This document shows, in pieces, positions 1-64,000 of a stretch of DNA of 64,000 bases. The notes beneath the pieces were generated by a model that saw only the letters and a program-made list of their open reading frames with translations, had not been told where the DNA came from and made no database searches. A program made the translations under genes and the position numbers. The stretch spans positions 48,285,517 to 48,349,516 of the forward strand of contig NC_081357.1 in assembly GCF_030684315.1 (NCBI RefSeq), read 5' to 3'. Numbering within the stretch: the first letter of the stretch is position 1; every line of letters begins with the position of its first letter. Origin of the DNA: Stegostoma tigrinum (taxonomy: Eukaryota).

Positions 1-137
1 GTACAGTTATTCAGCTCAGCAATTAAAACAGACAGACAATGGACTTGCAAAGACAAAACTGTTTGTTGAAGCCCACTGAAAGATTGTCTCTTTAATCGTA
101 TAGGTTCACAGCAATGCAATTAGCATTCAACATGTTG

Positions 138-317
138 NNNNNNNNNNNNNNNNNNNNNNNNNNNNNNNNNNNNNNNNNNNNNNNNNNNNNNNNNNNNNNN
201 NNNNNNNNNNNNNNNNNNNNNNNNNNNNNNNNNNNNNNNNNNNNNNNNNNNNNNNNNNNNNNNNNNNNNNNNNNNNNNNNNNNNNNNNNNNNNNNNNNNN
301 NNNNNNNNNNNNNNNNN
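138..317. other. Assembly gap (180 N)
   Basis: Run of n characters. Confidence 1.
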
Positions 318-364
318 GTCAACTTCAGCTAGTAACAGCTGTGTTGTCTCCAAGGCAAGTAGTT

Positions 365-525
365 ACGAGCTGAAGTCCCACCTAAGAACTTGAGTAGATA
401 ATGCAGAAAGATACCTCTGTGCAGAACTGATGGAATGTTTTGCTGCTGAAAATGTCACCTTCCTGATGAAATCTTAAGTCAAAAGTGCCATTAGATCAGA
501 AAGACCCTAGGCATTTTCTTCAATG
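365..525 (+). mobile_element. Highly decayed Deu-domain SINE (SacSINE1/AmnSINE-like) fragment
   Basis: aagtcccacc..gaacttgagtagataatgcag..tgtgcagaactgatggaatg..tgtcaccttcctgatgaaatcttaag resembles my recollection of the DeuSINE head/core. Weaker fragments near 18470-18545 (-), 37640-37680 (-) and 52500-52640 (+). Confidence 0.45.
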
Positions 526-1967
526 CCGGGAAATTTACCAGAACACTACCAACTCAGAAATGTGACTGAACTGATAATTCAGATCCAAGCTAATGTTCTA
601 GGGACTTGGATTTTAATTTAATTGAATTATTTAAAAACACTTCACATCCAAAAGACATTAAAGCTTTTATACAAATAGAAATTATTCCCTTCATCATGGC
701 TTGAGCATTGGAACCATAACTTACTAGGTGATGTCATGGCACAAGAGTTATCAAACTTTTTCCACACGGTGGATATCCAAACTCAGCCAGTGATCAAGCA
801 GCTCTGCACAATTAAAAAGATATAGAAACAAAACCAGTGCCAGATATTTCCAGACACAGCCAACTATGCTGAAGGGTTCGGTAATTATCTTTGGCCTGTT
901 CTCATACTTATTGAGATGGCGTGTCAAAGAGACAAAAAAATGAAAATTTACCATATGTTACCTCATATTTAAGTACTGTGACTTTTAAGAATCACTCTTT
1001 TCCAGCAAGATTACATAACAAAGTAAATGATTGAGGATAAATAGGAAGAGTGACGTTTTTTAAAAAAAACAGAGGCTGAGGGCCCCGTTGACACTTTAGC
1101 ACCTCTACCTACTGGTCACAACTTCAAAGAAAAATAGTTTTTACCCGAGTTACCAAGATTGATCAATCAAGTTTCTTAGAAAGCACAATTATTGATTTAT
1201 CAAAGTAACACTTTGCAAATAAAAATATAACACTTGGTCAACATACACAGTCAGTAATAGAATTATAAATACTTTGTCTAAATTAGGCCTTCCTGAAGTA
1301 CTGGTCAGGAAGGGTCATGAGCTGAACTATTGTGATTCTGAACTCCAAACCAGCAATGGCTGACCCAAACTCTTGCCACCACCACTATTAGGTCTTCACC
1401 TCTCCACTGTTCACTGAGCAGTCACAATGATTTTCAAGCCTCAAGATTGGATCTCACAGTGAAAAATAAGTTTCGAAGCACTGATTTAATATCCCCTAAC
1501 TACATACAACCTCTTCAGGAAAGAAAAAGATTCATCTATAGAGATGGACTTTGTGAAAAACAAACACACACTGGGGTTCATTGGCAATGCTTGAACATAA
1601 AAAGGTGTGAAGTATAGCCTATTGTGGAGTCTGTTCCTGCGACACGTGGTTATATTAATAATCATTCACGGTTCTCTGAAGTCTTGCAGACACAGCTTGC
1701 TCAGGAAATACAAATCTTGTTATATGTTTCTTTAACCATTCTTTCAAAGCACCAAACAGGTTTAGCCCTAAACACACAACGTTCTTTCCAGAAAAGGAGA
1801 GATTGATCGGCTGAACAGCTTATTCCTAGCACATCTTCCTCCAATTCAGCTTTATTCCTCTATCCCACCCACCACCCCCAAAAACGAAAGAAAGAGCAGG
1901 CTCAGACCAAGGAAAGAAAACATCTTCCCCAATTTTTTTCCCTCAAAAGTTTCACAAAGCAATATTA

Positions 1968-2278
1968 GAACAGAACAGAAACCATACAGTGCAGAAACAG
2001 GCCGTTCAGCCCAACAAGTTCACACCAACCTTCCGAAGGGCACTCCTCCCAACCCATCCCCCTACCCTTTCCCAGTAATCTTACTTTTCTCATAGTTAAA
2101 CACACCTAAAACTACACATCCCTGAACATTGTGGACAATCCACCTAACTTGCAGTGTTTTGGATTGTGGGAGGAAACCCACACAGACTCGGAGAACGTGC
2201 AAACTTCACACAGACAATTGCCCGAGGGCAAAATGAACCCAACTCCCTGGTGCCGTGAGGCAGCAGTGCTAACCACCA
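1968..2278 (-). mobile_element. HE1-like tRNA-derived V-SINE
   Basis: Minus strand ggtggttagcactgctgcctcacggcaccagggagttgggttc (A/B boxes), V-domain tgtgtgaagtttgcacgttctcc..gtgggtttcctccc, and a CR1/HER1-type tail ending (tgttc)n. Confidence 0.85.
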
Positions 2279-2590
2279 AGTCATTCTTACATAGCATCAC
2301 ACAAACAAGACATGTTAGAAATGCAATCAAATTATAAACTTGAACCTCATCAACTATTCCGTTGCACCAAATCGGTCTGTCGCCAAACAGTACACAGAGC
2401 ATCAACTTGCAGAACAGAACCAGTATGTCAACACAGAAAAACAATTTATTTTATTTTAGAAAAAAAAAGTGTTCTGTGGACCTTTTAACCAATTTATGAT
2501 CCTGAAATACTTTTGTCCGTAAACTCTCCTTGTGGAAGGACGTCATTGCCACATTTACAAGTATTTGTTAGATAGCGATAGGAATATTCA

Positions 2591-2813
2591 CAAGATAGTA
2601 GGAACTGCCGATGCTGGAGAATCCGAGATAACAAGGTGTAGAGCTGGCTGAACACAACAGGCCAAGCAGCAGAGGAGCAGGAAGGCTGATGTTTCGGGTT
2701 GACATCCTTCTTTCCGTGATTTTGAAGAAGGATCCAGACCCAAAATGTCAGTTTTCCTGCTCCTCTGAACACAGCAGGCAAAGCAGCATCATCGAGCTCG
2801 ACACCTTGTTATC
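2591..2813. mobile_element. PLE family P1 foldback mini-element, both HHRs degenerate
   Basis: Inverted arms centred near 2712. Perfect 12-bp TSD taggaatattca at 2579-2590 and 2814-2825. Confidence 0.85.
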
Positions 2814-4877
2814 TAGGAATATTCAAGTGTGTTTTAGGTCCCTTTGTATCATACTGAAATGATTTTAACAAATTGCATGACAAAGGGAATACAATATTTT
2901 TGTCAACTATGTTAGGAAAGTGAATGAGAAACTAATAGCTTAAAAAACTGCAACCAAATGCTGCCTCAACATTAATTACGTTTCATTCTGGTTTCTTCGG
3001 CTGTTGTGACCAAATACTTGAAACGCAAAATATCTACAGCAATTCTATCGCACCAGTCTTTTGTCTCATTGAATGTTTAGCTTGCAATCTATCAACCTTT
3101 CATTCACAATTACCTTGGAATTTTCTTCAACTTTTAATGATTAGCTTCTGCAGAAGCTATCTAAAGAAGGGCATATAAAATCACAGGAACAACCTCTGGG
3201 CATTTTTTTAAAAAAAGAGAGTGGTTTTAAAAAGGAAACCTTATTTTTGTTTAAAAGTCACCTTTCTAATCATCCTTCCTTCCACCCATCCTGGAAAGGC
3301 ACTGACCTACACACTCAGCACAGTTCCAGAGAACCAACTGCCCTCTGATATGCTTGGCTGTGTATGCCACACTTTTACCTTATCCACTTTCAGCGTTCAT
3401 TTCTAGAAATGACAACTGAATAGCAGCTGCTGTATAGTAGCAACCTTGACATATATTCCCTCCCCAACACCAGGCATACCAAGCCTGAATTTGGCGAACG
3501 TCCTTGTCAAACATCTACCTTGCAGATTAAATTGCAACTTTATTCATTACCATTGTTTAAAAACATGCAAACTATTTTTCTACATGTTTTAACTTCTTAG
3601 CTAATCTTTTAGAGTATACTGCATTTCTTGCAAACTAAAAACTTCAAGCATTCACTGTTAGAGAATAATAATGCAAGGTAGCAATGTTGTAACAAAGAAA
3701 TCCAATAGGAGGTAGGGAAAGTGCGCAATAGGAATTTGAAACTCACAGCGAGTGAGCAAAATCAAAACAGCCGAGGTGCACTAAAAGGGGAACTAGACAA
3801 GGCATTTGAGGAAATAAATGGGTGCAATCATACATTTAGCTAGAAAGCATGCAAGGGAGGTTAAGTGTAGCATAAACATTAACCGGTCGCCCGTTTGTCC
3901 CATGTATGCATAGAGCACTTTGGAAAATTAGCTAGACACAACTGCAACTTCAACTCTGTCACCATTTTATCCCCCACTTCAAAGTGAATATTACCCACTA
4001 TAATTCTTAGCATTAATCAACTGGCTTGCTTCCAGGTTTTGTACAACAGTTGAATAAACTTAATATACTGAAAGAAAATTTATAACTTGCAGCCAGTGTT
4101 ACGCAATGGAGAGACATACAGTATTTATAGAGCAGATAGCTGTCAATGATTAGGCCCAAAACACACACCTTTAAAAAATAAGCAACTAATTTGATTTCAT
4201 ATTTCTATATTTTTCAGCACAATTACAAAATGTTAACAATAACCAGATATTGGGAATTAATCTATTTTTATTCTTTGGAACAGGCTATCAGCTATTGAAT
4301 CATACTTCTTAGTATTATTTTGGCTTATAGACAGGGAAGTGAAATGCAGAACACCACCAGTGTTCACAACTGCATCTAACGTCAGTAACTCCCAGTTACT
4401 GCCAAGATCAGCGGTCTCCAACCTGAAGTTCAAGTGTGATCCGGAGGTTAGTGAAACCGAGGATCTACTCCAGGAAAATACACAATACAAGTTTTTTTTT
4501 CCCAGATTTATAAATCTAAAACCAAACAGACATAATTAATCTTTTTTCCTCTGCTTGCCAACCCTCAAATATGACTCAGGCAACTGCACATTATCTGCCA
4601 TTACCTTGAAGTCTCAGTTGTAGCTCAAGGTTGCAAGTGGTGTCCAGTCCAACAAATGGTTTTGACAGGGCAGTGCAATACTTGGGCCTGATAGTCTTCA
4701 TTTGAAGACTGTCTTAAAAAGTTGGAGTCAAAAGGAAACTTTCATTGTAAAAGCACATGATGATAGAAAGGGCTATTTTGCAGTGTTTACATGTCCCCAA
4801 TTAAAAAATGAACCTTGACCTGACTTTTGGCTTAACATAATTATGTATAATTATTAACTGTATCTCAATATTGTTTC

Positions 4878-4953
4878 ATTAACTTGTTCTGACACATGCC
4901 AGCAGGTGAGACTTGAACTGGAGTCTCCTGGCCTTGAGGCAGGGACATTACCA
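4878..4953 (-). mobile_element. Short tRNA-derived SINE fragment
   Basis: Minus strand tggtaatgtccctgcctc..ccaggagactccagttcaagtc..gaacaagttaa. Related copies at about 14770-14848 (+), 14915-15020 (+) and 49335-49440 (-). Confidence 0.55.
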
Positions 4954-6149
4954 ATATATCTTATCTCCATCCAAATCCCCTTTATAAATGGAATTCAACA
5001 GCCACCCCAATGTCAACGTGAAGGAATGTATTTGAAAATTTTTTTTCTTCACATCTAACTCTCACATTGCTTGTTGAATTCCTCTAACATCCATTCTTGT
5101 GTTTAGATGTCTTTGGGTGGTACCATTTTCCTTTTCTTTCCGCTAGCATTTTCTTGACTCAGGAAGTGCTGCACTATTTTTAAAATTATTGTGAGGACCA
5201 CAAACAGTTTCAATTTGAATGCATGCACAACTCTATGCAGATGTGCTAAATCTTTGTCTTTTCTCTACAGTTCACACTTGAGCTTGTTCAGTTTCTTGGG
5301 AAACCAAAGTCAAGCAACAATGCATTACCCAAAAGCTCAATGCACACTTAATTGATTTAAGAAAGTGAATTTCAAGCACTAAATACAAAAATCTTCAAAA
5401 CCTTACCTAACCTTAACCCTCACATCTGCATGGAAGATTCATTAATCATAGGAAATATCTATAACTTTACTCATTAATGCTTTCTGATCGATTAGACTAA
5501 GGTAATTGACAGAAGGAGAGAAATCAGGAGCCTTACTGCAAAACACATCAAAAACAAATGCACTTGCACCAACCATGGCTGGTGCACTATCAACTGTGGT
5601 GGAAACAAGTTTCTCCACTGGTTTTTCTCAAGCACATTTTGAATTCTTTGCAGAGATCCTCACCTTTTAGGGTGCAAAAGGGTGAGAAAATCCTAAGTTA
5701 TGTCCTTAAAAAGCACTCCTGCAAAAACGGTTGGACTACTTCAGTCACTTTGATGGATTCACTGAACTGCAGTAAGCAGCATTCAGTGTGCTTCAGGCCC
5801 TGTTGCAGTTGTTGCATGTTGTTGTATGCTGTTTTAGGACAAAGATTCCACTCATCTTGCTACTGTTGACCATAAACTGCAGAAAGTTGTGTTCACAGCC
5901 CAGACTATCAAAGCCAAACTTTCAACCACGGACTCTATTTATAACTCTCGTTGCAGAAAAGTTGCCAAAACCATCGAAGACCATAGCCCGCCGCCCACCC
6001 CACAAACTCTGGTATGTTCCACTATAACTCCTGAGGCAGAAGATACAGAAGCTTGAACACATGCACCAACAGGTTCAAGAACAGGTTCTTCCCTTAATAC
6101 GCTGCTGAATAGATTCTCAAGATCAACATTATTTGAAGTTAATGTCATT

Positions 6150-6415
6150 CACCTCCTGTGTAGTGTCACCTGTATGCCTCACTAAGCACCTTATGATCTG
6201 AATGAGATCGTAAGAACTGCCGATGTTGGAGTCCTAGATAACAGTGTGGAGCTAGAGGAGCACAACAGGCCAGGCAGCATTAGAGGAGCAGGAAAGTGGA
6301 TGTTTCGGGTCAGGGCCTTTGACCTGAATGTCCTTGCTTACTACGATCCACCTGTGCTGCTCGCAAACAAAGCTTTCACTGTACTTAGGTACATGTGAGT
6401 GCAATAAAGCAAATA
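6150..6415 (+). mobile_element. Rex1/Babar-like LINE 3' end, interrupted by a P1 insert
   Basis: 3' tail caaacaaagctttcactgtacttaggtacatgtga..caataaagcaaat, typical of Rex1-type elements. Confidence 0.5.
6205..6319 (-). mobile_element. PLE P1 monomer, 5' end inside the HHR core
   Basis: Homologous to 61411-61534. TSD tgatctgaatg (6194-6204) / tgacctgaatg (6320-6330), 1 mismatch. Confidence 0.75.
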
Positions 6416-7524
6416 TTTGACAGGAGGAAGAATTTGAGAGCAATTGTAAACACCAAAAGGAAAATGTGGTTAAACTGAGGATACAGGAATGAAATCCACA
6501 ATGACAATGCTCACAAAAAAATACAAACATAGTGAGCAGGCAAAGGAATCTTAAGAGGCTGATGCAAGGCATGAGGCCAGCTGTGGCGCAAGAAAACATT
6601 GGTAACTGGAATGGACATGATTGCAGTGCTTCATCTCCAGACTACGGCAGTAAGATCACACTTGTCAGTTTCCAGGCTAATCACAGACGGTCGATGGGAT
6701 GTTGCAGAACACCCATCATAGATTTAATGAATTAATTGAAGGGACTTCAGCAGGGGTCTGAATGGCTGAATAGCTTCTTGGTCCTTCAACAGTACAGGGA
6801 TGGAAAGCTCTGTCTGATGCTTTGGGGTCCTACTGCAGTGATTTGAAGAACAAAAAGTAAAGTGACGCGTGTCAAGGACTGAAGGCAGAACCAAACCCCT
6901 CAAATGAAATCAGGCGTGGATGGAAGTGAGCTGCATGAAGCTTGGTCTCTCAGACTGGGAAATAGCATCCCAAGATGTTCAATAAGATCAACAAGGCATG
7001 ACAGGCAAAAGGTACAGCACTTCATGTGCCATGTCAAGCATGACAGCAGTAGCCTCACACCAAGATGGAGAGAACCCAATTCGGTTCCCTCTTATAATGT
7101 ATCCAAGCTACAGATGATGCATTCTCACAGTGTGATAATGTGACTCTAATACTTGCCAAACACCTGCAATGACCATGAAAGCCTCAGTTAATCATCTATT
7201 GATGATTTTAGTTGCTTACCTGACTGCTCCATGGTTGTTCCCTGCCCACTTGCATGGTAACCTTCCGAAGTGGGCAGAAAACAGGCACTTTTCAGGGCTT
7301 CCAACACCCATGCCCATGCTGGCCTCCATTCCTTCCATTCCCCAACTTTGCAGCTAAATCATTGTTAGGGTGTCTGAAAAATTGTATTTCTTGCATATCA
7401 CAAGAGTTTGAGACAATGGAATCCATTCACGAATTTCAGTGGAGTGAAATACCAAATTCGCTTGAATCATTAGTTAGTGATCTCACTTACTATTTGAGCA
7501 ATCTACCATAAGATGAGGAAGGCC

Positions 7525-7770
7525 ATTTGATAAAATGATAAAACAATTTCTTCATTCATAGTGGTGAGCTTGTGGAATTCTCTACCACAGAAAGCAATCG
7601 AGGCCAAAACAGCAAATATTTGAGAAGTCAGACATAGCCCTTCGGCCAAAAGGGGTCAAAGGAAGAAAGCAGGATCAGGATACAGAATTGGATGATCAGC
7701 CACAATCCTATTGAATGGTGGAGCAGGCACAAGCAACGAATGGCCTACTCCTGTTCCTATTTTCTATGAC
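7525..7770 (+). mobile_element. CR1/HER1 LINE 3' end
   Basis: aatttcttcattca..gtggtgagcttgtggaattctctaccacag..gatgatcagccacaatcctattgaatggtggagcaggc..gaatggcctactcctgttcctatttt, the same tail type as 46476-46560 (reverse). Confidence 0.8.
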
Positions 7771-8769
7771 TACGTATGTGATCTAGAATATGCACATAAG
7801 CTGCCATATTTACATTTAATTCAAAAAAAGCTAAAGAGGCACACAAGGGCAAGGAAGATAATTATGTAGATGTGGGATTGAAGAAGTCTGGGTCTACTTT
7901 GTCAGATGCCATCATTCCTTAAATACATTTATTATATGCCAGGTCTGTAAGCGTTCTAATGTTTGTTTCATGTGCTATGTATTTTAACAAAAACAAAAAA
8001 GAGTCAGGCAAAAATGTAAATATCTCTTCAGTTGTTTTGGGCTGGCTGCCTTTTTTCTGACTTTTCTAATATGTACCATAAATTTATTTTTACCTGAAGT
8101 TGTATAATTACTTAGTTAAATCTCGTCATTTTAGTCTCTGTAAAGCAATTAGTGCACAAAATCTCAAAGTAAGTGGAAGAACTGGTTTAAACATGTACAT
8201 TTCAAGATGATTACAATTTTCTTTACAAAAGGAAACATTAAGCAAGTCACTTGAAATAAAAAAATGACAAATGCCAATTTTCACACTTTTTGATTTGCAA
8301 TGTACAAAAGTTGCTCCATCAACCTATCAAGCCACATAAGAAAACTCCACTACAAAAATTTCCCCATGCTCTTATAATGAGGCCTTCTCCCTTGAAAGGG
8401 CCTTCTCCCATCTCATGAAATCAGTAAAACTACTGATAACTCAAAACCACAAACTCAAAACCTGACATTCAGCAGCAAGTTGTAGAAATAAGGAACCAGT
8501 GTACAGGTAGTGGGACACAGAATCCAGGCCAATGCTTTAGAATTCTCCTAGATACAGTGAACAGTAGTTGCACTAATATTCAGAAACATGATGCAATTAA
8601 CACATTTTGTAATCATAAATCAATTAACCCAGAAACAATCGTTTGCTTTAAACAGAAAACTATTGAAGAAAGTGGCACATCTTCAGCCACTTCAAACATC
8701 AGTATAGGGTGAGGGAAGTGTAGAAATCAGACGAAGTTGAAGCTGAGCTTGACTTCAGTACAAGGGACA

Positions 8770-9380
8770 ATGCTATAAAAAGGTACTTGGGGAACACAAG
8801 AGGGGATGCAGTTTTATGAAGGGGGGGGTCACATTATACAGATCTGTTTTATTTTTGAGGGTGTAATGAGCATTGCAGTGAAGGATGAAGCAGTGGATGC
8901 AGCGTATTTGGATCTTTGAAAGGCTTTACCATCAGGTGGTATAAAAACAAGACTGTCACACAACCTTAAAACTCATGGATAGTGGCAATATTAGCCCAAG
9001 ATACATTAGATTGGGTTGAGGATCGATTAAAGGACAAAAAATTAGCAAGAATTAACAGACTTTTGGATTGACGGGCCATGAAACATTGCAAACCAGTTGG
9101 CTGGGCTTGTGATGTGGCAACCTCTGAAACGTTGCACAGTATTCCCAGAGTTATCAACTGCTTTACTGCAGGCGTGAACAAACATTCACTAGATCAATCG
9201 CGAGGATGATAGCATTGTCCTATGAGGACAGAGAGATTAAATAGAATGGTCTGAGGTACTATTGGGTTTAGGTGCATGAGGTGATCAGTGAAACAAAGTT
9301 CTGAAAAGACTTGTCAAACTGGATGCCAAAAGACTATCACCTGGAGAATACTGACAGAAAGCAGCGTTGTAGTTTCAGGG
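8770..9380 (+). mobile_element. Decayed CR1 RT fragments
   Basis: gcagtggatgcagcgtatttggatctttgaaaggcttt is a VDxxYLDFxKAF relic, followed by tgtcctatgaggacagagagattaaatagaatgg. Confidence 0.6.
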
Positions 9381-9490
9381 TAGATGCTGGAGAATCTGAG
9401 ATAACAAGGTGTAGAGCTGGATGAACACAGCAGGCCAAGCAGCAGCAAAGGAGCAGGAAAGCTGACATTTTGGGTCAAGACCCTTCAGAA
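9381..9490 (-). mobile_element. PLE P1 monomer with degenerate HHR (3-nt core deletion)
   Basis: agatgctggagaatctgagataacaagg..gctgacattttgggtcaagacccttcagaa, homologous to the other P1 copies. Confidence 0.8.
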
Positions 9491-9501
9491 AGGATTAGGC
9501 A

Positions 9502-9925
9502 TGGATGTGAGTTTGCTCGCTGAGCTGGAAGGTTAGTTTTCAGACGTTTCGTCACCATTCTAGGTAACATCATCAGTGAGCCTCTGACGAAGCGCTGGTG
9601 TTATGTCCCGCTTTCTATTTATCTGGTTAGGTTTCCTTGGGTTGGTGATGTCATTTCCTGTTCTTTTTCTCAGGGGATGGTAGATTGGCTCCAAATCTGT
9701 GTTGGATCTACCATCCCCTGAGAAAAAGAACAGGAAATGACATCACCAACCCAAGGAAACCTAACCAGATAAATAGAAAGCGGGACATAACACCAGCGCT
9801 TCATCGAAGGCTCACTGATGTTACCTAGAATGGTGATGAAACGTCTGAAAACTAACCTTCCAGCTCAGCGAGCAAACACACACCCAGAACCTCAACCTGA
9901 GCTACAAATCTTCTCAAAACTCGCT
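9502..9925. mobile_element. PLE family P2 foldback element
   Basis: Near-perfect inverted arms 9502-9685 and 9706-9886, a 20-nt spacer and a ~39-nt tail on the right arm only. TSD aggattaggca(tg) 9491-9503 / aggattcggca(tg) 9926-9938. Confidence 0.9.
9540..9579 (-). ncRNA. Minimal type-I hammerhead ribozyme motif, intact core (P2)
   Basis: Minus strand tca-CTGATGA-t-GTTACC-tagaat-GGTGAC-GAAAC-GTC-tga: complete core, 6-bp stem II (one G-U), 3-bp stem I (UCA/UGA), palindromic ACGU stem III, GUC cleavage triplet. Activity is not shown. Confidence 0.8.
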
Positions 9926-10169
9926 AGGATTCGGCATGTTCACTCTACCAAGACTGGCAGATTTTTATTGCAAGAAGATAGTGAGAGGTACTGCATTTGA
10001 AGTAGATAAGGTTCGCAGTGCCATTTACCACACAGCTCTAACAGAGTGCTGGTGATGCAATGCTGCTTTCCTGTTACAACCACTCTCACTGATGCAATTC
10101 TGCTTTGCTCCACCTTGAGGCGGCCACAAGGCAAAGCTGATTGACAAGACTGAACCATTTCTGACCCAG

Positions 10170-10640
10170 AAACAGGCCCATTTGGCAGAATCAGACTATG
10201 CCAGCTTCTTCTTCTGTGCCTCCTCCCATCTTTCCTCATCTAAACTAGCCATCCATAACCGGTTATTTCCTTCTGTCTCACATTTGACTAACTTCCCTTT
10301 AAATGCATTTGTACCATTCACTGCAAGCATTCTCTATCAGTGAGTTCCACATTCCCGCAGATCTCTTGCGTTACGTTTCATTTGAATATTTTCCTCAATT
10401 TCTGGTGATTCTCTTGTATCAATGGCTTCTAGTCACGCTCTGCCCAAGAAATGAAAACATTCTCTCTGTATTCACTATCAAAACCTATCAGAAACTTAAA
10501 AGCGTCAATTAGGTGACTCCTCAGTCTTTGTTCCAAAAATAATAAACACAGAAGTCTTTTTATCTTGCCCTGACGTATACCCATTAATCACAAAATCAAC
10601 CTTACAAATCTTCTCTGCACCTTCTCCAATATATGTTCAT
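10170..10640 (-). mobile_element. Decayed CR1 LINE 3' portion
   Basis: gaaacaggcccatttggc tail; gtgagttccacattccc; aaccttacaaatcttctctgcaccttctccaat (LEKVQRRFVRLI on the minus strand). Confidence 0.65.
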
Positions 10641-11066
10641 AACTTATTTGTAACACCGTTACCAGAGAAGTGTTACCAAGTGTTACCAGAACTGAGAAAG
10701 TGCAACAATGAGGCAACACTGGACATGTAGGGTTGTTTTCCTTTGAGCAGAGGAGACTTAACAAGATGTAATTGCCATTTATAATTTTGTGGGGGACCAA
10801 GGTAGAGTGGATAGTTGGGGAAGGGCCTGCTTATTTAGCAGAGTGGTCAGTTACCTATCGGATATAGATTTAACGCTTCTTCACTTTCAAATCAAAGATA
10901 GTACACAAACTAGTAACATTGTTCAATCCTTCATTCACAGTCAACACAATTCAATGACACATTGAACACACATTCCACTCGATTGTTGTGGAGATCATCA
11001 TCATCATCCCCCCCCCCCCCCCCCCCCCGCTATACTTGGTTTGCGTGGATGTAGCGCAATCTCAGT

Positions 11067-11325
11067 CCAGCTCTGAAGTCTGCCACTGGCCAAAATGGAC
11101 GAATAATGCAATATTGACAAATTGAAAGAAGCCAGGTTCACTGACCTGCTTGGCTTGCTACACTTGGCCTGTTGTGTTCAACCAGCTCTGCACAGTGTTA
11201 TCTCAGGTTCACTGACCACCTTGTTTAACCTAGGTGACAACAAAATTGTTCCCATGTTACTTCAGTGTCCACCTGAAGGTGGCAACAGAAGCCAAATCAA
11301 AAGACAGAAGGCAGCTTTGAGCATA
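11067..11325. repeat. Unclassified dispersed repeat, copy A (carries a P1 insert at 11147-11203)
   Basis: Collinear, same-orientation homolog of 56883-57208. The first 34 nt are identical (ccagctctgaagtctgccactggccaaaatggac). Confidence 0.9.
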
Positions 11326-11459
11326 TTTTGGGTGTTCAGGAGGGGTGCCTGGAGCTCCTTGCCTTGCCTGGCTTGAAAGTGTGAACAGATTCAGAAAGCC
11401 TCAATTAATTTATAAAAGGTAACTGAACATGTGCCTCAAATGCCTTAACCCGCTGAGTG

Positions 11460-12790
11460 GAAACAAAAAAAAAGAGATCACAGCGGGTCAGATAGCATCC
11501 ATAGAGAGCAAACTAACAGTCGAGTCTAGATGAGTCTTCTTTAGGGCTGAAGTGAAGTGTGAGAACAGTGATTTGTCTAACTTCCAGAAAAGACTGCCCA
11601 GCTGGGGTGGGGCAAGGGGAGAAAGGGTACGTTACATTCTCTATCACCAATGAAAGCTAAAGAAAGGCAAGGAATGGGTTCACAAGTTGCAGGCGTTGAA
11701 CTCAATATTGATCCCAGAAGGTTATAACGTGCCTCATCTCAGGAGATGTTGCTCCTCCAGTTTGGACTGTGATTCACTGGAGCTTTGCAGCATGCTGAGG
11801 TCAGACAAGTGGGCATGCGAGCAGGTCGCTATGTTAAAACAACCAGCTACAGGAAGGTCAGGGTCATGCTTGTGCACAGACCATAAGCAGTCACCCACTG
11901 TGTTTGGTACACAAGATTGGAGAGGTACAGGTGAAATGCTGCTTCACTGGAAAGACTGTTTAGGCCGGTGGACGACAAGCTGGGAGGTGATGGGCAGGTG
12001 TTGCACCTTCTGCTGTTAGATAGAAAGGTGCAAGGGGAAAGGGTGAGGGCAGTGGGGTTTGTGGTCAAGGAATGGACTAGGGTGTCCCAGAAGGAATGAG
12101 CCCTGCAAAAGGGAAATGGGGTAGTAAGGGGAGATAGTGTTTGGTGGTGGCATTTTGGGGTTGTCTGAAATGGGAGAGGATGATCCTTGGAATGTAGAGG
12201 CTGGTGGGATGAACAAGTGAGAACAAGGAGGACCCAATCACATTGTTGAGAATGATGGGAAGGGGCAAGGGTGGAAGCACGGGTATTAGGTCGAATGCAG
12301 GTGAGGGCCCTGTCAACCAGAGTGGGTGCGAAACCACAGTTATGGAAGGAGGAATCCAGGTCAGCAGCACAGTTTTGGAAGGTGGCATCATCTGAACAGA
12401 TGCAACATAGGCTAAGCGAGTGGGAGAATGGAATGGAGTCCTTGCAGGCCACGGGATATGAAGAGCTGTAGTGAAGGTAGCTATGGGAGTCAGTAACTTT
12501 GACTTGGATGGCAGTGGACAGATTATTCCCTAAAATTGCAACAGAAAGTCAAGGAAAGGAAGGGGTGATGTGAAAGTTATAGAGGGATGGGAATTGGAGA
12601 CAAAATGAACAATTGTTCTAGGTGCAAGTGGGAGCATGAAGTGACAGTGAAACAGCCTACTTACCAAAAGCTGTGGGAAGGGGCCAGTGTAGGAGAGAAC
12701 AAGGATTGTTCAACATACCCCATAGAGAGGCAGGCATAACTAGGACCCATGTGGATGCCCATAGCCACTCCTTTGCCTTGAGAGAAGTCG
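11460..12790 (-). mobile_element. Decayed Penelope-like retroelement P4 (RT, thumb and GIY-YIG relics plus 3' terminal repeat)
   Basis: Minus-strand frames give VAMGIHMGPSYACL (RT motif B, about 12725-12770), CKDSIPFS..CICSDDATF..VDRAL, HPTSLYIPRIILSHFRQ, the SRRCNTCP Cys knuckle, FTCTSPILC/SNLVY near the GIY region and KLEEQHL. Frameshifted. A degenerate HHR-like stretch lies at about 11515-11545. Confidence 0.85.
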
Positions 12791-15389
12791 TGAACTGCAT
12801 GGCTTTTTTACCCACCTGGTACAGGCATGATAGATCAAGTGGACCAAAGTTCTATGCCACAAATTTCCGATGATTTTATGACAAGTCTGCACAGGGACAG
12901 GAGAAGGACTTATCCTTGAGGCTACGTCGGACAGTGTTCTCAGCTTCATTCCATGGTGTGTTTTTCAATTAAATGCAATCATTACTTTGTTTACTTTGCC
13001 ACCAAATTCGAAACTATGGAAATTCACAAGTACCCATTTCCTTCTTCAACTGACCCAATATTTTCCAAAACGTACAATAAGATATTGCAATATCTTGCAT
13101 CATTTAAAACTTAACATACAGAGGTACAAGCATTCTATAGAATATGTGCAACCCAGTACTGACCAATGCTAATAAATTGAAGCGGTGGATGAGAAATACT
13201 TTGAGTTTCTGGCTTCCACCTATGAAATGAGCAGTTCTCTGCAGATCAAGTAATATCAGGCAAATATAGTGTCAAACTCACTAGGCCTTCAGAACTCATT
13301 TAAATTAGAATCACATACTCAAGGATTATAGGTCAATTGTCCTCTTGTCAGATTAGTTTGTTGTTAAAGCTATGGTACAGATTGAATTTCAAAATTATAC
13401 CACAGCCTGAAGAAACAACCCTAAAACCCTAAATCAGTTGGTATCGCTGAACTGAAAAGACTTCTACATCGTAGATGTCTAAATCTAGATTTCTACTACT
13501 TTGAATGAACACATGAGGCAAAGTAACATGCTGCAGCATGCCACATACTTCTCACTGCTTCTTGTCCACAGAGCCAGAGACTTCATAAATGTGATGTCCC
13601 AGTAGCTTTAACTCAAAGAAATCACGTTTTACCAAATTTTTAATGTTAAAGCCAATCACTTCACAAATTAAGGTAGAAAAAAAAACAAAACAAGAACTAT
13701 AGATTTAAGACTGTTCTAAAAATTAATCATTTTTCACAATGATTTTGCAAGGTCATAACATTAAGAAAACATTGCATAAATATTTATTTTATTTAGAAAG
13801 TAAAACCAAATTCATGGCTCAATGTTTGTAATTAGGTGACAAGAGGTGGGGAGAATTAAAACAAAATCACGAACAATGACATCCCAAAAAGCAAACGCTG
13901 ATGTTACCAAAAAGATGTGGTTACTTACAAACATAACGAGTTATCCAAAGTGTTCTTAATAAAAGCTCTAGGGTGTAGCTTATTACTCAATTCATGGTAT
14001 TAAAAAGCAAATCATTAATGACTTAGGGCAATACCAATATCAAAATTTTATTTGTCCATTTGCAAACTACTTGATTTAAGAACAGCCCCGATTGTAATCC
14101 TGAATGGGCCAAAACCATTAGCTAAAATGTAGAGTTAAATTCTAAAAAGACAACCTTAGTTTGGAGTGAACTAAGCTGCCCTTACAGATGGTTGATTTCT
14201 TGACGACAGGTCAGTGAACAAGCTTTCACTAAATTAATACAGCTTGAATGTTCAGACTGAGGAGTTTGAGAGGTTAGTATTTAATCACATGCTTGAAAAC
14301 CCTATGGTAATCCTTTGATGAATAGAAACTGAGTGCAGCCACCAGAACTCTTCACGTGGCAACACTTGAGAATCTGACTATACAAAGACCCAAAAGTTCA
14401 CATAACTGAAAACTGCTAATATTCACATTATGTCTTAGTCCCAACTGATTCAACTACAAGAAACAGCACCATTGAAGGGTAAATGGTGTAATCAATTCCT
14501 ATCTTGATGTTATGGCAGAAACAAAAATTAGCTTAGCCCAGGGAAGGGAAAGAAAAACAAACAAGGTTTATTTTAAAGTCAATTATTTTACTAAACCTAA
14601 AATATGTTAGCCACATAAATTACAACATGATAAACTCAAAAACAAAGTTAAAACATTGCACAACTCTCACATCAGCACTGATAACCAGATGCAATAAATT
14701 ACTTCAAGGGACTGCTAATGTACTAGTGATATATCAATCACTTCATCACATTAACAACAACATGAAGCATGCCTACCTCTGAGCCAAGAGGTCAGCTTTC
14801 AAATCCCACTTGCTCCATTTTTGAACAAGCTGATTAGGAAAATATCTGCAAGACCATCAGTATCTAGTGACTCTTGATCAAAATTAATAAGAAGCTCAAC
14901 AATATAACAAATAGCTCTTGGCCCTGTGGTAGTGCCCCTACCTCTGGGCCAGAAGATCCAGGTTCAAATGTAATTTGTTTAGGTGGTGCATCCTATCCTG
15001 CTGGAACAGGTTAAATAAAAATGGCTACAAGATATCCAGGTGTAGTTCAATTCCATCATAATATTTTGCAATTCTGCAATATGTTGGCCTTTAAGATGGA
15101 AATAAACTGGATCCCTCCCAATTCATCACATGGCCCCAGACTCAAAACTGAGGCGGTTAGGCAAATGGGAGATCAGCCTCTGAATGACACATGTACAAAC
15201 TGATTGCATAAACAGAACAGTAAGGCAATGCTTCAACTTTAAATTTTGAAATGTTTTTGTCTGCTCTAAGTACTACCTCATTTGTTCTAAATCAGGCTTC
15301 TGACTTCTGGAACAGCCTTAAATTTTATTTGACAATGTGAACTTTACTGCAGTGAATGGTGCAGTTTAGCTCAATTTATACACCCGTTT

Positions 15390-15610
15390 CAGGTCCCTGC
15401 TCAACCTTTTCTGCTCCGAAGAAAATAACCCAAGCTCACCCAGACGCTCTTCACAGCTGAAACGCTCCATCCCAGGCAACATCCTTGCCAACCTCCTTTG
15501 CACTCCTTCCTGTGCAGTCACATGATTCCTACAGTGTGGTGACCAGAACTGCAGGCAATACTCAGCTGTAGCCTAACCCAAGTCATGTATTGTCTCAATG
15601 TGACTACCCT
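15390..15610 (-). mobile_element. CR1 LINE fragment
   Basis: gtggtgaccagaactgcaggcaatactc is the reverse complement of an EYCxQFWSP segment. Confidence 0.7.
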
Positions 15611-15614
15611 GATC

Positions 15615-16540
15615 CCTGGTCCACTGTTTATCATTTATATAAAAGTGAGTTGGAGGAGAATATAGGAAGCATGGTTAGTAAGTTTGAGGAAGTAGGTGGT
15701 GTAGCGGACAGTGACAAAATTATTTCAGGGTACAACAGGACCTTGATTAGTTAGATCAACGTGTCAAGGAGTAGCTGGAGTTTCATTTAGATAAATGTGA
15801 GTTGGTGTATGTGGTAAGGCTCTGGGAAGTGGCGTTGAACAGACACCTGCGGTGCAGGTACATCGTTCCTTTAACGTTGCATCACAGGTAGACAGGGTGG
15901 TGAAGGTGGCATTTTCTGTAGTTGCCTTCATTGGTCAGTGCGTGGAGTACAGGAGTTGGGATGTCACGCTGTGGCTATACAGAACATTGGCGACACCACT
16001 TTTGAAGTTCTATATACAGTTCTGGTCACTCTGCCTTTGAAAGGACTTTATTAAATTGGAGAGGGTTCAGAAAAAATTCACAAGGATTTACTGGGACGGG
16101 AGGGTTGGAGTTACAAGGAGAGATTGTATAGGCTGGGACTTTTTGACCCTTTGCAGTGTGGATTGAGGGGTAAACTTAGAGGTTTCTAAAATCAAAAAAA
16201 AAAGGGGCATAGGTAAGGTGAACAACAAAAGGTATTTTCCATAGAGTAGGGGAATTCAAAACTAAGGTGAGGGGAAAGATTTAAAAAGGGCGGGGGGGGG
16301 GGGGGGGGGGGCAGCAACTTTTCCACCGAAGGTGGTGATTATATGGAACAAGCCGCCAGAGGAAAATAGTAGAAGAAGTAGTACAGTTACAACATTTCAA
16401 AAGCCATTTGGGCAGGTACTTGACTACAAAATGTTTAGAGGGATTTGGGCCAAACACAGGCAAATAGGACTAGTTTGCTTTGGGAAACCTGGTCAGCTTG
16501 AATGATTTGGACGAAAAGATCCGTATGGCTCTGACTGTCT
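15615..16540 (+). mobile_element. CR1/HER1 LINE, 5'-truncated (C-terminal RT and 3' UTR)
   Basis: ORF 15852-16040 QVDRVVKVAFSVVAFIGQCVEYRSWDVTLWLYRTL..QFWS, with 3' tail gtatggctctgactgtct. Confidence 0.85.
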
Positions 16541-19500
16541 ACAACAGGGCGATTAGAAAATCAGCCATTTTCCTCAGTTGAAGGGTCAATACAAGGGCAA
16601 CAATTTTATAGCAAAAGGCAGGACATTTAGAAAAGATTGGAGGGAAACCTTCACAGCCAGAGGGTGGAGGAGGTCTGGAATGCACTGCCCAAGGGACAGT
16701 AGTCGAGATGGGAAACCTCAACCTTTGAAAAGAACTTACTGGTTCCAGAGACCCACCGCTCAAAACCCTGGTTCCACTCTTTTGATGGCACGAGAAAGGA
16801 CTCAAACTGCCAAGGTGGCTGTTTTGGGGGCATATTGAACAGTAGAGGAACAGACTGGATTTCACCAACATGGCATGCATGGTGTGTGGCACCAGGTATC
16901 TAAGCTGCAGCCTTTGTGGTGGTGGTTCGGTCTGACCATCTGCCTTTTTTCCTGGTTACTCTAGCTATCAGTGCTTCAGGGGCTGCAATTCATCACCAGC
17001 ACCTCACCCGTCATTTTTTCAAACTTCAAGTTTCCTTCAACATCTTGTTAGTGTCCCTTTGATGCTCCATTAATTTGTTCATTGGTTTTTCATTTACTTA
17101 GGGCAGTGTTCTACTAAGAGTGAAATTGAGGAGTAAATCCCAGTTTCTGCTGTTCCTTTAGCCCCTTTAGAATTGTAAAGTGTCAAAATGTTCTTTCATA
17201 ACTCTATGCTCTGAATCTCATCTGTAAATGAGTCCATCCATTCTGGTTTATCAACTGCCACTCCATCCATATCCTAAGATGGATGGGATTTTTTTCCAGA
17301 TCCATCTGGCTGCAAATGGCTTCAGTATGTATTGTTTTGCTGGGCTGGGGAGATAAGGCATAGCAGTATTGTCTGCAGAGAACTCTTTGCACCAGATCCA
17401 GATTTTAGCAGCAGCGAGCAGCAAATAAAATGCATCCCCATCCTCAGACATACCTTGGTGACCCCCAAAGGCACAAAAGTGTATCATACCCACTACGGGA
17501 GAGGACATTGTTGACATAGTTACAACTCTGCAGTCTGGTTCATTAGATAACCCCAATATCACTGACCAACCTCGAGACAGATTTGCTTAGTTAGAGGAAA
17601 TTGTCTCTGTCAGTCACCTGGGAAGTCGACATTCTGCATTTCCTGACAGGCCTAAAGGAGACAATGCTCTGACTTCTTGGCCTTCTCTTTACCCAAAAAG
17701 ACTGAAGCATTTGCAGTGTTAAAGCCTTCCACAGTGACTATTCAATTGATGGAGAGGGATTTTAGACAAAGAGAAAGCAAATATTGTGTCAAGTTCCTCC
17801 TGACAGTGCATTCAAAACACTTTTAAAAACACTTCCAAATTGGGTCATGAGGCTATTTTTCCCTAGAAGTGTTAGAGGCTCTGTCTCCATTCAAGAGCTG
17901 GCTCTTTGCAAACTCATTGTTGCTGTATCCAACACCCTTTGCTTCCTAAAATTTTCCTTATGAAATTTCAAGATATGTCTAGCTAATTATATAATAAAAT
18001 ATCAATTTGAAAATATATATCTATTACATTTTTTTTAACCATAAAGAATACAACACTCTGCTACAGATCCCTTAGGAACGCCACTGCATACTTCCTTATA
18101 GCCTGAAAGGTAACCATTTTTCATACTTCCAAGATTTTTTAAAAATCTAGCTCATTGTATAATTTGAAGTCTGGAGCTTTGAAATGACAAACAGACTAGG
18201 CTAAATCACAATGCTGAAATGTAGAACATGTGCACGTACTACGATCCATATGTCAATACACCTTTCTTCTGGAGGAGAAAGCGCTTTTCATTCAGGTAAA
18301 TCTAGCAATCAAAAAATCCTATTAACAAGCTATGACATATGGACTATAAATATATACAAGCAAAAGAGAAAAATAGCTATTTAAAGGAAAACAGTCTTGC
18401 AACTATGTTGTATTTTTCAAGACTACTGGACATCAAGGCCAATTTACAGCCAAAGAATTCTTTTTTCGTAATGTATTCACTGTTGCAATGGGAAAAATGC
18501 TGCAGACAACTGCACTCCGCATGCTCCAAACAGCAATGTGGAATGCTTTATAAATGAACAATTCCTGAATGCAATATCATTTTACATAAACATAAGTAAC
18601 CAAAGGGCAAAATCAACACTACTTCAAAATCTTTCCAGCAAAATCCAACACTGACTACAATAACTGTAAATGAAAGGACAGGAAATAAAAGAGGGGAGAG
18701 AGAGAAGGAAATTACTGTTTTAATGCTTCCACACCTATTTCCATGGTATTCATGCATTTCAAAGTCAGATTACTGTCTGGAAAAAATATAGAAACCAAAG
18801 TCAGTCATTAATAACCCTGCTTCAATCACCACAACTGTTGAGATGTCTGTTTTTTTTAAAAAAAGGAAGTATTGCCTTATTTTACACAGATTTAAAGAAC
18901 ATAGCAGAAGCAGAGCACTCTACTTTTGTCTCAGCTATGTTTAAACTGTTCAGAATGCTGCATGCCACCAGTTACTTAAAGTTTGTTATTCCTTTCAGAA
19001 TCCCACATTACAAATTGGGCCCAAGTTAGCTAAGGTAGTTCTAATCAACGCTGGCAGCAATCTTCCAAAGTATTTTCTTCTCATTTTGACAACAAGATCT
19101 TTCTTGTTTGGCAAACTGGTAAACAAAGCAATAATTAGTTTGAATGCTCCTGTTACACCCACCAAGTCAAGCCAGCTGTTATGTTTAAACGAGAGGGGAC
19201 TGAAAAATGACAACATTTTCTTCTGGTATCTGCACACGTCATCTTGTCTAATGAAAAGAGAAAACTGAAATTATTTAATGACTTGCAACCAAGAATTTAT
19301 TGTGGAGAAAAATCTGACCTAGATTAATAACAAGCTAGAAAATAACTTTTCACTATGGCCAACATTCCTGTATATCTGCACAATGACACATTCATACAGG
19401 GTATACTTTGACCAGTCAATTTACGTGAATTGCACTGTTTAACAATGTCCCAAGGAGGTAGATTCTTGCTCATCTGTGTATAATTACACAAATTTTAAAA

Positions 19501-21179
19501 ATATTGAAATAATTTTTGAAATTGCTCATTAGGCCAGCAGATCCACTGGGATAGTGATGGTCTGTTAACATTCATCCATTTAGTGAGATGCATGGAATAT
19601 AATAATATGGTGCTGTTGCTTGTTTGAACAATAACTCTTGTTTACTGGCAGTAAGCATCGAAATTTTAACTAGCCAACATGTCTTAAAAATAGCCTCAAC
19701 CTCTTAACAGGAAATGTAATGTAATGTAATGTTCCATGTTAGCAGTCATGAAGAAAGCAAATCTGGTTTGGGAAACAGCAAATTGTGTGGCACTACGTGG
19801 GAAAACACACAAGGACCCCTTTTTTTCTGCTTTTTATCTCATCCCAGCCTGCATTCGCTCACCACAGACCAAAGTAGTGCAATGCACAGTACAGTTGGGT
19901 CTCTTGCAAGTCAACTTGCAATTTACTACAATAGAAAGTCAGCAACATGCCAGTCACTGAGGTACATAACATCACATCGGTGTGGTGGAGAGAGCAAAGC
20001 ACACAGAAGACAAATTCAAAGGGTGAGGAATATTGAATGCTTCGTTGGATAGAGTTGGCTTGCACTGCTTTTTTTTTAAAAAGTGCATTTTAGACAGTAA
20101 AAACACTGCTCAAGAACACAGGTCTGTTCATTCACATTAACGTCATTCCAGTTCTCAATACACATGTTGCCCACTGTGCATCAGTGGTGCACCAATGTAA
20201 TGGGCTTGCTTATTATGAGTTTGAGCCCCACAGCCATTCACTTGTCTATCATGGTGACTGAAATATTATTCGTACATTGTAACTGTGCAGTATAAGGCAT
20301 CATGGCTGTTGCTATCAGACATTGGCAAGTGCACTGCACCATATAACAGTTCTATTGCACCTGGAGCTTGGGGAGCCTTTTTCATTTGGGGGTAACTGAA
20401 TTTCTACACAGTTTCTTCAAAGTACCTCAAATGTGCTGTCAATGACACCCTGCACTACAATATTGAACCCAGCGAAACCAAGTGCTCAAGCCACCCCTTG
20501 GGAATATATTGCAATCATCTCTTTGGCCACAGTGAAACTTTTACCTCCCCTTTTTCACTGTATGCAATTCATTGTTAGATGTTAGCGATGTCCCCTCTAG
20601 CCTAGAAGAACTGATGTCAAGAAAACCATTATAAAAGTCTTTCTGCCTTTGTTAATGCTGCCTTTCTCCTACTTTGAGGCTGCAGGCCTGTCTGCAGGTG
20701 AGGTGGAGCCTCGTGACTGGAAGCAAGTAGTCCGAGCAAACCACAAAGTGAGAATCAAGCCCTTTCCTTTTGCTGAACAGATACCAGACTGTAGGTGATT
20801 AACACAGAGCATGAACTGAAGCAACATATATGAAAACTGCACCGTAAAAAGTCAGATCTGTTTTACTAGCTGATTTCACAAGCAGTCGTTTCTGTTTTGA
20901 GTGTAAATTGACAGCATCCATGCTCACAGTGATTACGTGCTTATGATTCTGGACAAGTTACCAAGAGATCCAAAGGCTGAAACTGGATAGCTTGAAACAG
21001 CAAGAACTGGAACATTGCACTTTTCAAGACTGATTGTTCTGGTAAATGAACGGTCAATGATTAAATAATGTAATACATGGACTTGAATTAGTAAAGAATA
21101 CATCAGGAATTACAGATTTCAACAAAACATTGTCAAATCTATCATTACGATCAAGGATGCAAAAGCAGTCTTGTTCCTT

Positions 21180-22125
21180 TAATCATGAGATTTAAGCATC
21201 AATGGCTGAGCCAATGTTTATTACCCTTGAGAAGGTCATGATGAGCTACCTTCCTGAACCTCCGCAGTCTAATCACACACACAAACACACACACACACAC
21301 ACAAATGAACAGTGATATTGTCAAGTCATCGAAGTTTAAATAAGAAATTGCATGTGGTGGCAGTTCACATATCTGCTGCTCTTATCTTTCTAGATAAGAA
21401 TGGTCATGTGATTTGAAGGTCATGTCTAAGAGGACTCTGAATTTCTGCACTGCATCTTATCGATAGTAGCGCCAGTGTGGTTAGTGGAGGAGTGGATGTG
21501 CTACCAATAAAGCGGGCTGCTTTGTCCTGGAAGGTGTCAACCTTGTGTTGTTGGAGCGGCATTCATCCAGGCAAGTGGGGAGTATTCCATCACACTCCTG
21601 ACTAGTACTTGTGGGCAATGGACAGGCTTTGGGAAGTCAAGAGGCGAGTTTTTAAAAATTGTCCACATTTCTTTTTAAAAATTTACTCATTAAAGGGATG
21701 TGGATGTCGTTGGGCCAGAATAGAATCCTGACCTGGCTACCGTTGAAAAAAGGTGGTGGTGAGCTGTCTTCTCAACCTGCTGCAATCTTTGTGGTATATG
21801 CATACCCACAAGGCTGTTAAAGGAGGAAGGGAGTCCCAGGATGTTGACTCTGACGTTATAAGAACAGTGATACAGTTGCAAGTCAGAATGGCACATAACT
21901 TGCAGGGGAATTCAGATGGTGGCATTCACATGTATCATTCCAGGTGATAGCAGTCACAGGTTTGTAAGGTACTGCCCTCAGGTGAGACGATGAGTTGCTA
22001 CAGTGCAACATGTAGATGGTACACATTAGCTGCAATGTGCTGGAGAGGGTTAAAATTAAAAAGGTGTCAGATAGGGTGCCATCAAGCCAACTGTTTTATC
22101 CTGGATAGTCATCTTTTCAGGTAGT
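21180..22125 (-). mobile_element. Two adjacent 3' fragments of LINE family B (CR1/L2 group)
   Basis: Recurrent signature gggatgtgg..gaaggtggtggtgagctg(c)cttc..gggctgctttgtcctgga, at 21180-21650 and 21685-22125. Confidence 0.7.
21274..21303. repeat. Interrupted (CA)n microsatellite
   Basis: cacacacacaaacacacacacacacacaca. Confidence 0.95.
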
Positions 22126-22151
22126 CAATGCTAAGAGCATGCTGGCAAGAT

Positions 22152-22510
22152 GGGGCAGGCAATAGCCTACTGGCATTAAAATCACTGGACAGTTAATCCA
22201 GAGACCCAGATAATGCTCTGGGGGGCCCAGTTCTAATCCTGCTATGGCAGATGGTGGAATTTGAATTCAAATTCAATAAATATCTGGAATTAAGAATCTA
22301 ATGATAACCATGAATCCATCGTTGATTGTTGGAAAAACCCATCTGGTTCACTCATGGCCTTTAGGGAACTGCTATCCTTACCTGGTCTGGCCTACATGTG
22401 ACTCAAGACCCACAGCAGTGTGGTTGATTCTTAATTGCCCTCTGGGCAAAAGGGATGGGTAATAAATGCTACCTAGCCAGTGATGCCCTAATTCCCATGT
22501 AGGAACTCAA
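22152..22510 (+). mobile_element. tRNA-derived SINE sharing its 3' tail with LINE family B
   Basis: tRNA-like head, core aaaaacccatctggttcactc..cctggtctggcctacatgtgactc..gacccacagc, tail gggatgggtaataaatgct..cccatg. Partial copies at about 40350-40510 and 60670-60875. Confidence 0.75.
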
Positions 22511-23327
22511 AAAATTTATATTACTAGAAAAATATCCAACCCAAACGTACACCAGAAATAATCTTAGGGGCAGAAAGTACCGATTGTAATCCTAGAGGAT
22601 CAGTGTGATATTAAACTCTTAACAGCATGAAGGAGAGCAAGGTGATTGAGAGAGTCAGAATTATTCAAATATATGATCTCAGCTCAATTCTCAGAATTCT
22701 GCTAGCCCACGTCAATCTAAAGAGGAGACAGTATTAAAAAATGCTTAGCTGAATTCAGCCTCAAAATTCCCACATCCTGACTAACACATTGTTACAATGA
22801 ACGGGACTATAATGTACTAACAGGTTACAGTTTTAGGCATCTCAATATCTCAAAGGCTTAAAACATTGAAGCAATCCATTAAAGCAATCCATGCAGATAA
22901 GATAGCAAAGGAATTGCCACTTCAGTTCTATTTTCATTTGCATCCAAACGTGAGCTAGACTTTAATCTCATATTCTGAGGCAGAGAAAAGCCAAGTATCC
23001 AACATCCAGACGCAATGAGAGCAGCTGCCAGCCTCAACCTATTATCATGAAGAGGGAGCGGGGGAGAAATATTGGAGTAGATTGCCAATTCTTTTAGGCC
23101 TTTAAATTGACAATGTTTTACATAACAGGAGGATTTTTTTTTATTTGCCCATCTGGCACCATCTTCAGTTCATGGGGTCTTTCCAATTCAGCATAGGCTG
23201 GCATGTTGAGCTCCCAGTTAGACGAACAACTACAACCTTCCTTCTATCTGTCAATTACACCAGCATCTGGGACCTGGAGGAGTGTAAGTTTCTTATCTGC
23301 ACTTTGATCTCTCCTATACTCAACAGT

Positions 23328-23570
23328 TCTTCAGCCAGAGAGTGGTGGGCTTGTGGAATTCATTACCACGGAGTGCAGTGGAGGCTGGGATGTTGGATGC
23401 CTTCAAAGCAGAGATTGACATATTCTTGATCTCAGAAGGAATCAAGGGCTACGGGGAGAGTGCAGGGAAGCGGAGTTGAAATGCCCATCAGCCATGATTT
23501 AAATGGCAGTGCGGACTTGATGGGCCGAATGGCCTTACTTCCACTCCTATGTCTTATGGTCTTATGGTCT
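23328..23570 (+). mobile_element. CR1 LINE 3' end (young)
   Basis: ttcttcagccagagagtggtggg..gatgggccgaatggccttacttccactcctatgtcttatggtcttatggtct, ending in the tandem octamer tail. Confidence 0.85.
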
Positions 23571-24168
23571 GTACTCAATATTTCCACGTTCTTGCTGCTC
23601 TCCTATTTTTTGTACTAACATTACAACATTCAACCACCTATGTTCTACTAATTTATGCTCGACTATTATCTTGTTCTCCAACTATGGTAGCCTGTTTGCC
23701 AGCACATGCAACTTGAAATTTAAAGCCTTTCCATTGCCTCATCACATCCCAGTTCTGCAGCTCCTCTAGCTGATCATTCCTTCTCATAAGCTGCAATCTT
23801 TTGGCTGATCACATTTTTTGCTTGGCTCATACCTACAGCCAGTGCAAACTCCACACTGACTGAAAGAGGTGTTTGTATGAGACTTTGTAGTAGAGCAGTG
23901 ATCATTATCCAATAATTCAGTGCACAACATTAAGTTGGTGTTCAGCCAAGTCTAAATCTAAATACCAGAGAATGTCATTTGAAAAAAAGTATTGCCTCAG
24001 GAAAGCTATATTGCTGGAAGCTTTGCACACAAAAATGGCATTGTTACAATTTGACAGATGCTGCCCAAATCAAATATTGCACTTCGATAATCTTAATCTA
24101 ATGCACGGATTCCACAGATGATAAAATCAAAGTTAGGCAATATACTGTTGTAAAACTGTAACAGATCA

Positions 24169-24369
<201 letters not shown>

Positions 24370-25257
24370 TTAGACACAAAGCAAGATTTATACAATGATA
24401 GCAGTAGAATCATGCATCAACACAGTTAAGATACCAAAACAGACAACCCAAATTCCTATTCTCAAACTTGGAATGGAGAGTGGAGGTTAGAAGCAATGCA
24501 CGTCACTGCTGTTCATCCCATATGGGCTTTGGAAAACGTTTCTAGAAATCAGATATTTAGCAACCTATCCATACAGTTAGCTAATGGTGCTTTGGTTATT
24601 AGTCTTTAGAAGATTGATTTGGAAAAAAAAGAGAAAAAGTGTACAGGCACAGAAATTTTGCAAGGGGCTTTGACATAACTGGCAACAGAATCCATTGGTC
24701 TTAGATCAAGGTCATTGCTTCCCTTATAATTCCAGTAGCAACCAAAGGTATCAGAAGAACTTTGAGAATACCGGGGCAATGCCTGGGTGAAGCAATGTAA
24801 GTTTATTTCACAATTCTGCTCTCAGTTTCATTAAATAAGATTTGAGGTTTTTTGTTTAATTTGCAAATGGAGGTGTTGAACCATGTGGTTCAATTCCTCT
24901 GGCTCCCATCTATGCAGTTAGCACAAACTAAACTTCTCAATTCACTCACATATAAACAACGTATTTGAAGCCAGAAAAGCACAAAAAAAATTATCTTGGG
25001 ATTTGTCTCTATTACACACAGCCAGTTCTACAATTGAAACACCCTGCTTGTGTTTCAACTTCAAATCTCTTCCCTCCGATTTTTCCCGTTAACTCATGCT
25101 AGACTACAGAGGGTCAGCAGCCCTGGATTATCACACCTTAATGCCTACCTAAGCTCGCGTGAAAGTCACTGAGATTTAGCAGACTTATAGACTCATGCGC
25201 CAGTTTCACTTAACCTAACCTTAAATCTTTTGCAAACAAATTTTAAGAAGAAATTGC

Positions 25258-25595
25258 CCATGGGACGTGGGTATCATAGGCCAGATCAGCATTTGGTGCT
25301 CATTGTTAATTGCCCTGGACAAGTTGGTGAGCTGCCTTTTTGAACCACCACAATCATCACGGTACAAGGACTCTGTTCCATTTGGAAAGGAGTTCTAGGT
25401 TTTTGAGTCAGTGACAGTGATATAGTTCCAAATCAGTGTGGCATGGAGTGGGGAACATAAACTTGCTGCCCTTGATCTTCCAGCTGACTACAGCCATGGT
25501 TTGGAAGATGCTGTCAGAGAAGCCTTGGCGTCACTGCATTGTCGTGTAGATGGTACACATAGCTGCTGAGTATCACGGGTGAAGGAGATGAAAGT
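25258..25595 (-). mobile_element. LINE family B 3' fragment in the 1.7-kb ME1 intron
   Basis: catgggacgtgggtatc..ggtgagctgcctttttgaaccac..gtagatggtacaca. Confidence 0.7.
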
Positions 25596-26034
25596 TCACT
25601 AGAATGAGATCAGGAGTGGGAATCCTGAATGAGATCTTTTATGTACAGATGGAGTCTACTGTCAGCTGTCTTCATTTTGGCATTGATAGAGGAGTTAGCT
25701 CAGGCAAGAAAACAAACATTATTAGTCTCATCATTCCAGAAAATGTACCTGTCTTATACTACTCTTCTCAATTTTGTAATTTCTCACCAGCTAAACTGTA
25801 CCAAAACAGAGTGCTGGAGCACAGAATGAAGATCCAGTATCTCTCAACCAGGGCCCAATGAACAGATGAGTCACACCCGTGTGAATTTGCAGTTCATGTA
25901 TTAACAGCTGCAACTAGTGGACAGTTTGGCCTGCCTGGCCTTCAGGGCCTTGTGTGAAACGTCCTCTGGCAACCGACAAAAACAATAGCCAAAAGACACA
26001 AGGTTTGTGTAAATACACAGAAACTCAAACATAC

Positions 26035-26110
26035 CCGAATATCATTCTCCGGCCAGGACTTCAGAAGTGTAGCAATATGTCCACGGTCATGGATCGTAAT
26101 AAAAAGACCC
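26035..26110 (-). CDS. ME1: Malic enzyme coding exon (equivalent to ME1 exon 4, 76 bp)
   Basis: Minus strand: tctctctcAG|G GGT CTT TTT ATT...GAT ATT CGG|GTATGT. Translates (R)GLFITIHDRGHIATLLKSWPENDIR. Phase 2 start joins the CG of the previous exon. IHDRGHIA is ME1-like (ME3 has IHDKGHLA). Confidence 0.95.
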
Positions 26111-28442
26111 CTGAGAGAGATTAGAAATTAGAAATTGTCTTGTTATATGGTTTTCATTAAAAGCGTATCACAACTTAACAAGCAAAACAACAAAATAGGT
26201 GGGCGAGGCCAATCCCTGGAGACAAGAACCACCGCCGCTCTGAATTCATACACCATGTATACAGGAATTCTGCCAAGCGAAATCAAAGTTATTGTTAATG
26301 ACTATGTATAGCAGATCCAAAACTAACAATACCATAAATTAACTACAGTGCTTTCCAATGGCAACATACGTGAATGCCCTCAATTATACATTGTACTTTA
26401 CTATATATAAAGTCAGGCAACTTTGCAAGGCATTTTTATTTTCTTAAGACAAACTCAAATAATTTGTCAAAGTAACTTGTTTTTCTAATCAACAAAAACC
26501 TTGAAACCTGGCTATCCCAATAAAACACGTGCACAGATCACAAAGCCATTAGGATGCCATAGTCCGAGCTGTATCTGTGCTAAGCACAACTAGACAAGGC
26601 TCAATTTAATTTGTAATTTCTATTAATACGTTCCAAACCAGCGTCTGGTATTTGTTCAACAGAAACAAGTGTTGATTGTATTGACCTATGAAAACATACC
26701 AATTCAATATATAGTGCCATGTAATTAGCTGCTTCAGGGCCCAGGCACCATTCATATTCACTTACACATTTTTCTTGAGCAGAGATGAATTAACAATGGT
26801 GGAAAGATCCATTTGTTGCCAGCTTTAGAAAGTCATGGCAGTCTTCAAAAACAAATCTTCACCAGTAAATGAACTCATGAAGCATCGAAGAATCTGGCTC
26901 TACATGATTTTACAACTTCACTGTGGTCTCGCCAAATTTTCTCCCGGATTTTTGGGGGTGCCACGTGAACTGAGTAATCAGGGAGCATATTTAAACCACA
27001 GCATCCATTTAGAGGAAGACAAACATTGCAAAAGAAAACTGCTTTAACAAGTATTAAAAATTCAAATATTTATGTCATTTTACAGTTACCAGTATTTTAC
27101 CTCTAAAATAAACAAAATTCACTGCTCAATTCAGTCTTCTGGGGACTCATTTAGTGATGGCACGATGTATACCAAGTACGATGAATGACTAAAAGGTGAC
27201 ATGAAATTTCTTCATTCTTTTGTAGGCAGCTTGGCACACCAGTCTGTGTTTACTGCCCAGTGATTATAAATGTGTCCAGGTAGACATTTTGTATGACTTA
27301 GGTCAGATAAACTTGCCAAATTGATTTATTTCTGGGCTTAGACTTCAGTTTGGAGTTCACGAGGCTAAATCCACACTCTCAGTCAGCACTTCATGCCTGG
27401 AATGTTGTACAATGTCAAAAAGAATGCACAAAACTGGCCTTCTTTAAAAAGGGGGAAAATTCAGCAAATCACTGACTGTCTGAATAGAATTCACCTGGAC
27501 TATCTCCACAACAACAAATTTAAAGTCAGAATATATTTGTGCCCACACTTCCATGGTTTGGCATAAGAGTGCAGTATTTCAACACCAATTACAACACTTA
27601 CCAGGTTTGGAAAAGTATCAGTCTTGGTGGCTGCATCCTGATCAAATGCATGCCACTTTAAATTCCTCTTCTGGAAATCTGCTTTCCAGGTGGTTACCCA
27701 GCAGTTAAACAGATTGAAGGATTGCAGCAGTGTCAACAACACTGCTCCAGACAGAATCTGAACTACTTCAATCCAATAACATGGAGATACCGAATTGTCA
27801 GATTTTTCATCTTGGCCTTTGCAAATGGCAGTTTTAATTGTTGTCAAACATCATCTCAGAATTGCCACAGCAATGCCATTATCAATGCAAACATATGATT
27901 GTGAGCATTTTCAGACCATATTTGCTGATTGGTGCATTATATTTATTCATTCCTTCTTTGCAACACTTATCAAGACATTGCACGGTTTTGTTTTGCAAAG
28001 TGGCTTGACAATCATCTCACTACATTAAGATCAAACTGCCACTGCATTATACGGACATTAGAAAAATCTTTAACTTGCGCTTTAAACAGGTGAGCAGAAC
28101 TTTGTATAAACTATTCTTGAGAAGCATTGCAATATCATTCATAATTGAGACCTGCTTCCATGTATCTATTCCAAAATCATCTCAGAAGTACACAGTGCTA
28201 TTTCAACAAATGTTTGAATTCACTTTACAACACTGCAGCTATGCTATTTTCTTTTTCAGGCAAAAGAGTGGTGTGCAATGCGAGCATCACTGTGTCAAGG
28301 TCACAACATAAAATTGCTTGATTGGTGTTACAAAGCCATAAGCAGTCACTTTCAAAAAAAGCTAAGTCTTGTAAATAGCATCAGTTTTTTAAATGTGATG
28401 CACAGTTTTTTTTAACATGACTACCTTCATGTTGATAGTAAA

Positions 28443-28605
28443 TGAAAGTAAAGTCGATACAGTCTTACCACAGCACAGGGTTGATCTCTTTAGATAGAGA
28501 ACTGATGGGGGCTCAACCTCAGGGTCACCACACTTCAGGCAAGGGGAGCAGTGGAAAAAAAGTCCTTTGTTGCAACCTCAGCCAAAAGGGGCTACGAACA
28601 CATGA
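28443..28605 (-). mobile_element. tRNA-derived SINE (cctgaggtgtggtgaccctcagg-core family)
   Basis: Homologous segments at 53305-53425 (+, head gttagcccagttgactgg..gggttcacctcc) and 62705-62967 (+, interrupted by a CR1 tail). Confidence 0.55.
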
Positions 28606-29074
28606 CTGGTGTAATTTAATCAAGATCAGTTCTACATGATGAACGTCAATACACTCCACCAATTAAAGGGTGTAAATTTCACTGCATCAGTTCTCAGTAA
28701 TTGCTGAATACTTATCCATATGATCATAAACGTCTTGCATGGAGAAAACTGACATGCATCTTAATGCAAGCTCAACATGATCAATGCAAATTTGCACCAT
28801 ACTGGGATTGATCTTCAGCTGTTTGGTCCATCCCTATCTCAGTAAAATTTCAACTCTGTTGTAGTTTTGTAACATTTTGTGCTTCCAAAGCCACTTTAGG
28901 AAGCCCAATTTCCAACCCTGACCATCTTTTCTCTCGTGCTGAACTCAGCTCTGAGTCTTTGCTTTAAAGTAAACAGTGCAAAAGGTATCATTAGTTTAAG
29001 AGGATAGCCCAATTCTTACCTTCTGTTTGTGTTGAAGATGGCATTTCTGATTTAAAAAGCCTTTTTGAATGTGC

Positions 29075-30410
29075 ACAGGAGTATAGGAAGAGTAGACCAG
29101 TCGGCAGATGAAGCCTGCCCTATTATTCAACACGATTATGGTTGACTGAACACTTCAACACATCTTACTCACCTTATCGCATAACCCTGTATGCCACTGG
29201 TAATCAGAAACTTATCTACCTCTGCCTTAAGCACAGTCAAAGGCAGAGCTGCCAGAGCCCTGAGGGTTCGTAACCCTCACGCAAAAATTCTTCGCTCGTC
29301 AGTCCTAAACGACATCCCCATTATTTTAAAATTCGCCTGTCGTTTTAGATGACTCAACCAGGGGAAAAACCTTGCCTGTGCCTACCCTGTCTATCCCCTC
29401 AAATATTCTAAGTATGAAGTATTTCAATGCAATCACATCATCTTCAAAACTTGAGACTGCATACCCAGTTTACCCAATCTTAACTCACAGGTCAGTCCCA
29501 TCATGCCAGAAACAAGCCTGGAGAATCTTCATTGCACTGATGAGGGACCAAAACTACACAGCACTCCAGATGTATTCTAACCAAGATCTTATAAAGATGA
29601 GAGCAAATTTTTACTACTCCCATGACTAAAATCATCCAACATTCCTGTAAGCTTCCTAACAGCTTGCTATAGCTGCACGTTAGCTTTCAGTGGCTTATTG
29701 ACAAGGAGAAAAGTTCCTTTGGACAGTTTCACTTTGCAATGTTTTCCCATTTAAGAAATCTGCACACCCCTTCCTCCTGCCAAAAAGTGGCTAACACCAG
29801 TGTTCCACATATTCCATCTGTGATGTTTCTGTCCATTCACCAAATCTGTCCATATCCTCCTGAAGCTGCTTTACAGCTTCAACCCAAATTCCTGCTTCAT
29901 CTGCAAATTGGGAAATAATACTGTTTGCCACCTCCAAATCATTGGTGGAATGCTGTGAACAGTCGGGTACCACAGATACTGATGCTTGCGGTACCTCATT
30001 AGTCAGCCTGCCAACACAAGTTAACTGTTCACTCCTACTCTTGGGATTATTGCTTGGCTAACAGACAAAGCCATCAAGAGTACTACTTCCTAACCCATGT
30101 GCTTTCCTTTATCTAACCAGGATTTCCCATCAGGACTTTATCATAAACTTTCTGAAAAATAATGATAAAAGGAGACCTGCTGCCCAACGTTGTTAGTAAC
30201 AACTTGAAAAGAAACCTCCAACCATTCACAAATCCATGCTGACAATGCCCAATCAGAGCATTATCAACCATTATTGTGTATTTATGTCATCCTTTATAAT
30301 AGATTCTAGCACTTCCCTGATTACTGACAATTACTTTCCCTAAACTGAAGTTCCCAGTTTTATCTTTCATTGTCTTCTTAAACAGCAGGGTAAGATTTGC
30401 TACCTTCCGC
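29075..30410 (-). mobile_element. Decayed CR1 LINE
   Basis: ORF 29791-29973 ISQFADE..KQLQEDMDRFGEW; 3' tail aggaagagtagaccagtcggc. Confidence 0.75.
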
Positions 30411-30557
30411 AGGATTTCTTTTTTATGCAGCTTTCAGACTCCTTTGGTTTTCTTCTGTACATCTTTTTCTAGATATTTTTAAAAACTTATGAAAAAGTGT
30501 AAGTGTAACTTGCTGTGATTACACACTTCTGTAGTTTGTTTTCTTTAAAATAAAGTC

Positions 30558-31250
30558 TCACATGGGACAGCAGCGTCACTGGCTGGCCAGGGTTTATTGC
30601 ACAATCCCTCTTTGCCCCTGAAAAGGCGGTGGCCAGCTATCTTCTTGAACCACTACGGTTGTTATGTCGCAAGTTGATCCTCAATTCCCTTAGGAAGGAA
30701 CTTCGAGGATTTTACCCAGCAACAGTGAAGGAATGGCAATATATCAATATTCCCCATTCAGAAAGCTGAGGGGCTTGTAGAGCACCTTGCACGTGACTGG
30801 TTTCTCACGTGGTTTTTTTCCTTCGAGACAGAAGTGGTTGTGGGTTTAAAAGGTGCTACTTCAGGAACTTGATGAATTTCTACAATGCATCTATGCAACA
30901 GTACACACTAATGCCACTGAAGTGTTGTTTTTTTTGGGGGGGGGGGGTGTTGGTGTGGGAGTGAATGCTTGCTTGTGGATGTGATGTCATTCAAGCACGC
31001 CAATGCTTGAGCTGCAGAGAGTTCCATCTAACTCTCAATTTGTCTCTTGTAGATACAGGACAGGCTTTGGGGAGCCAGGAGCTGAGTTAACTACTATAGT
31101 ATTCCTACCCTCTGACCTGCTCCTGTACTTAGATGGCAAGTCCAGTTCAGTTTCCAGTCAACAGTAACCCCCCCCCCCCCCCCCCCCCCCGCCCCCCGGA
31201 TATGGATAGTGGGGGATTCAGTGATGGTAAAATCATTGAATGTCAAGTTT
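30558..31250 (-). mobile_element. LINE family B fragment
   Basis: catgggacagcagcgtcactggctggccag..gacaggctttggggagccaggag..ccagttcagtttccagtcaa..gtgggggattcagtgatggt. Contains expanded poly-G/poly-C tracts. Confidence 0.75.
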
Positions 31251-34200
31251 TGCTGGTGTTCTGTCTAGGTTCTGTCTCTTTAGCCCTCTAAATATAAAGG
31301 CCAGCATTCTTTAAGCGTTTGATTTTTTTTCTGTACCTTTGACCTCCACTGAGTTTTTCACCACAAAAGGTAGTTTATTGATCCTTTTCAGATTGCAAGT
31401 CCATAATCTCAGTTTTTATAACTTTGAAACTGATTCAACAGTTTTGTCTACTCAGTCTATCAATAACCCTTGGGTGGGTGCTATGAGATTTCACAGCTTC
31501 TAATACTGACAATTATTTGGGTCATCAGTAAGTGTGGACATATGGCCATCTGAACTATTAAGGAACATAATAAATAGTTGAGTTCCAGTCTTGTGGGACA
31601 CTACTTGCTGTCAATTAAAACTAACAGTTCAGGACTGCTACTCTGTCACACTATTCTGAAAATTTACCTTCAATTCCATGACCTTCAACTTTATCTTGTT
31701 GCTTCTTATAAGGATCTTTATGGAACACCTTCTGGAGCCCATATTAAAAACACCCATAGACATTGCACTGTCCATTTCTTTGTTCAACACGTAAAAACGT
31801 CAGGTTTGAGAGGCACAATCTATCGTGTGTCTTTGCTGATGTCCTCTGATCATTTGAAAGTTAACAAGATGCTCAGTAATGTTATTTTTAATTACGGACT
31901 ATAACTATTGGCTAATTAAAAGTTGTTTGACTAATTATTCTGTAATTCCTCATTTTCTTCTACTGGCTTGAACAGCAGAGCAAATCCATACCTTTTCAAA
32001 ATAAGGAATAGGGAGAACTTAGGAAAATTACATAGGTGAAGACACTATGTCCTTTGAAACTTTTGTCTCAATGGCTTAAAAGCCATAAACTAAAGAAAAC
32101 TTGCTCCAACAAATATTATATGTTTAGAAAATTGTTAATTTTACATAGAATGGATATTCTGAATGGAGCAATCACAGTTGGACTCAGCTAGAAAGAATTG
32201 GACAAATCCATTTGTCACTCTGTAGCCCAATATAACATTAAATGGTATTTGCTGCAAAAATACTCTGTACTAAAGGTGATCTGAATAGCTTTGCAATTAA
32301 ATGAAAAACACTGGTCCTTTTGCAGTCAGCTTGGCTTTGGGTGAAGATACAGGCATAATGACATTTTGAACCTTTGAAAAATTATGTACCTAGTTTGAAC
32401 TCAAGTGAAAACAACTATAAAAACTGAATAAAAATACACAAATTGAAGAAACACATTTGTTCTGGGTGGATTGTTGTTTTTTGGTCTATGGGGTTTTAAT
32501 AAGGAACTTGTGATTTATGAGTTGAGTGTACAGCGTTGCTAGTAAAGAAACCTTGTGATCTTCTAAAAAGCTTAAATATTGGAGTCATGATAAATAAAAA
32601 CAATCCATAAATTACTCACTCGTCTGATCATTTCCTTACTGTGCCTTGCCACTCGTAACACTCATTGACAACCAAAAGTAACCCTCCCTTTCAATCATAC
32701 TCCACCTTCCCAGTCAAACTCTTTTACACCAGGCTGGAAATTTATCACATTCTTTTATGGTTAAAAATAAAATTCCCTATCCACTTCACTAGTCCATAAA
32801 TGCAAGTTATCTGCTGAATGCCAAGCCATCCATTAGTCATAAAGGTGTATGCTCTAACTATATTTTAGGATTCAGTACATAGTCTAGGCTGCTATTCTAT
32901 TTCAACTTGGAGGTAAAGGTAGATCCTTTTAGATTTGATATTAAGCCTAGGCCTTGCCTTGTACTCCTGTTCAGCTAGACACATCTCATTTACCAGAGCA
33001 GATCAGGAGACCTCCCACATATCCTGATGAATAATTACTTGGGTTCACCTGGTTTCTGGTATCTTGTTGCGCGCATTTGCTCCGAGACGCGTGAGTAGTT
33101 CTGGTCAAGATTTAAGCATTACATTTGAGGAGCTGTTCCAGTTCCTTTGCTTTCTACCAAACTGTAACTGACACTAACTCAGAGGCACAGAAGCAGATTG
33201 TCCATGGCTTAGTTCTGATCAACTCAATTTTTTTTTGTATCCTGCACCACTGTTATTGCCAGAGACTTCCCTGTGCATACTAAAAATCTACCTACTCAAC
33301 TTAAATCATCCTTTATTAGCAAGTTCAGATTGCACTACTGATTTAAAGCCGGTTTCAGATAAAAGTGGAATCATTAAGACTGTTAACTAAACATGAATGA
33401 AAAAAAATTAGTCCACCCACAATCTGCCATAACACAATGGTAAGACAGTTACTTTTCTTAATACTGATGAAAGGACAAAATAATTTAAATATGTTCTTAT
33501 TCTACACTGCAGGACAGTGAGAAAATAGTCAACTTCTTGCAAAATATTTATATACTTCAGTTTTTTTGAACAACCTATTAATGTTAGTCTTAAGAAATTC
33601 AAATTTTTATTCCCTGTTTTAATCCTGACAAACACTAAACTGCAACTTCATTGCGGCTCTTTTGAAACCCTCTAAAGCAGGGTGAAGAGAATTTTGCCCC
33701 TGTCCTTCTTGTAATGTCACCTTTTAAGTCTGAACAACAATCTCAGCAATCTTGCTTTGCCATTTAAAACTCTAGGTGTGAGATGCTAGAGTTTACTCCA
33801 AACCAAATCTGATCTAAGAGATGGATTTGTGCCAAAACAAAAAAAATCTAAATTAGCCACAGTAATAGTGGGTTGCAATCTGTACAACAGGAGGGAAACA
33901 TCACCTTTGTGTAAAAACACCTCACTTAAAATCAGGTAGCTGTGCTAGGCCTGAGTATTTACAGCACCAAAGGCAGCTTCCCTCCAAGTTCTTCTGCTGT
34001 GGTCAAAGGCTCAAGAAAGAGACAGATGCATCAGTCCATAAAAGTATCAGTCAGAAGAACCAGTGCAGTCCTTGCAGAGACCAAACGCTTCACGCATTTT
34101 CAACTCATTCACATGTGCGCATAGTGGCTGGGCCAGTATTTATGACTCATCCCTAATTGCTAATTCAAATGATTGGCTTGCTAGGGCTGTGTGTCAGATG

Positions 34201-34439
34201 GCAGCTGAGAATCAAGTTGTTTGCTCTGGATCTCTACCTGGTCAGACTTCCACAAAAGCAGAGATGTCAGTTTTTTCCCCCCCTAAAGGGCATGGTGTGT
34301 TTACAACAAAATACAATGGTTGTGATCACTATCAGGTTAGGTATTATGTATCCTGTAGTGTGGCACTGTTTGTGGGACATACATTGAACAGATCTGGCAG
34401 CTCCGACCACGTATCCATAACGTGCTTTGGGCCATCAGC

Positions 34440-35480
34440 AACAGCTAAATTGCAACCCATTCTACAAATTTGTGGTGTTGCATATCCCCCTATGTACTGG
34501 TCCTACCAAGGCAGGGGTTCAACCCTGGTTCAAAGGAGTGTGCAGGAGGACATGCCAGGAGCATACCAGGCACACCTAAAAAATGTGGTGGCAACCTGGT
34601 GAAGCTACCAGTGATAATGGGAACTGCAGATGCTGGAGAATCCAACTATTTGCATGCCAAACAAACAGCATAAGCAGCAAGTGACAGATAGAATTAGGTG
34701 ATTAATTTAAGCAACCAAGTCATCAACTCTTGCCTCTGCAGCCCTGCTACATCCAGTCATGAATGGTGGTGGACAATTAACACACTGTTGAATGAGGCTT
34801 CAAAAACATGCCCATTCTCAATAATGGCATAGCCCAGCACATCAGAGCAAAAGACAAGACTGAAGCACCTGTGACAATTTTTAGCCAACGACACCCATCA
34901 TCACAGATTGCAGTCTTCAGCCAATTCTGTCCACAAGATATCAAGGGGCAGCTGGAGGCAATGGATACTGCAAATGCTATGGACTTTGACAACATTATAG
35001 TCATGATAGCGAGGACTTACACTCCAGAACTTGCCGCTACCCAAAGCTGTTCCAGTAGGGTTACAACACTAGCATCTCTGGCCCAGGTATCTCCTCTACA
35101 CAAACAGCAACACATCTAACCTGCCCAGGTACAACCCCATCAGTTTACTTCAAACATCAGTAAAGTGATGGAAGATGTCATCAACAGTGCTATCAAACAG
35201 CGCCAACTCGGTAATAACCTGCTCAGCTCCTGATCTCACTACAGCCTTCGTTCTAACATGGGCAAAAGATCTGAATTTCAGAGGTGTCTAGGGGATGTTT
35301 ATCCTTAGCACCTTAACAGAATATGGCAAGGAGGAGTTCCAGCAAGACCAAAAATCAGTGGTAAATCGAGCAGGGGAGGAAGCAGCCTCCACAGGTTGGA
35401 GACATACCCTGGCAAATAGGTAGACGGTTGCTGTTGTTGTAGATTAGTTGCCTCAGCTAAAGGACATCTCTGCAGCTTGT
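34440..35480 (+). mobile_element. LINE family B internal (RT-region) fragment
   Basis: Relics of the AMGxDNI, YxPISLL, KVME and ALxxIWxxGV segments; gaatggtggtggacaattaa. Confidence 0.65.
34611..34645 (-). mobile_element. P1 solo tail (~35 bp)
   Basis: gtgataatgggaactgcagatgctggagaatccaa is nearly identical to 47508-47542, the segment present on only one arm of the foldback. Confidence 0.75.
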
Positions 35481-36149
35481 TATGGTAGTGTCCTTTCTTC
35501 CCTTCAGCTTCTTCTAACTCTCCTGAATTAAAGTGCTCACCCAAAGCTAAGCTGCTGCTAACCAAAACAAAAACAATGCTCAAAATGCAGGTCTACCAGC
35601 ACCTGGCTGATGACTGTTCTGTTTTTTCCAGAAGCACTGAGTCCTGGCAGCGTTACTAACTTGAAATGTTACCTCTTCCACTTTCCACAGATTCTGCCAG
35701 ACCTGCTGAGAATTTCCAACATTTTGTTTTTTTTATATTCTTGCTTCCGATGTTGTTGAATGTCTACTGAAGTTTTCATTTTGGTGTTTTATCTAACGTG
35801 GCATCCAGAAAAGCTGCAAGCCACACTCCTACGTACCAAATTATTGGCTGATTATTCATGCAATAGAAGGAAGTGATAGCTAGTTTTGGCAGATCCTCTA
35901 AATGTCTGGTATGATTTAAATTATGTTGCAGTTACAATATCCTGCAGTATTTTTATACTTTATATTTTATGGTTATAGACTTTAACAAATGTTATCATGG
36001 ATTTCCCAGTCTTTTGTCAACTGTAATCATCCAAAACTTCGCACAAAGATCAAAAGAAAAATCCAAATAGAAATTTTATTCTTGATGGTAATTCCAGGAT
36101 ACTGGAACTTGGAACAACCAATTTCAGCTTCTGGATTTATAGTAAAATT

Positions 36150-36985
36150 AGAAACACAGGAATGTGGAGATTTAAAGGAGTAGACCATTTATTCTGTTCT
36201 GCAATTCTAGATCATAGCTGATTATCTATCTCTGCGCCATCTCCCCTCTGCAATCTTCCTATCTACCACCCTCATCTGTCTGAAGTGACCTACCACTAAT
36301 TGTGGTACTCTCAAATCTAGCCTGTAAAAACATCCTTACTGTGTTGACCTTGCCATTATAATCTGTACTACAATAATTCTGTAAATTTCAATGCAATTAC
36401 CTCTCAATCTTCAAAATTTGAGCAAATACAGGGCCAGTTTCCTCAATCTCAAAGCACAGTTTCACCCTCCCAGAGATTAGTCTCCATTGCATTTCATCTC
36501 AAGCATGGCACATCCTTCCTTAGTTAAGGAAACCAAAGCCGTACACCAATACTCTAAAACCTGTGCACAGCATCTTTACTCCAGCATTTATATCTTCTAG
36601 TAAGGCTTGCAAACATTCCATCTGTCCTCCTAAATCACTTGCTACACCTGGATGCTAACTTTTAACAACTCATTAGCAAGGACAAACAGTTCTCTTCAGA
36701 CATCAACACTCCCATCCCTTCATTTTTTAAAGAGGGGCTTTGCATTTCTGTATTTTCCCCTAACAAAGTGGATAACCTCTCACTTATTCACGCTATATTC
36801 CATCTGCAGCTGTCTTGCCGATTTAGCTTGTTCAAATCCTTGAAGCCATCTTTCGTCTTCCTTACTGCTTACCTATTGTTGTCATTAACCAAAAGTTTTT
36901 TTGGGTGTTTTATTTGGTCTCCACATCCAAGACATTGGTAGATTGTGATTAACTGGAGCCAAAGCACTGATCCTTGCAGTAGCTC
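36150..36985 (-). mobile_element. Decayed CR1 LINE
   Basis: aaggagtagaccatt tail; aaagtggataacctctcacttattcacgctatattccatctgc; ccaaagcactgatccttg (reverse of QGSVL). Confidence 0.7.
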
Positions 36986-38509
36986 ACTGCCAGAGCACAC
37001 TTATCAGTTATACTGTTATACATTAAAAGGAGAATAAAGAATGCTGTATTTTACAGAGCTGTACAATATTGTGCAATTAAGACTGACATTTCTTTGGGCG
37101 GAGTTATATTTCTCAATTTGTGCCATGAGGAATGGTGCTCTGTACTGACAGAGGAACTAAAAGAAAACTAGAAACCTGATTTGTGCTACAAGTCAAGTTG
37201 GCCCATGAATAAAAAAAAGTTGTGTTAATTCATCATGCATTACCCTAAAGGGTAGTTTCGATTTTCAAACTGCAGAAACTGTTGGCGTTAATAATACATT
37301 ATTACCTGTTACTTTTGCAGAGTACAATTTGTATTTCTTTACAGAAGCTAATACATCATTTAACATCTTGTGTTGTTTGACTAATTAGGTGAATACAGTG
37401 GGCAGAATTTTCTCATTTTCACCTGGTGCTTTGTTGAGCAATGGTTGTCTTGCTTCGGGGGAATCATGCAGCAGGAGGCACAAGTGATTTGCACTGCCGA
37501 GAGCTTCCAACATTCCTGCTGCTCCTGGCATATTTGAAGTCCAGTTGCATACCCCTTCAGACTCCGCAAACCAGGAACAACCCCTCATGCTGTGGTCTTT
37601 GATCACTATCATTGGAGTCCTGGTCCAGAAACAACTTGTACTGTTGCAGATTTGAACCACAGCAAGATCCAAAGTTATGATCCATGGTACTGCTGACACG
37701 CGAGACTGCCCGTGTTACTCAGCTTTCTCAATCTTAATTATTCCTTTTAGAGAAGCGTTTTTACATAAAATAATGTTTTGATATTCCTGCTTTGCTATTT
37801 TATTCTTACAAAAAAAGTTACATTTACTAATAATTGAGTATTTACTCTCCAGTAGTCAATGTATGGACATGATGCTTGTAATTATGCAAAGGACACCTAA
37901 AAATGGCTAGCAAAGTGAAAACTGTCAACAATACTTATTCACCAGAATTGCTGAAGATGCTTTGAAACTCCTTTAAAAATTCAAGGCATTTGTCAGAGGT
38001 CAGTTAAATTTTTGAGCCCAGAATTCCACTCATACCCTACATGACCTGGAAAACTTTAAAGAATTTGACAGTGAACCTATAAACCTATCTTGTGAGGCTG
38101 GAAAATATCCTGCAATATTTGGTAGTCGTTCATTAGGAATCAGCATTCCCTGTAAGCTGTGCGCATGCCTGGTTGCGCATCAGGAAAAATACCTGCACAC
38201 ACCCCATGATCCATTGTCCAACCACAGCCACAGATCCTAGGCCAACACTTCTGAACAACCATGTGAGTATTCCGTACTCACAGCAGCTTCCATGGCTTTT
38301 GAGCTTCTGATCAAATGCAAAACAATGGGAGGCTGATTTGGCAAAGGTGAAGAGGCCAGACTGCATCTTGGAAGTTCTAGGAGTTGGGGTTTACACTTCA
38401 GTCTTTAGTGACTGATAGTGAGGTGTCCAGTAAGCACCAGCCTAATGGTGTTATTTTCAGATAATAAGTTCAGGAACTCAGCTAACGTTCCAGAGACCCA
38501 GTTTGAGTC

Positions 38510-38763
38510 ATCCCACCCAGACTCACGCTTTCTACCCTGTAACACTGGAATTCCCATGGCCAATCCATCTAATTTACACATCCCAGGACACCGTGGGCAA
38601 TTTAGCCCAGCCAATACACCTAACCTGCACATCTTTGGAGGAAAGCAGGCCGCCTGGAGGAAACCTACACCAACATGATGACAACGTGCAAACTCCATAC
38701 AGACCGTCACCGAGCTCCCTGGCACTCTGAGGCAGCAGTACTAACTGCTGAGCCATTGTGCTA
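38510..38763 (-). mobile_element. HE1-like V-SINE
   Basis: Minus strand gcacaatggctcagcagttagtactgctgcctcagagtgccaggg..tggagtttgcacgtt..ccaaagatgtgcaggttaggtg. Confidence 0.85.
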
Positions 38764-39219
38764 TCTTCCAGTGTAACTGCTATATTCTGTATTGTAGCCT
38801 TGAACTCTATGCCGTGCTGTGTGGTTTAGCTTTGATTTCAGTTCCCATTCTGTTGTTAACCACATCCCTTTTCACCTGACAGCTAGGCAGCTGTGACTAA
38901 AGTATTAAGTATAAAGTTTTTAAAAATTTTCAAGTGTCAAATTCCACAAGAATCTGAACACTACCAGCTACTAATAAACAGCCCTCATCTGTTCATTACC
39001 ATTTTATTTTGGCTATAAATCATCCCTTTCTCCATTTTCTCACCCCAACTTGCTTTGTTCAAGATAAGATATTTCCTATACCATCTTATTGGAAAGTATG
39101 TAGCATATATAGTGGAGTGATTTAGTGGCATATGGCGTTCCATAGACCATGGAGATAATTTTCTCCAAGAAAAGTTAGTTGATTTTGAGAAGGAAAACGG
39201 GGGGGGGGGGGGGGGGAAG

Positions 39220-39600
39220 ATTTCCAGAAATTCAACTGCACCAGCCACAAACACTTTGGCTGCATGAACAGACCACAAGCCAGGTTCTCTACAGCAACTG
39301 CCTCACATCCTGGTTTCCCACAGCTGGTCCACCATCGACACAGCACAGGCGTGAACGCGATGGAATGTTGTGCACTTGCCTGGATCAAAGTGGCTCCAAC
39401 AACACTCAAGAAGCTCGGTAACCAGCTGATCTGTTTGGTTAGCATCCTCTCCACTTCAATATTCATTCTTTTCACTACCTGTATACTGTGGCTATAATGT
39501 CTACCATCCACTGGATACACTACTGCATCTTGCTAAGGCTTCATCAAAAGCACCTCTCAAACCTATGGCCTTCATCACTTCACAAGTCAAGGACAATCAG
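39220..39600 (+). mobile_element. LINE family B 3' fragment
   Basis: ccagaaattcaactgcaccagccac..gatggaatgttgtgcacttgcctggat..gctccaacaacactcaagaagctcg. Confidence 0.7.
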
Positions 39601-39609
39601 CATGTACAG

Positions 39610-40345
39610 TTAATGGTGGAGCCCAGGGAATATTGCCAAAGTGATCCAGCAGTGCAGGTGTATCGTCCCTTGAAAGTGGAGTCACAAGGAGACAGGGTGG
39701 TGAAAGTGATGCTTGGTATGCTTGCCATTATTGATCAGTACATAGAGTATAGAAATTGGGACATCACACTGCGGTTGTACAGAACATTGGTGAGCCCACT
39801 TTTAGCATACCGTGTACAATTCTGGTCCTCTTCCCATTGGAAGGCTGTTGTTGAACTTGGAAGGGTTCAGAATAGATTGACAAGATGTTGTCAGGACTGG
39901 AGCGTTCAAGTTACAGGGAGAGGCAAAATAGGCTGGGACTTTCTCCCCCAGGAGCGTCAGAGGCTGAGAGGTGACCTTACAGAGGTTTACAATATCACGA
40001 GTGGTGTGGATAGGCTGAATGACCCAAGACAATTTTGCTTGAATAGCCAAGTCTAAAACTAGAGGGCATAAGCTTAAGGCGAGAGGGGAAAGATCTGAAA
40101 AAGGACCTGAGGGGTAACATCTTAAAGAAGGCAGTGTGCGTACGGAATGAAGTGCCACAGGAAGTGGTGGAGATGGGTACAATTACAACACCTCTAGCGT
40201 CTTGATGTGTATATGGGTATATGAATAAGAAGGGTTTAGAGGGATACGGACCAAATGCTGGCAAACACTAGTTCAGATACAGATGTCTGGTCAGCATGGA
40301 TGAATTGGGCCAGTCTGTTTCCACGCTGTATGACTGACTCTACAA
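39610..40345 (+). mobile_element. CR1/HER1 LINE, 5'-truncated
   Basis: ORF 39565-40056 DRVVKVMLGMLAIIDQYIEYRNWDITLRLYRTLVSPLLAYRVQFWS..RQRLRGDLTEVY; tail ctgtttccacgctgtatgactgactcta. Confidence 0.85.
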
Positions 40346-43300
40346 CTCCACTGGTGACCTCGAAACCATTGCCAATCACCAGAAAAACCCATCTGACTCC
40401 CGAATGTCCATCAGGACAGGAAATCTGCCATATTTGCACAGTCTGGCCGACATATGACTCCAGACCCACAGTAATGTGGTTGCCTCTCAACTGCTCTCTG
40501 AAATGTCCTGACAGACCATTTAGTCATATCAGTCACCGCAAAATCTCAAAAGAAATGAAACAGGACAGATCACCCTGATTTGACCTAGGCACCAGAAAAG
40601 ACAAAAAAAGCAGAAAAAACCTTGTTGACCCTGCAAAGTCATCCTTACTAATAGCTAGTGGCTACAGCCAACTTTGGGAAGGCTGTCTCACAGACTAGTG
40701 ACGCACCAACCTGAGAGTCATACCTTTCAGACAAGGTACCAAACATCACCATCACCATACATGGCCTGCCCCACTGGCAGGACAGATACAGCAGAGTGGT
40801 ATACAGTAAGGAGATGATTCTGCAGGTTGATGTGGAAACACATGCATGATGTGTGAATATAGTACCAAATCAAACAGTGTTTGATGAAGGTAATGGTTGA
40901 AAAATGAAGGGGCCGATAATGTATTTCGAGAATGTTGCTTAACCAGCCAAACATCAGAGCCTAGACAGCCACTTGTTAGCTATGTTATCATCTACTATAT
41001 TTCCATGCAAATTTTTTTATATTAAAAAAGGAAAAGCTAGGTCAGCTCCTTTCAGTATTAAGGGGTCCAGATTAACAAAGTAAAAGCAATACTAACATTC
41101 AAATCGCAATCATATGTTGCTGTTAAGTGATAGAATTGTAATAGACGGCTCAAACATGCTGCATATGTAATAGCGACTTTTATTTTGAAAAATGCCTGGA
41201 TTCTCAACTCTGCAAATGCACACAAACAATTAAGCAGTTAGTTAAGAGGATATTTAGTCTGGTTAAAACATGCCAGTGTTAAGTAAGCAAGCTACGTTTA
41301 CAAATTATTAGTGTCAACACAAAATAAATCTATGAGAATACCATTCAATAGAATTCTGAACATCTGGCTTTAAATGACCAAAAACAGGAGACAGCAAAAT
41401 AATTCCAGACAACAAAGATTGTGTTTCTCCCGAATGCCGTGGAAAGGAAAGAAAAAAAAAAGAGTGTTTGCCCTGTATATAGAACTGGTCAGTCCGTCCA
41501 AATTTTCGAACTGTGACCAGCGTCAGCAGTTGTGGTTATTGTATGTGATTTTATAATCAGGTAAATCCAAATTTTAGAAATAAGTCTTCAGCCAGCTGTT
41601 TCCCTGGAATGTCTGAATAAGATGATTTTCTGCTTTGTGGCTAAGTTACTGAGTATATAGCCAACATACATGCCTATCAGCTTATCAAACATTTTCTTTA
41701 ACAGGCTATTCGAAATATAGCCTGTTTTGTTTCTCTACACTGAAATGCAACTTTATGTCAGTACAAGTGGTTAAAGAGATTCCAGATTTTTGAACACATC
41801 TGTTATTGAGCTGGGAAGGCTGTAGTATCAAAAGGTGACATTAATTCATTATTCATACTGTATGTCTACTCCGATGTGCTTTGTTAATTACTTTCCTTAT
41901 TAAGACTGTTTGGATCCAAGAGGATTTTTTAAAAAAGCAGCAAAAAAACATGCTGCGCAAATCTTCTGGCTCTGCACTTACCAGGAAGGCTAACAAGTTA
42001 CCAATGGCATTCAAAATAGAAAAAGAATAAAAGACAACAATGCCAAACCAAAATAAATTCATGGTTCAGGTAGATCATACCAATGCATATTAAAATAAGT
42101 TAGCAAATAACTCAAAAGGCACAATTACAAAAAAAATACAAAAATTGAAAGAGGGCCACTAGGCAGCTAATGCTCTTCCCATATTTTTTTAAAAAAGGAA
42201 ATACAACTGTCCAGTAGAAATTATAATGGATTCTTATCTCAAGGATGCAATAAAAAACAAACATGGAGAAATCAAAATGACTGAACAGTCAGTATGAATT
42301 TCAAAAGTCTGATTATGCATGACTAAACTTAGAAAGTTTTGATATAAAGATCAGACATTATTGGACTTTCAAAACAGAGATCACAAGCAAGAGAGAACTG
42401 GGGAAAAAAGCTAGAAAGCCCACTAAGTAGGATCGCAGATACCAGAGACAAACCTTTTGGAGCAAAAGAGGGACCAGGCACCATAGGGAGGTGGGTGAGA
42501 TGGGCCATGGATGGACTTGAGGGGTAAATGGAGGCACACAAACAGATACATAATCTTTACTTGGCTCAAATGTTCCCAAAGTCCCACCCTTTGCCCCTAA
42601 AAGATATACCCTCACCACTCGTCCTGCCAGTTCACCAACTTGGATTTTAAAAAAGCAGCCTTCCCACTCTCTCCCATATTCTATTTTCCTAACACATTAC
42701 AGCAGAGACAGAATTAAGGATTTTCATGGCCTGAAAACAAACCAAAACTGCAGAACTAACTACCTGCCTCACTTGGGGAAGAATAAGTGCTGGTTCACAA
42801 GAGATTTTATTGACAAAAATGACTAAAAAAAAATAGGATCAGTTTTATTTTCTTGAATTTAAAGTATGTATTCAATACAGCCGGAGTTTTAGAATTATTT
42901 AAAACTAAAATAATTAACAATGCTCAATAGGTTAAAAAGAAAAAAAGGAAGTGAAGCTCCACTTGATTCAACATTTCAACACCAAATACTGAACATCTGC
43001 AATAAATTTGAACAAGTGTCAAAATAAACAGATGAACATGTAAAGTAATAGTCTATCCCTATCTTATATCAAACAGCTTCTTCAGGAACATACAATACTG
43101 CAAATTGGGCAAGAACTTAGCACAAAATGTAACTTATCCCTCAGGCTAGGTGATGATTTAAGAGCTATAGCTAAATATTTCAAAAGGAAAATTTTCAAAG
43201 GCAAAATTAAACCTAATCAAATCTGCAGTGTCATTTATGACAATTTCAAAACGGTCTTAATTTGCATTATTTTCGCCAAGAATGGAAAAAAGGGGAAACT

Positions 43301-43604
43301 ATTGCAATCAGAGGTGCTGCCTCAAAGTAGTTTGTCAAGTTGAGTTGGAAGAACCTGTTTGTCCATGCATTTGAGACTTACAATGCAAGAGCATGTATTT
43401 TCTTGTTCATCATTAGAAAGCATTAAAAACTACATCCAAAGTCATAGTCGCGCGCACACTCGCCCAAAGATCAACAAGGTTATGTGTGTAACCGCAAAAG
43501 ACGGGCAAGATCCGAAATGAATACTTTGAAACTGTATTTATGTGGATAAAGACTTGGAAGCTAAGAAACTAGGAAATAAACAGAAAAGAGTAGACATTGC
43601 AGAA

Positions 43605-43872
43605 GAGGTGCTGGGGAAAGATTTAAAAGGAATCCAAGGGGCAATATTTTCATGCAGACAGTGGAGAGTGTACGGAATGAGCTGCCAGAGGAAGTGTTAG
43701 AGGCAGATACAAATCACAACATTTAAAAAAGGCATCTGGACAGGTACAATCAATAAAAGATGATTGCCAGATATGACCACTGGAAGTAGCTGAGACCAGC
43801 TCAAGCTCAGAAACCTGGTTGGCATTGACAAGTTATGCCGAAGGGTCTGTTTCCCATGCTGTTGGACTCTGA
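43605..43872 (+). mobile_element. CR1/HER1 LINE 3' end
   Basis: ggggaaagatttaaaagg..ggaatgagctgccagaggaagtg..gccgaagggtctgtttcccatgctg. Confidence 0.8.
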
Positions 43873-44304
43873 ACACAGCATGCCTCGAGTTGTCAAACAA
43901 AATGCTAGTTGTAGATTAAAGATCAGAGTTAGTTGGGTAACATGTATATTTTACACGAAGCAATGGAGAATTTACAAGAGAAATGCAAGTTTCATTTGCA
44001 GATAACATGACAACTGTAAATTTTAGAACTAAAGTGCAAAAGCTGAAACAACAAATTCTATTACAAAAAATAAGCCACATAACTGACAAGGGCATGATTT
44101 ACAAGTTTTCTTTTCAATAATTAAACAGACCATGCTTCTCAAAAAGTGCTCCCTTGAACTATATAGTTAGGGCAGATGAATTGAGAGCTTGGATTAACAC
44201 ACAAATATGTTATAGCTACCACAGAGGCTTGGTTGCAAGAGGTAATAGTCTGGCAGCTTAATGCTCTGGAATTAAGTATTTCAGGAGAGGTAGAGAGGGA
44301 CATA

Positions 44305-44645
44305 AAAGACAGCATCAAGTTCCTAGAAGTGACAATAACCAACAATTTATCCTGGGCCTCCCATGTAGATGTAACGATCAAGGCAGCTCAATGTCTCTTC
44401 ATCCTCAGGTGGCTTAGCAAACTCAGCGCAAAGGGCCCTCACCAACTTTTAGAGATGCACCATTCTATCCAGGTCCATAAACAGCCTGGTACAGCAACTG
44501 CTCTTCCCAGGAATGAAAAAAGTTATATTCACATCCCAGTCCTTCATGGAAGCCAACTCCCATCCATAGGCTCCATTTACATTTCTTGTTGCCATGGAAA
44601 GGTTGCAAACCTAAAAGACCCCTCCGACGCCTGTAATGCAGTACC
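44305..44645 (+). mobile_element. Rex1/Babar-like LINE fragment nested in decayed CR1 sequence (about 44140-44960)
   Basis: ORF 44233-44655 SIKFLEVTITNNLSWASHVDVTIKAAQCLFILRWLSKL resembles the Rex1 FKFLGxxIxxxLSW..KKAQQRLYFLRRL motif. Confidence 0.65.
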
Positions 44646-45321
44646 GCAATATTAGGCAAGAACGAGGGAAGGTCGACTAGGAGCAGACATTTGAGGATAA
44701 AGGCATATCTAGCACACGGGGATCATTTAAAGGCCAGTTGATTAGAGTTCAGGACCAGCACATTCCTATGTAAATGAAGGAAAAGGATGGCAATATTTAA
44801 AGACTTTGGATGACAAGAGAAAGAGCTTTGTCAAAAAAGAGGTGTACGCAAGGTTTGGGTTTTGGAAAGTGAAAGTAGACAGAAGCATTAAGAATACAAA
44901 GATAGTAGGCAAGAACTCAAACAAGAAATTGAGCGCCAAGGGGGCCATAAAGTGTCTTCAGCCTGTTCCTGTGCTAGTCTGTTCTTTGTACATATGCTCA
45001 ACTGTATAGTTTTAAAATTCACTCATTAGAGGTGTGTGTTGCTGGCTAGACCAGCATCTATCACCCACCCGTAGAAAGTGGCAATAAAAGTTGCCTTCTT
45101 GAACCACTCCAGTCCATCTATTATGCAGGTAGTTCCAGGATTATGGCCCAACACTGAAGGATAAACAACATATTTCCAATTCAATTTAGGGTAGTGAATG
45201 GTGTGCAGGTAATGCCATTCCCTTGCATTACTGCCCCTTGTCCTTCTAGCTTGCAGTGGTCTTGTTGGAAGAGCTTATCTAAAAGGCCCTGGTGAATTTC
45301 TGCAGTTTATCTTGTCAATAG

Positions 45322-45795
45322 GGTTGTGAGGGTTGGATTATGAGGAGAGACTGAGTAGACTGGGATTACACTCATTGGAATTCAGAAGAATGAAGGGAGA
45401 TCTTATAGAAAGATAAGATTATGAAGGGAATGGATAAAAAGGTGGAGGCAGGGAGGTTGTTTCCACTAGAGGGTGAAACTAGGACTAGAGGGCATCACCT
45501 CAAAATAAAGGGAAGCAGATATAGGACTGAGGTCAGGAGGAACTTCCTCACCCAAAGGGTTGTGAAATCACCCAAAGGTCTGTGGAATTCCCTGCCCAGT
45601 GAAGCGGTCGAAGCTACCCTCACTGAATGTTTCTAAGGCAAAGCAAGATAATTCCTTTTACTGTTCAAAAATTTAAGGGTTATAGTGAGTGGGAGTTAAG
45701 TGGAGTCTCAAAGATCAGCCATAATCTTATTAAATGGTGGGGCAGGCTCAAGGGGCCAGATAGCCTCCTCCTGCTCCTAGTTCTTATGTTCTTAT
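45322..45795 (+). mobile_element. CR1 LINE 3' fragment
   Basis: ORF 45421-45636 GRLFPLEGETRTRGHHLKIKGSRYRTEVRRNFLTQRVV; tail ctcctgctcctagttcttatgttcttat. Confidence 0.9.
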
Positions 45796-47506
45796 TAAAG
45801 TACTCTTTACTGAGTGCTGGAGGGAGTGGTGGCAGTGCCAATCAAGCCAGCCAATTTGTGCTGGATGGTGTCAAGTTGCGTTATGCAGATCGTGGGCAGA
45901 CTTTGAAATCAGGAGATAAAAAAAGTTACTCACTGAAGGATTCCTAGCCTCTGAGCTGCTCTTTATTTGGCTAGTACAGTTAAGTTTCTGGTCCATTGTG
46001 GTCTCAAGGGTAGTGATAAACAGTGATTCAATAACGTTTACATCAATGAATGTCAAAAAAGGTGATAGTTAGGTTCTGTGCTGTTGGAGATGGTCATGTA
46101 TTGTATGAATACTACTTGCCACTTTTCAATCCAAACCCTATCCAGGTTTTGCTGCATGTGGACATGAGCTGTTACAGTATCTGAGGATCTCCTGCAGAGT
46201 TGTCCTGGTGCTAAGAGGTGTGACCTCCAAAACAAAAATGATAACCGGTACGTGCAAAATGTGTCAATGCAGGCTTGGAGGGCCGAAAGACCTGTTCCTG
46301 TGCTGTATTTTGTTCTTTAACCATCTTTCTTTGTGCCAAGTAGGATTCAAACCAATAGAGAGTTTCCTCCTGGTCCCCATTGATGCCTGTTTTGCTAAGG
46401 ATCCTTGATACCACACACACAGTTGAACACAGCCTTGACAGCACCACTGGTGACTGCTTCCACTGGTTTACAGATAATAGACAATAGGTGCAGGAGTAGG
46501 CCATTCGGCCCTTCGAGCCAGAACTATCATTCATTACAATCATGGCTGATCATCCACAATCAGTATCCTGTTCCTGCCTTATCCCCATAACCCTTGATTT
46601 CACTGTCTTTAAGAGATCTATCTATCTTTCTTGAAAGTATCCAGAGAGTTGGCCCCCACTGCTTTCTGGGGCAGAGCATTCCATATATCCACCACTCTCT
46701 GGGTGAAGTAGTTTTTCCTCAACTCTGTTCTAAATGGCCTAGCCCTTATTTTTAAACTGTGTCCTCTGGTTCTGGACTCATCCATCAGCAGAAACATGCT
46801 TCCTGCCTCCAGTGTGTCCAATCCCTTCATAAATCTTATAAGTCTCAAGCAGATCCCCTCTCATCCTTCTAAACACAAGCGTGTACAAGCCCAGTTGCTC
46901 CAATCTTTCAACATATGATAGTCCTACCATTCCGGTAATTGACCTCGTGAACCTACGCTGCACTCCCTCAATAGCAAGAATGTCCTTCCTCAAAATTTGC
47001 AGATCAAACTGCACACAATACTCCAGGTGCAGTCTCACCAGGGCCCTGTACAGCTCCAGAAGGTCCTCCTTGCTCCTATACACAATTCCTCTTGTGATGA
47101 AGGCCAGCATGCCATTAGCTTTCTTCACTGCCTGCTGTACCTGCATGTTTGCTGTCATTGACTGATGTGCAAGAATACCTAGATCTTGTTGTACTTCCCC
47201 TTTACCTAACTTGACTCCATTTAGATAGCAATCTGCCTTCCTGATCTTGCCAAAGTGGATAACCAAACATTTATCCACATTAAACTGCATCTGCCATGCA
47301 TCCGTCCACGTCACCCTGTATTCTCATAACATCCTCCTCACATTTCACACTGCCACCCAGTTTTGTGTCATCAGCAAATTTGCTAATATTACTTTTAATG
47401 CCTTCATTTATGTATATTGTGAACAACTGTGATCCCAGCGCCAAACCTTACAGTACCCCACTGGACACCGCTTGCCATTCTGAAAAGAACCTGTTAATCA
47501 CTACTC

Positions 47507-47817
47507 AGCGATAATGGGAACTGCAGATGCTGGAGAATCCAAGATAATAAAATGTGAGGCTGGATGAACACAGCAGGCCAAGCAGCATCTCAGGAGCACA
47601 AAAGCTGACGTTTCAGGCCTAGACCCATCAGAGAGGGGGATGGGGTGAGGGTTCTTTTCTCTCCATCTTCGGTCTGCCTCCCCCTCTCTCCCTATTTATT
47701 CCAGTTCCCTCCCCCCATCCCCCTCTCTGATGAAGGGTCTAGGCCCGAAACGTCAGCTTTTGTGCTCCCAAGATGCTGCTTGGCCTGCTGTGGTCATCCA
47801 GCCTCACATTTTATTAT
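47507..47817. mobile_element. PLE P1 foldback element inserted in the CR1 RT
   Basis: Inverted arms. 17-bp TSD cctgttaatcactactc (47490-47506) / cctgtttatcactactc (47818-47834), 1 mismatch. ~35-nt tail on the left arm only. Confidence 0.92.
47725..47756 (+). ncRNA. Minimal type-I hammerhead ribozyme motif, intact core (P1)
   Basis: ct-CTGATGA-a-GGGT-ctag-GCCC-GAAAC-GTC-ag: complete core, 4-5 bp stem II, ACGU palindrome at stem III, only a 2-bp stem I. Activity is not shown. Confidence 0.75.
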
Positions 47818-49929
47818 CCTGTTTATCACTACTCTTTGTTTCCTGCCAGCCAGCCAATTTTCAGTCCAACTCAGTATTTTGCCCCCAACACCATGTGACC
47901 TAACTTTGCTCACTAATCCCCTATGTGGGACTTTATCAAAGGCTTTCTCAAAGTCCAGGTACACCACATCCACTGGCTCTCCCTTATCCATCTTCATTGT
48001 TACATCGTCAAAAAATTCCAGAAGATTAGTCAAACACTCTTTCCCCTTCATAAATCCATGCTGACTGACATATCCTGTTACTGCTATCCAAATGACTCGT
48101 AATTTCATCTTTTATAATTGACTCCAGCATCTTTCCCACCAGACATCAGGCTAACCGGTCTATAATTCAGTTTTCTCTCTCACCCCTTTCTTGAAAAGTG
48201 GGACAAGATTAGCCACCCTCCAATCTGCGGGAACTGATCCTGAATCTATAGAACATTGGAAAATGATTACCAATACGCCCACCATTTCTAGAGCCATCTC
48301 CTTAAGGACCATGGAATGCAGACCATCAGGTCCTGGGAACTTATCAGCCTTCAGGCTGAACAGCCTAACATTTCCTGCCTAATCTAAATTCCCTTCAGTT
48401 CATCCACTACTGTAGGTCCTTCAGCCACTATTATATCTGGGAGATTGTATCTGTCTTCCCTAGTGAAGACAGATACAAACTACCCATTCAACTCTTCTGC
48501 CATTTCCTTGTTCCCCATAATAAATTTACCCGTTTGTGTCTTCAAGGGCCCAATTTTAGTCTTAACCATTTTTCTTTTCACATACCTAAAAAAATCTTAT
48601 TATCCTCCTTTATATTTTTGGCCAGTTTGCCTTCGTACTTCATTTTTTATCCACGTACTGCCTTTTTAGTTATCTTCTGTTGCTCTTTAAAAGTTTCCCA
48701 GCCCTCCGGTTTCCCGCTCATGATGACCAAGAGTAGACTAATAGGGTGGTAATTAGCCCAGCTAGATTTGCCTTGCATTTCTTTTTGTACACAGGACATA
48801 TCTGGCCAATTCTCCACAATGTCAGATAGTTAATAGCAATGCAGCTTTACTAGAACAGCTTGTTTAAGGAGTTCAGAAAATGGAGAGGCAGTATGATTGC
48901 TGCAGTGTTGTCCGAGTCCACAGCCTTTGGCAGTATCCAGTGCTTCCAATCATTTCTTGACGTTCAAGTCATTCCATGTAATTTGAAGACTGGCATCCGT
49001 GCTGTTGGGGACTACTGGAAGATAAGAGTTGGATCATCCACTTAGTTTTTCTCACTGAAGATTGTTACAAATGCTTCAGTACTGAACTACTGGCCTCCTA
49101 ACTGCTGGTAAAGCTTCGAAATACTGAGTTTGAGCTGCTGCAACTGATAACACATCCTACATAGTTATACAGAACACAGGAAAGAGATTTGAATCTGTGT
49201 TCCAGAACATTTAACCAGCTCTGAATTAACACACGCAATAATACCAGCAGGTCACCATGTCCCTGAAAGTCTGTCCATTTTTTTTGTTTACAAAAAACGA
49301 CCCACCAGCTGGGATTGCTTTTTACATTTTATGGTCAACCTGTTCACGGATCTTATGATAATGCCTATGGAGAAGGTGGAACTTGAAACTGGGATGCCTG
49401 GCTCAGGAGGTACAGACTCTATCACTGTACCACAGAGCTCACAGGATCTACTTTTTAAAAAAATTCCTTTAGAGGGTCTACTTTGTTAAAAAAAAACATG
49501 CTCAGGTGAGGAGTTCCACATGAACAGACCATGGGGAAGGGAACTCGTAGTCAATGGGATTCACTGGGAGATCATTTAGTATTTCCCCATACAGCTTATT
49601 GGGTTTACCACACTAGTAAATCTGGCTACCGTTAATAAAGCTCCACTTTTGTCTCATGAGAAATGCTTTGCCTGTGGAAAAACAATACTTACCGTAGCAA
49701 TGAATAGGAAAATAATGCAAATAGGCTTCATCTGTGAAAACAGGTTTACCAGTTTTAAAGATCAAAGGAAAAACAAATACTGCACAAAATCCATTGTTGG
49801 AGAAATTAATTGAAGATAGTGTTGAATCCATAACTTCTAAACATAGCAACACATAGGCAAATGTCAACTCATCAGAAAGTCATTGCTCATGTGACAATAC
49901 AGTGGGCTTTCAGAAGTGTTTTGTCCAGC

Positions 49930-50512
49930 TTGCTTTTACAGACAAGCTGGAGGACAGGCAGTGAGCAGTTTAATGAGAAGATTATCCAAGGCTTCACAAG
50001 TTGTTTACATCGTAACAACAGAAGCAAACTGAATGGGTGTGGTCAAGCTCCCATCTACAGAACCAGGATCATTAGATTAGTTTTCAGCAGTTGCTGCTGG
50101 CGTCTTGAAGAGGTGAAAACTACTTTCCCACCATCTCTCGTTTACAGCCAAGCTGGGGGTTCTCTGCCTGCTATGGTCGATGCATGGGAGGCAATCTGTG
50201 TTCTGAACTTGACTTTTGCCAAAAAAGGTTTTTTTTTAAATGGAATGTTATTTTATAACCGTTTCAACAAAGTAACTATTACTAATTCTTTTATTCTGCT
50301 CATTTTTCTTAGTTATTCCAATTCCTTTGTTTTGTTGTATTCATCTGCTATAGTTAAAATAAATTGTGTTTTGCTTTAAATCTGGTAGTTTGACCAATCA
50401 AATTGCATCTGGAACACAATACCTTACTACATTTATCTTTAAAATAAAAAAGAGACAGGGTCAAAGGTTAGGGTCCTATCCTCTGAATATTGAAGGGTTT
50501 AGTCTGGTACAA
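49930..50512 (+). mobile_element. Possible solo LTR relic
   Basis: aataaattgtgttttgc..gtagtttgaccaatcaaattgcatctggaacac..gggtttagtctggtacaac resembles LTR 3' ends I associate with shark genomes. No TG..CA ends or TSD confirmed. Confidence 0.35.
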
Positions 50513-51049
50513 CTCTTGTTAGCAGTTTGATCTCTGAAAATCAACTGAGACAGACTCAGCAGTGAAACATAATATATGCAGAACACTATCATTTAATTGG
50601 CCAAGTAAACTACTTAATACAGTAGCCTGTTACTTAATGTAAAATTAAACAAAATTACTCAGACAGACATCTAAGACGCTGCTTGAAAGTCTGAGTTTAT
50701 CACTTTTTTCAAACATCAACCCGAAATAAACGAGGGCTGAAAGGTTGTCAGCTTGTTTTCAGGACAGCAGTCACAATGTGCTGGTAAACTGAGGCACACA
50801 GCAAGTAAAATTCACCTCCATAATTGTAACATTCGGCTTAATGCAGACAGTCCAGCTGAGAGACTGATGAAACAGGATTTCCTTCCCTCCCTCCAGTCTT
50901 TGCTCCATCTCTATCATGTTGCAGAGCTCAAAACCATTACAGATTTCAGGTGTGGATCAATGGCCAATACTTCTACCCACCTTGTACATATACAACAATC
51001 CACTTGCAATAACGTATTTGACCACAAACTTCACTATAGCAGGAAAAGG

Positions 51050-51528
51050 AAAGATTTACAAGGATGTTGTCAGCACTAGAAGAGATCGAGTTCTAGCAGA
51101 GGCTGATTACACTGGGGCTACTCTCCCTGGAGCGTCGGAAGTTGCAGGTGACCTCACAGAGGGTTTATAACAAGTCACGAGGGGCACAGATGGGGTGAAC
51201 AGCCACGATCTTTTTCCCTGGGTAGCAGAGACCAAAAATGCAGGGCATAGGTTTAAGGCAAGAAGGGAAAGATTTAAAAAGGGACCTGAGGGGCAACCTT
51301 TCCATGCAGAGGGTAGTGTGTTTATGGAACTAGTTGCCAGCAGAAGTGGAGGAGGCCAGCACAATTACAACACTTCAAAGGCATCTGGATGGGTACATGA
51401 ATAGGGTGAGTTTAGAGGGAAATGGATCAAGTGCTGGCAAATGGGACAAGGTCAGATCAGGATGTTGGGTCAGTGTGGACAAGTTAGACCAAAGGGTCCA
51501 TTCCTATGCTGTATGAACTATGACTCTA
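51050..51528 (+). mobile_element. CR1/HER1 LINE 3' fragment
   Basis: tccctggagcgtcggaagttgcaggtgacctcacagagg..gggcataggtttaagg..ctgtatgaactatgactcta. Confidence 0.85.
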
Positions 51529-53445
51529 AGCCCTGTAACACAGATGGTTCCAATAGCATGCAAGAGAGGATGTGATGGAGAGCACTCACGAGGTTCTGTT
51601 CTGTAGTTTAACACTTGAAACTTATAATAATTAGGACAGGCCTTCACCAAAAACCTGTACAGTTGAAGTTTTGGAAAGGCATGCCAAATCTGAGCAACCT
51701 GGACAATCTTGCCAAACTCAGCCCTTCCCAGCAGAAGGCACAGAAAGTCAATGCTTTTCAAACTGTAGGACCTCCTACTGCTCTTTGTACTTGGACAGCA
51801 AGGCCACCATCCACACTTTAAAAATCGATCTATTTAGGGAAAGTCAGTCAGGTTCAAGACATTGAACTTGTGACCCGGCAGAGGTTGGAGTCGGACCCAA
51901 AAGTCAAAACCGTGCCTACGGTATGTATGAACACCCTGCATGTAAAATTGAAAAATGTTGTTATACCTTACAAAATAAGTGATTAAAAGTTAATAAATTA
52001 CATGGAAAAGTTTCATTATTTGCCTGGTAAAATCAATAATATTTCAAAGAGAAAATAGGAAATCAAGTGCAAAGTTACACTTCAGAATTGTCTGTGTATC
52101 ATGTTCTAAAAGTCATATTTGCTGAACTGAGAGGGAGGATTGGGAAATTTACTTTCCGGATTTACATCTCCTCCGGAACATCCACTTAGCTTCAAAGTGC
52201 TGGTGGAACTCCTTTATACCAGTGATCAACAGCCAGTTCGGCTCAATTAGGGGTGAAAACATCTGCAACAAATCACTACCGTTTACAAACTGCAGAGCTA
52301 ATTATTGGTTGAGGAGTACAATTTGGCCTCAAAAATCAGTGAAAACTAAGTAGTGCTCACAGAAAACAAACATTCTCATTCAAATTGCTACTGTATACCA
52401 ACAAAAACAAAGAGGAACTAACCTAGAATAATTGACAAATTTCTTGCATTCAGAACAGGAAAGTGTACAAAACAGCAATTTATTCACTGTCTTAGGTTGA
52501 CTCCCATCTGTCCCATTCAACAGATACCATCATCGCTACTTGAAGGAAGACTGAGAATTTCACTTGCCAACGTTTATCTCTAAATCACAATGGTAATTGT
52601 GGGATCTTGCTGTGTGAACATCAGTTCCCAAGTTCAACAGCAATTCAACTTAAACTAGAATAGAACTTTTAAAATCTTATTTGTTACATCTTGCAGCTAC
52701 ATTTCCATTTGTCACAAACTTTTATTTGGTACCTAATCAGTGGAAGGTGGATGCTAATAGGAATAATGTTCCCTTGTGGGGGACATTCTGGAACTGGAGA
52801 CTAGATTTCCTCATGTTTTGGTTCAGGGAATTTCAAGCGAGGTATTCAGTCTGGCTGACAGCGACTTCTCACACTATCTTCCACTTCTCACCACAAATCT
52901 CAGTCATCATCCTACTCAAAAATCCAACAGGAGGTGATATCCCTGCCACTGAGAACATTCCAATGCACAAGCTGCTGCTACCACATTTAGAGCCTAGCTG
53001 TGTACCACTGCAAAATAGGAGCTACCTCAGCAACAGAAATCTCTTAGGCAACAGAAATGTCTCAGTAATGGAAGCTAGCACCCAGCTTCTCAGATAGGGA
53101 GGGAGGTCCTGGTGGACAGCAAGCAGCTTTCCTCTACCTAGCTAATCACTGAACAAGTAGCAAGTTGTAAATCCCCATTTAGGCAATATAACCATGTTAC
53201 CCAGCTTTTTATGTATTTTCGATTATGGACTGAAGTGAGAAAATAAAAGTTTTAAAAACCAAGAACAGTGGAAGGGGTTTTAAAAGCAGGTTACCACCAC
53301 TAAGGAATCGGTTAGCCCAGTTGACTGGACGGCTGGTTTGCAATGCAGAGTCATGCCAGTGACATGGGTTCACCTCCTGCACTGGTTGAAGTCACCATGA
53401 AGGACACTTTCTCAGCCTCTGCCTTTAAGGAGGGATCAGACTCAT

Positions 53446-53586
53446 GGAAATAGCAAGAACCGCAGATGCTGAGTCAAAGTCAATACTGAATGGAGCTGGA
53501 GGAACACAGAAAAGGAGCAGGAAAGTCAATGTATCAGGTCTGGACCCTTCATCAGGTCTGAAGGAGGATCCAGGCCCGAGATCAGC
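53446..53586. mobile_element. Decayed P1-related foldback with head-to-head HHR cores
   Basis: ..ggtctggacccttcatcag-gt-ctgaaggaggatccaggcccga..; the two cores are 2 nt apart. Confidence 0.6.
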
Positions 53587-54235
53587 GTTACGGTCTAGTA
53601 AGCTTATGGCAATTCTATCTTTACTTTAACAAGTGCAGGCAGCAGGATAAATGCTTAAAACGATTGGCAGTAATGTGGGAGATTTAGTTACAGACTGGCA
53701 ACAGGCAGTATACACAAAATGAGTTGCGTCCAGAAACAAGTAGCTGGTTGACAACCGATCACCATTTCCAGGCTAATGACAAAGGCCTTCTGCCTATCAA
53801 AAATTATGATTAACTCCCTGCTGGCTGAATAATTTGTGGGTGAGAATGTTTGGCCAGAATAGAAGGAGCAGTTTTTCCTGCTCCATGGTTTAGAAAAATT
53901 AATTCCAAAGAAAACCAGTTTTCTACAGTCACTAAGCTAATGACTTTTAACCAATATCTCAGACTTTCTAAGTGTGAGCCAGTTGCTCCATGCCTCCTGC
54001 AAGCCAGTGAATGCACTAGAGATGAAAGGTTGGAGGAGCAGCAAGTCCATCAAGCCAAACAAGTTCTCAGCAAACAGTGGACAGGGACCATTAAAGCTTC
54101 TTTCCCAGTCTTGCCCTTTGCCCGTACCATTCATGTCTTTAGTTTTATCGTCTCGTCTCTTTTTGCATTTGAGAAGAGGATCTTTTATAAAAGGTGTTAA
54201 AAGTTTGAAGGTGTAGTTCACATCAGCAATTCAGA

Positions 54236-54321
54236 GCTTGAGTTCTGAGGAAGGGTCACCGGACCCGAAATGTTTTCTCCTCCACAGATGCTGCCAGACC
54301 TGTGAGCAACTTTGTTTTTGT
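54236..54321 (+). mobile_element. PLE family P3 monomer with near-intact HHR
   Basis: agtt-CTGAGGA-a-GGGTC-accg-GACCC-GAAAt-GTT at 54241-54274. Perfect 11-bp TSD agcaattcaga (54225-54235, 54322-54332). A decayed relative lies near 35640-35735. Confidence 0.8.
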
Positions 54322-56229
54322 AGCAATTCAGATCCTACTTAAGGTGAACAGCTCTACTTGTTATAAATAGTAATTCTTGTTCAGTACAGAAAGCTGGTCC
54401 ATTTTTTCATGTTCGAGTCTAAATATCAGGTAAATTGGGGCATTTTGCATACTTTCATAGGTGTTAACTCCAGGAATAGCAGCACACCACTCTAACACTA
54501 ATATTTAATATTTGAATCATTGTATTACTTTTTTAAAAAACTGAGTGTACAGTACTACTCTCCTTGTGTATTGCTCTTTTAAAGACCATGTGGAGCTCAG
54601 TTAGTGATAAACAAAATATTTAAGCAAAGAAACTTATGCATTCTCAACCATTAACAGAATCACCAAGGTTAGAAAGGACTTCATTTTCTTTTAATGGACC
54701 ATTCTATCTGGAGTTAAACACCACAAAAACAGGCCATTTGAGCCAATCAGATCATGCTCCAGTACAACCTCTTCTCACGCTTTTTAATCTGAACGCAGAT
54801 GTTTGCAATTTCTATTTCCAGAGATTTTGTACTAGATTTCAACTTGGTAGAAACTTGACGCAGAATCCGCACATTATGGGGGTGGGCTATTTGGCCCATC
54901 AAGTCCACACCAACCCCTTTTCTTTTTCAAAGAGAAATCTGCCTGATACTATGACCTGGCTGTGACTCATCTGTCCAATCTCTGTCCCAGTCAAAGAATC
55001 CCTTCAGAATGGAGCTTGACAAGTCAGTATTCAACTTCGAGGGAGAATGCAAGTGTCATCACATTGTTTTAACTGTACTTAATATGGACAATCACAGATC
55101 ATCTACAATGTTGCACAGGTTTGAATTCTGCTTTGATGAACAGACACACAGTTGCTAACTTTCAGCAAGTAACTCAAAATGCAACAGAATCATTTCCAGA
55201 TTCTCAAGGAGGAATGTCCTGTTTTGACAAAACTTGGGGAAGGTGGTCACACCCCCAAAAAAATACATACAAATTTTGTCCTCTTTTATAACTGTGAAGC
55301 ATCTTTCCACAGATCTAGCTTCAGTGGTTGAGTGGGAGTCCAGCAATAAAAGGGCCTTGGCCAATCTAAGTTCATTTTAATAGCATGCAGAATAGCACCT
55401 CTGAAACACAACCTCTGATGTTAGAAAGACAAAGGCAATAAGAACATGACCTTCAACTTGTCCTCCAACACTCAATTCAGATTTGAAAACAGACCAACAG
55501 TCAGCAACATCCTGTTTCAGATTACTGGGAACATCTTAACAGCCCAGCGGGAGGGACCTACGTCAAACACAGACTGCAATAGTTCACAAGGTATAGCTCA
55601 ACATCTCCTACTTGAGCATAATTAGGATGGGTAATAAATGCTGGCATTTAGCAACACAGCCTATGAATGAATAAGTTGTAAGTATGTTGAAAAAATTCAA
55701 CTAAAAATTTGAATTTACTTGTCCACCAGGATTCCAGACTAGCATCAGCATGTGACAACTGACTGAAGATACACTCATCTTCTAACCCACAACCAATGCC
55801 TCACACAGTCACCTTTGACTGCTACTTCCTCCCCCCTCACCCACATCCACCCCCAACCAAGGGGGAACAATGAGCAATCAAAACTCACCCCTCTAAAATG
55901 ATATGTCTCAGTGACAGAATCAACAACACTACACAAAGGGCTATCTCCATACATCCGAGTAACTAATTTAGAAAGTGTACTTGTTCTACATTAGAGTCAT
56001 GTTTCTTTCCAGCAGAGTGGAAACATTCAACTATTTTTTGAGCTGTAACAGCAAGATTAAGGTAGTGCTAACACAGCACACCTGTTTGTGTGCTCAAATA
56101 GTTATTGACCTGTTAGGAAACTTGACAGCCAACTGATTGACAGTTACACCTGCCACCAATGTCACGACAAAACGTGGATCTGTTTAAAATTGTCTTCACA
56201 ATAGATGTGTGTTGCATTGCATCACTTAC

Positions 56230-56379
56230 CGTGGTCTGCGAAATACAAGTCCATAATTCTGACAAGCCAGGCCGACTGTGGGTGTATAAACAATGGGCAT
56301 GAACCTCTCAATGTCTGAAGTCAGTGCTCTGTAGAAGAGCTTTTCATTTCGGTCTTGAAGGGCACTTAGAAATATGTAC
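56230..56379 (-). CDS. ME1: Malic enzyme coding exon (equivalent to ME1 exon 3, 150 bp)
   Basis: Minus strand: ttttaAG|G TAC ATA TTT...AGA CCA CG|GTAAGT. Translates (R)[49 protein letters not shown](R), including the catalytic Tyr motif PIVYTPTVG. Length and phase 2-2 match vertebrate ME1/ME3 exon structure. Not captured by the ORF track. Confidence 0.95.
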
Positions 56380-56882
56380 CTTAAAATTGATAAAAAGGGC
56401 AAATTAAGAAAAAATTAATTTGTTAAAGAAAGCAGGCAACGCATGTTCCATTAGACCAATTATAAAAAGCAAAAAGGCAAATATTTATTGTGTTAACAGT
56501 ACGAACTTTCATTAAAAGTGTTAAAAAGCTCAAAGATGGAAAATTTTGAGAGAAGAGTTTGAATACTGACCATATTTACAGGCAAACTATTGCATAGTAA
56601 CCATAAAAAAGGAGTTTAAACATCTTTTTGGGTTTATGATAAATACCAAGTTTGCAACTAAAATTAAATTCACCTATTACCAAATATTCACTTCACAGCA
56701 GTGATGTAAACCCTTGATAAATAATATCACAAGGTAAAAAAGTGCAGGAAGAACCCTCCAAAAAATCAATGCAATTCATTTAAATTGCTCAATTCTATAT
56801 CAAGAATACAAGTCAGGAATTTGCTTCCAGCAAGCCAAAAACACTTTTTTGCCTTCCATACAAAATAGTAACATGTTATATG

Positions 56883-57208
56883 CCAGCTCTGAAGTCTGCC
56901 ACTGGCCAAAATGGACAAATAAAGCAACATTGACACATTGAAAAAAAGCCAGGTTCACTGGCCAGTGATAACAGGAACTGCAGATGCTGGAAAATCGAGA
57001 TAACAAAGTGTGGAGCGAGATGAACACAGCAGACCAAGCAGCATCTCAGGAGCACAAAAGCTGACATTTCGGGCCTAGACTCTTCGTCAGTTCACTGACC
57101 ACCTTGTTCAAACTTGACTGACAATAAAATTGTTGCAATGTTACTTCAGTGCCCATCTGAAGTTGGCAACAGAAACCAAACAAAAGACAGAAGGCAGATT
57201 TCAGCATA
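56883..57208. repeat. Unclassified dispersed repeat, copy B (carries a P1 insert at 56965-57089)
   Basis: Homolog of 11067-11325. TSD gttcactggcca (56953-56964) / gttcactgacca (57090-57101). Confidence 0.9.
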
Positions 57209-57854
57209 AGGTCACAAATATCCAGAAGAGGACACGCAAAGAATGCAGAATGTACAAAGTATCCACTTAGTACAGGAATACTTCTTCCTAAAAGAGATTT
57301 ATCAAACAATTTAAGTTTTGTAGCCCAATGCTTCTGTACACATTCTATTGTGCTGAAAAGATGGTGCGAGACTTAGAAGTCTGAAATCTGGTCCTTTATT
57401 TGGGAATTATTGCATGCCCCAAAATTCCATCGAGGATTCATACCCAAAATCATTCAGTTTGGTTTTCTTGGGACATAATGGCACGTCAAAAAAGTACTGT
57501 ATAAAAGGGAGGGACACAAACTTCCAAGTATTCGATTTCATCTTTACCTAATATTTTCCTTCATTCTTTGATTTCACAACTTTTGTCAGAAGGTTTCATT
57601 ATGGTTAGATTAGAAACTGGTAAATATCTTACCTTGAATGGAACGTCATGCAGGCAAGGGCACACAGGTGTTGAGAAATCAAGTATTCTTTACATTCTAT
57701 TTATTTTTGTCAGTAAATTAAACACACCTCCAAAATATACTATTCCTTTTATCAACCTACACTTGCACGCAAGGACAAACAGACTATCTAGTTCCACTAC
57801 CAAAGCATTTCCAGACTGAAACCATGCCCTTAGAATCAGATATCTACAACCCTT

Positions 57855-58315
57855 AGAGGCCCTTAGGTCCATTGAGTCGATAGCAGTCAAAAACAGCCAC
57901 CTAATTATCCTAATCCCATTGACTAGTGCTTGGTTTAGGGCATTTAAGCCTTGACACGACCAGTACACATCTAAATGCTGAAGCATGGGGGGGTCTCATT
58001 CTCCAACACCCTTACAAGTCGCGAGTTCCAAATTCCCACTTCCTTCAAGATGAAAAAGAAAAGCATTTCTCTCCCCCACCGCACTCCCCTCCCCACCGTC
58101 TTAGATTCTCTCCAAATCTCTAGCCCTTGCCTCAAATTTGTGTCTTGGTCATCGAGCCCTCTATCAAGGGAAAATGTTTCTACCTGTCTGCCCCACTTGA
58201 TTTTACACAACTCATTCATGTGTCCACTCAGTTTCCTCTGCTTCAAGGGAAGCAATCCTAATCTATCCAATTTCACTTCATAAGGATAAGCCTCCAGTCC
58301 AGGCAAAGTTTTAGA
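57855..58315 (-). mobile_element. CR1 LINE 3' fragment
   Basis: ORF 57971-58327 LPGLEAYPYEVKLDRLGLLPLKQRKLSG..VGIWNS. Confidence 0.75.
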
Positions 58316-58349
58316 TAGTTCCAGCATAACCTTAATACTTTAAAAGGTC

Positions 58350-58885
58350 TACACTTCAGCCTTGTTATCTCTAGACCAGCCTCTCCTGTTGTCTATCCTC
58401 TCTAATCTTAAACTCATCCAAAACACAGGCACCTACATCCTATAATGCATAAAATGCCACTCATTAATCACACTTGTGTTCAGAGATCCCTTCATTGGCA
58501 CTCGGCTAAGCAATTCAAATTTTAAAATTCTCAAAATTTTTACTTCCAAATCCTGCCATGGCCTTCACCTCTCTAGTGCCATTATCTCCTCCAGCTCCAC
58601 AACCATCCAAGATACCCCCATGTTAATTAAATTTGCTTCCAGTGTAATCTCATTTGTAAAACTGCTTCACCAACAACAACCATACCTTCAACTTCTAAGG
58701 ACCAAGAAAGATGCGGCATTCCCTGCCTAAATCTCAGTGTTTCTTTTTCCTCCTTCAAAATTCTCCTTAATATCAAACTTTTCTGTCCAAGGTCTTGGTA
58801 AGCTGTCCTAATATCTGACATTTCCTGTAGCAGTGGACCAAATTCTGTTTGGAGTACTTCCAAAGTGCCATTATAACATCAAAAA
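58350..58885 (+). mobile_element. Decayed L2 LINE 3' region
   Basis: Relics of the L2 segments LKLIQN, ITxVxxDLHW and FKILxxxxKSxHGL (aattttaaaattctc..caaatcctgccatggcctt). Confidence 0.6.
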
Positions 58886-59339
58886 GTCAAGAAGATCAAC
58901 AGATAAAGACTTCACTTTTAAACTTCAAGTCTCAAAGAAACCATCCAAGATCTTTAAACAGTCACTTTTCATAGTGGACTGTTTGGGCTTGAATTCAAAT
59001 CTCTGTTCAATTATCATAAAAGCTTTGTCTTCTAGTTTCAGTGGCTATTACTTCATGAAACTATTACTTCATAGCAAGGAACAAAGAATGGGGAAGTCGG
59101 AGAGAAGACTGCCATTTCTTTAAAGGGAAGTTTATAGGTGCAAGGAACGGATAGTGAGCTTCAAACCTAGTAGGAAGGTGATGAACCTGACTTTACAGAA
59201 TTCCTTTTAAAACATTAGCATCTCCCAAACTGATTCAAGCAAGTATTAAAGTAACTTACAGATACTATGAATTCAGAATCCAGGGAACAGATAGAAAAAT
59301 AATTTCTACACATGCTTAATAATTCATTAGAAACTGTGT

Positions 59340-60640
59340 CACTTCCAAGGACTGGGATTAGCTAACACAATACCTATATTCAGGAAGTGGGACAGAATAT
59401 GCTCAGAGAATAATCAAAGCAGATAAATAACACTCCTGTAAAGTGTCTTTGGACATTTTACTGCATTAAAAGGCACTGAGTAAATAGTTACAATACTTGA
59501 AATTAATATTTATACTAGGTTCTTGTTAGAAGCAGCAGTGATAGGAATCAATGAAATCCCCACAAAAAACAGAACATAAAAGACCCCATTTAGAAACCTA
59601 AAATGTAATTATGAATACTTAGGTTGGAACTCCGAACAGAAAATGTTGTTTGACCAATTCTATTGACTCTTTGGATGGTCGTAACAGAGACCTGATAACA
59701 GTAACACAGATGTCATTCATCTGAGCTTTCAAAAATAAAATCTAACAATAAAAGGGTGTCTCAGGGCAGACTGATGAACATGGAGTCAAAGAAACAAATT
59801 GCAGAATGTATTGTTAGTTGACCTCTAAGTAGGAATCAAAGAATGAGACGAAAGAGCAGTTATTCGGTTACTCAGAGTCATGTTCCACAAGGATCAGTGC
59901 TGGGACTACTGTTGCTCACAACTCTGGTGTTTTAAACTTGGGAATCAAAAACAAATTCTACATTTGAGAATTACATTGAACTTGGGAAGATTGTCTTCCT
60001 TGGTATAGTCTAACTATAGAAAGACATGAATAAGCTTGCAGAATGGAAAAACAAGGCAAATGATAAATGTGCTAGTACAATTTGACAGGATAAGGAAGTC
60101 GTTCATTACCTGGACAGTGCAAGTCCAGGTGGGGTGGAGGCACAAGGGATCTCAGAGTATACATGCATCAAAGTTATGCTGCTGTTTAACACGGCCACAA
60201 AAACAAAGCAACCTAGCATTAGATTTTTTCTGAAAGGATAAGGGAGAAAAGTTAAAGCTGCACCGAACTTTGGTTAGGCCACAGTTAAAGAGTACTGCCT
60301 GCCAACTAGTTGCCATATTATAAAATTGCATTCAAGGGGATGCAGAAGATATTCAAGGTTTTTTTTTAAATTTGAAAATGTATAGGCATACATCCAGGAA
60401 GGCAGAGTCTTGGGTCTCTTAACCAATTCAATGTCTTTAAATTTATGAAAGGTTTTGATGGATAAGAGAAAACATTTCCTCTTGTGGGGAGGATCATAGC
60501 TAAAAGCAGTCGGTACAAATTCAAGTAATCCAAATGGGGAAATTCCACTACAGGGACTAAGTTGATGGAAACAGAATAGATGACACAGACACACTTAATT
60601 GAAGCTGAGAAGACACTCAAAGTTGAGTATATAGAGATCA
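59340..60640 (+). mobile_element. Old CR1 LINE RT relic
   Basis: gctaacacaatacctatattcaggaag (ANxxPIFKK), gttccacaaggatcagtgctggga (VPQGSVLG), ttggttaggccacagttaaagagtactg (LVRPxLEYC). Confidence 0.7.
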
Positions 60641-61410
60641 GCACAAAAATTTGCTAAAAAATTTACTCTAATGGTGATCATGTAGCCATGGTCAGTTGTC
60701 AAACACACATCTGGTTTATGAATGTCCTTTAGGGAAAGAAAATCATCACCCGATTTGGCCTATATGACTCCAGACTCTCAATGTGATCGAGTCTTAACCA
60801 TACCCTAAAATGGTCTCAAGTCAAGCAGTTCAAAGGCAAATGAGAGGGATGGGCAACACTCATCCCATGAAGAAAACAGAATTAGATTTAGCAAAGCGAA
60901 TCAGTTTTACTATACTTAAATTTGTCAAGCCATTCTTACCGGTCAAGGTCATCTTTTCTCATTTCATAGTTTTTCAGCACCTGAAGAACCTGCACATTCT
61001 GGTCAAGAACACAAGGGGGCAGAAGACCATGGATACCTAGTTGTTGTCTCTCTTCCAATGTAAAGGCCAAGCCCTAAAAAAAAGGAAATGAAATGGCAGG
61101 TTATATGGGTTGCTCAGTCTTGCCACCTTATACAGAGGCCAAACCCCTGATCAACAAGCTGGAAAGCTTCCCAAAATGACACTGGCGCAGTGAAGGTCCG
61201 ATCGGGTTAAACACATGGTTTCTCTAACAGACCTGTGCGCTCTCATCCTCAGCATCTCCCCGATTGGGTGTCTCAGACTTTTCAGCCTTAAAATGTAGTC
61301 AGTGAGGTTTAAAAAAAAATTAGTAAGCACAATTGTAAGTATACCTACCATATAGAAAATGTATACCACATATGAGAAAGTGAGGTGGAAACATGCCCCA
61401 AAAGATTTCT

Positions 61411-61534
61411 GAGATAATGGGAACTGCAGATGCTGGAGATTCCAAGATAATAAAATGTGAGGCTGGATGAACACAGCAGGCCAAGCAGCATCTCAGGAGC
61501 ACAAAAGCTGACGTTTCGGGCCTAGACCCTTCAT
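61411..61534 (-). mobile_element. Young PLE P1 monomer (124 bp) headed by an HHR lacking only C3
   Basis: Perfect 12-bp TSD caaaagatttct (61399-61410, 61535-61546). Minus strand tTGATGAAGGGTCTAGGCCCGAAACGTCAGC; nearly identical to the 47507 arms. Confidence 0.92.
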
Positions 61535-61859
61535 CAAAAGATTTCTAACAAGTTTTAAAATCACAGGAATTATTCAAGGAATTTGCTCTACAAGTTTCTC
61601 ACTTCTAAACATTTCAATTTTGACAACTGATTAAATGTCAGTCATCTATCAATCATTGTCACATATTTTGTTACTTTCCAGTGTGTATTGTGTCACATAA
61701 ATACTGCATACATTTTCCAGCTTTGAGTTTGCAATGAATGCAAGCATTGCATTTAAAGAGGGAGGAAGCAATTTGCCTAATTTCAATGGAAAATACCTAA
61801 TAACAGAAATTTATTTTATCTTTTGAAGTTATTATACTAGCTGATTACAATTTGGAGGA

Positions 61860-62600
61860 AAAGCATGGGCCCAGACAACCATGCCTGTCAAAAACAAATC
61901 TATAAGAGCCTCATATGCCTTAGCATTACACGTAAACACTTCAGTGTTATGAGGGGGTCAGCCTTGACCAGCCACACAAGGAGAGAGTTCCAGTTTCCCA
62001 ACAGCCTCTATTTGAAAGACAATTTTCTCTTCATCGTCTCAGTCTTCAGACACTTACCTGAAATCTGTGTCCCCTGGCCTTTGATCCCTCCAAGCAGAAA
62101 AGGTTGTTTTGCTTTATCAATATCCCTTGATTTTATACAAGGCAAACACATTTCCTTTCTAATAACATAATTCAGACAAATTACAGCCAGCAGTGCCAGT
62201 AAAATCTTTTTGAATTTTTAGTTTAAAAAGTGCTAGAAATTGCCAGCTGATGTCCCTCAGGTCGCTTCAAAATATTTCCCCTCTCAATTTAAACCTATGC
62301 CCTCTAGTTCTGGACTCCCCTATCCTAGGAAAAGGGCCCTGTCTTTGCCCCTCATGAACTTGTAAAATCTCAGTCACCCCTCAGCTGCTGGGAGGGTAGT
62401 CCCAGCCTCCTCTTGTAATTCACTTCTTCCAGTCTCGGTAACACGCTTGTAAACTTTTTTTCTGCACCCTTTTCAGTTTGATAACACCCTTCCTAAAAGC
62501 AGGACGGCCAGAATTGTATGCAGGGCTCCAGATTTTGCCTTACCAATGCCTTTTACAGCTGTTACATGACATCCTAACTCAATGCTCTTACCAATGAAGC
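61860..62600 (-). mobile_element. Two CR1 LINE fragments
   Basis: gagagttccagtttccca..(61860-62150); ttaaacctatgccctctagttctggactcccc..ccagaattgtatgcag (62260-62600). Confidence 0.7.
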
Positions 62601-62799
62601 TAACTTATTGAATTATAATAAAACTAAATCAAGATTTAAATTTACACAGATGCCATTGGGGTGTGATTAGCTTATTTGGGATGTACAATGTCATCACAAA
62701 AAAAAAGTCCCACCTTATCAACCTCACCCCTCGCCTGAGGAGCAGAGATCCTAAAATTCTTAAAAGGCAAGCCCAAATAGATAAAAACCAAAAGAATAC

Positions 62800-62894
62800 T
62801 GTAGGTTAGATGGGCTTGAGATCGGTATGACAGGTCAGCACAACATCGAGGGCCGAAGGGCCTGTACTGTGCTGTAATGTTCTATGTTCTATGT
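62800..62894 (+). mobile_element. CR1/HER1 3' tail
   Basis: gcacaacatcgagggccgaagggcctgtactgtgctgtaatgttctatgttctatgtt. Confidence 0.85.
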
Positions 62895-63961
62895 TAAACT
62901 CACCACCAGCAGACGGTCTGAAATGAGAGAGCAGCCCTACTGGGAGGCTATTATGACTTCACCTTTATCTAGATCAGAATACTTCTAACAATCCAGATGC
63001 ATGTAAGTTAGTCAATTCCATCTCTATAAAAAAAACTTCCAAAATTACATCCTGGCTTTCACACACCAAATCCTAGCTGTTTTCTCCTTTAATATTTTCA
63101 TCAGTATATCATTTTTCTTCTACTGCATTTTTTTTCACTGCATGTCAGCATGTCCTATTGTATAATCCCATATCTCTTCCCACCACCAGGAACAACTAAA
63201 TCTTTTATTTGAAAAATGTACCAGAATTCAGTTGAATTCTTGCCAGAGTGCAAATTCCAGCATTTGACCTCAAAGGGAATGAAGCTGACATTTTCTAAGT
63301 TTAAGAACATGATCAAGAAGCAAGACTTCATATACATAAAAAGGAGACATAAAATGAAAGAGAGAGACTTTTAAGGGGGGAGAAAAAGAAAAACCCAGCT
63401 GATGCAGTAAACCTGCTCCAACCTTGATGCAACTGAAGCATGACTTCCTGTACTCCAGCTGTCTACCCTGAGGATTGCATAACTGCTCGAGAGCACTAAC
63501 TTTAAATTTCTTCAATAATGGGATAAGGAAAACACTGAATCTAGAGGACCAAAGGACAAGCTGTATTCAGATATTGACTAAAATGTGCAGTAACTGAAGT
63601 GTCAAGCAGAAATTCAACTGTGCTGATGACTTGGAGGCAGACACTGTTGCTTGTGTGGGCAGTAGCAGAGTAAATTCTGAAGTTGGATTTAAGCTGCTAA
63701 TCCTGCAAATACAAACTGGCTTTGCTTTTTGCATGGATTTGGCAATACACATTTTAAACTAAAACATCAAATTATCTCTTTTGCTAACCTGGTGAATACA
63801 CCACAAGCTGAACCTTGAAGGCATAATCTTCAACTATGAAGGTAAAGCAATTCATATTTACTTGTCAATATCACAAGCAAGCAATCAGCAATGCAAAAGG
63901 TTAGCAAATGCCCCATGGAAAGTTAAATAATAGGTTTGTGACAAGTTATCAGAAGAACCCC

Positions 63962-64000
63962 AATTCTGAGAAAGGGTCACTAGGCCCAAAACGTTAACTG
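63962..64000 (+). mobile_element. PLE P3 degenerate HHR at the window edge
   Basis: aatt-CTGAGAA-a-GGGTC-acta-GGCCC-AAAAC-GTT-aact, with two core G>A changes relative to the 54245 copy. Confidence 0.65.

What the first reader, a model, noticed from the sequence alone, without database searches (positions are those of the whole stretch)
2591..64000. Multi-family system of hammerhead-ribozyme-bearing, non-autonomous Penelope-like mini-elements in ME1 introns
Seen: about a dozen non-coding insertions of 35-425 bp (2591, 6205, 9381, 9502, 11147, 34611, 47507, 53446, 54236, 56965, 61411, 63962) from at least three families. Most retain all or part of CTGANGA-N-[hairpin]-GAAACGTY; 11147 and 34611 carry only downstream sequence. 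Stem II differs completely between P1 (GGGT/GCCC) and P2 (GTTACC/GGTGAC) yet stays paired, which is covariation support for a hammerhead. Eight have 11-17 bp TSDs, so they are discrete insertions. Known: PLE pseudo-LTRs carry minimal type-I HHRs with a palindromic stem III, proposed to act as dimers. Inferred: these are ribozyme-headed SINE/MITE-like passengers of PLE machinery (a coding relic sits at 11460-12790), at roughly one per 5 kb. I cannot say whether these particular families are already catalogued.
Basis: partly seen in the sequence, partly recalled or inferred. Interest (0 to 1): 0.8.

Follow-up and report, generated by a model that had tools for sequence, protein, structure and literature searches.

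The report
Dead-end Penelope fragments carrying hammerheads
These short inserts are the tail ends of ordinary protein-coding Penelope-like jumping genes that occur all over this genome, likely dead-end copies rather than a separate mobile family, and about a third stop sharply just before the built-in ribozyme motif, likely where the element's capped RNA begins.

Summary
The inserts are real (8 of 12 tested have 11-17 bp TSDs), but they are not a separate SINE/MITE system, and nothing ties them to the malic enzyme gene. Each family is the 3' end of a coding Penelope-like element (PLE) elsewhere in the genome: P1 and P3 Neptune-type, P2 Poseidon-type. The 61411 copy is 100% identical to the end of an intact 1084-aa RT+GIY-YIG element. 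Density in the window (about 2.0 per 10 kb) matches 1.2 Mb of evenly spaced sample (2.36). Only 2 of 17 arms keep an intact hammerhead core, both predicted to be buried in long hairpins. The lengths are not a smooth truncation tail: 119 of 350 P1/P3 arms start within -10..+4 of the core, replicated in two samples. An extra G often precedes young-family starts there, which fits run-off at a capped RNA start; my pre-set broad test of that G failed, narrower tests passed. Short and long copies share subfamily variants. Isolated and inverted PLE hammerheads are published (PMC4209133, PMC3846280). This scan reported the same reading on other pieces of this genome.

The parts
2591..2814 (.). Two-armed (head-to-head) P1b insertion; left arm with tail, right arm decayed; no intact core
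   Evidence: 12-bp TSD
6204..6320 (-). Single P1b arm with tail, core decayed
   Evidence: 11-bp TSD
9383..9486 (-). Single P1b arm (+5..+108 from core start), core decayed, no TSD found
9502..9925 (.). Two-armed P2 (Poseidon-type) insertion; left arm has the only intact core in the host gene's sense, predicted inside a long hairpin; tail on the right arm only
   Evidence: 13-bp TSD
11147..11210 (+). Short P1b arm downstream of the ribozyme, no tail
   Evidence: 14-bp TSD
11460..12790 (-). Decayed coding PLE relic of a separate older family with a degenerate hammerhead at its 3' end
   Evidence: tblastn 39% over 199 aa, E 7.6e-30
34613..34645 (-). P1a tail only (+92..+124)
35663..35734 (+).
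47510..47821 (.). Two-armed P1a insertion (-20..+124 with tail; -75..+94 without); right arm has an intact core, predicted inside a long hairpin
   Evidence: 17-bp TSD
53446..53590 (.). Decayed two-armed P1b insertion, no TSD found
54241..54319 (+). Single P3 arm starting 4 nt before the core; internal deletion removes the cleavage region
   Evidence: 13-bp TSD
56967..57090 (-). Single P1 arm (0..+124) with tail, core mutated
   Evidence: 12-bp TSD
61411..61536 (-). Single P1a arm (+1..+126), 100% identical to the 3' end of the intact element in L023; lacks the first core base
   Evidence: 14-bp TSD
63961..64000 (+). P3-type arm starting 5 nt before the core; runs past the window end
56232..56375 (-). 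Host exon, NADP-type malic enzyme (context only)
24180..24335 (-). Second malic enzyme exon, approximate bounds (context only)
   Evidence: motif scan

Best explanation
The inserts are the 3' terminal repeats of protein-coding Penelope-like retrotransposons of this genome, likely dead-end reverse-transcription products of the autonomous element's own RNA and not a self-propagating family. Shown: sequence identity to the ends of RT+GIY-YIG elements; two fixed 3' ends about 35 nt apart (about +91 and +126 from the hammerhead core); two-armed insertions almost always with exactly one tail; a sharp pile-up of 5' ends at -10..+4 in P1a, P1b and P3. Inferred: the endonuclease nicks both strands about 13-15 bp apart; RT starts at one of two internal sites just downstream of the ribozyme, as shown in vitro for the Anolis Poseidon element; when it starts in the upstream copy of the repeat it reaches the capped 5' end of the mRNA after about 95 or 130 nt and either stops (fixed-length short copy, often with a cap-copied G) or jumps template. 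The hammerhead rides along because it is the first thing in the transcript. The short copies lose the RNA downstream of the start site, which the Anolis enzyme needs, so they probably cannot move again.
For: L023 holds a 1084-residue open frame with RT and GIY-YIG motifs and two inverted copies 99.9% identical over 3.7 kb; window copies match its end at 100% (61411), 96% (47507), 87% (56965). P2 ends run upstream into a 645-aa RT+GIY-YIG frame; P3 and P1b into frames 49-65% identical to P1a. 283 insertions in 120 evenly spaced 10-kb stretches, 2.36 per 10 kb, against about 2.0 in the window. 80 of 88 two-armed pairs carry exactly one tail (52 of 59, 28 of 29). 5' ends in -10..+4 / -40..-11 / +5..+34: 76/10/58 of 230 arms, then 43/3/29 of 120 in a second sample; arms often abut each other or a TSD there, so it is not an alignment artefact. 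Stop rate per base 2.9-5.1% at the edge, 0.9-1.2% just downstream, 0.2-1.2% just upstream. Extra G: 1637 genome-wide matches with G before a -2 start against 1015 with A; in the first 100 listed of each, 33 against 4 have T in front (hand count), about 13:1 against a background of 1.35; 7 of 9 single young copies starting at C against 15 of 71 elsewhere; 6 of 7 template-jump junctions restarting at -10..0 have G, 4 not templated by the donor. Within P1a 0 of 14 variant sites separate short from long copies, nearest-neighbour test p=0.22. Core conservation 0.945 against 0.959 for downstream flank.
Against: No RNA data were laid, so the transcript start is not observed. The pre-set broad test of the extra G failed: 4 of 19 at the edge against 17 of 36 elsewhere in the new sample, 11 of 49 against 41 of 117 overall; the passing tests are narrower, limited mostly to P1a, and partly post hoc. 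In copies holding the ORF 5' end, only 13 of 57 upstream repeats start at the edge and 28 run further upstream, so read-through transcripts or template jumps must be added. P2 shows no edge at its hammerhead (2 of 20 arms). Older P1b alleles are over-represented among short copies (e.g. 13 of 51 against 0 of 40 at one site; nearest-neighbour p=0.078), and one P1a haplotype is 6 short to 1 long. Pfam hits for the P1a protein are below gathering cut-offs. The 'cannot move again' step rests on analogy with one Poseidon element.
Confidence: 0.7

Rival explanations
1. The copies are by-products of autonomous PLEs, but the 5' edge is an RT pause or drop-off site set by sequence or ribozyme structure, not the RNA end.
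For: 28 of 41 upstream repeats that reach the edge in ORF-bearing copies pass it; P1 has a C-rich tract just upstream; the broad G test failed.
Against: The edge sits at the same offset in P1a, P1b and P3 although upstream sequence differs; structure-caused stops are expected on entry to a hairpin, not on exit (own knowledge); untemplated G at -4/-2 junctions.
Confidence: 0.15
2. One reading: short ribozyme-headed copies are non-autonomous SINE/MITE-like families that are themselves transcribed and moved by PLE proteins.
For: Fixed 5' edge and two fixed 3' ends give unit lengths of about 95 and 130 bp; short copies dominate older subfamilies; one two-armed junction recurs at 7 loci; non-autonomous PLE derivatives exist elsewhere (PMC8557442 passages; bioRxiv 2026.07.22.740005).
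Against: No private variants within P1a; the recurring junction occurs on different subfamily backgrounds and at a 4-nt microhomology; tail placement follows the insertion rule of long copies; cores decay neutrally; dispersed singles and head-to-head pairs cannot form the same-strand dimer.
Confidence: 0.08
3. The short copies are a plain smooth tail of random 5' truncation with no special ends.
For: Upstream of -40 the stop rate is low and smooth (0.08-0.4% per base), and P2 looks smooth throughout.
Against: Edge excess p=4e-26 against upstream and 2e-8 against downstream, replicated at 1e-17 and 4e-6; present in young P1a copies alone (24 against 3 of 88).
Confidence: 0.03
4. The hammerheads are working host elements that cut or regulate the malic enzyme pre-mRNA.
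For: One intact core (9502 left arm) lies in the gene's sense.
Against: It is predicted to be paired in a hairpin of about 200 bp; density equals genome average; minimal hammerheads did not cleave as monomers in PMC4209133.
Confidence: 0.02

Closest known systems
Minimal hammerheads of metazoan PLEs (Cervera and De la Pena 2014, PMC4209133; read parts 1-2 of 4 of the main text)
   Same: Core with one extra base before stem II, G-C first pair, palindromic remnant of stem III; thousands of single motifs 'probably related to truncated PLEs' and opposite-strand pairs 100-700 bp apart are described there.
   Different: Stem I is only 2-4 bp here; the parts read do not cover sharks or map copy ends.
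Poseidon of Anolis (PAc; Frangieh et al. 2024, PMC11167929; read parts 1-2 of 4)
   Same: Two internal RT start sites that define the tail, both strands nicked, ORF starting at hammerhead stem II (true of P2: ATG at +6), ribozyme not needed for insertion in vitro.
   Different: P1/P3 are Neptune-type with the ORF starting at +166; the paper does not map the RNA 5' end or report fixed-length short products, and found no reads ending at the cleavage site.
Inverted-pLTR insertions with optional tail (Adineta Penelope, PMC3846280 passages; Craig et al. 2021, PMC8557442 passages)
   Same: Head-to-head inverted repeats, 30-40 bp tail on one arm, TSD, partial tandems, solo pLTRs.
   Different: Here at about 750,000 insertions (extrapolated from 1.2 Mb), most reduced to 130 bp or less; TSDs mostly 11-19 bp against 8-10.
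Animal non-LTR retrozymes (PMC7229834 passages; bioRxiv 10.64898/2026.07.22.740005, read parts 1-3 of 5)
   Same: Non-coding, hammerhead-bearing, derived from PLE pLTRs.
   Different: Retrozymes are head-to-tail tandems with a ribozyme per unit; the window copies are singles or head-to-head pairs with mostly broken cores.

Membership tests
EN+ Penelope-like elements | Single ORF with RT and C-terminal GIY-YIG | tested here: met
   L023 1084 aa, L209 645 aa: DKG, YIDD/YVDD and GIY-YIG motifs; Pfam RVT_1 and GIY-YIG hits, only P2's RVT_1 above cut-off
EN+ Penelope-like elements | Partial tandem pLTR and inverted 5'-truncated copy | tested here: met
   L023, L214, L215; 88 two-armed pairs in 1.2 Mb
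EN+ Penelope-like elements | Optional 30-40 bp tail on one end | tested here: met
   3' ends at about +91 and +126; 80 of 88 pairs with one tail
Neptune clade (P1, P3) | [quoted passage not shown] | tested here: met
   CxxxxCxxC at aa 906 of P1a, absent from P2; P3 assigned by 49-64% identity to P1a; no tree built, Nematis not excluded
Penelope/Poseidon clade (P2) | No linker Zn motif; ORF starts at hammerhead stem II as in PAc | tested here: met
   no tree built
Minimal type-I hammerhead | Conserved core, extra base, paired stem II, palindromic stem III remnant | tested here: met
   Met in family references and 50 sample copies; in the window only 2 of 17 arms
Minimal type-I hammerhead | Self-cleavage as dimer or with protein help | not testable with these tools
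   Indirect junction evidence inconclusive
Non-LTR retrozyme | Head-to-tail tandem units each with a complete hammerhead | tested here: not met
   Window copies are singles or head-to-head pairs
SINE/MITE-like non-autonomous family | Own lineage with diagnostic mutations absent from autonomous copies | tested here: not met
   P1a: 0 of 14 sites, p=0.22; P1b confounded by age; P2 and P3 not tested
SINE/MITE-like non-autonomous family | Own transcription from short copies | not testable with these tools
   No raw RNA reads laid
Catalogued Repbase/Dfam families | Match to a named consensus | not testable with these tools
   No such library held

The most novel reading that the evidence does not exclude
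Neptune-type PLEs prime reverse transcription near the 5' end of their own capped mRNA, copy about 95-130 nt through the hammerhead to the cap, and must jump template (cap-copied C pairing with a G) to copy the rest, an analogue of retroviral strong-stop DNA and strand transfer. The hundreds of thousands of short copies would be failed jumps, and rare tandem arrays restarting at +28 would record ribozyme cleavage in the germ line.
Probability: 0.3. Interest if true: 0.65.

Novelty: new member of a known kind. Interest (0 to 1): 0.35.

Why it matters
As a 'new ribozyme-headed SINE system' it does not hold; truncated PLE ends with minimal hammerheads are described. The value lies in the statistics. 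How PLEs make their tandem and inverted ends, where their RNA starts and what the hammerhead is for are open questions (PMC8557442, PMC11167929). A genome with about 750,000 insertions, some from near-identical intact elements, gives base-level predictions (RNA start at -7..-1, two RT starts, staggered double nick, jump at the cap) that one 5' RACE and one in vitro assay could test.

Tried and rejected
Rfam scan: no hammerhead family hit. CTGANGA count alone: chance level. Relic 11460-12790 as partner: different family. Enrichment in the host gene: none. Spliced 5' exon as cause of the edge: TSDs abut the start directly in inspected copies. Broad cap-G test: failed. Sharp peak of 5' ends at the cleavage site (+28): not seen in the samples; 65 of the first 100 pattern matches looked like +28 starts (hand count) but 10 of 17 inspected were joints between inverted arms, 3 indels, 3 go-back joints, 1 single, and none of 22 go-back rows in 2.0 Mb of unselected loci restarts at +28; no position control, so inconclusive. 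Sequencing runs: no RNA holder listed. Contigs of four runs on 60400-62400 showed no empty-site joint; not informative. Loci for an unbiased P2 and P3 length survey were not obtained (searches gave counts only: 13,102 and 12,980 exact matches), so P2 rests on 20 arms. Lunse et al. (PMC5785218) is not held; known only through the review PMC6765202 (passages). PMC12602865 passages: nothing relevant. Searches that found no report of the edge or of shark PLE families: (listings only; subscription journals and Repbase are not covered). bioRxiv supplements of 2026.07.22.740005 were not seen and may list chondrichthyan families.
Full report
Conventions. Positions such as -4 or +126 count from the first C of the hammerhead core (CTGANGA) on the element's sense strand. 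The window is G000:C4:48285517-48349516 in a 3.2-Gb genome; 'shark' is recalled from the look of the repeats and from earlier notes, not from a call.

1. Observation. The twelve inserts are present, plus a P3 relic at 35663. Eight of 12 tested have 11-17 bp TSDs; 11 of 300 random sites give a repeat that long. The motif is mostly broken: 2 of 17 arms keep a full core, and both are predicted to be paired in the long hairpin formed with the opposite arm. CTGANGA alone is at chance and Rfam finds no hammerhead, but the full minimal motif occurs 50 times in 1.2 Mb against 0 in five shuffles. Two malic enzyme exons lie on the minus strand; ME1 versus ME3 is not settled.

2. What the inserts are. 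Searching the genome with the 47507 insert gave copies that continue upstream for kilobases at 98-99.8% identity. L023 holds two inverted copies, 99.9% identical over 3662 bp, each with a 1084-residue open frame bearing RT and GIY-YIG motifs and a linker Cys motif typical of Neptune. The 61411 insert equals its last 126 bases exactly. P1b is an older sister with its own tandem coding copies (L214, 65% protein identity). P2 runs upstream into a 645-aa RT+GIY-YIG frame without the linker motif, and its next frame starts at stem II, as in Anolis Poseidon (PMC11167929). P3 runs into frameshifted frames 49-64% identical to P1a. The relic at 11460-12790 is a further, older family.

3. Not special to this gene. 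In 120 stretches of 10 kb taken at round coordinates on 17 large contigs I counted 283 insertions, 2.36 per 10 kb, against 13 in 64 kb here. Extrapolation gives about 750,000; these families cover about 10% of the first 800 kb. Small contigs were not sampled.

4. Insertion anatomy. 3' ends fall at about +91 or +126 in P1, the 35-nt difference being the PLE tail. Of 88 head-to-head pairs, 80 have exactly one tailed arm. TSDs were found for 43 of 73 young insertions, 35 of them 11-19 bp. This matches the published inverted-pLTR form (PMC3846280, PMC8557442) and the two RT start sites and two-strand nicking shown in vitro (PMC11167929).

5. The unexpected part. 5' ends of P1a, P1b and P3 arms pile up at -10..+4: 76 of 230 against 10 in the 30 bases upstream and 58 in the 30 downstream; in the second sample 43 of 120 against 3 and 29. 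The stop rate is 2.9-5.1% per base at the edge and mostly 0.1-0.4% further upstream. Arms abut each other or a TSD there. P2 shows no such edge (2 of 20). Initiator-like motifs centre on -4 in P1b and P3 (read; consensus recalled).

6. Is the edge the RNA's capped end? For: G precedes a -2 start 1637 times genome-wide, A 1015 times, with palindromic AG joints excluded; the A class is largely point mutants (62 of 100 listed keep the reference C), and the cleanest class, T in front, is 33 against 4 per 100 listed, about 13:1 against a background of 1.35 (hand counts). Seven of 9 single young copies starting at C have G against 15 of 71 elsewhere (p=0.0013, post hoc). Six of 7 junctions where copying resumed at -10..0 after ORF sequence have G, four of them untemplated, two ambiguous (these loci were chosen for holding the ORF 5' region, not for the junction). 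Against: my pre-set test over all families failed (4 of 19 against 17 of 36). Only 13 of 57 ORF-bearing copies start at the edge and 28 go past it, which needs read-through RNA or template jumps and also fits a pause. No RNA reads were laid.

7. Independent family? Within P1a (32 edge, 44 long arms; intermediate arms and P1b-type arms left out) the seven commonest haplotypes occur in both classes, 0 of 14 sites differ at p<0.05, and neighbours are not class-sorted (0.54 against 0.51 +/- 0.05). Pooled with P1b, short copies are older and carry P1b alleles more often; loss or fragmentation of old long copies and my short P1b reference can explain this, but an old short lineage is not excluded. 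Core bases are no better kept than the flank (0.945 against 0.959). The Anolis enzyme needs RNA about 55 nt past its start site (PMC11167929), which short copies lack; by analogy they are dead on arrival.

8. Cleavage. A lead from earlier notes was that some joints restart at the cut site (+28). I saw such joints: tandem arrays of 3-8 units with varying linkers and two ORF-to-+28 joints (L320, L321, L333-L335). They came from a pattern aimed at +28, most other matches were arm joints or indels, and unselected loci gave none. Inconclusive.

9. Verdict. New Neptune- and Poseidon-type PLE families, or ones I cannot check against Repbase, whose short copies are most likely dead-end products. The basic picture is in print (PMC4209133). 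I found no paper on the 5' edge, but this scan has reported it on other pieces of this genome; those notes are not independent support, and my edge result was obtained before reading them. Interest 0.35.

Noticed in passing
window 11067-11325 and 56883-57208: A stretch of about 240 bp occurs twice in the window (86-92% identical; no other copy in 2.0 Mb fetched). Each copy has a PLE insert at the same spot (11147 and 56965), in opposite orientation and of different subfamily type: two hits on one nick site, or one two-armed insert that lost different arms.
   Followed up: partly
L333, L334, L335 (C1): Short tandem arrays of the P1a end whose units restart at the predicted cleavage site, with 0-2 differing linker bases per joint, as if from repeated template jumps.
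   Followed up: partly
L001-L007: The same -20/-75 two-armed joint as at 47507 recurs at seven loci on different subfamily backgrounds, at a 4-nt microhomology.
   Followed up: partly
L023:1068-8883: Two full-length P1a copies head to head, 99.9% identical, with open 1084-aa frames: the family was active very recently.
   Followed up: yes
L306, L278, L281, L129 (listing): Several apparent single-arm copies have a 10-20 nt inverted second arm at the 5' joint, so two-ended insertion may be commoner than counted.
   Followed up: no
P3 references L109, L112; P1a L023: Pyrimidine tract plus AG, like a splice acceptor, 12-26 nt upstream of the core in P1 and P3 and about 50 nt downstream in P3; a few copies start near -20..-27.
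   Followed up: no
window 15846-16464, 39646-40265, 43656-43724, 51190-51441, 62270-62355: Other dispersed repeats, probably CR1-type LINE 3' ends (label recalled).
   Followed up: no
   Followed up: no
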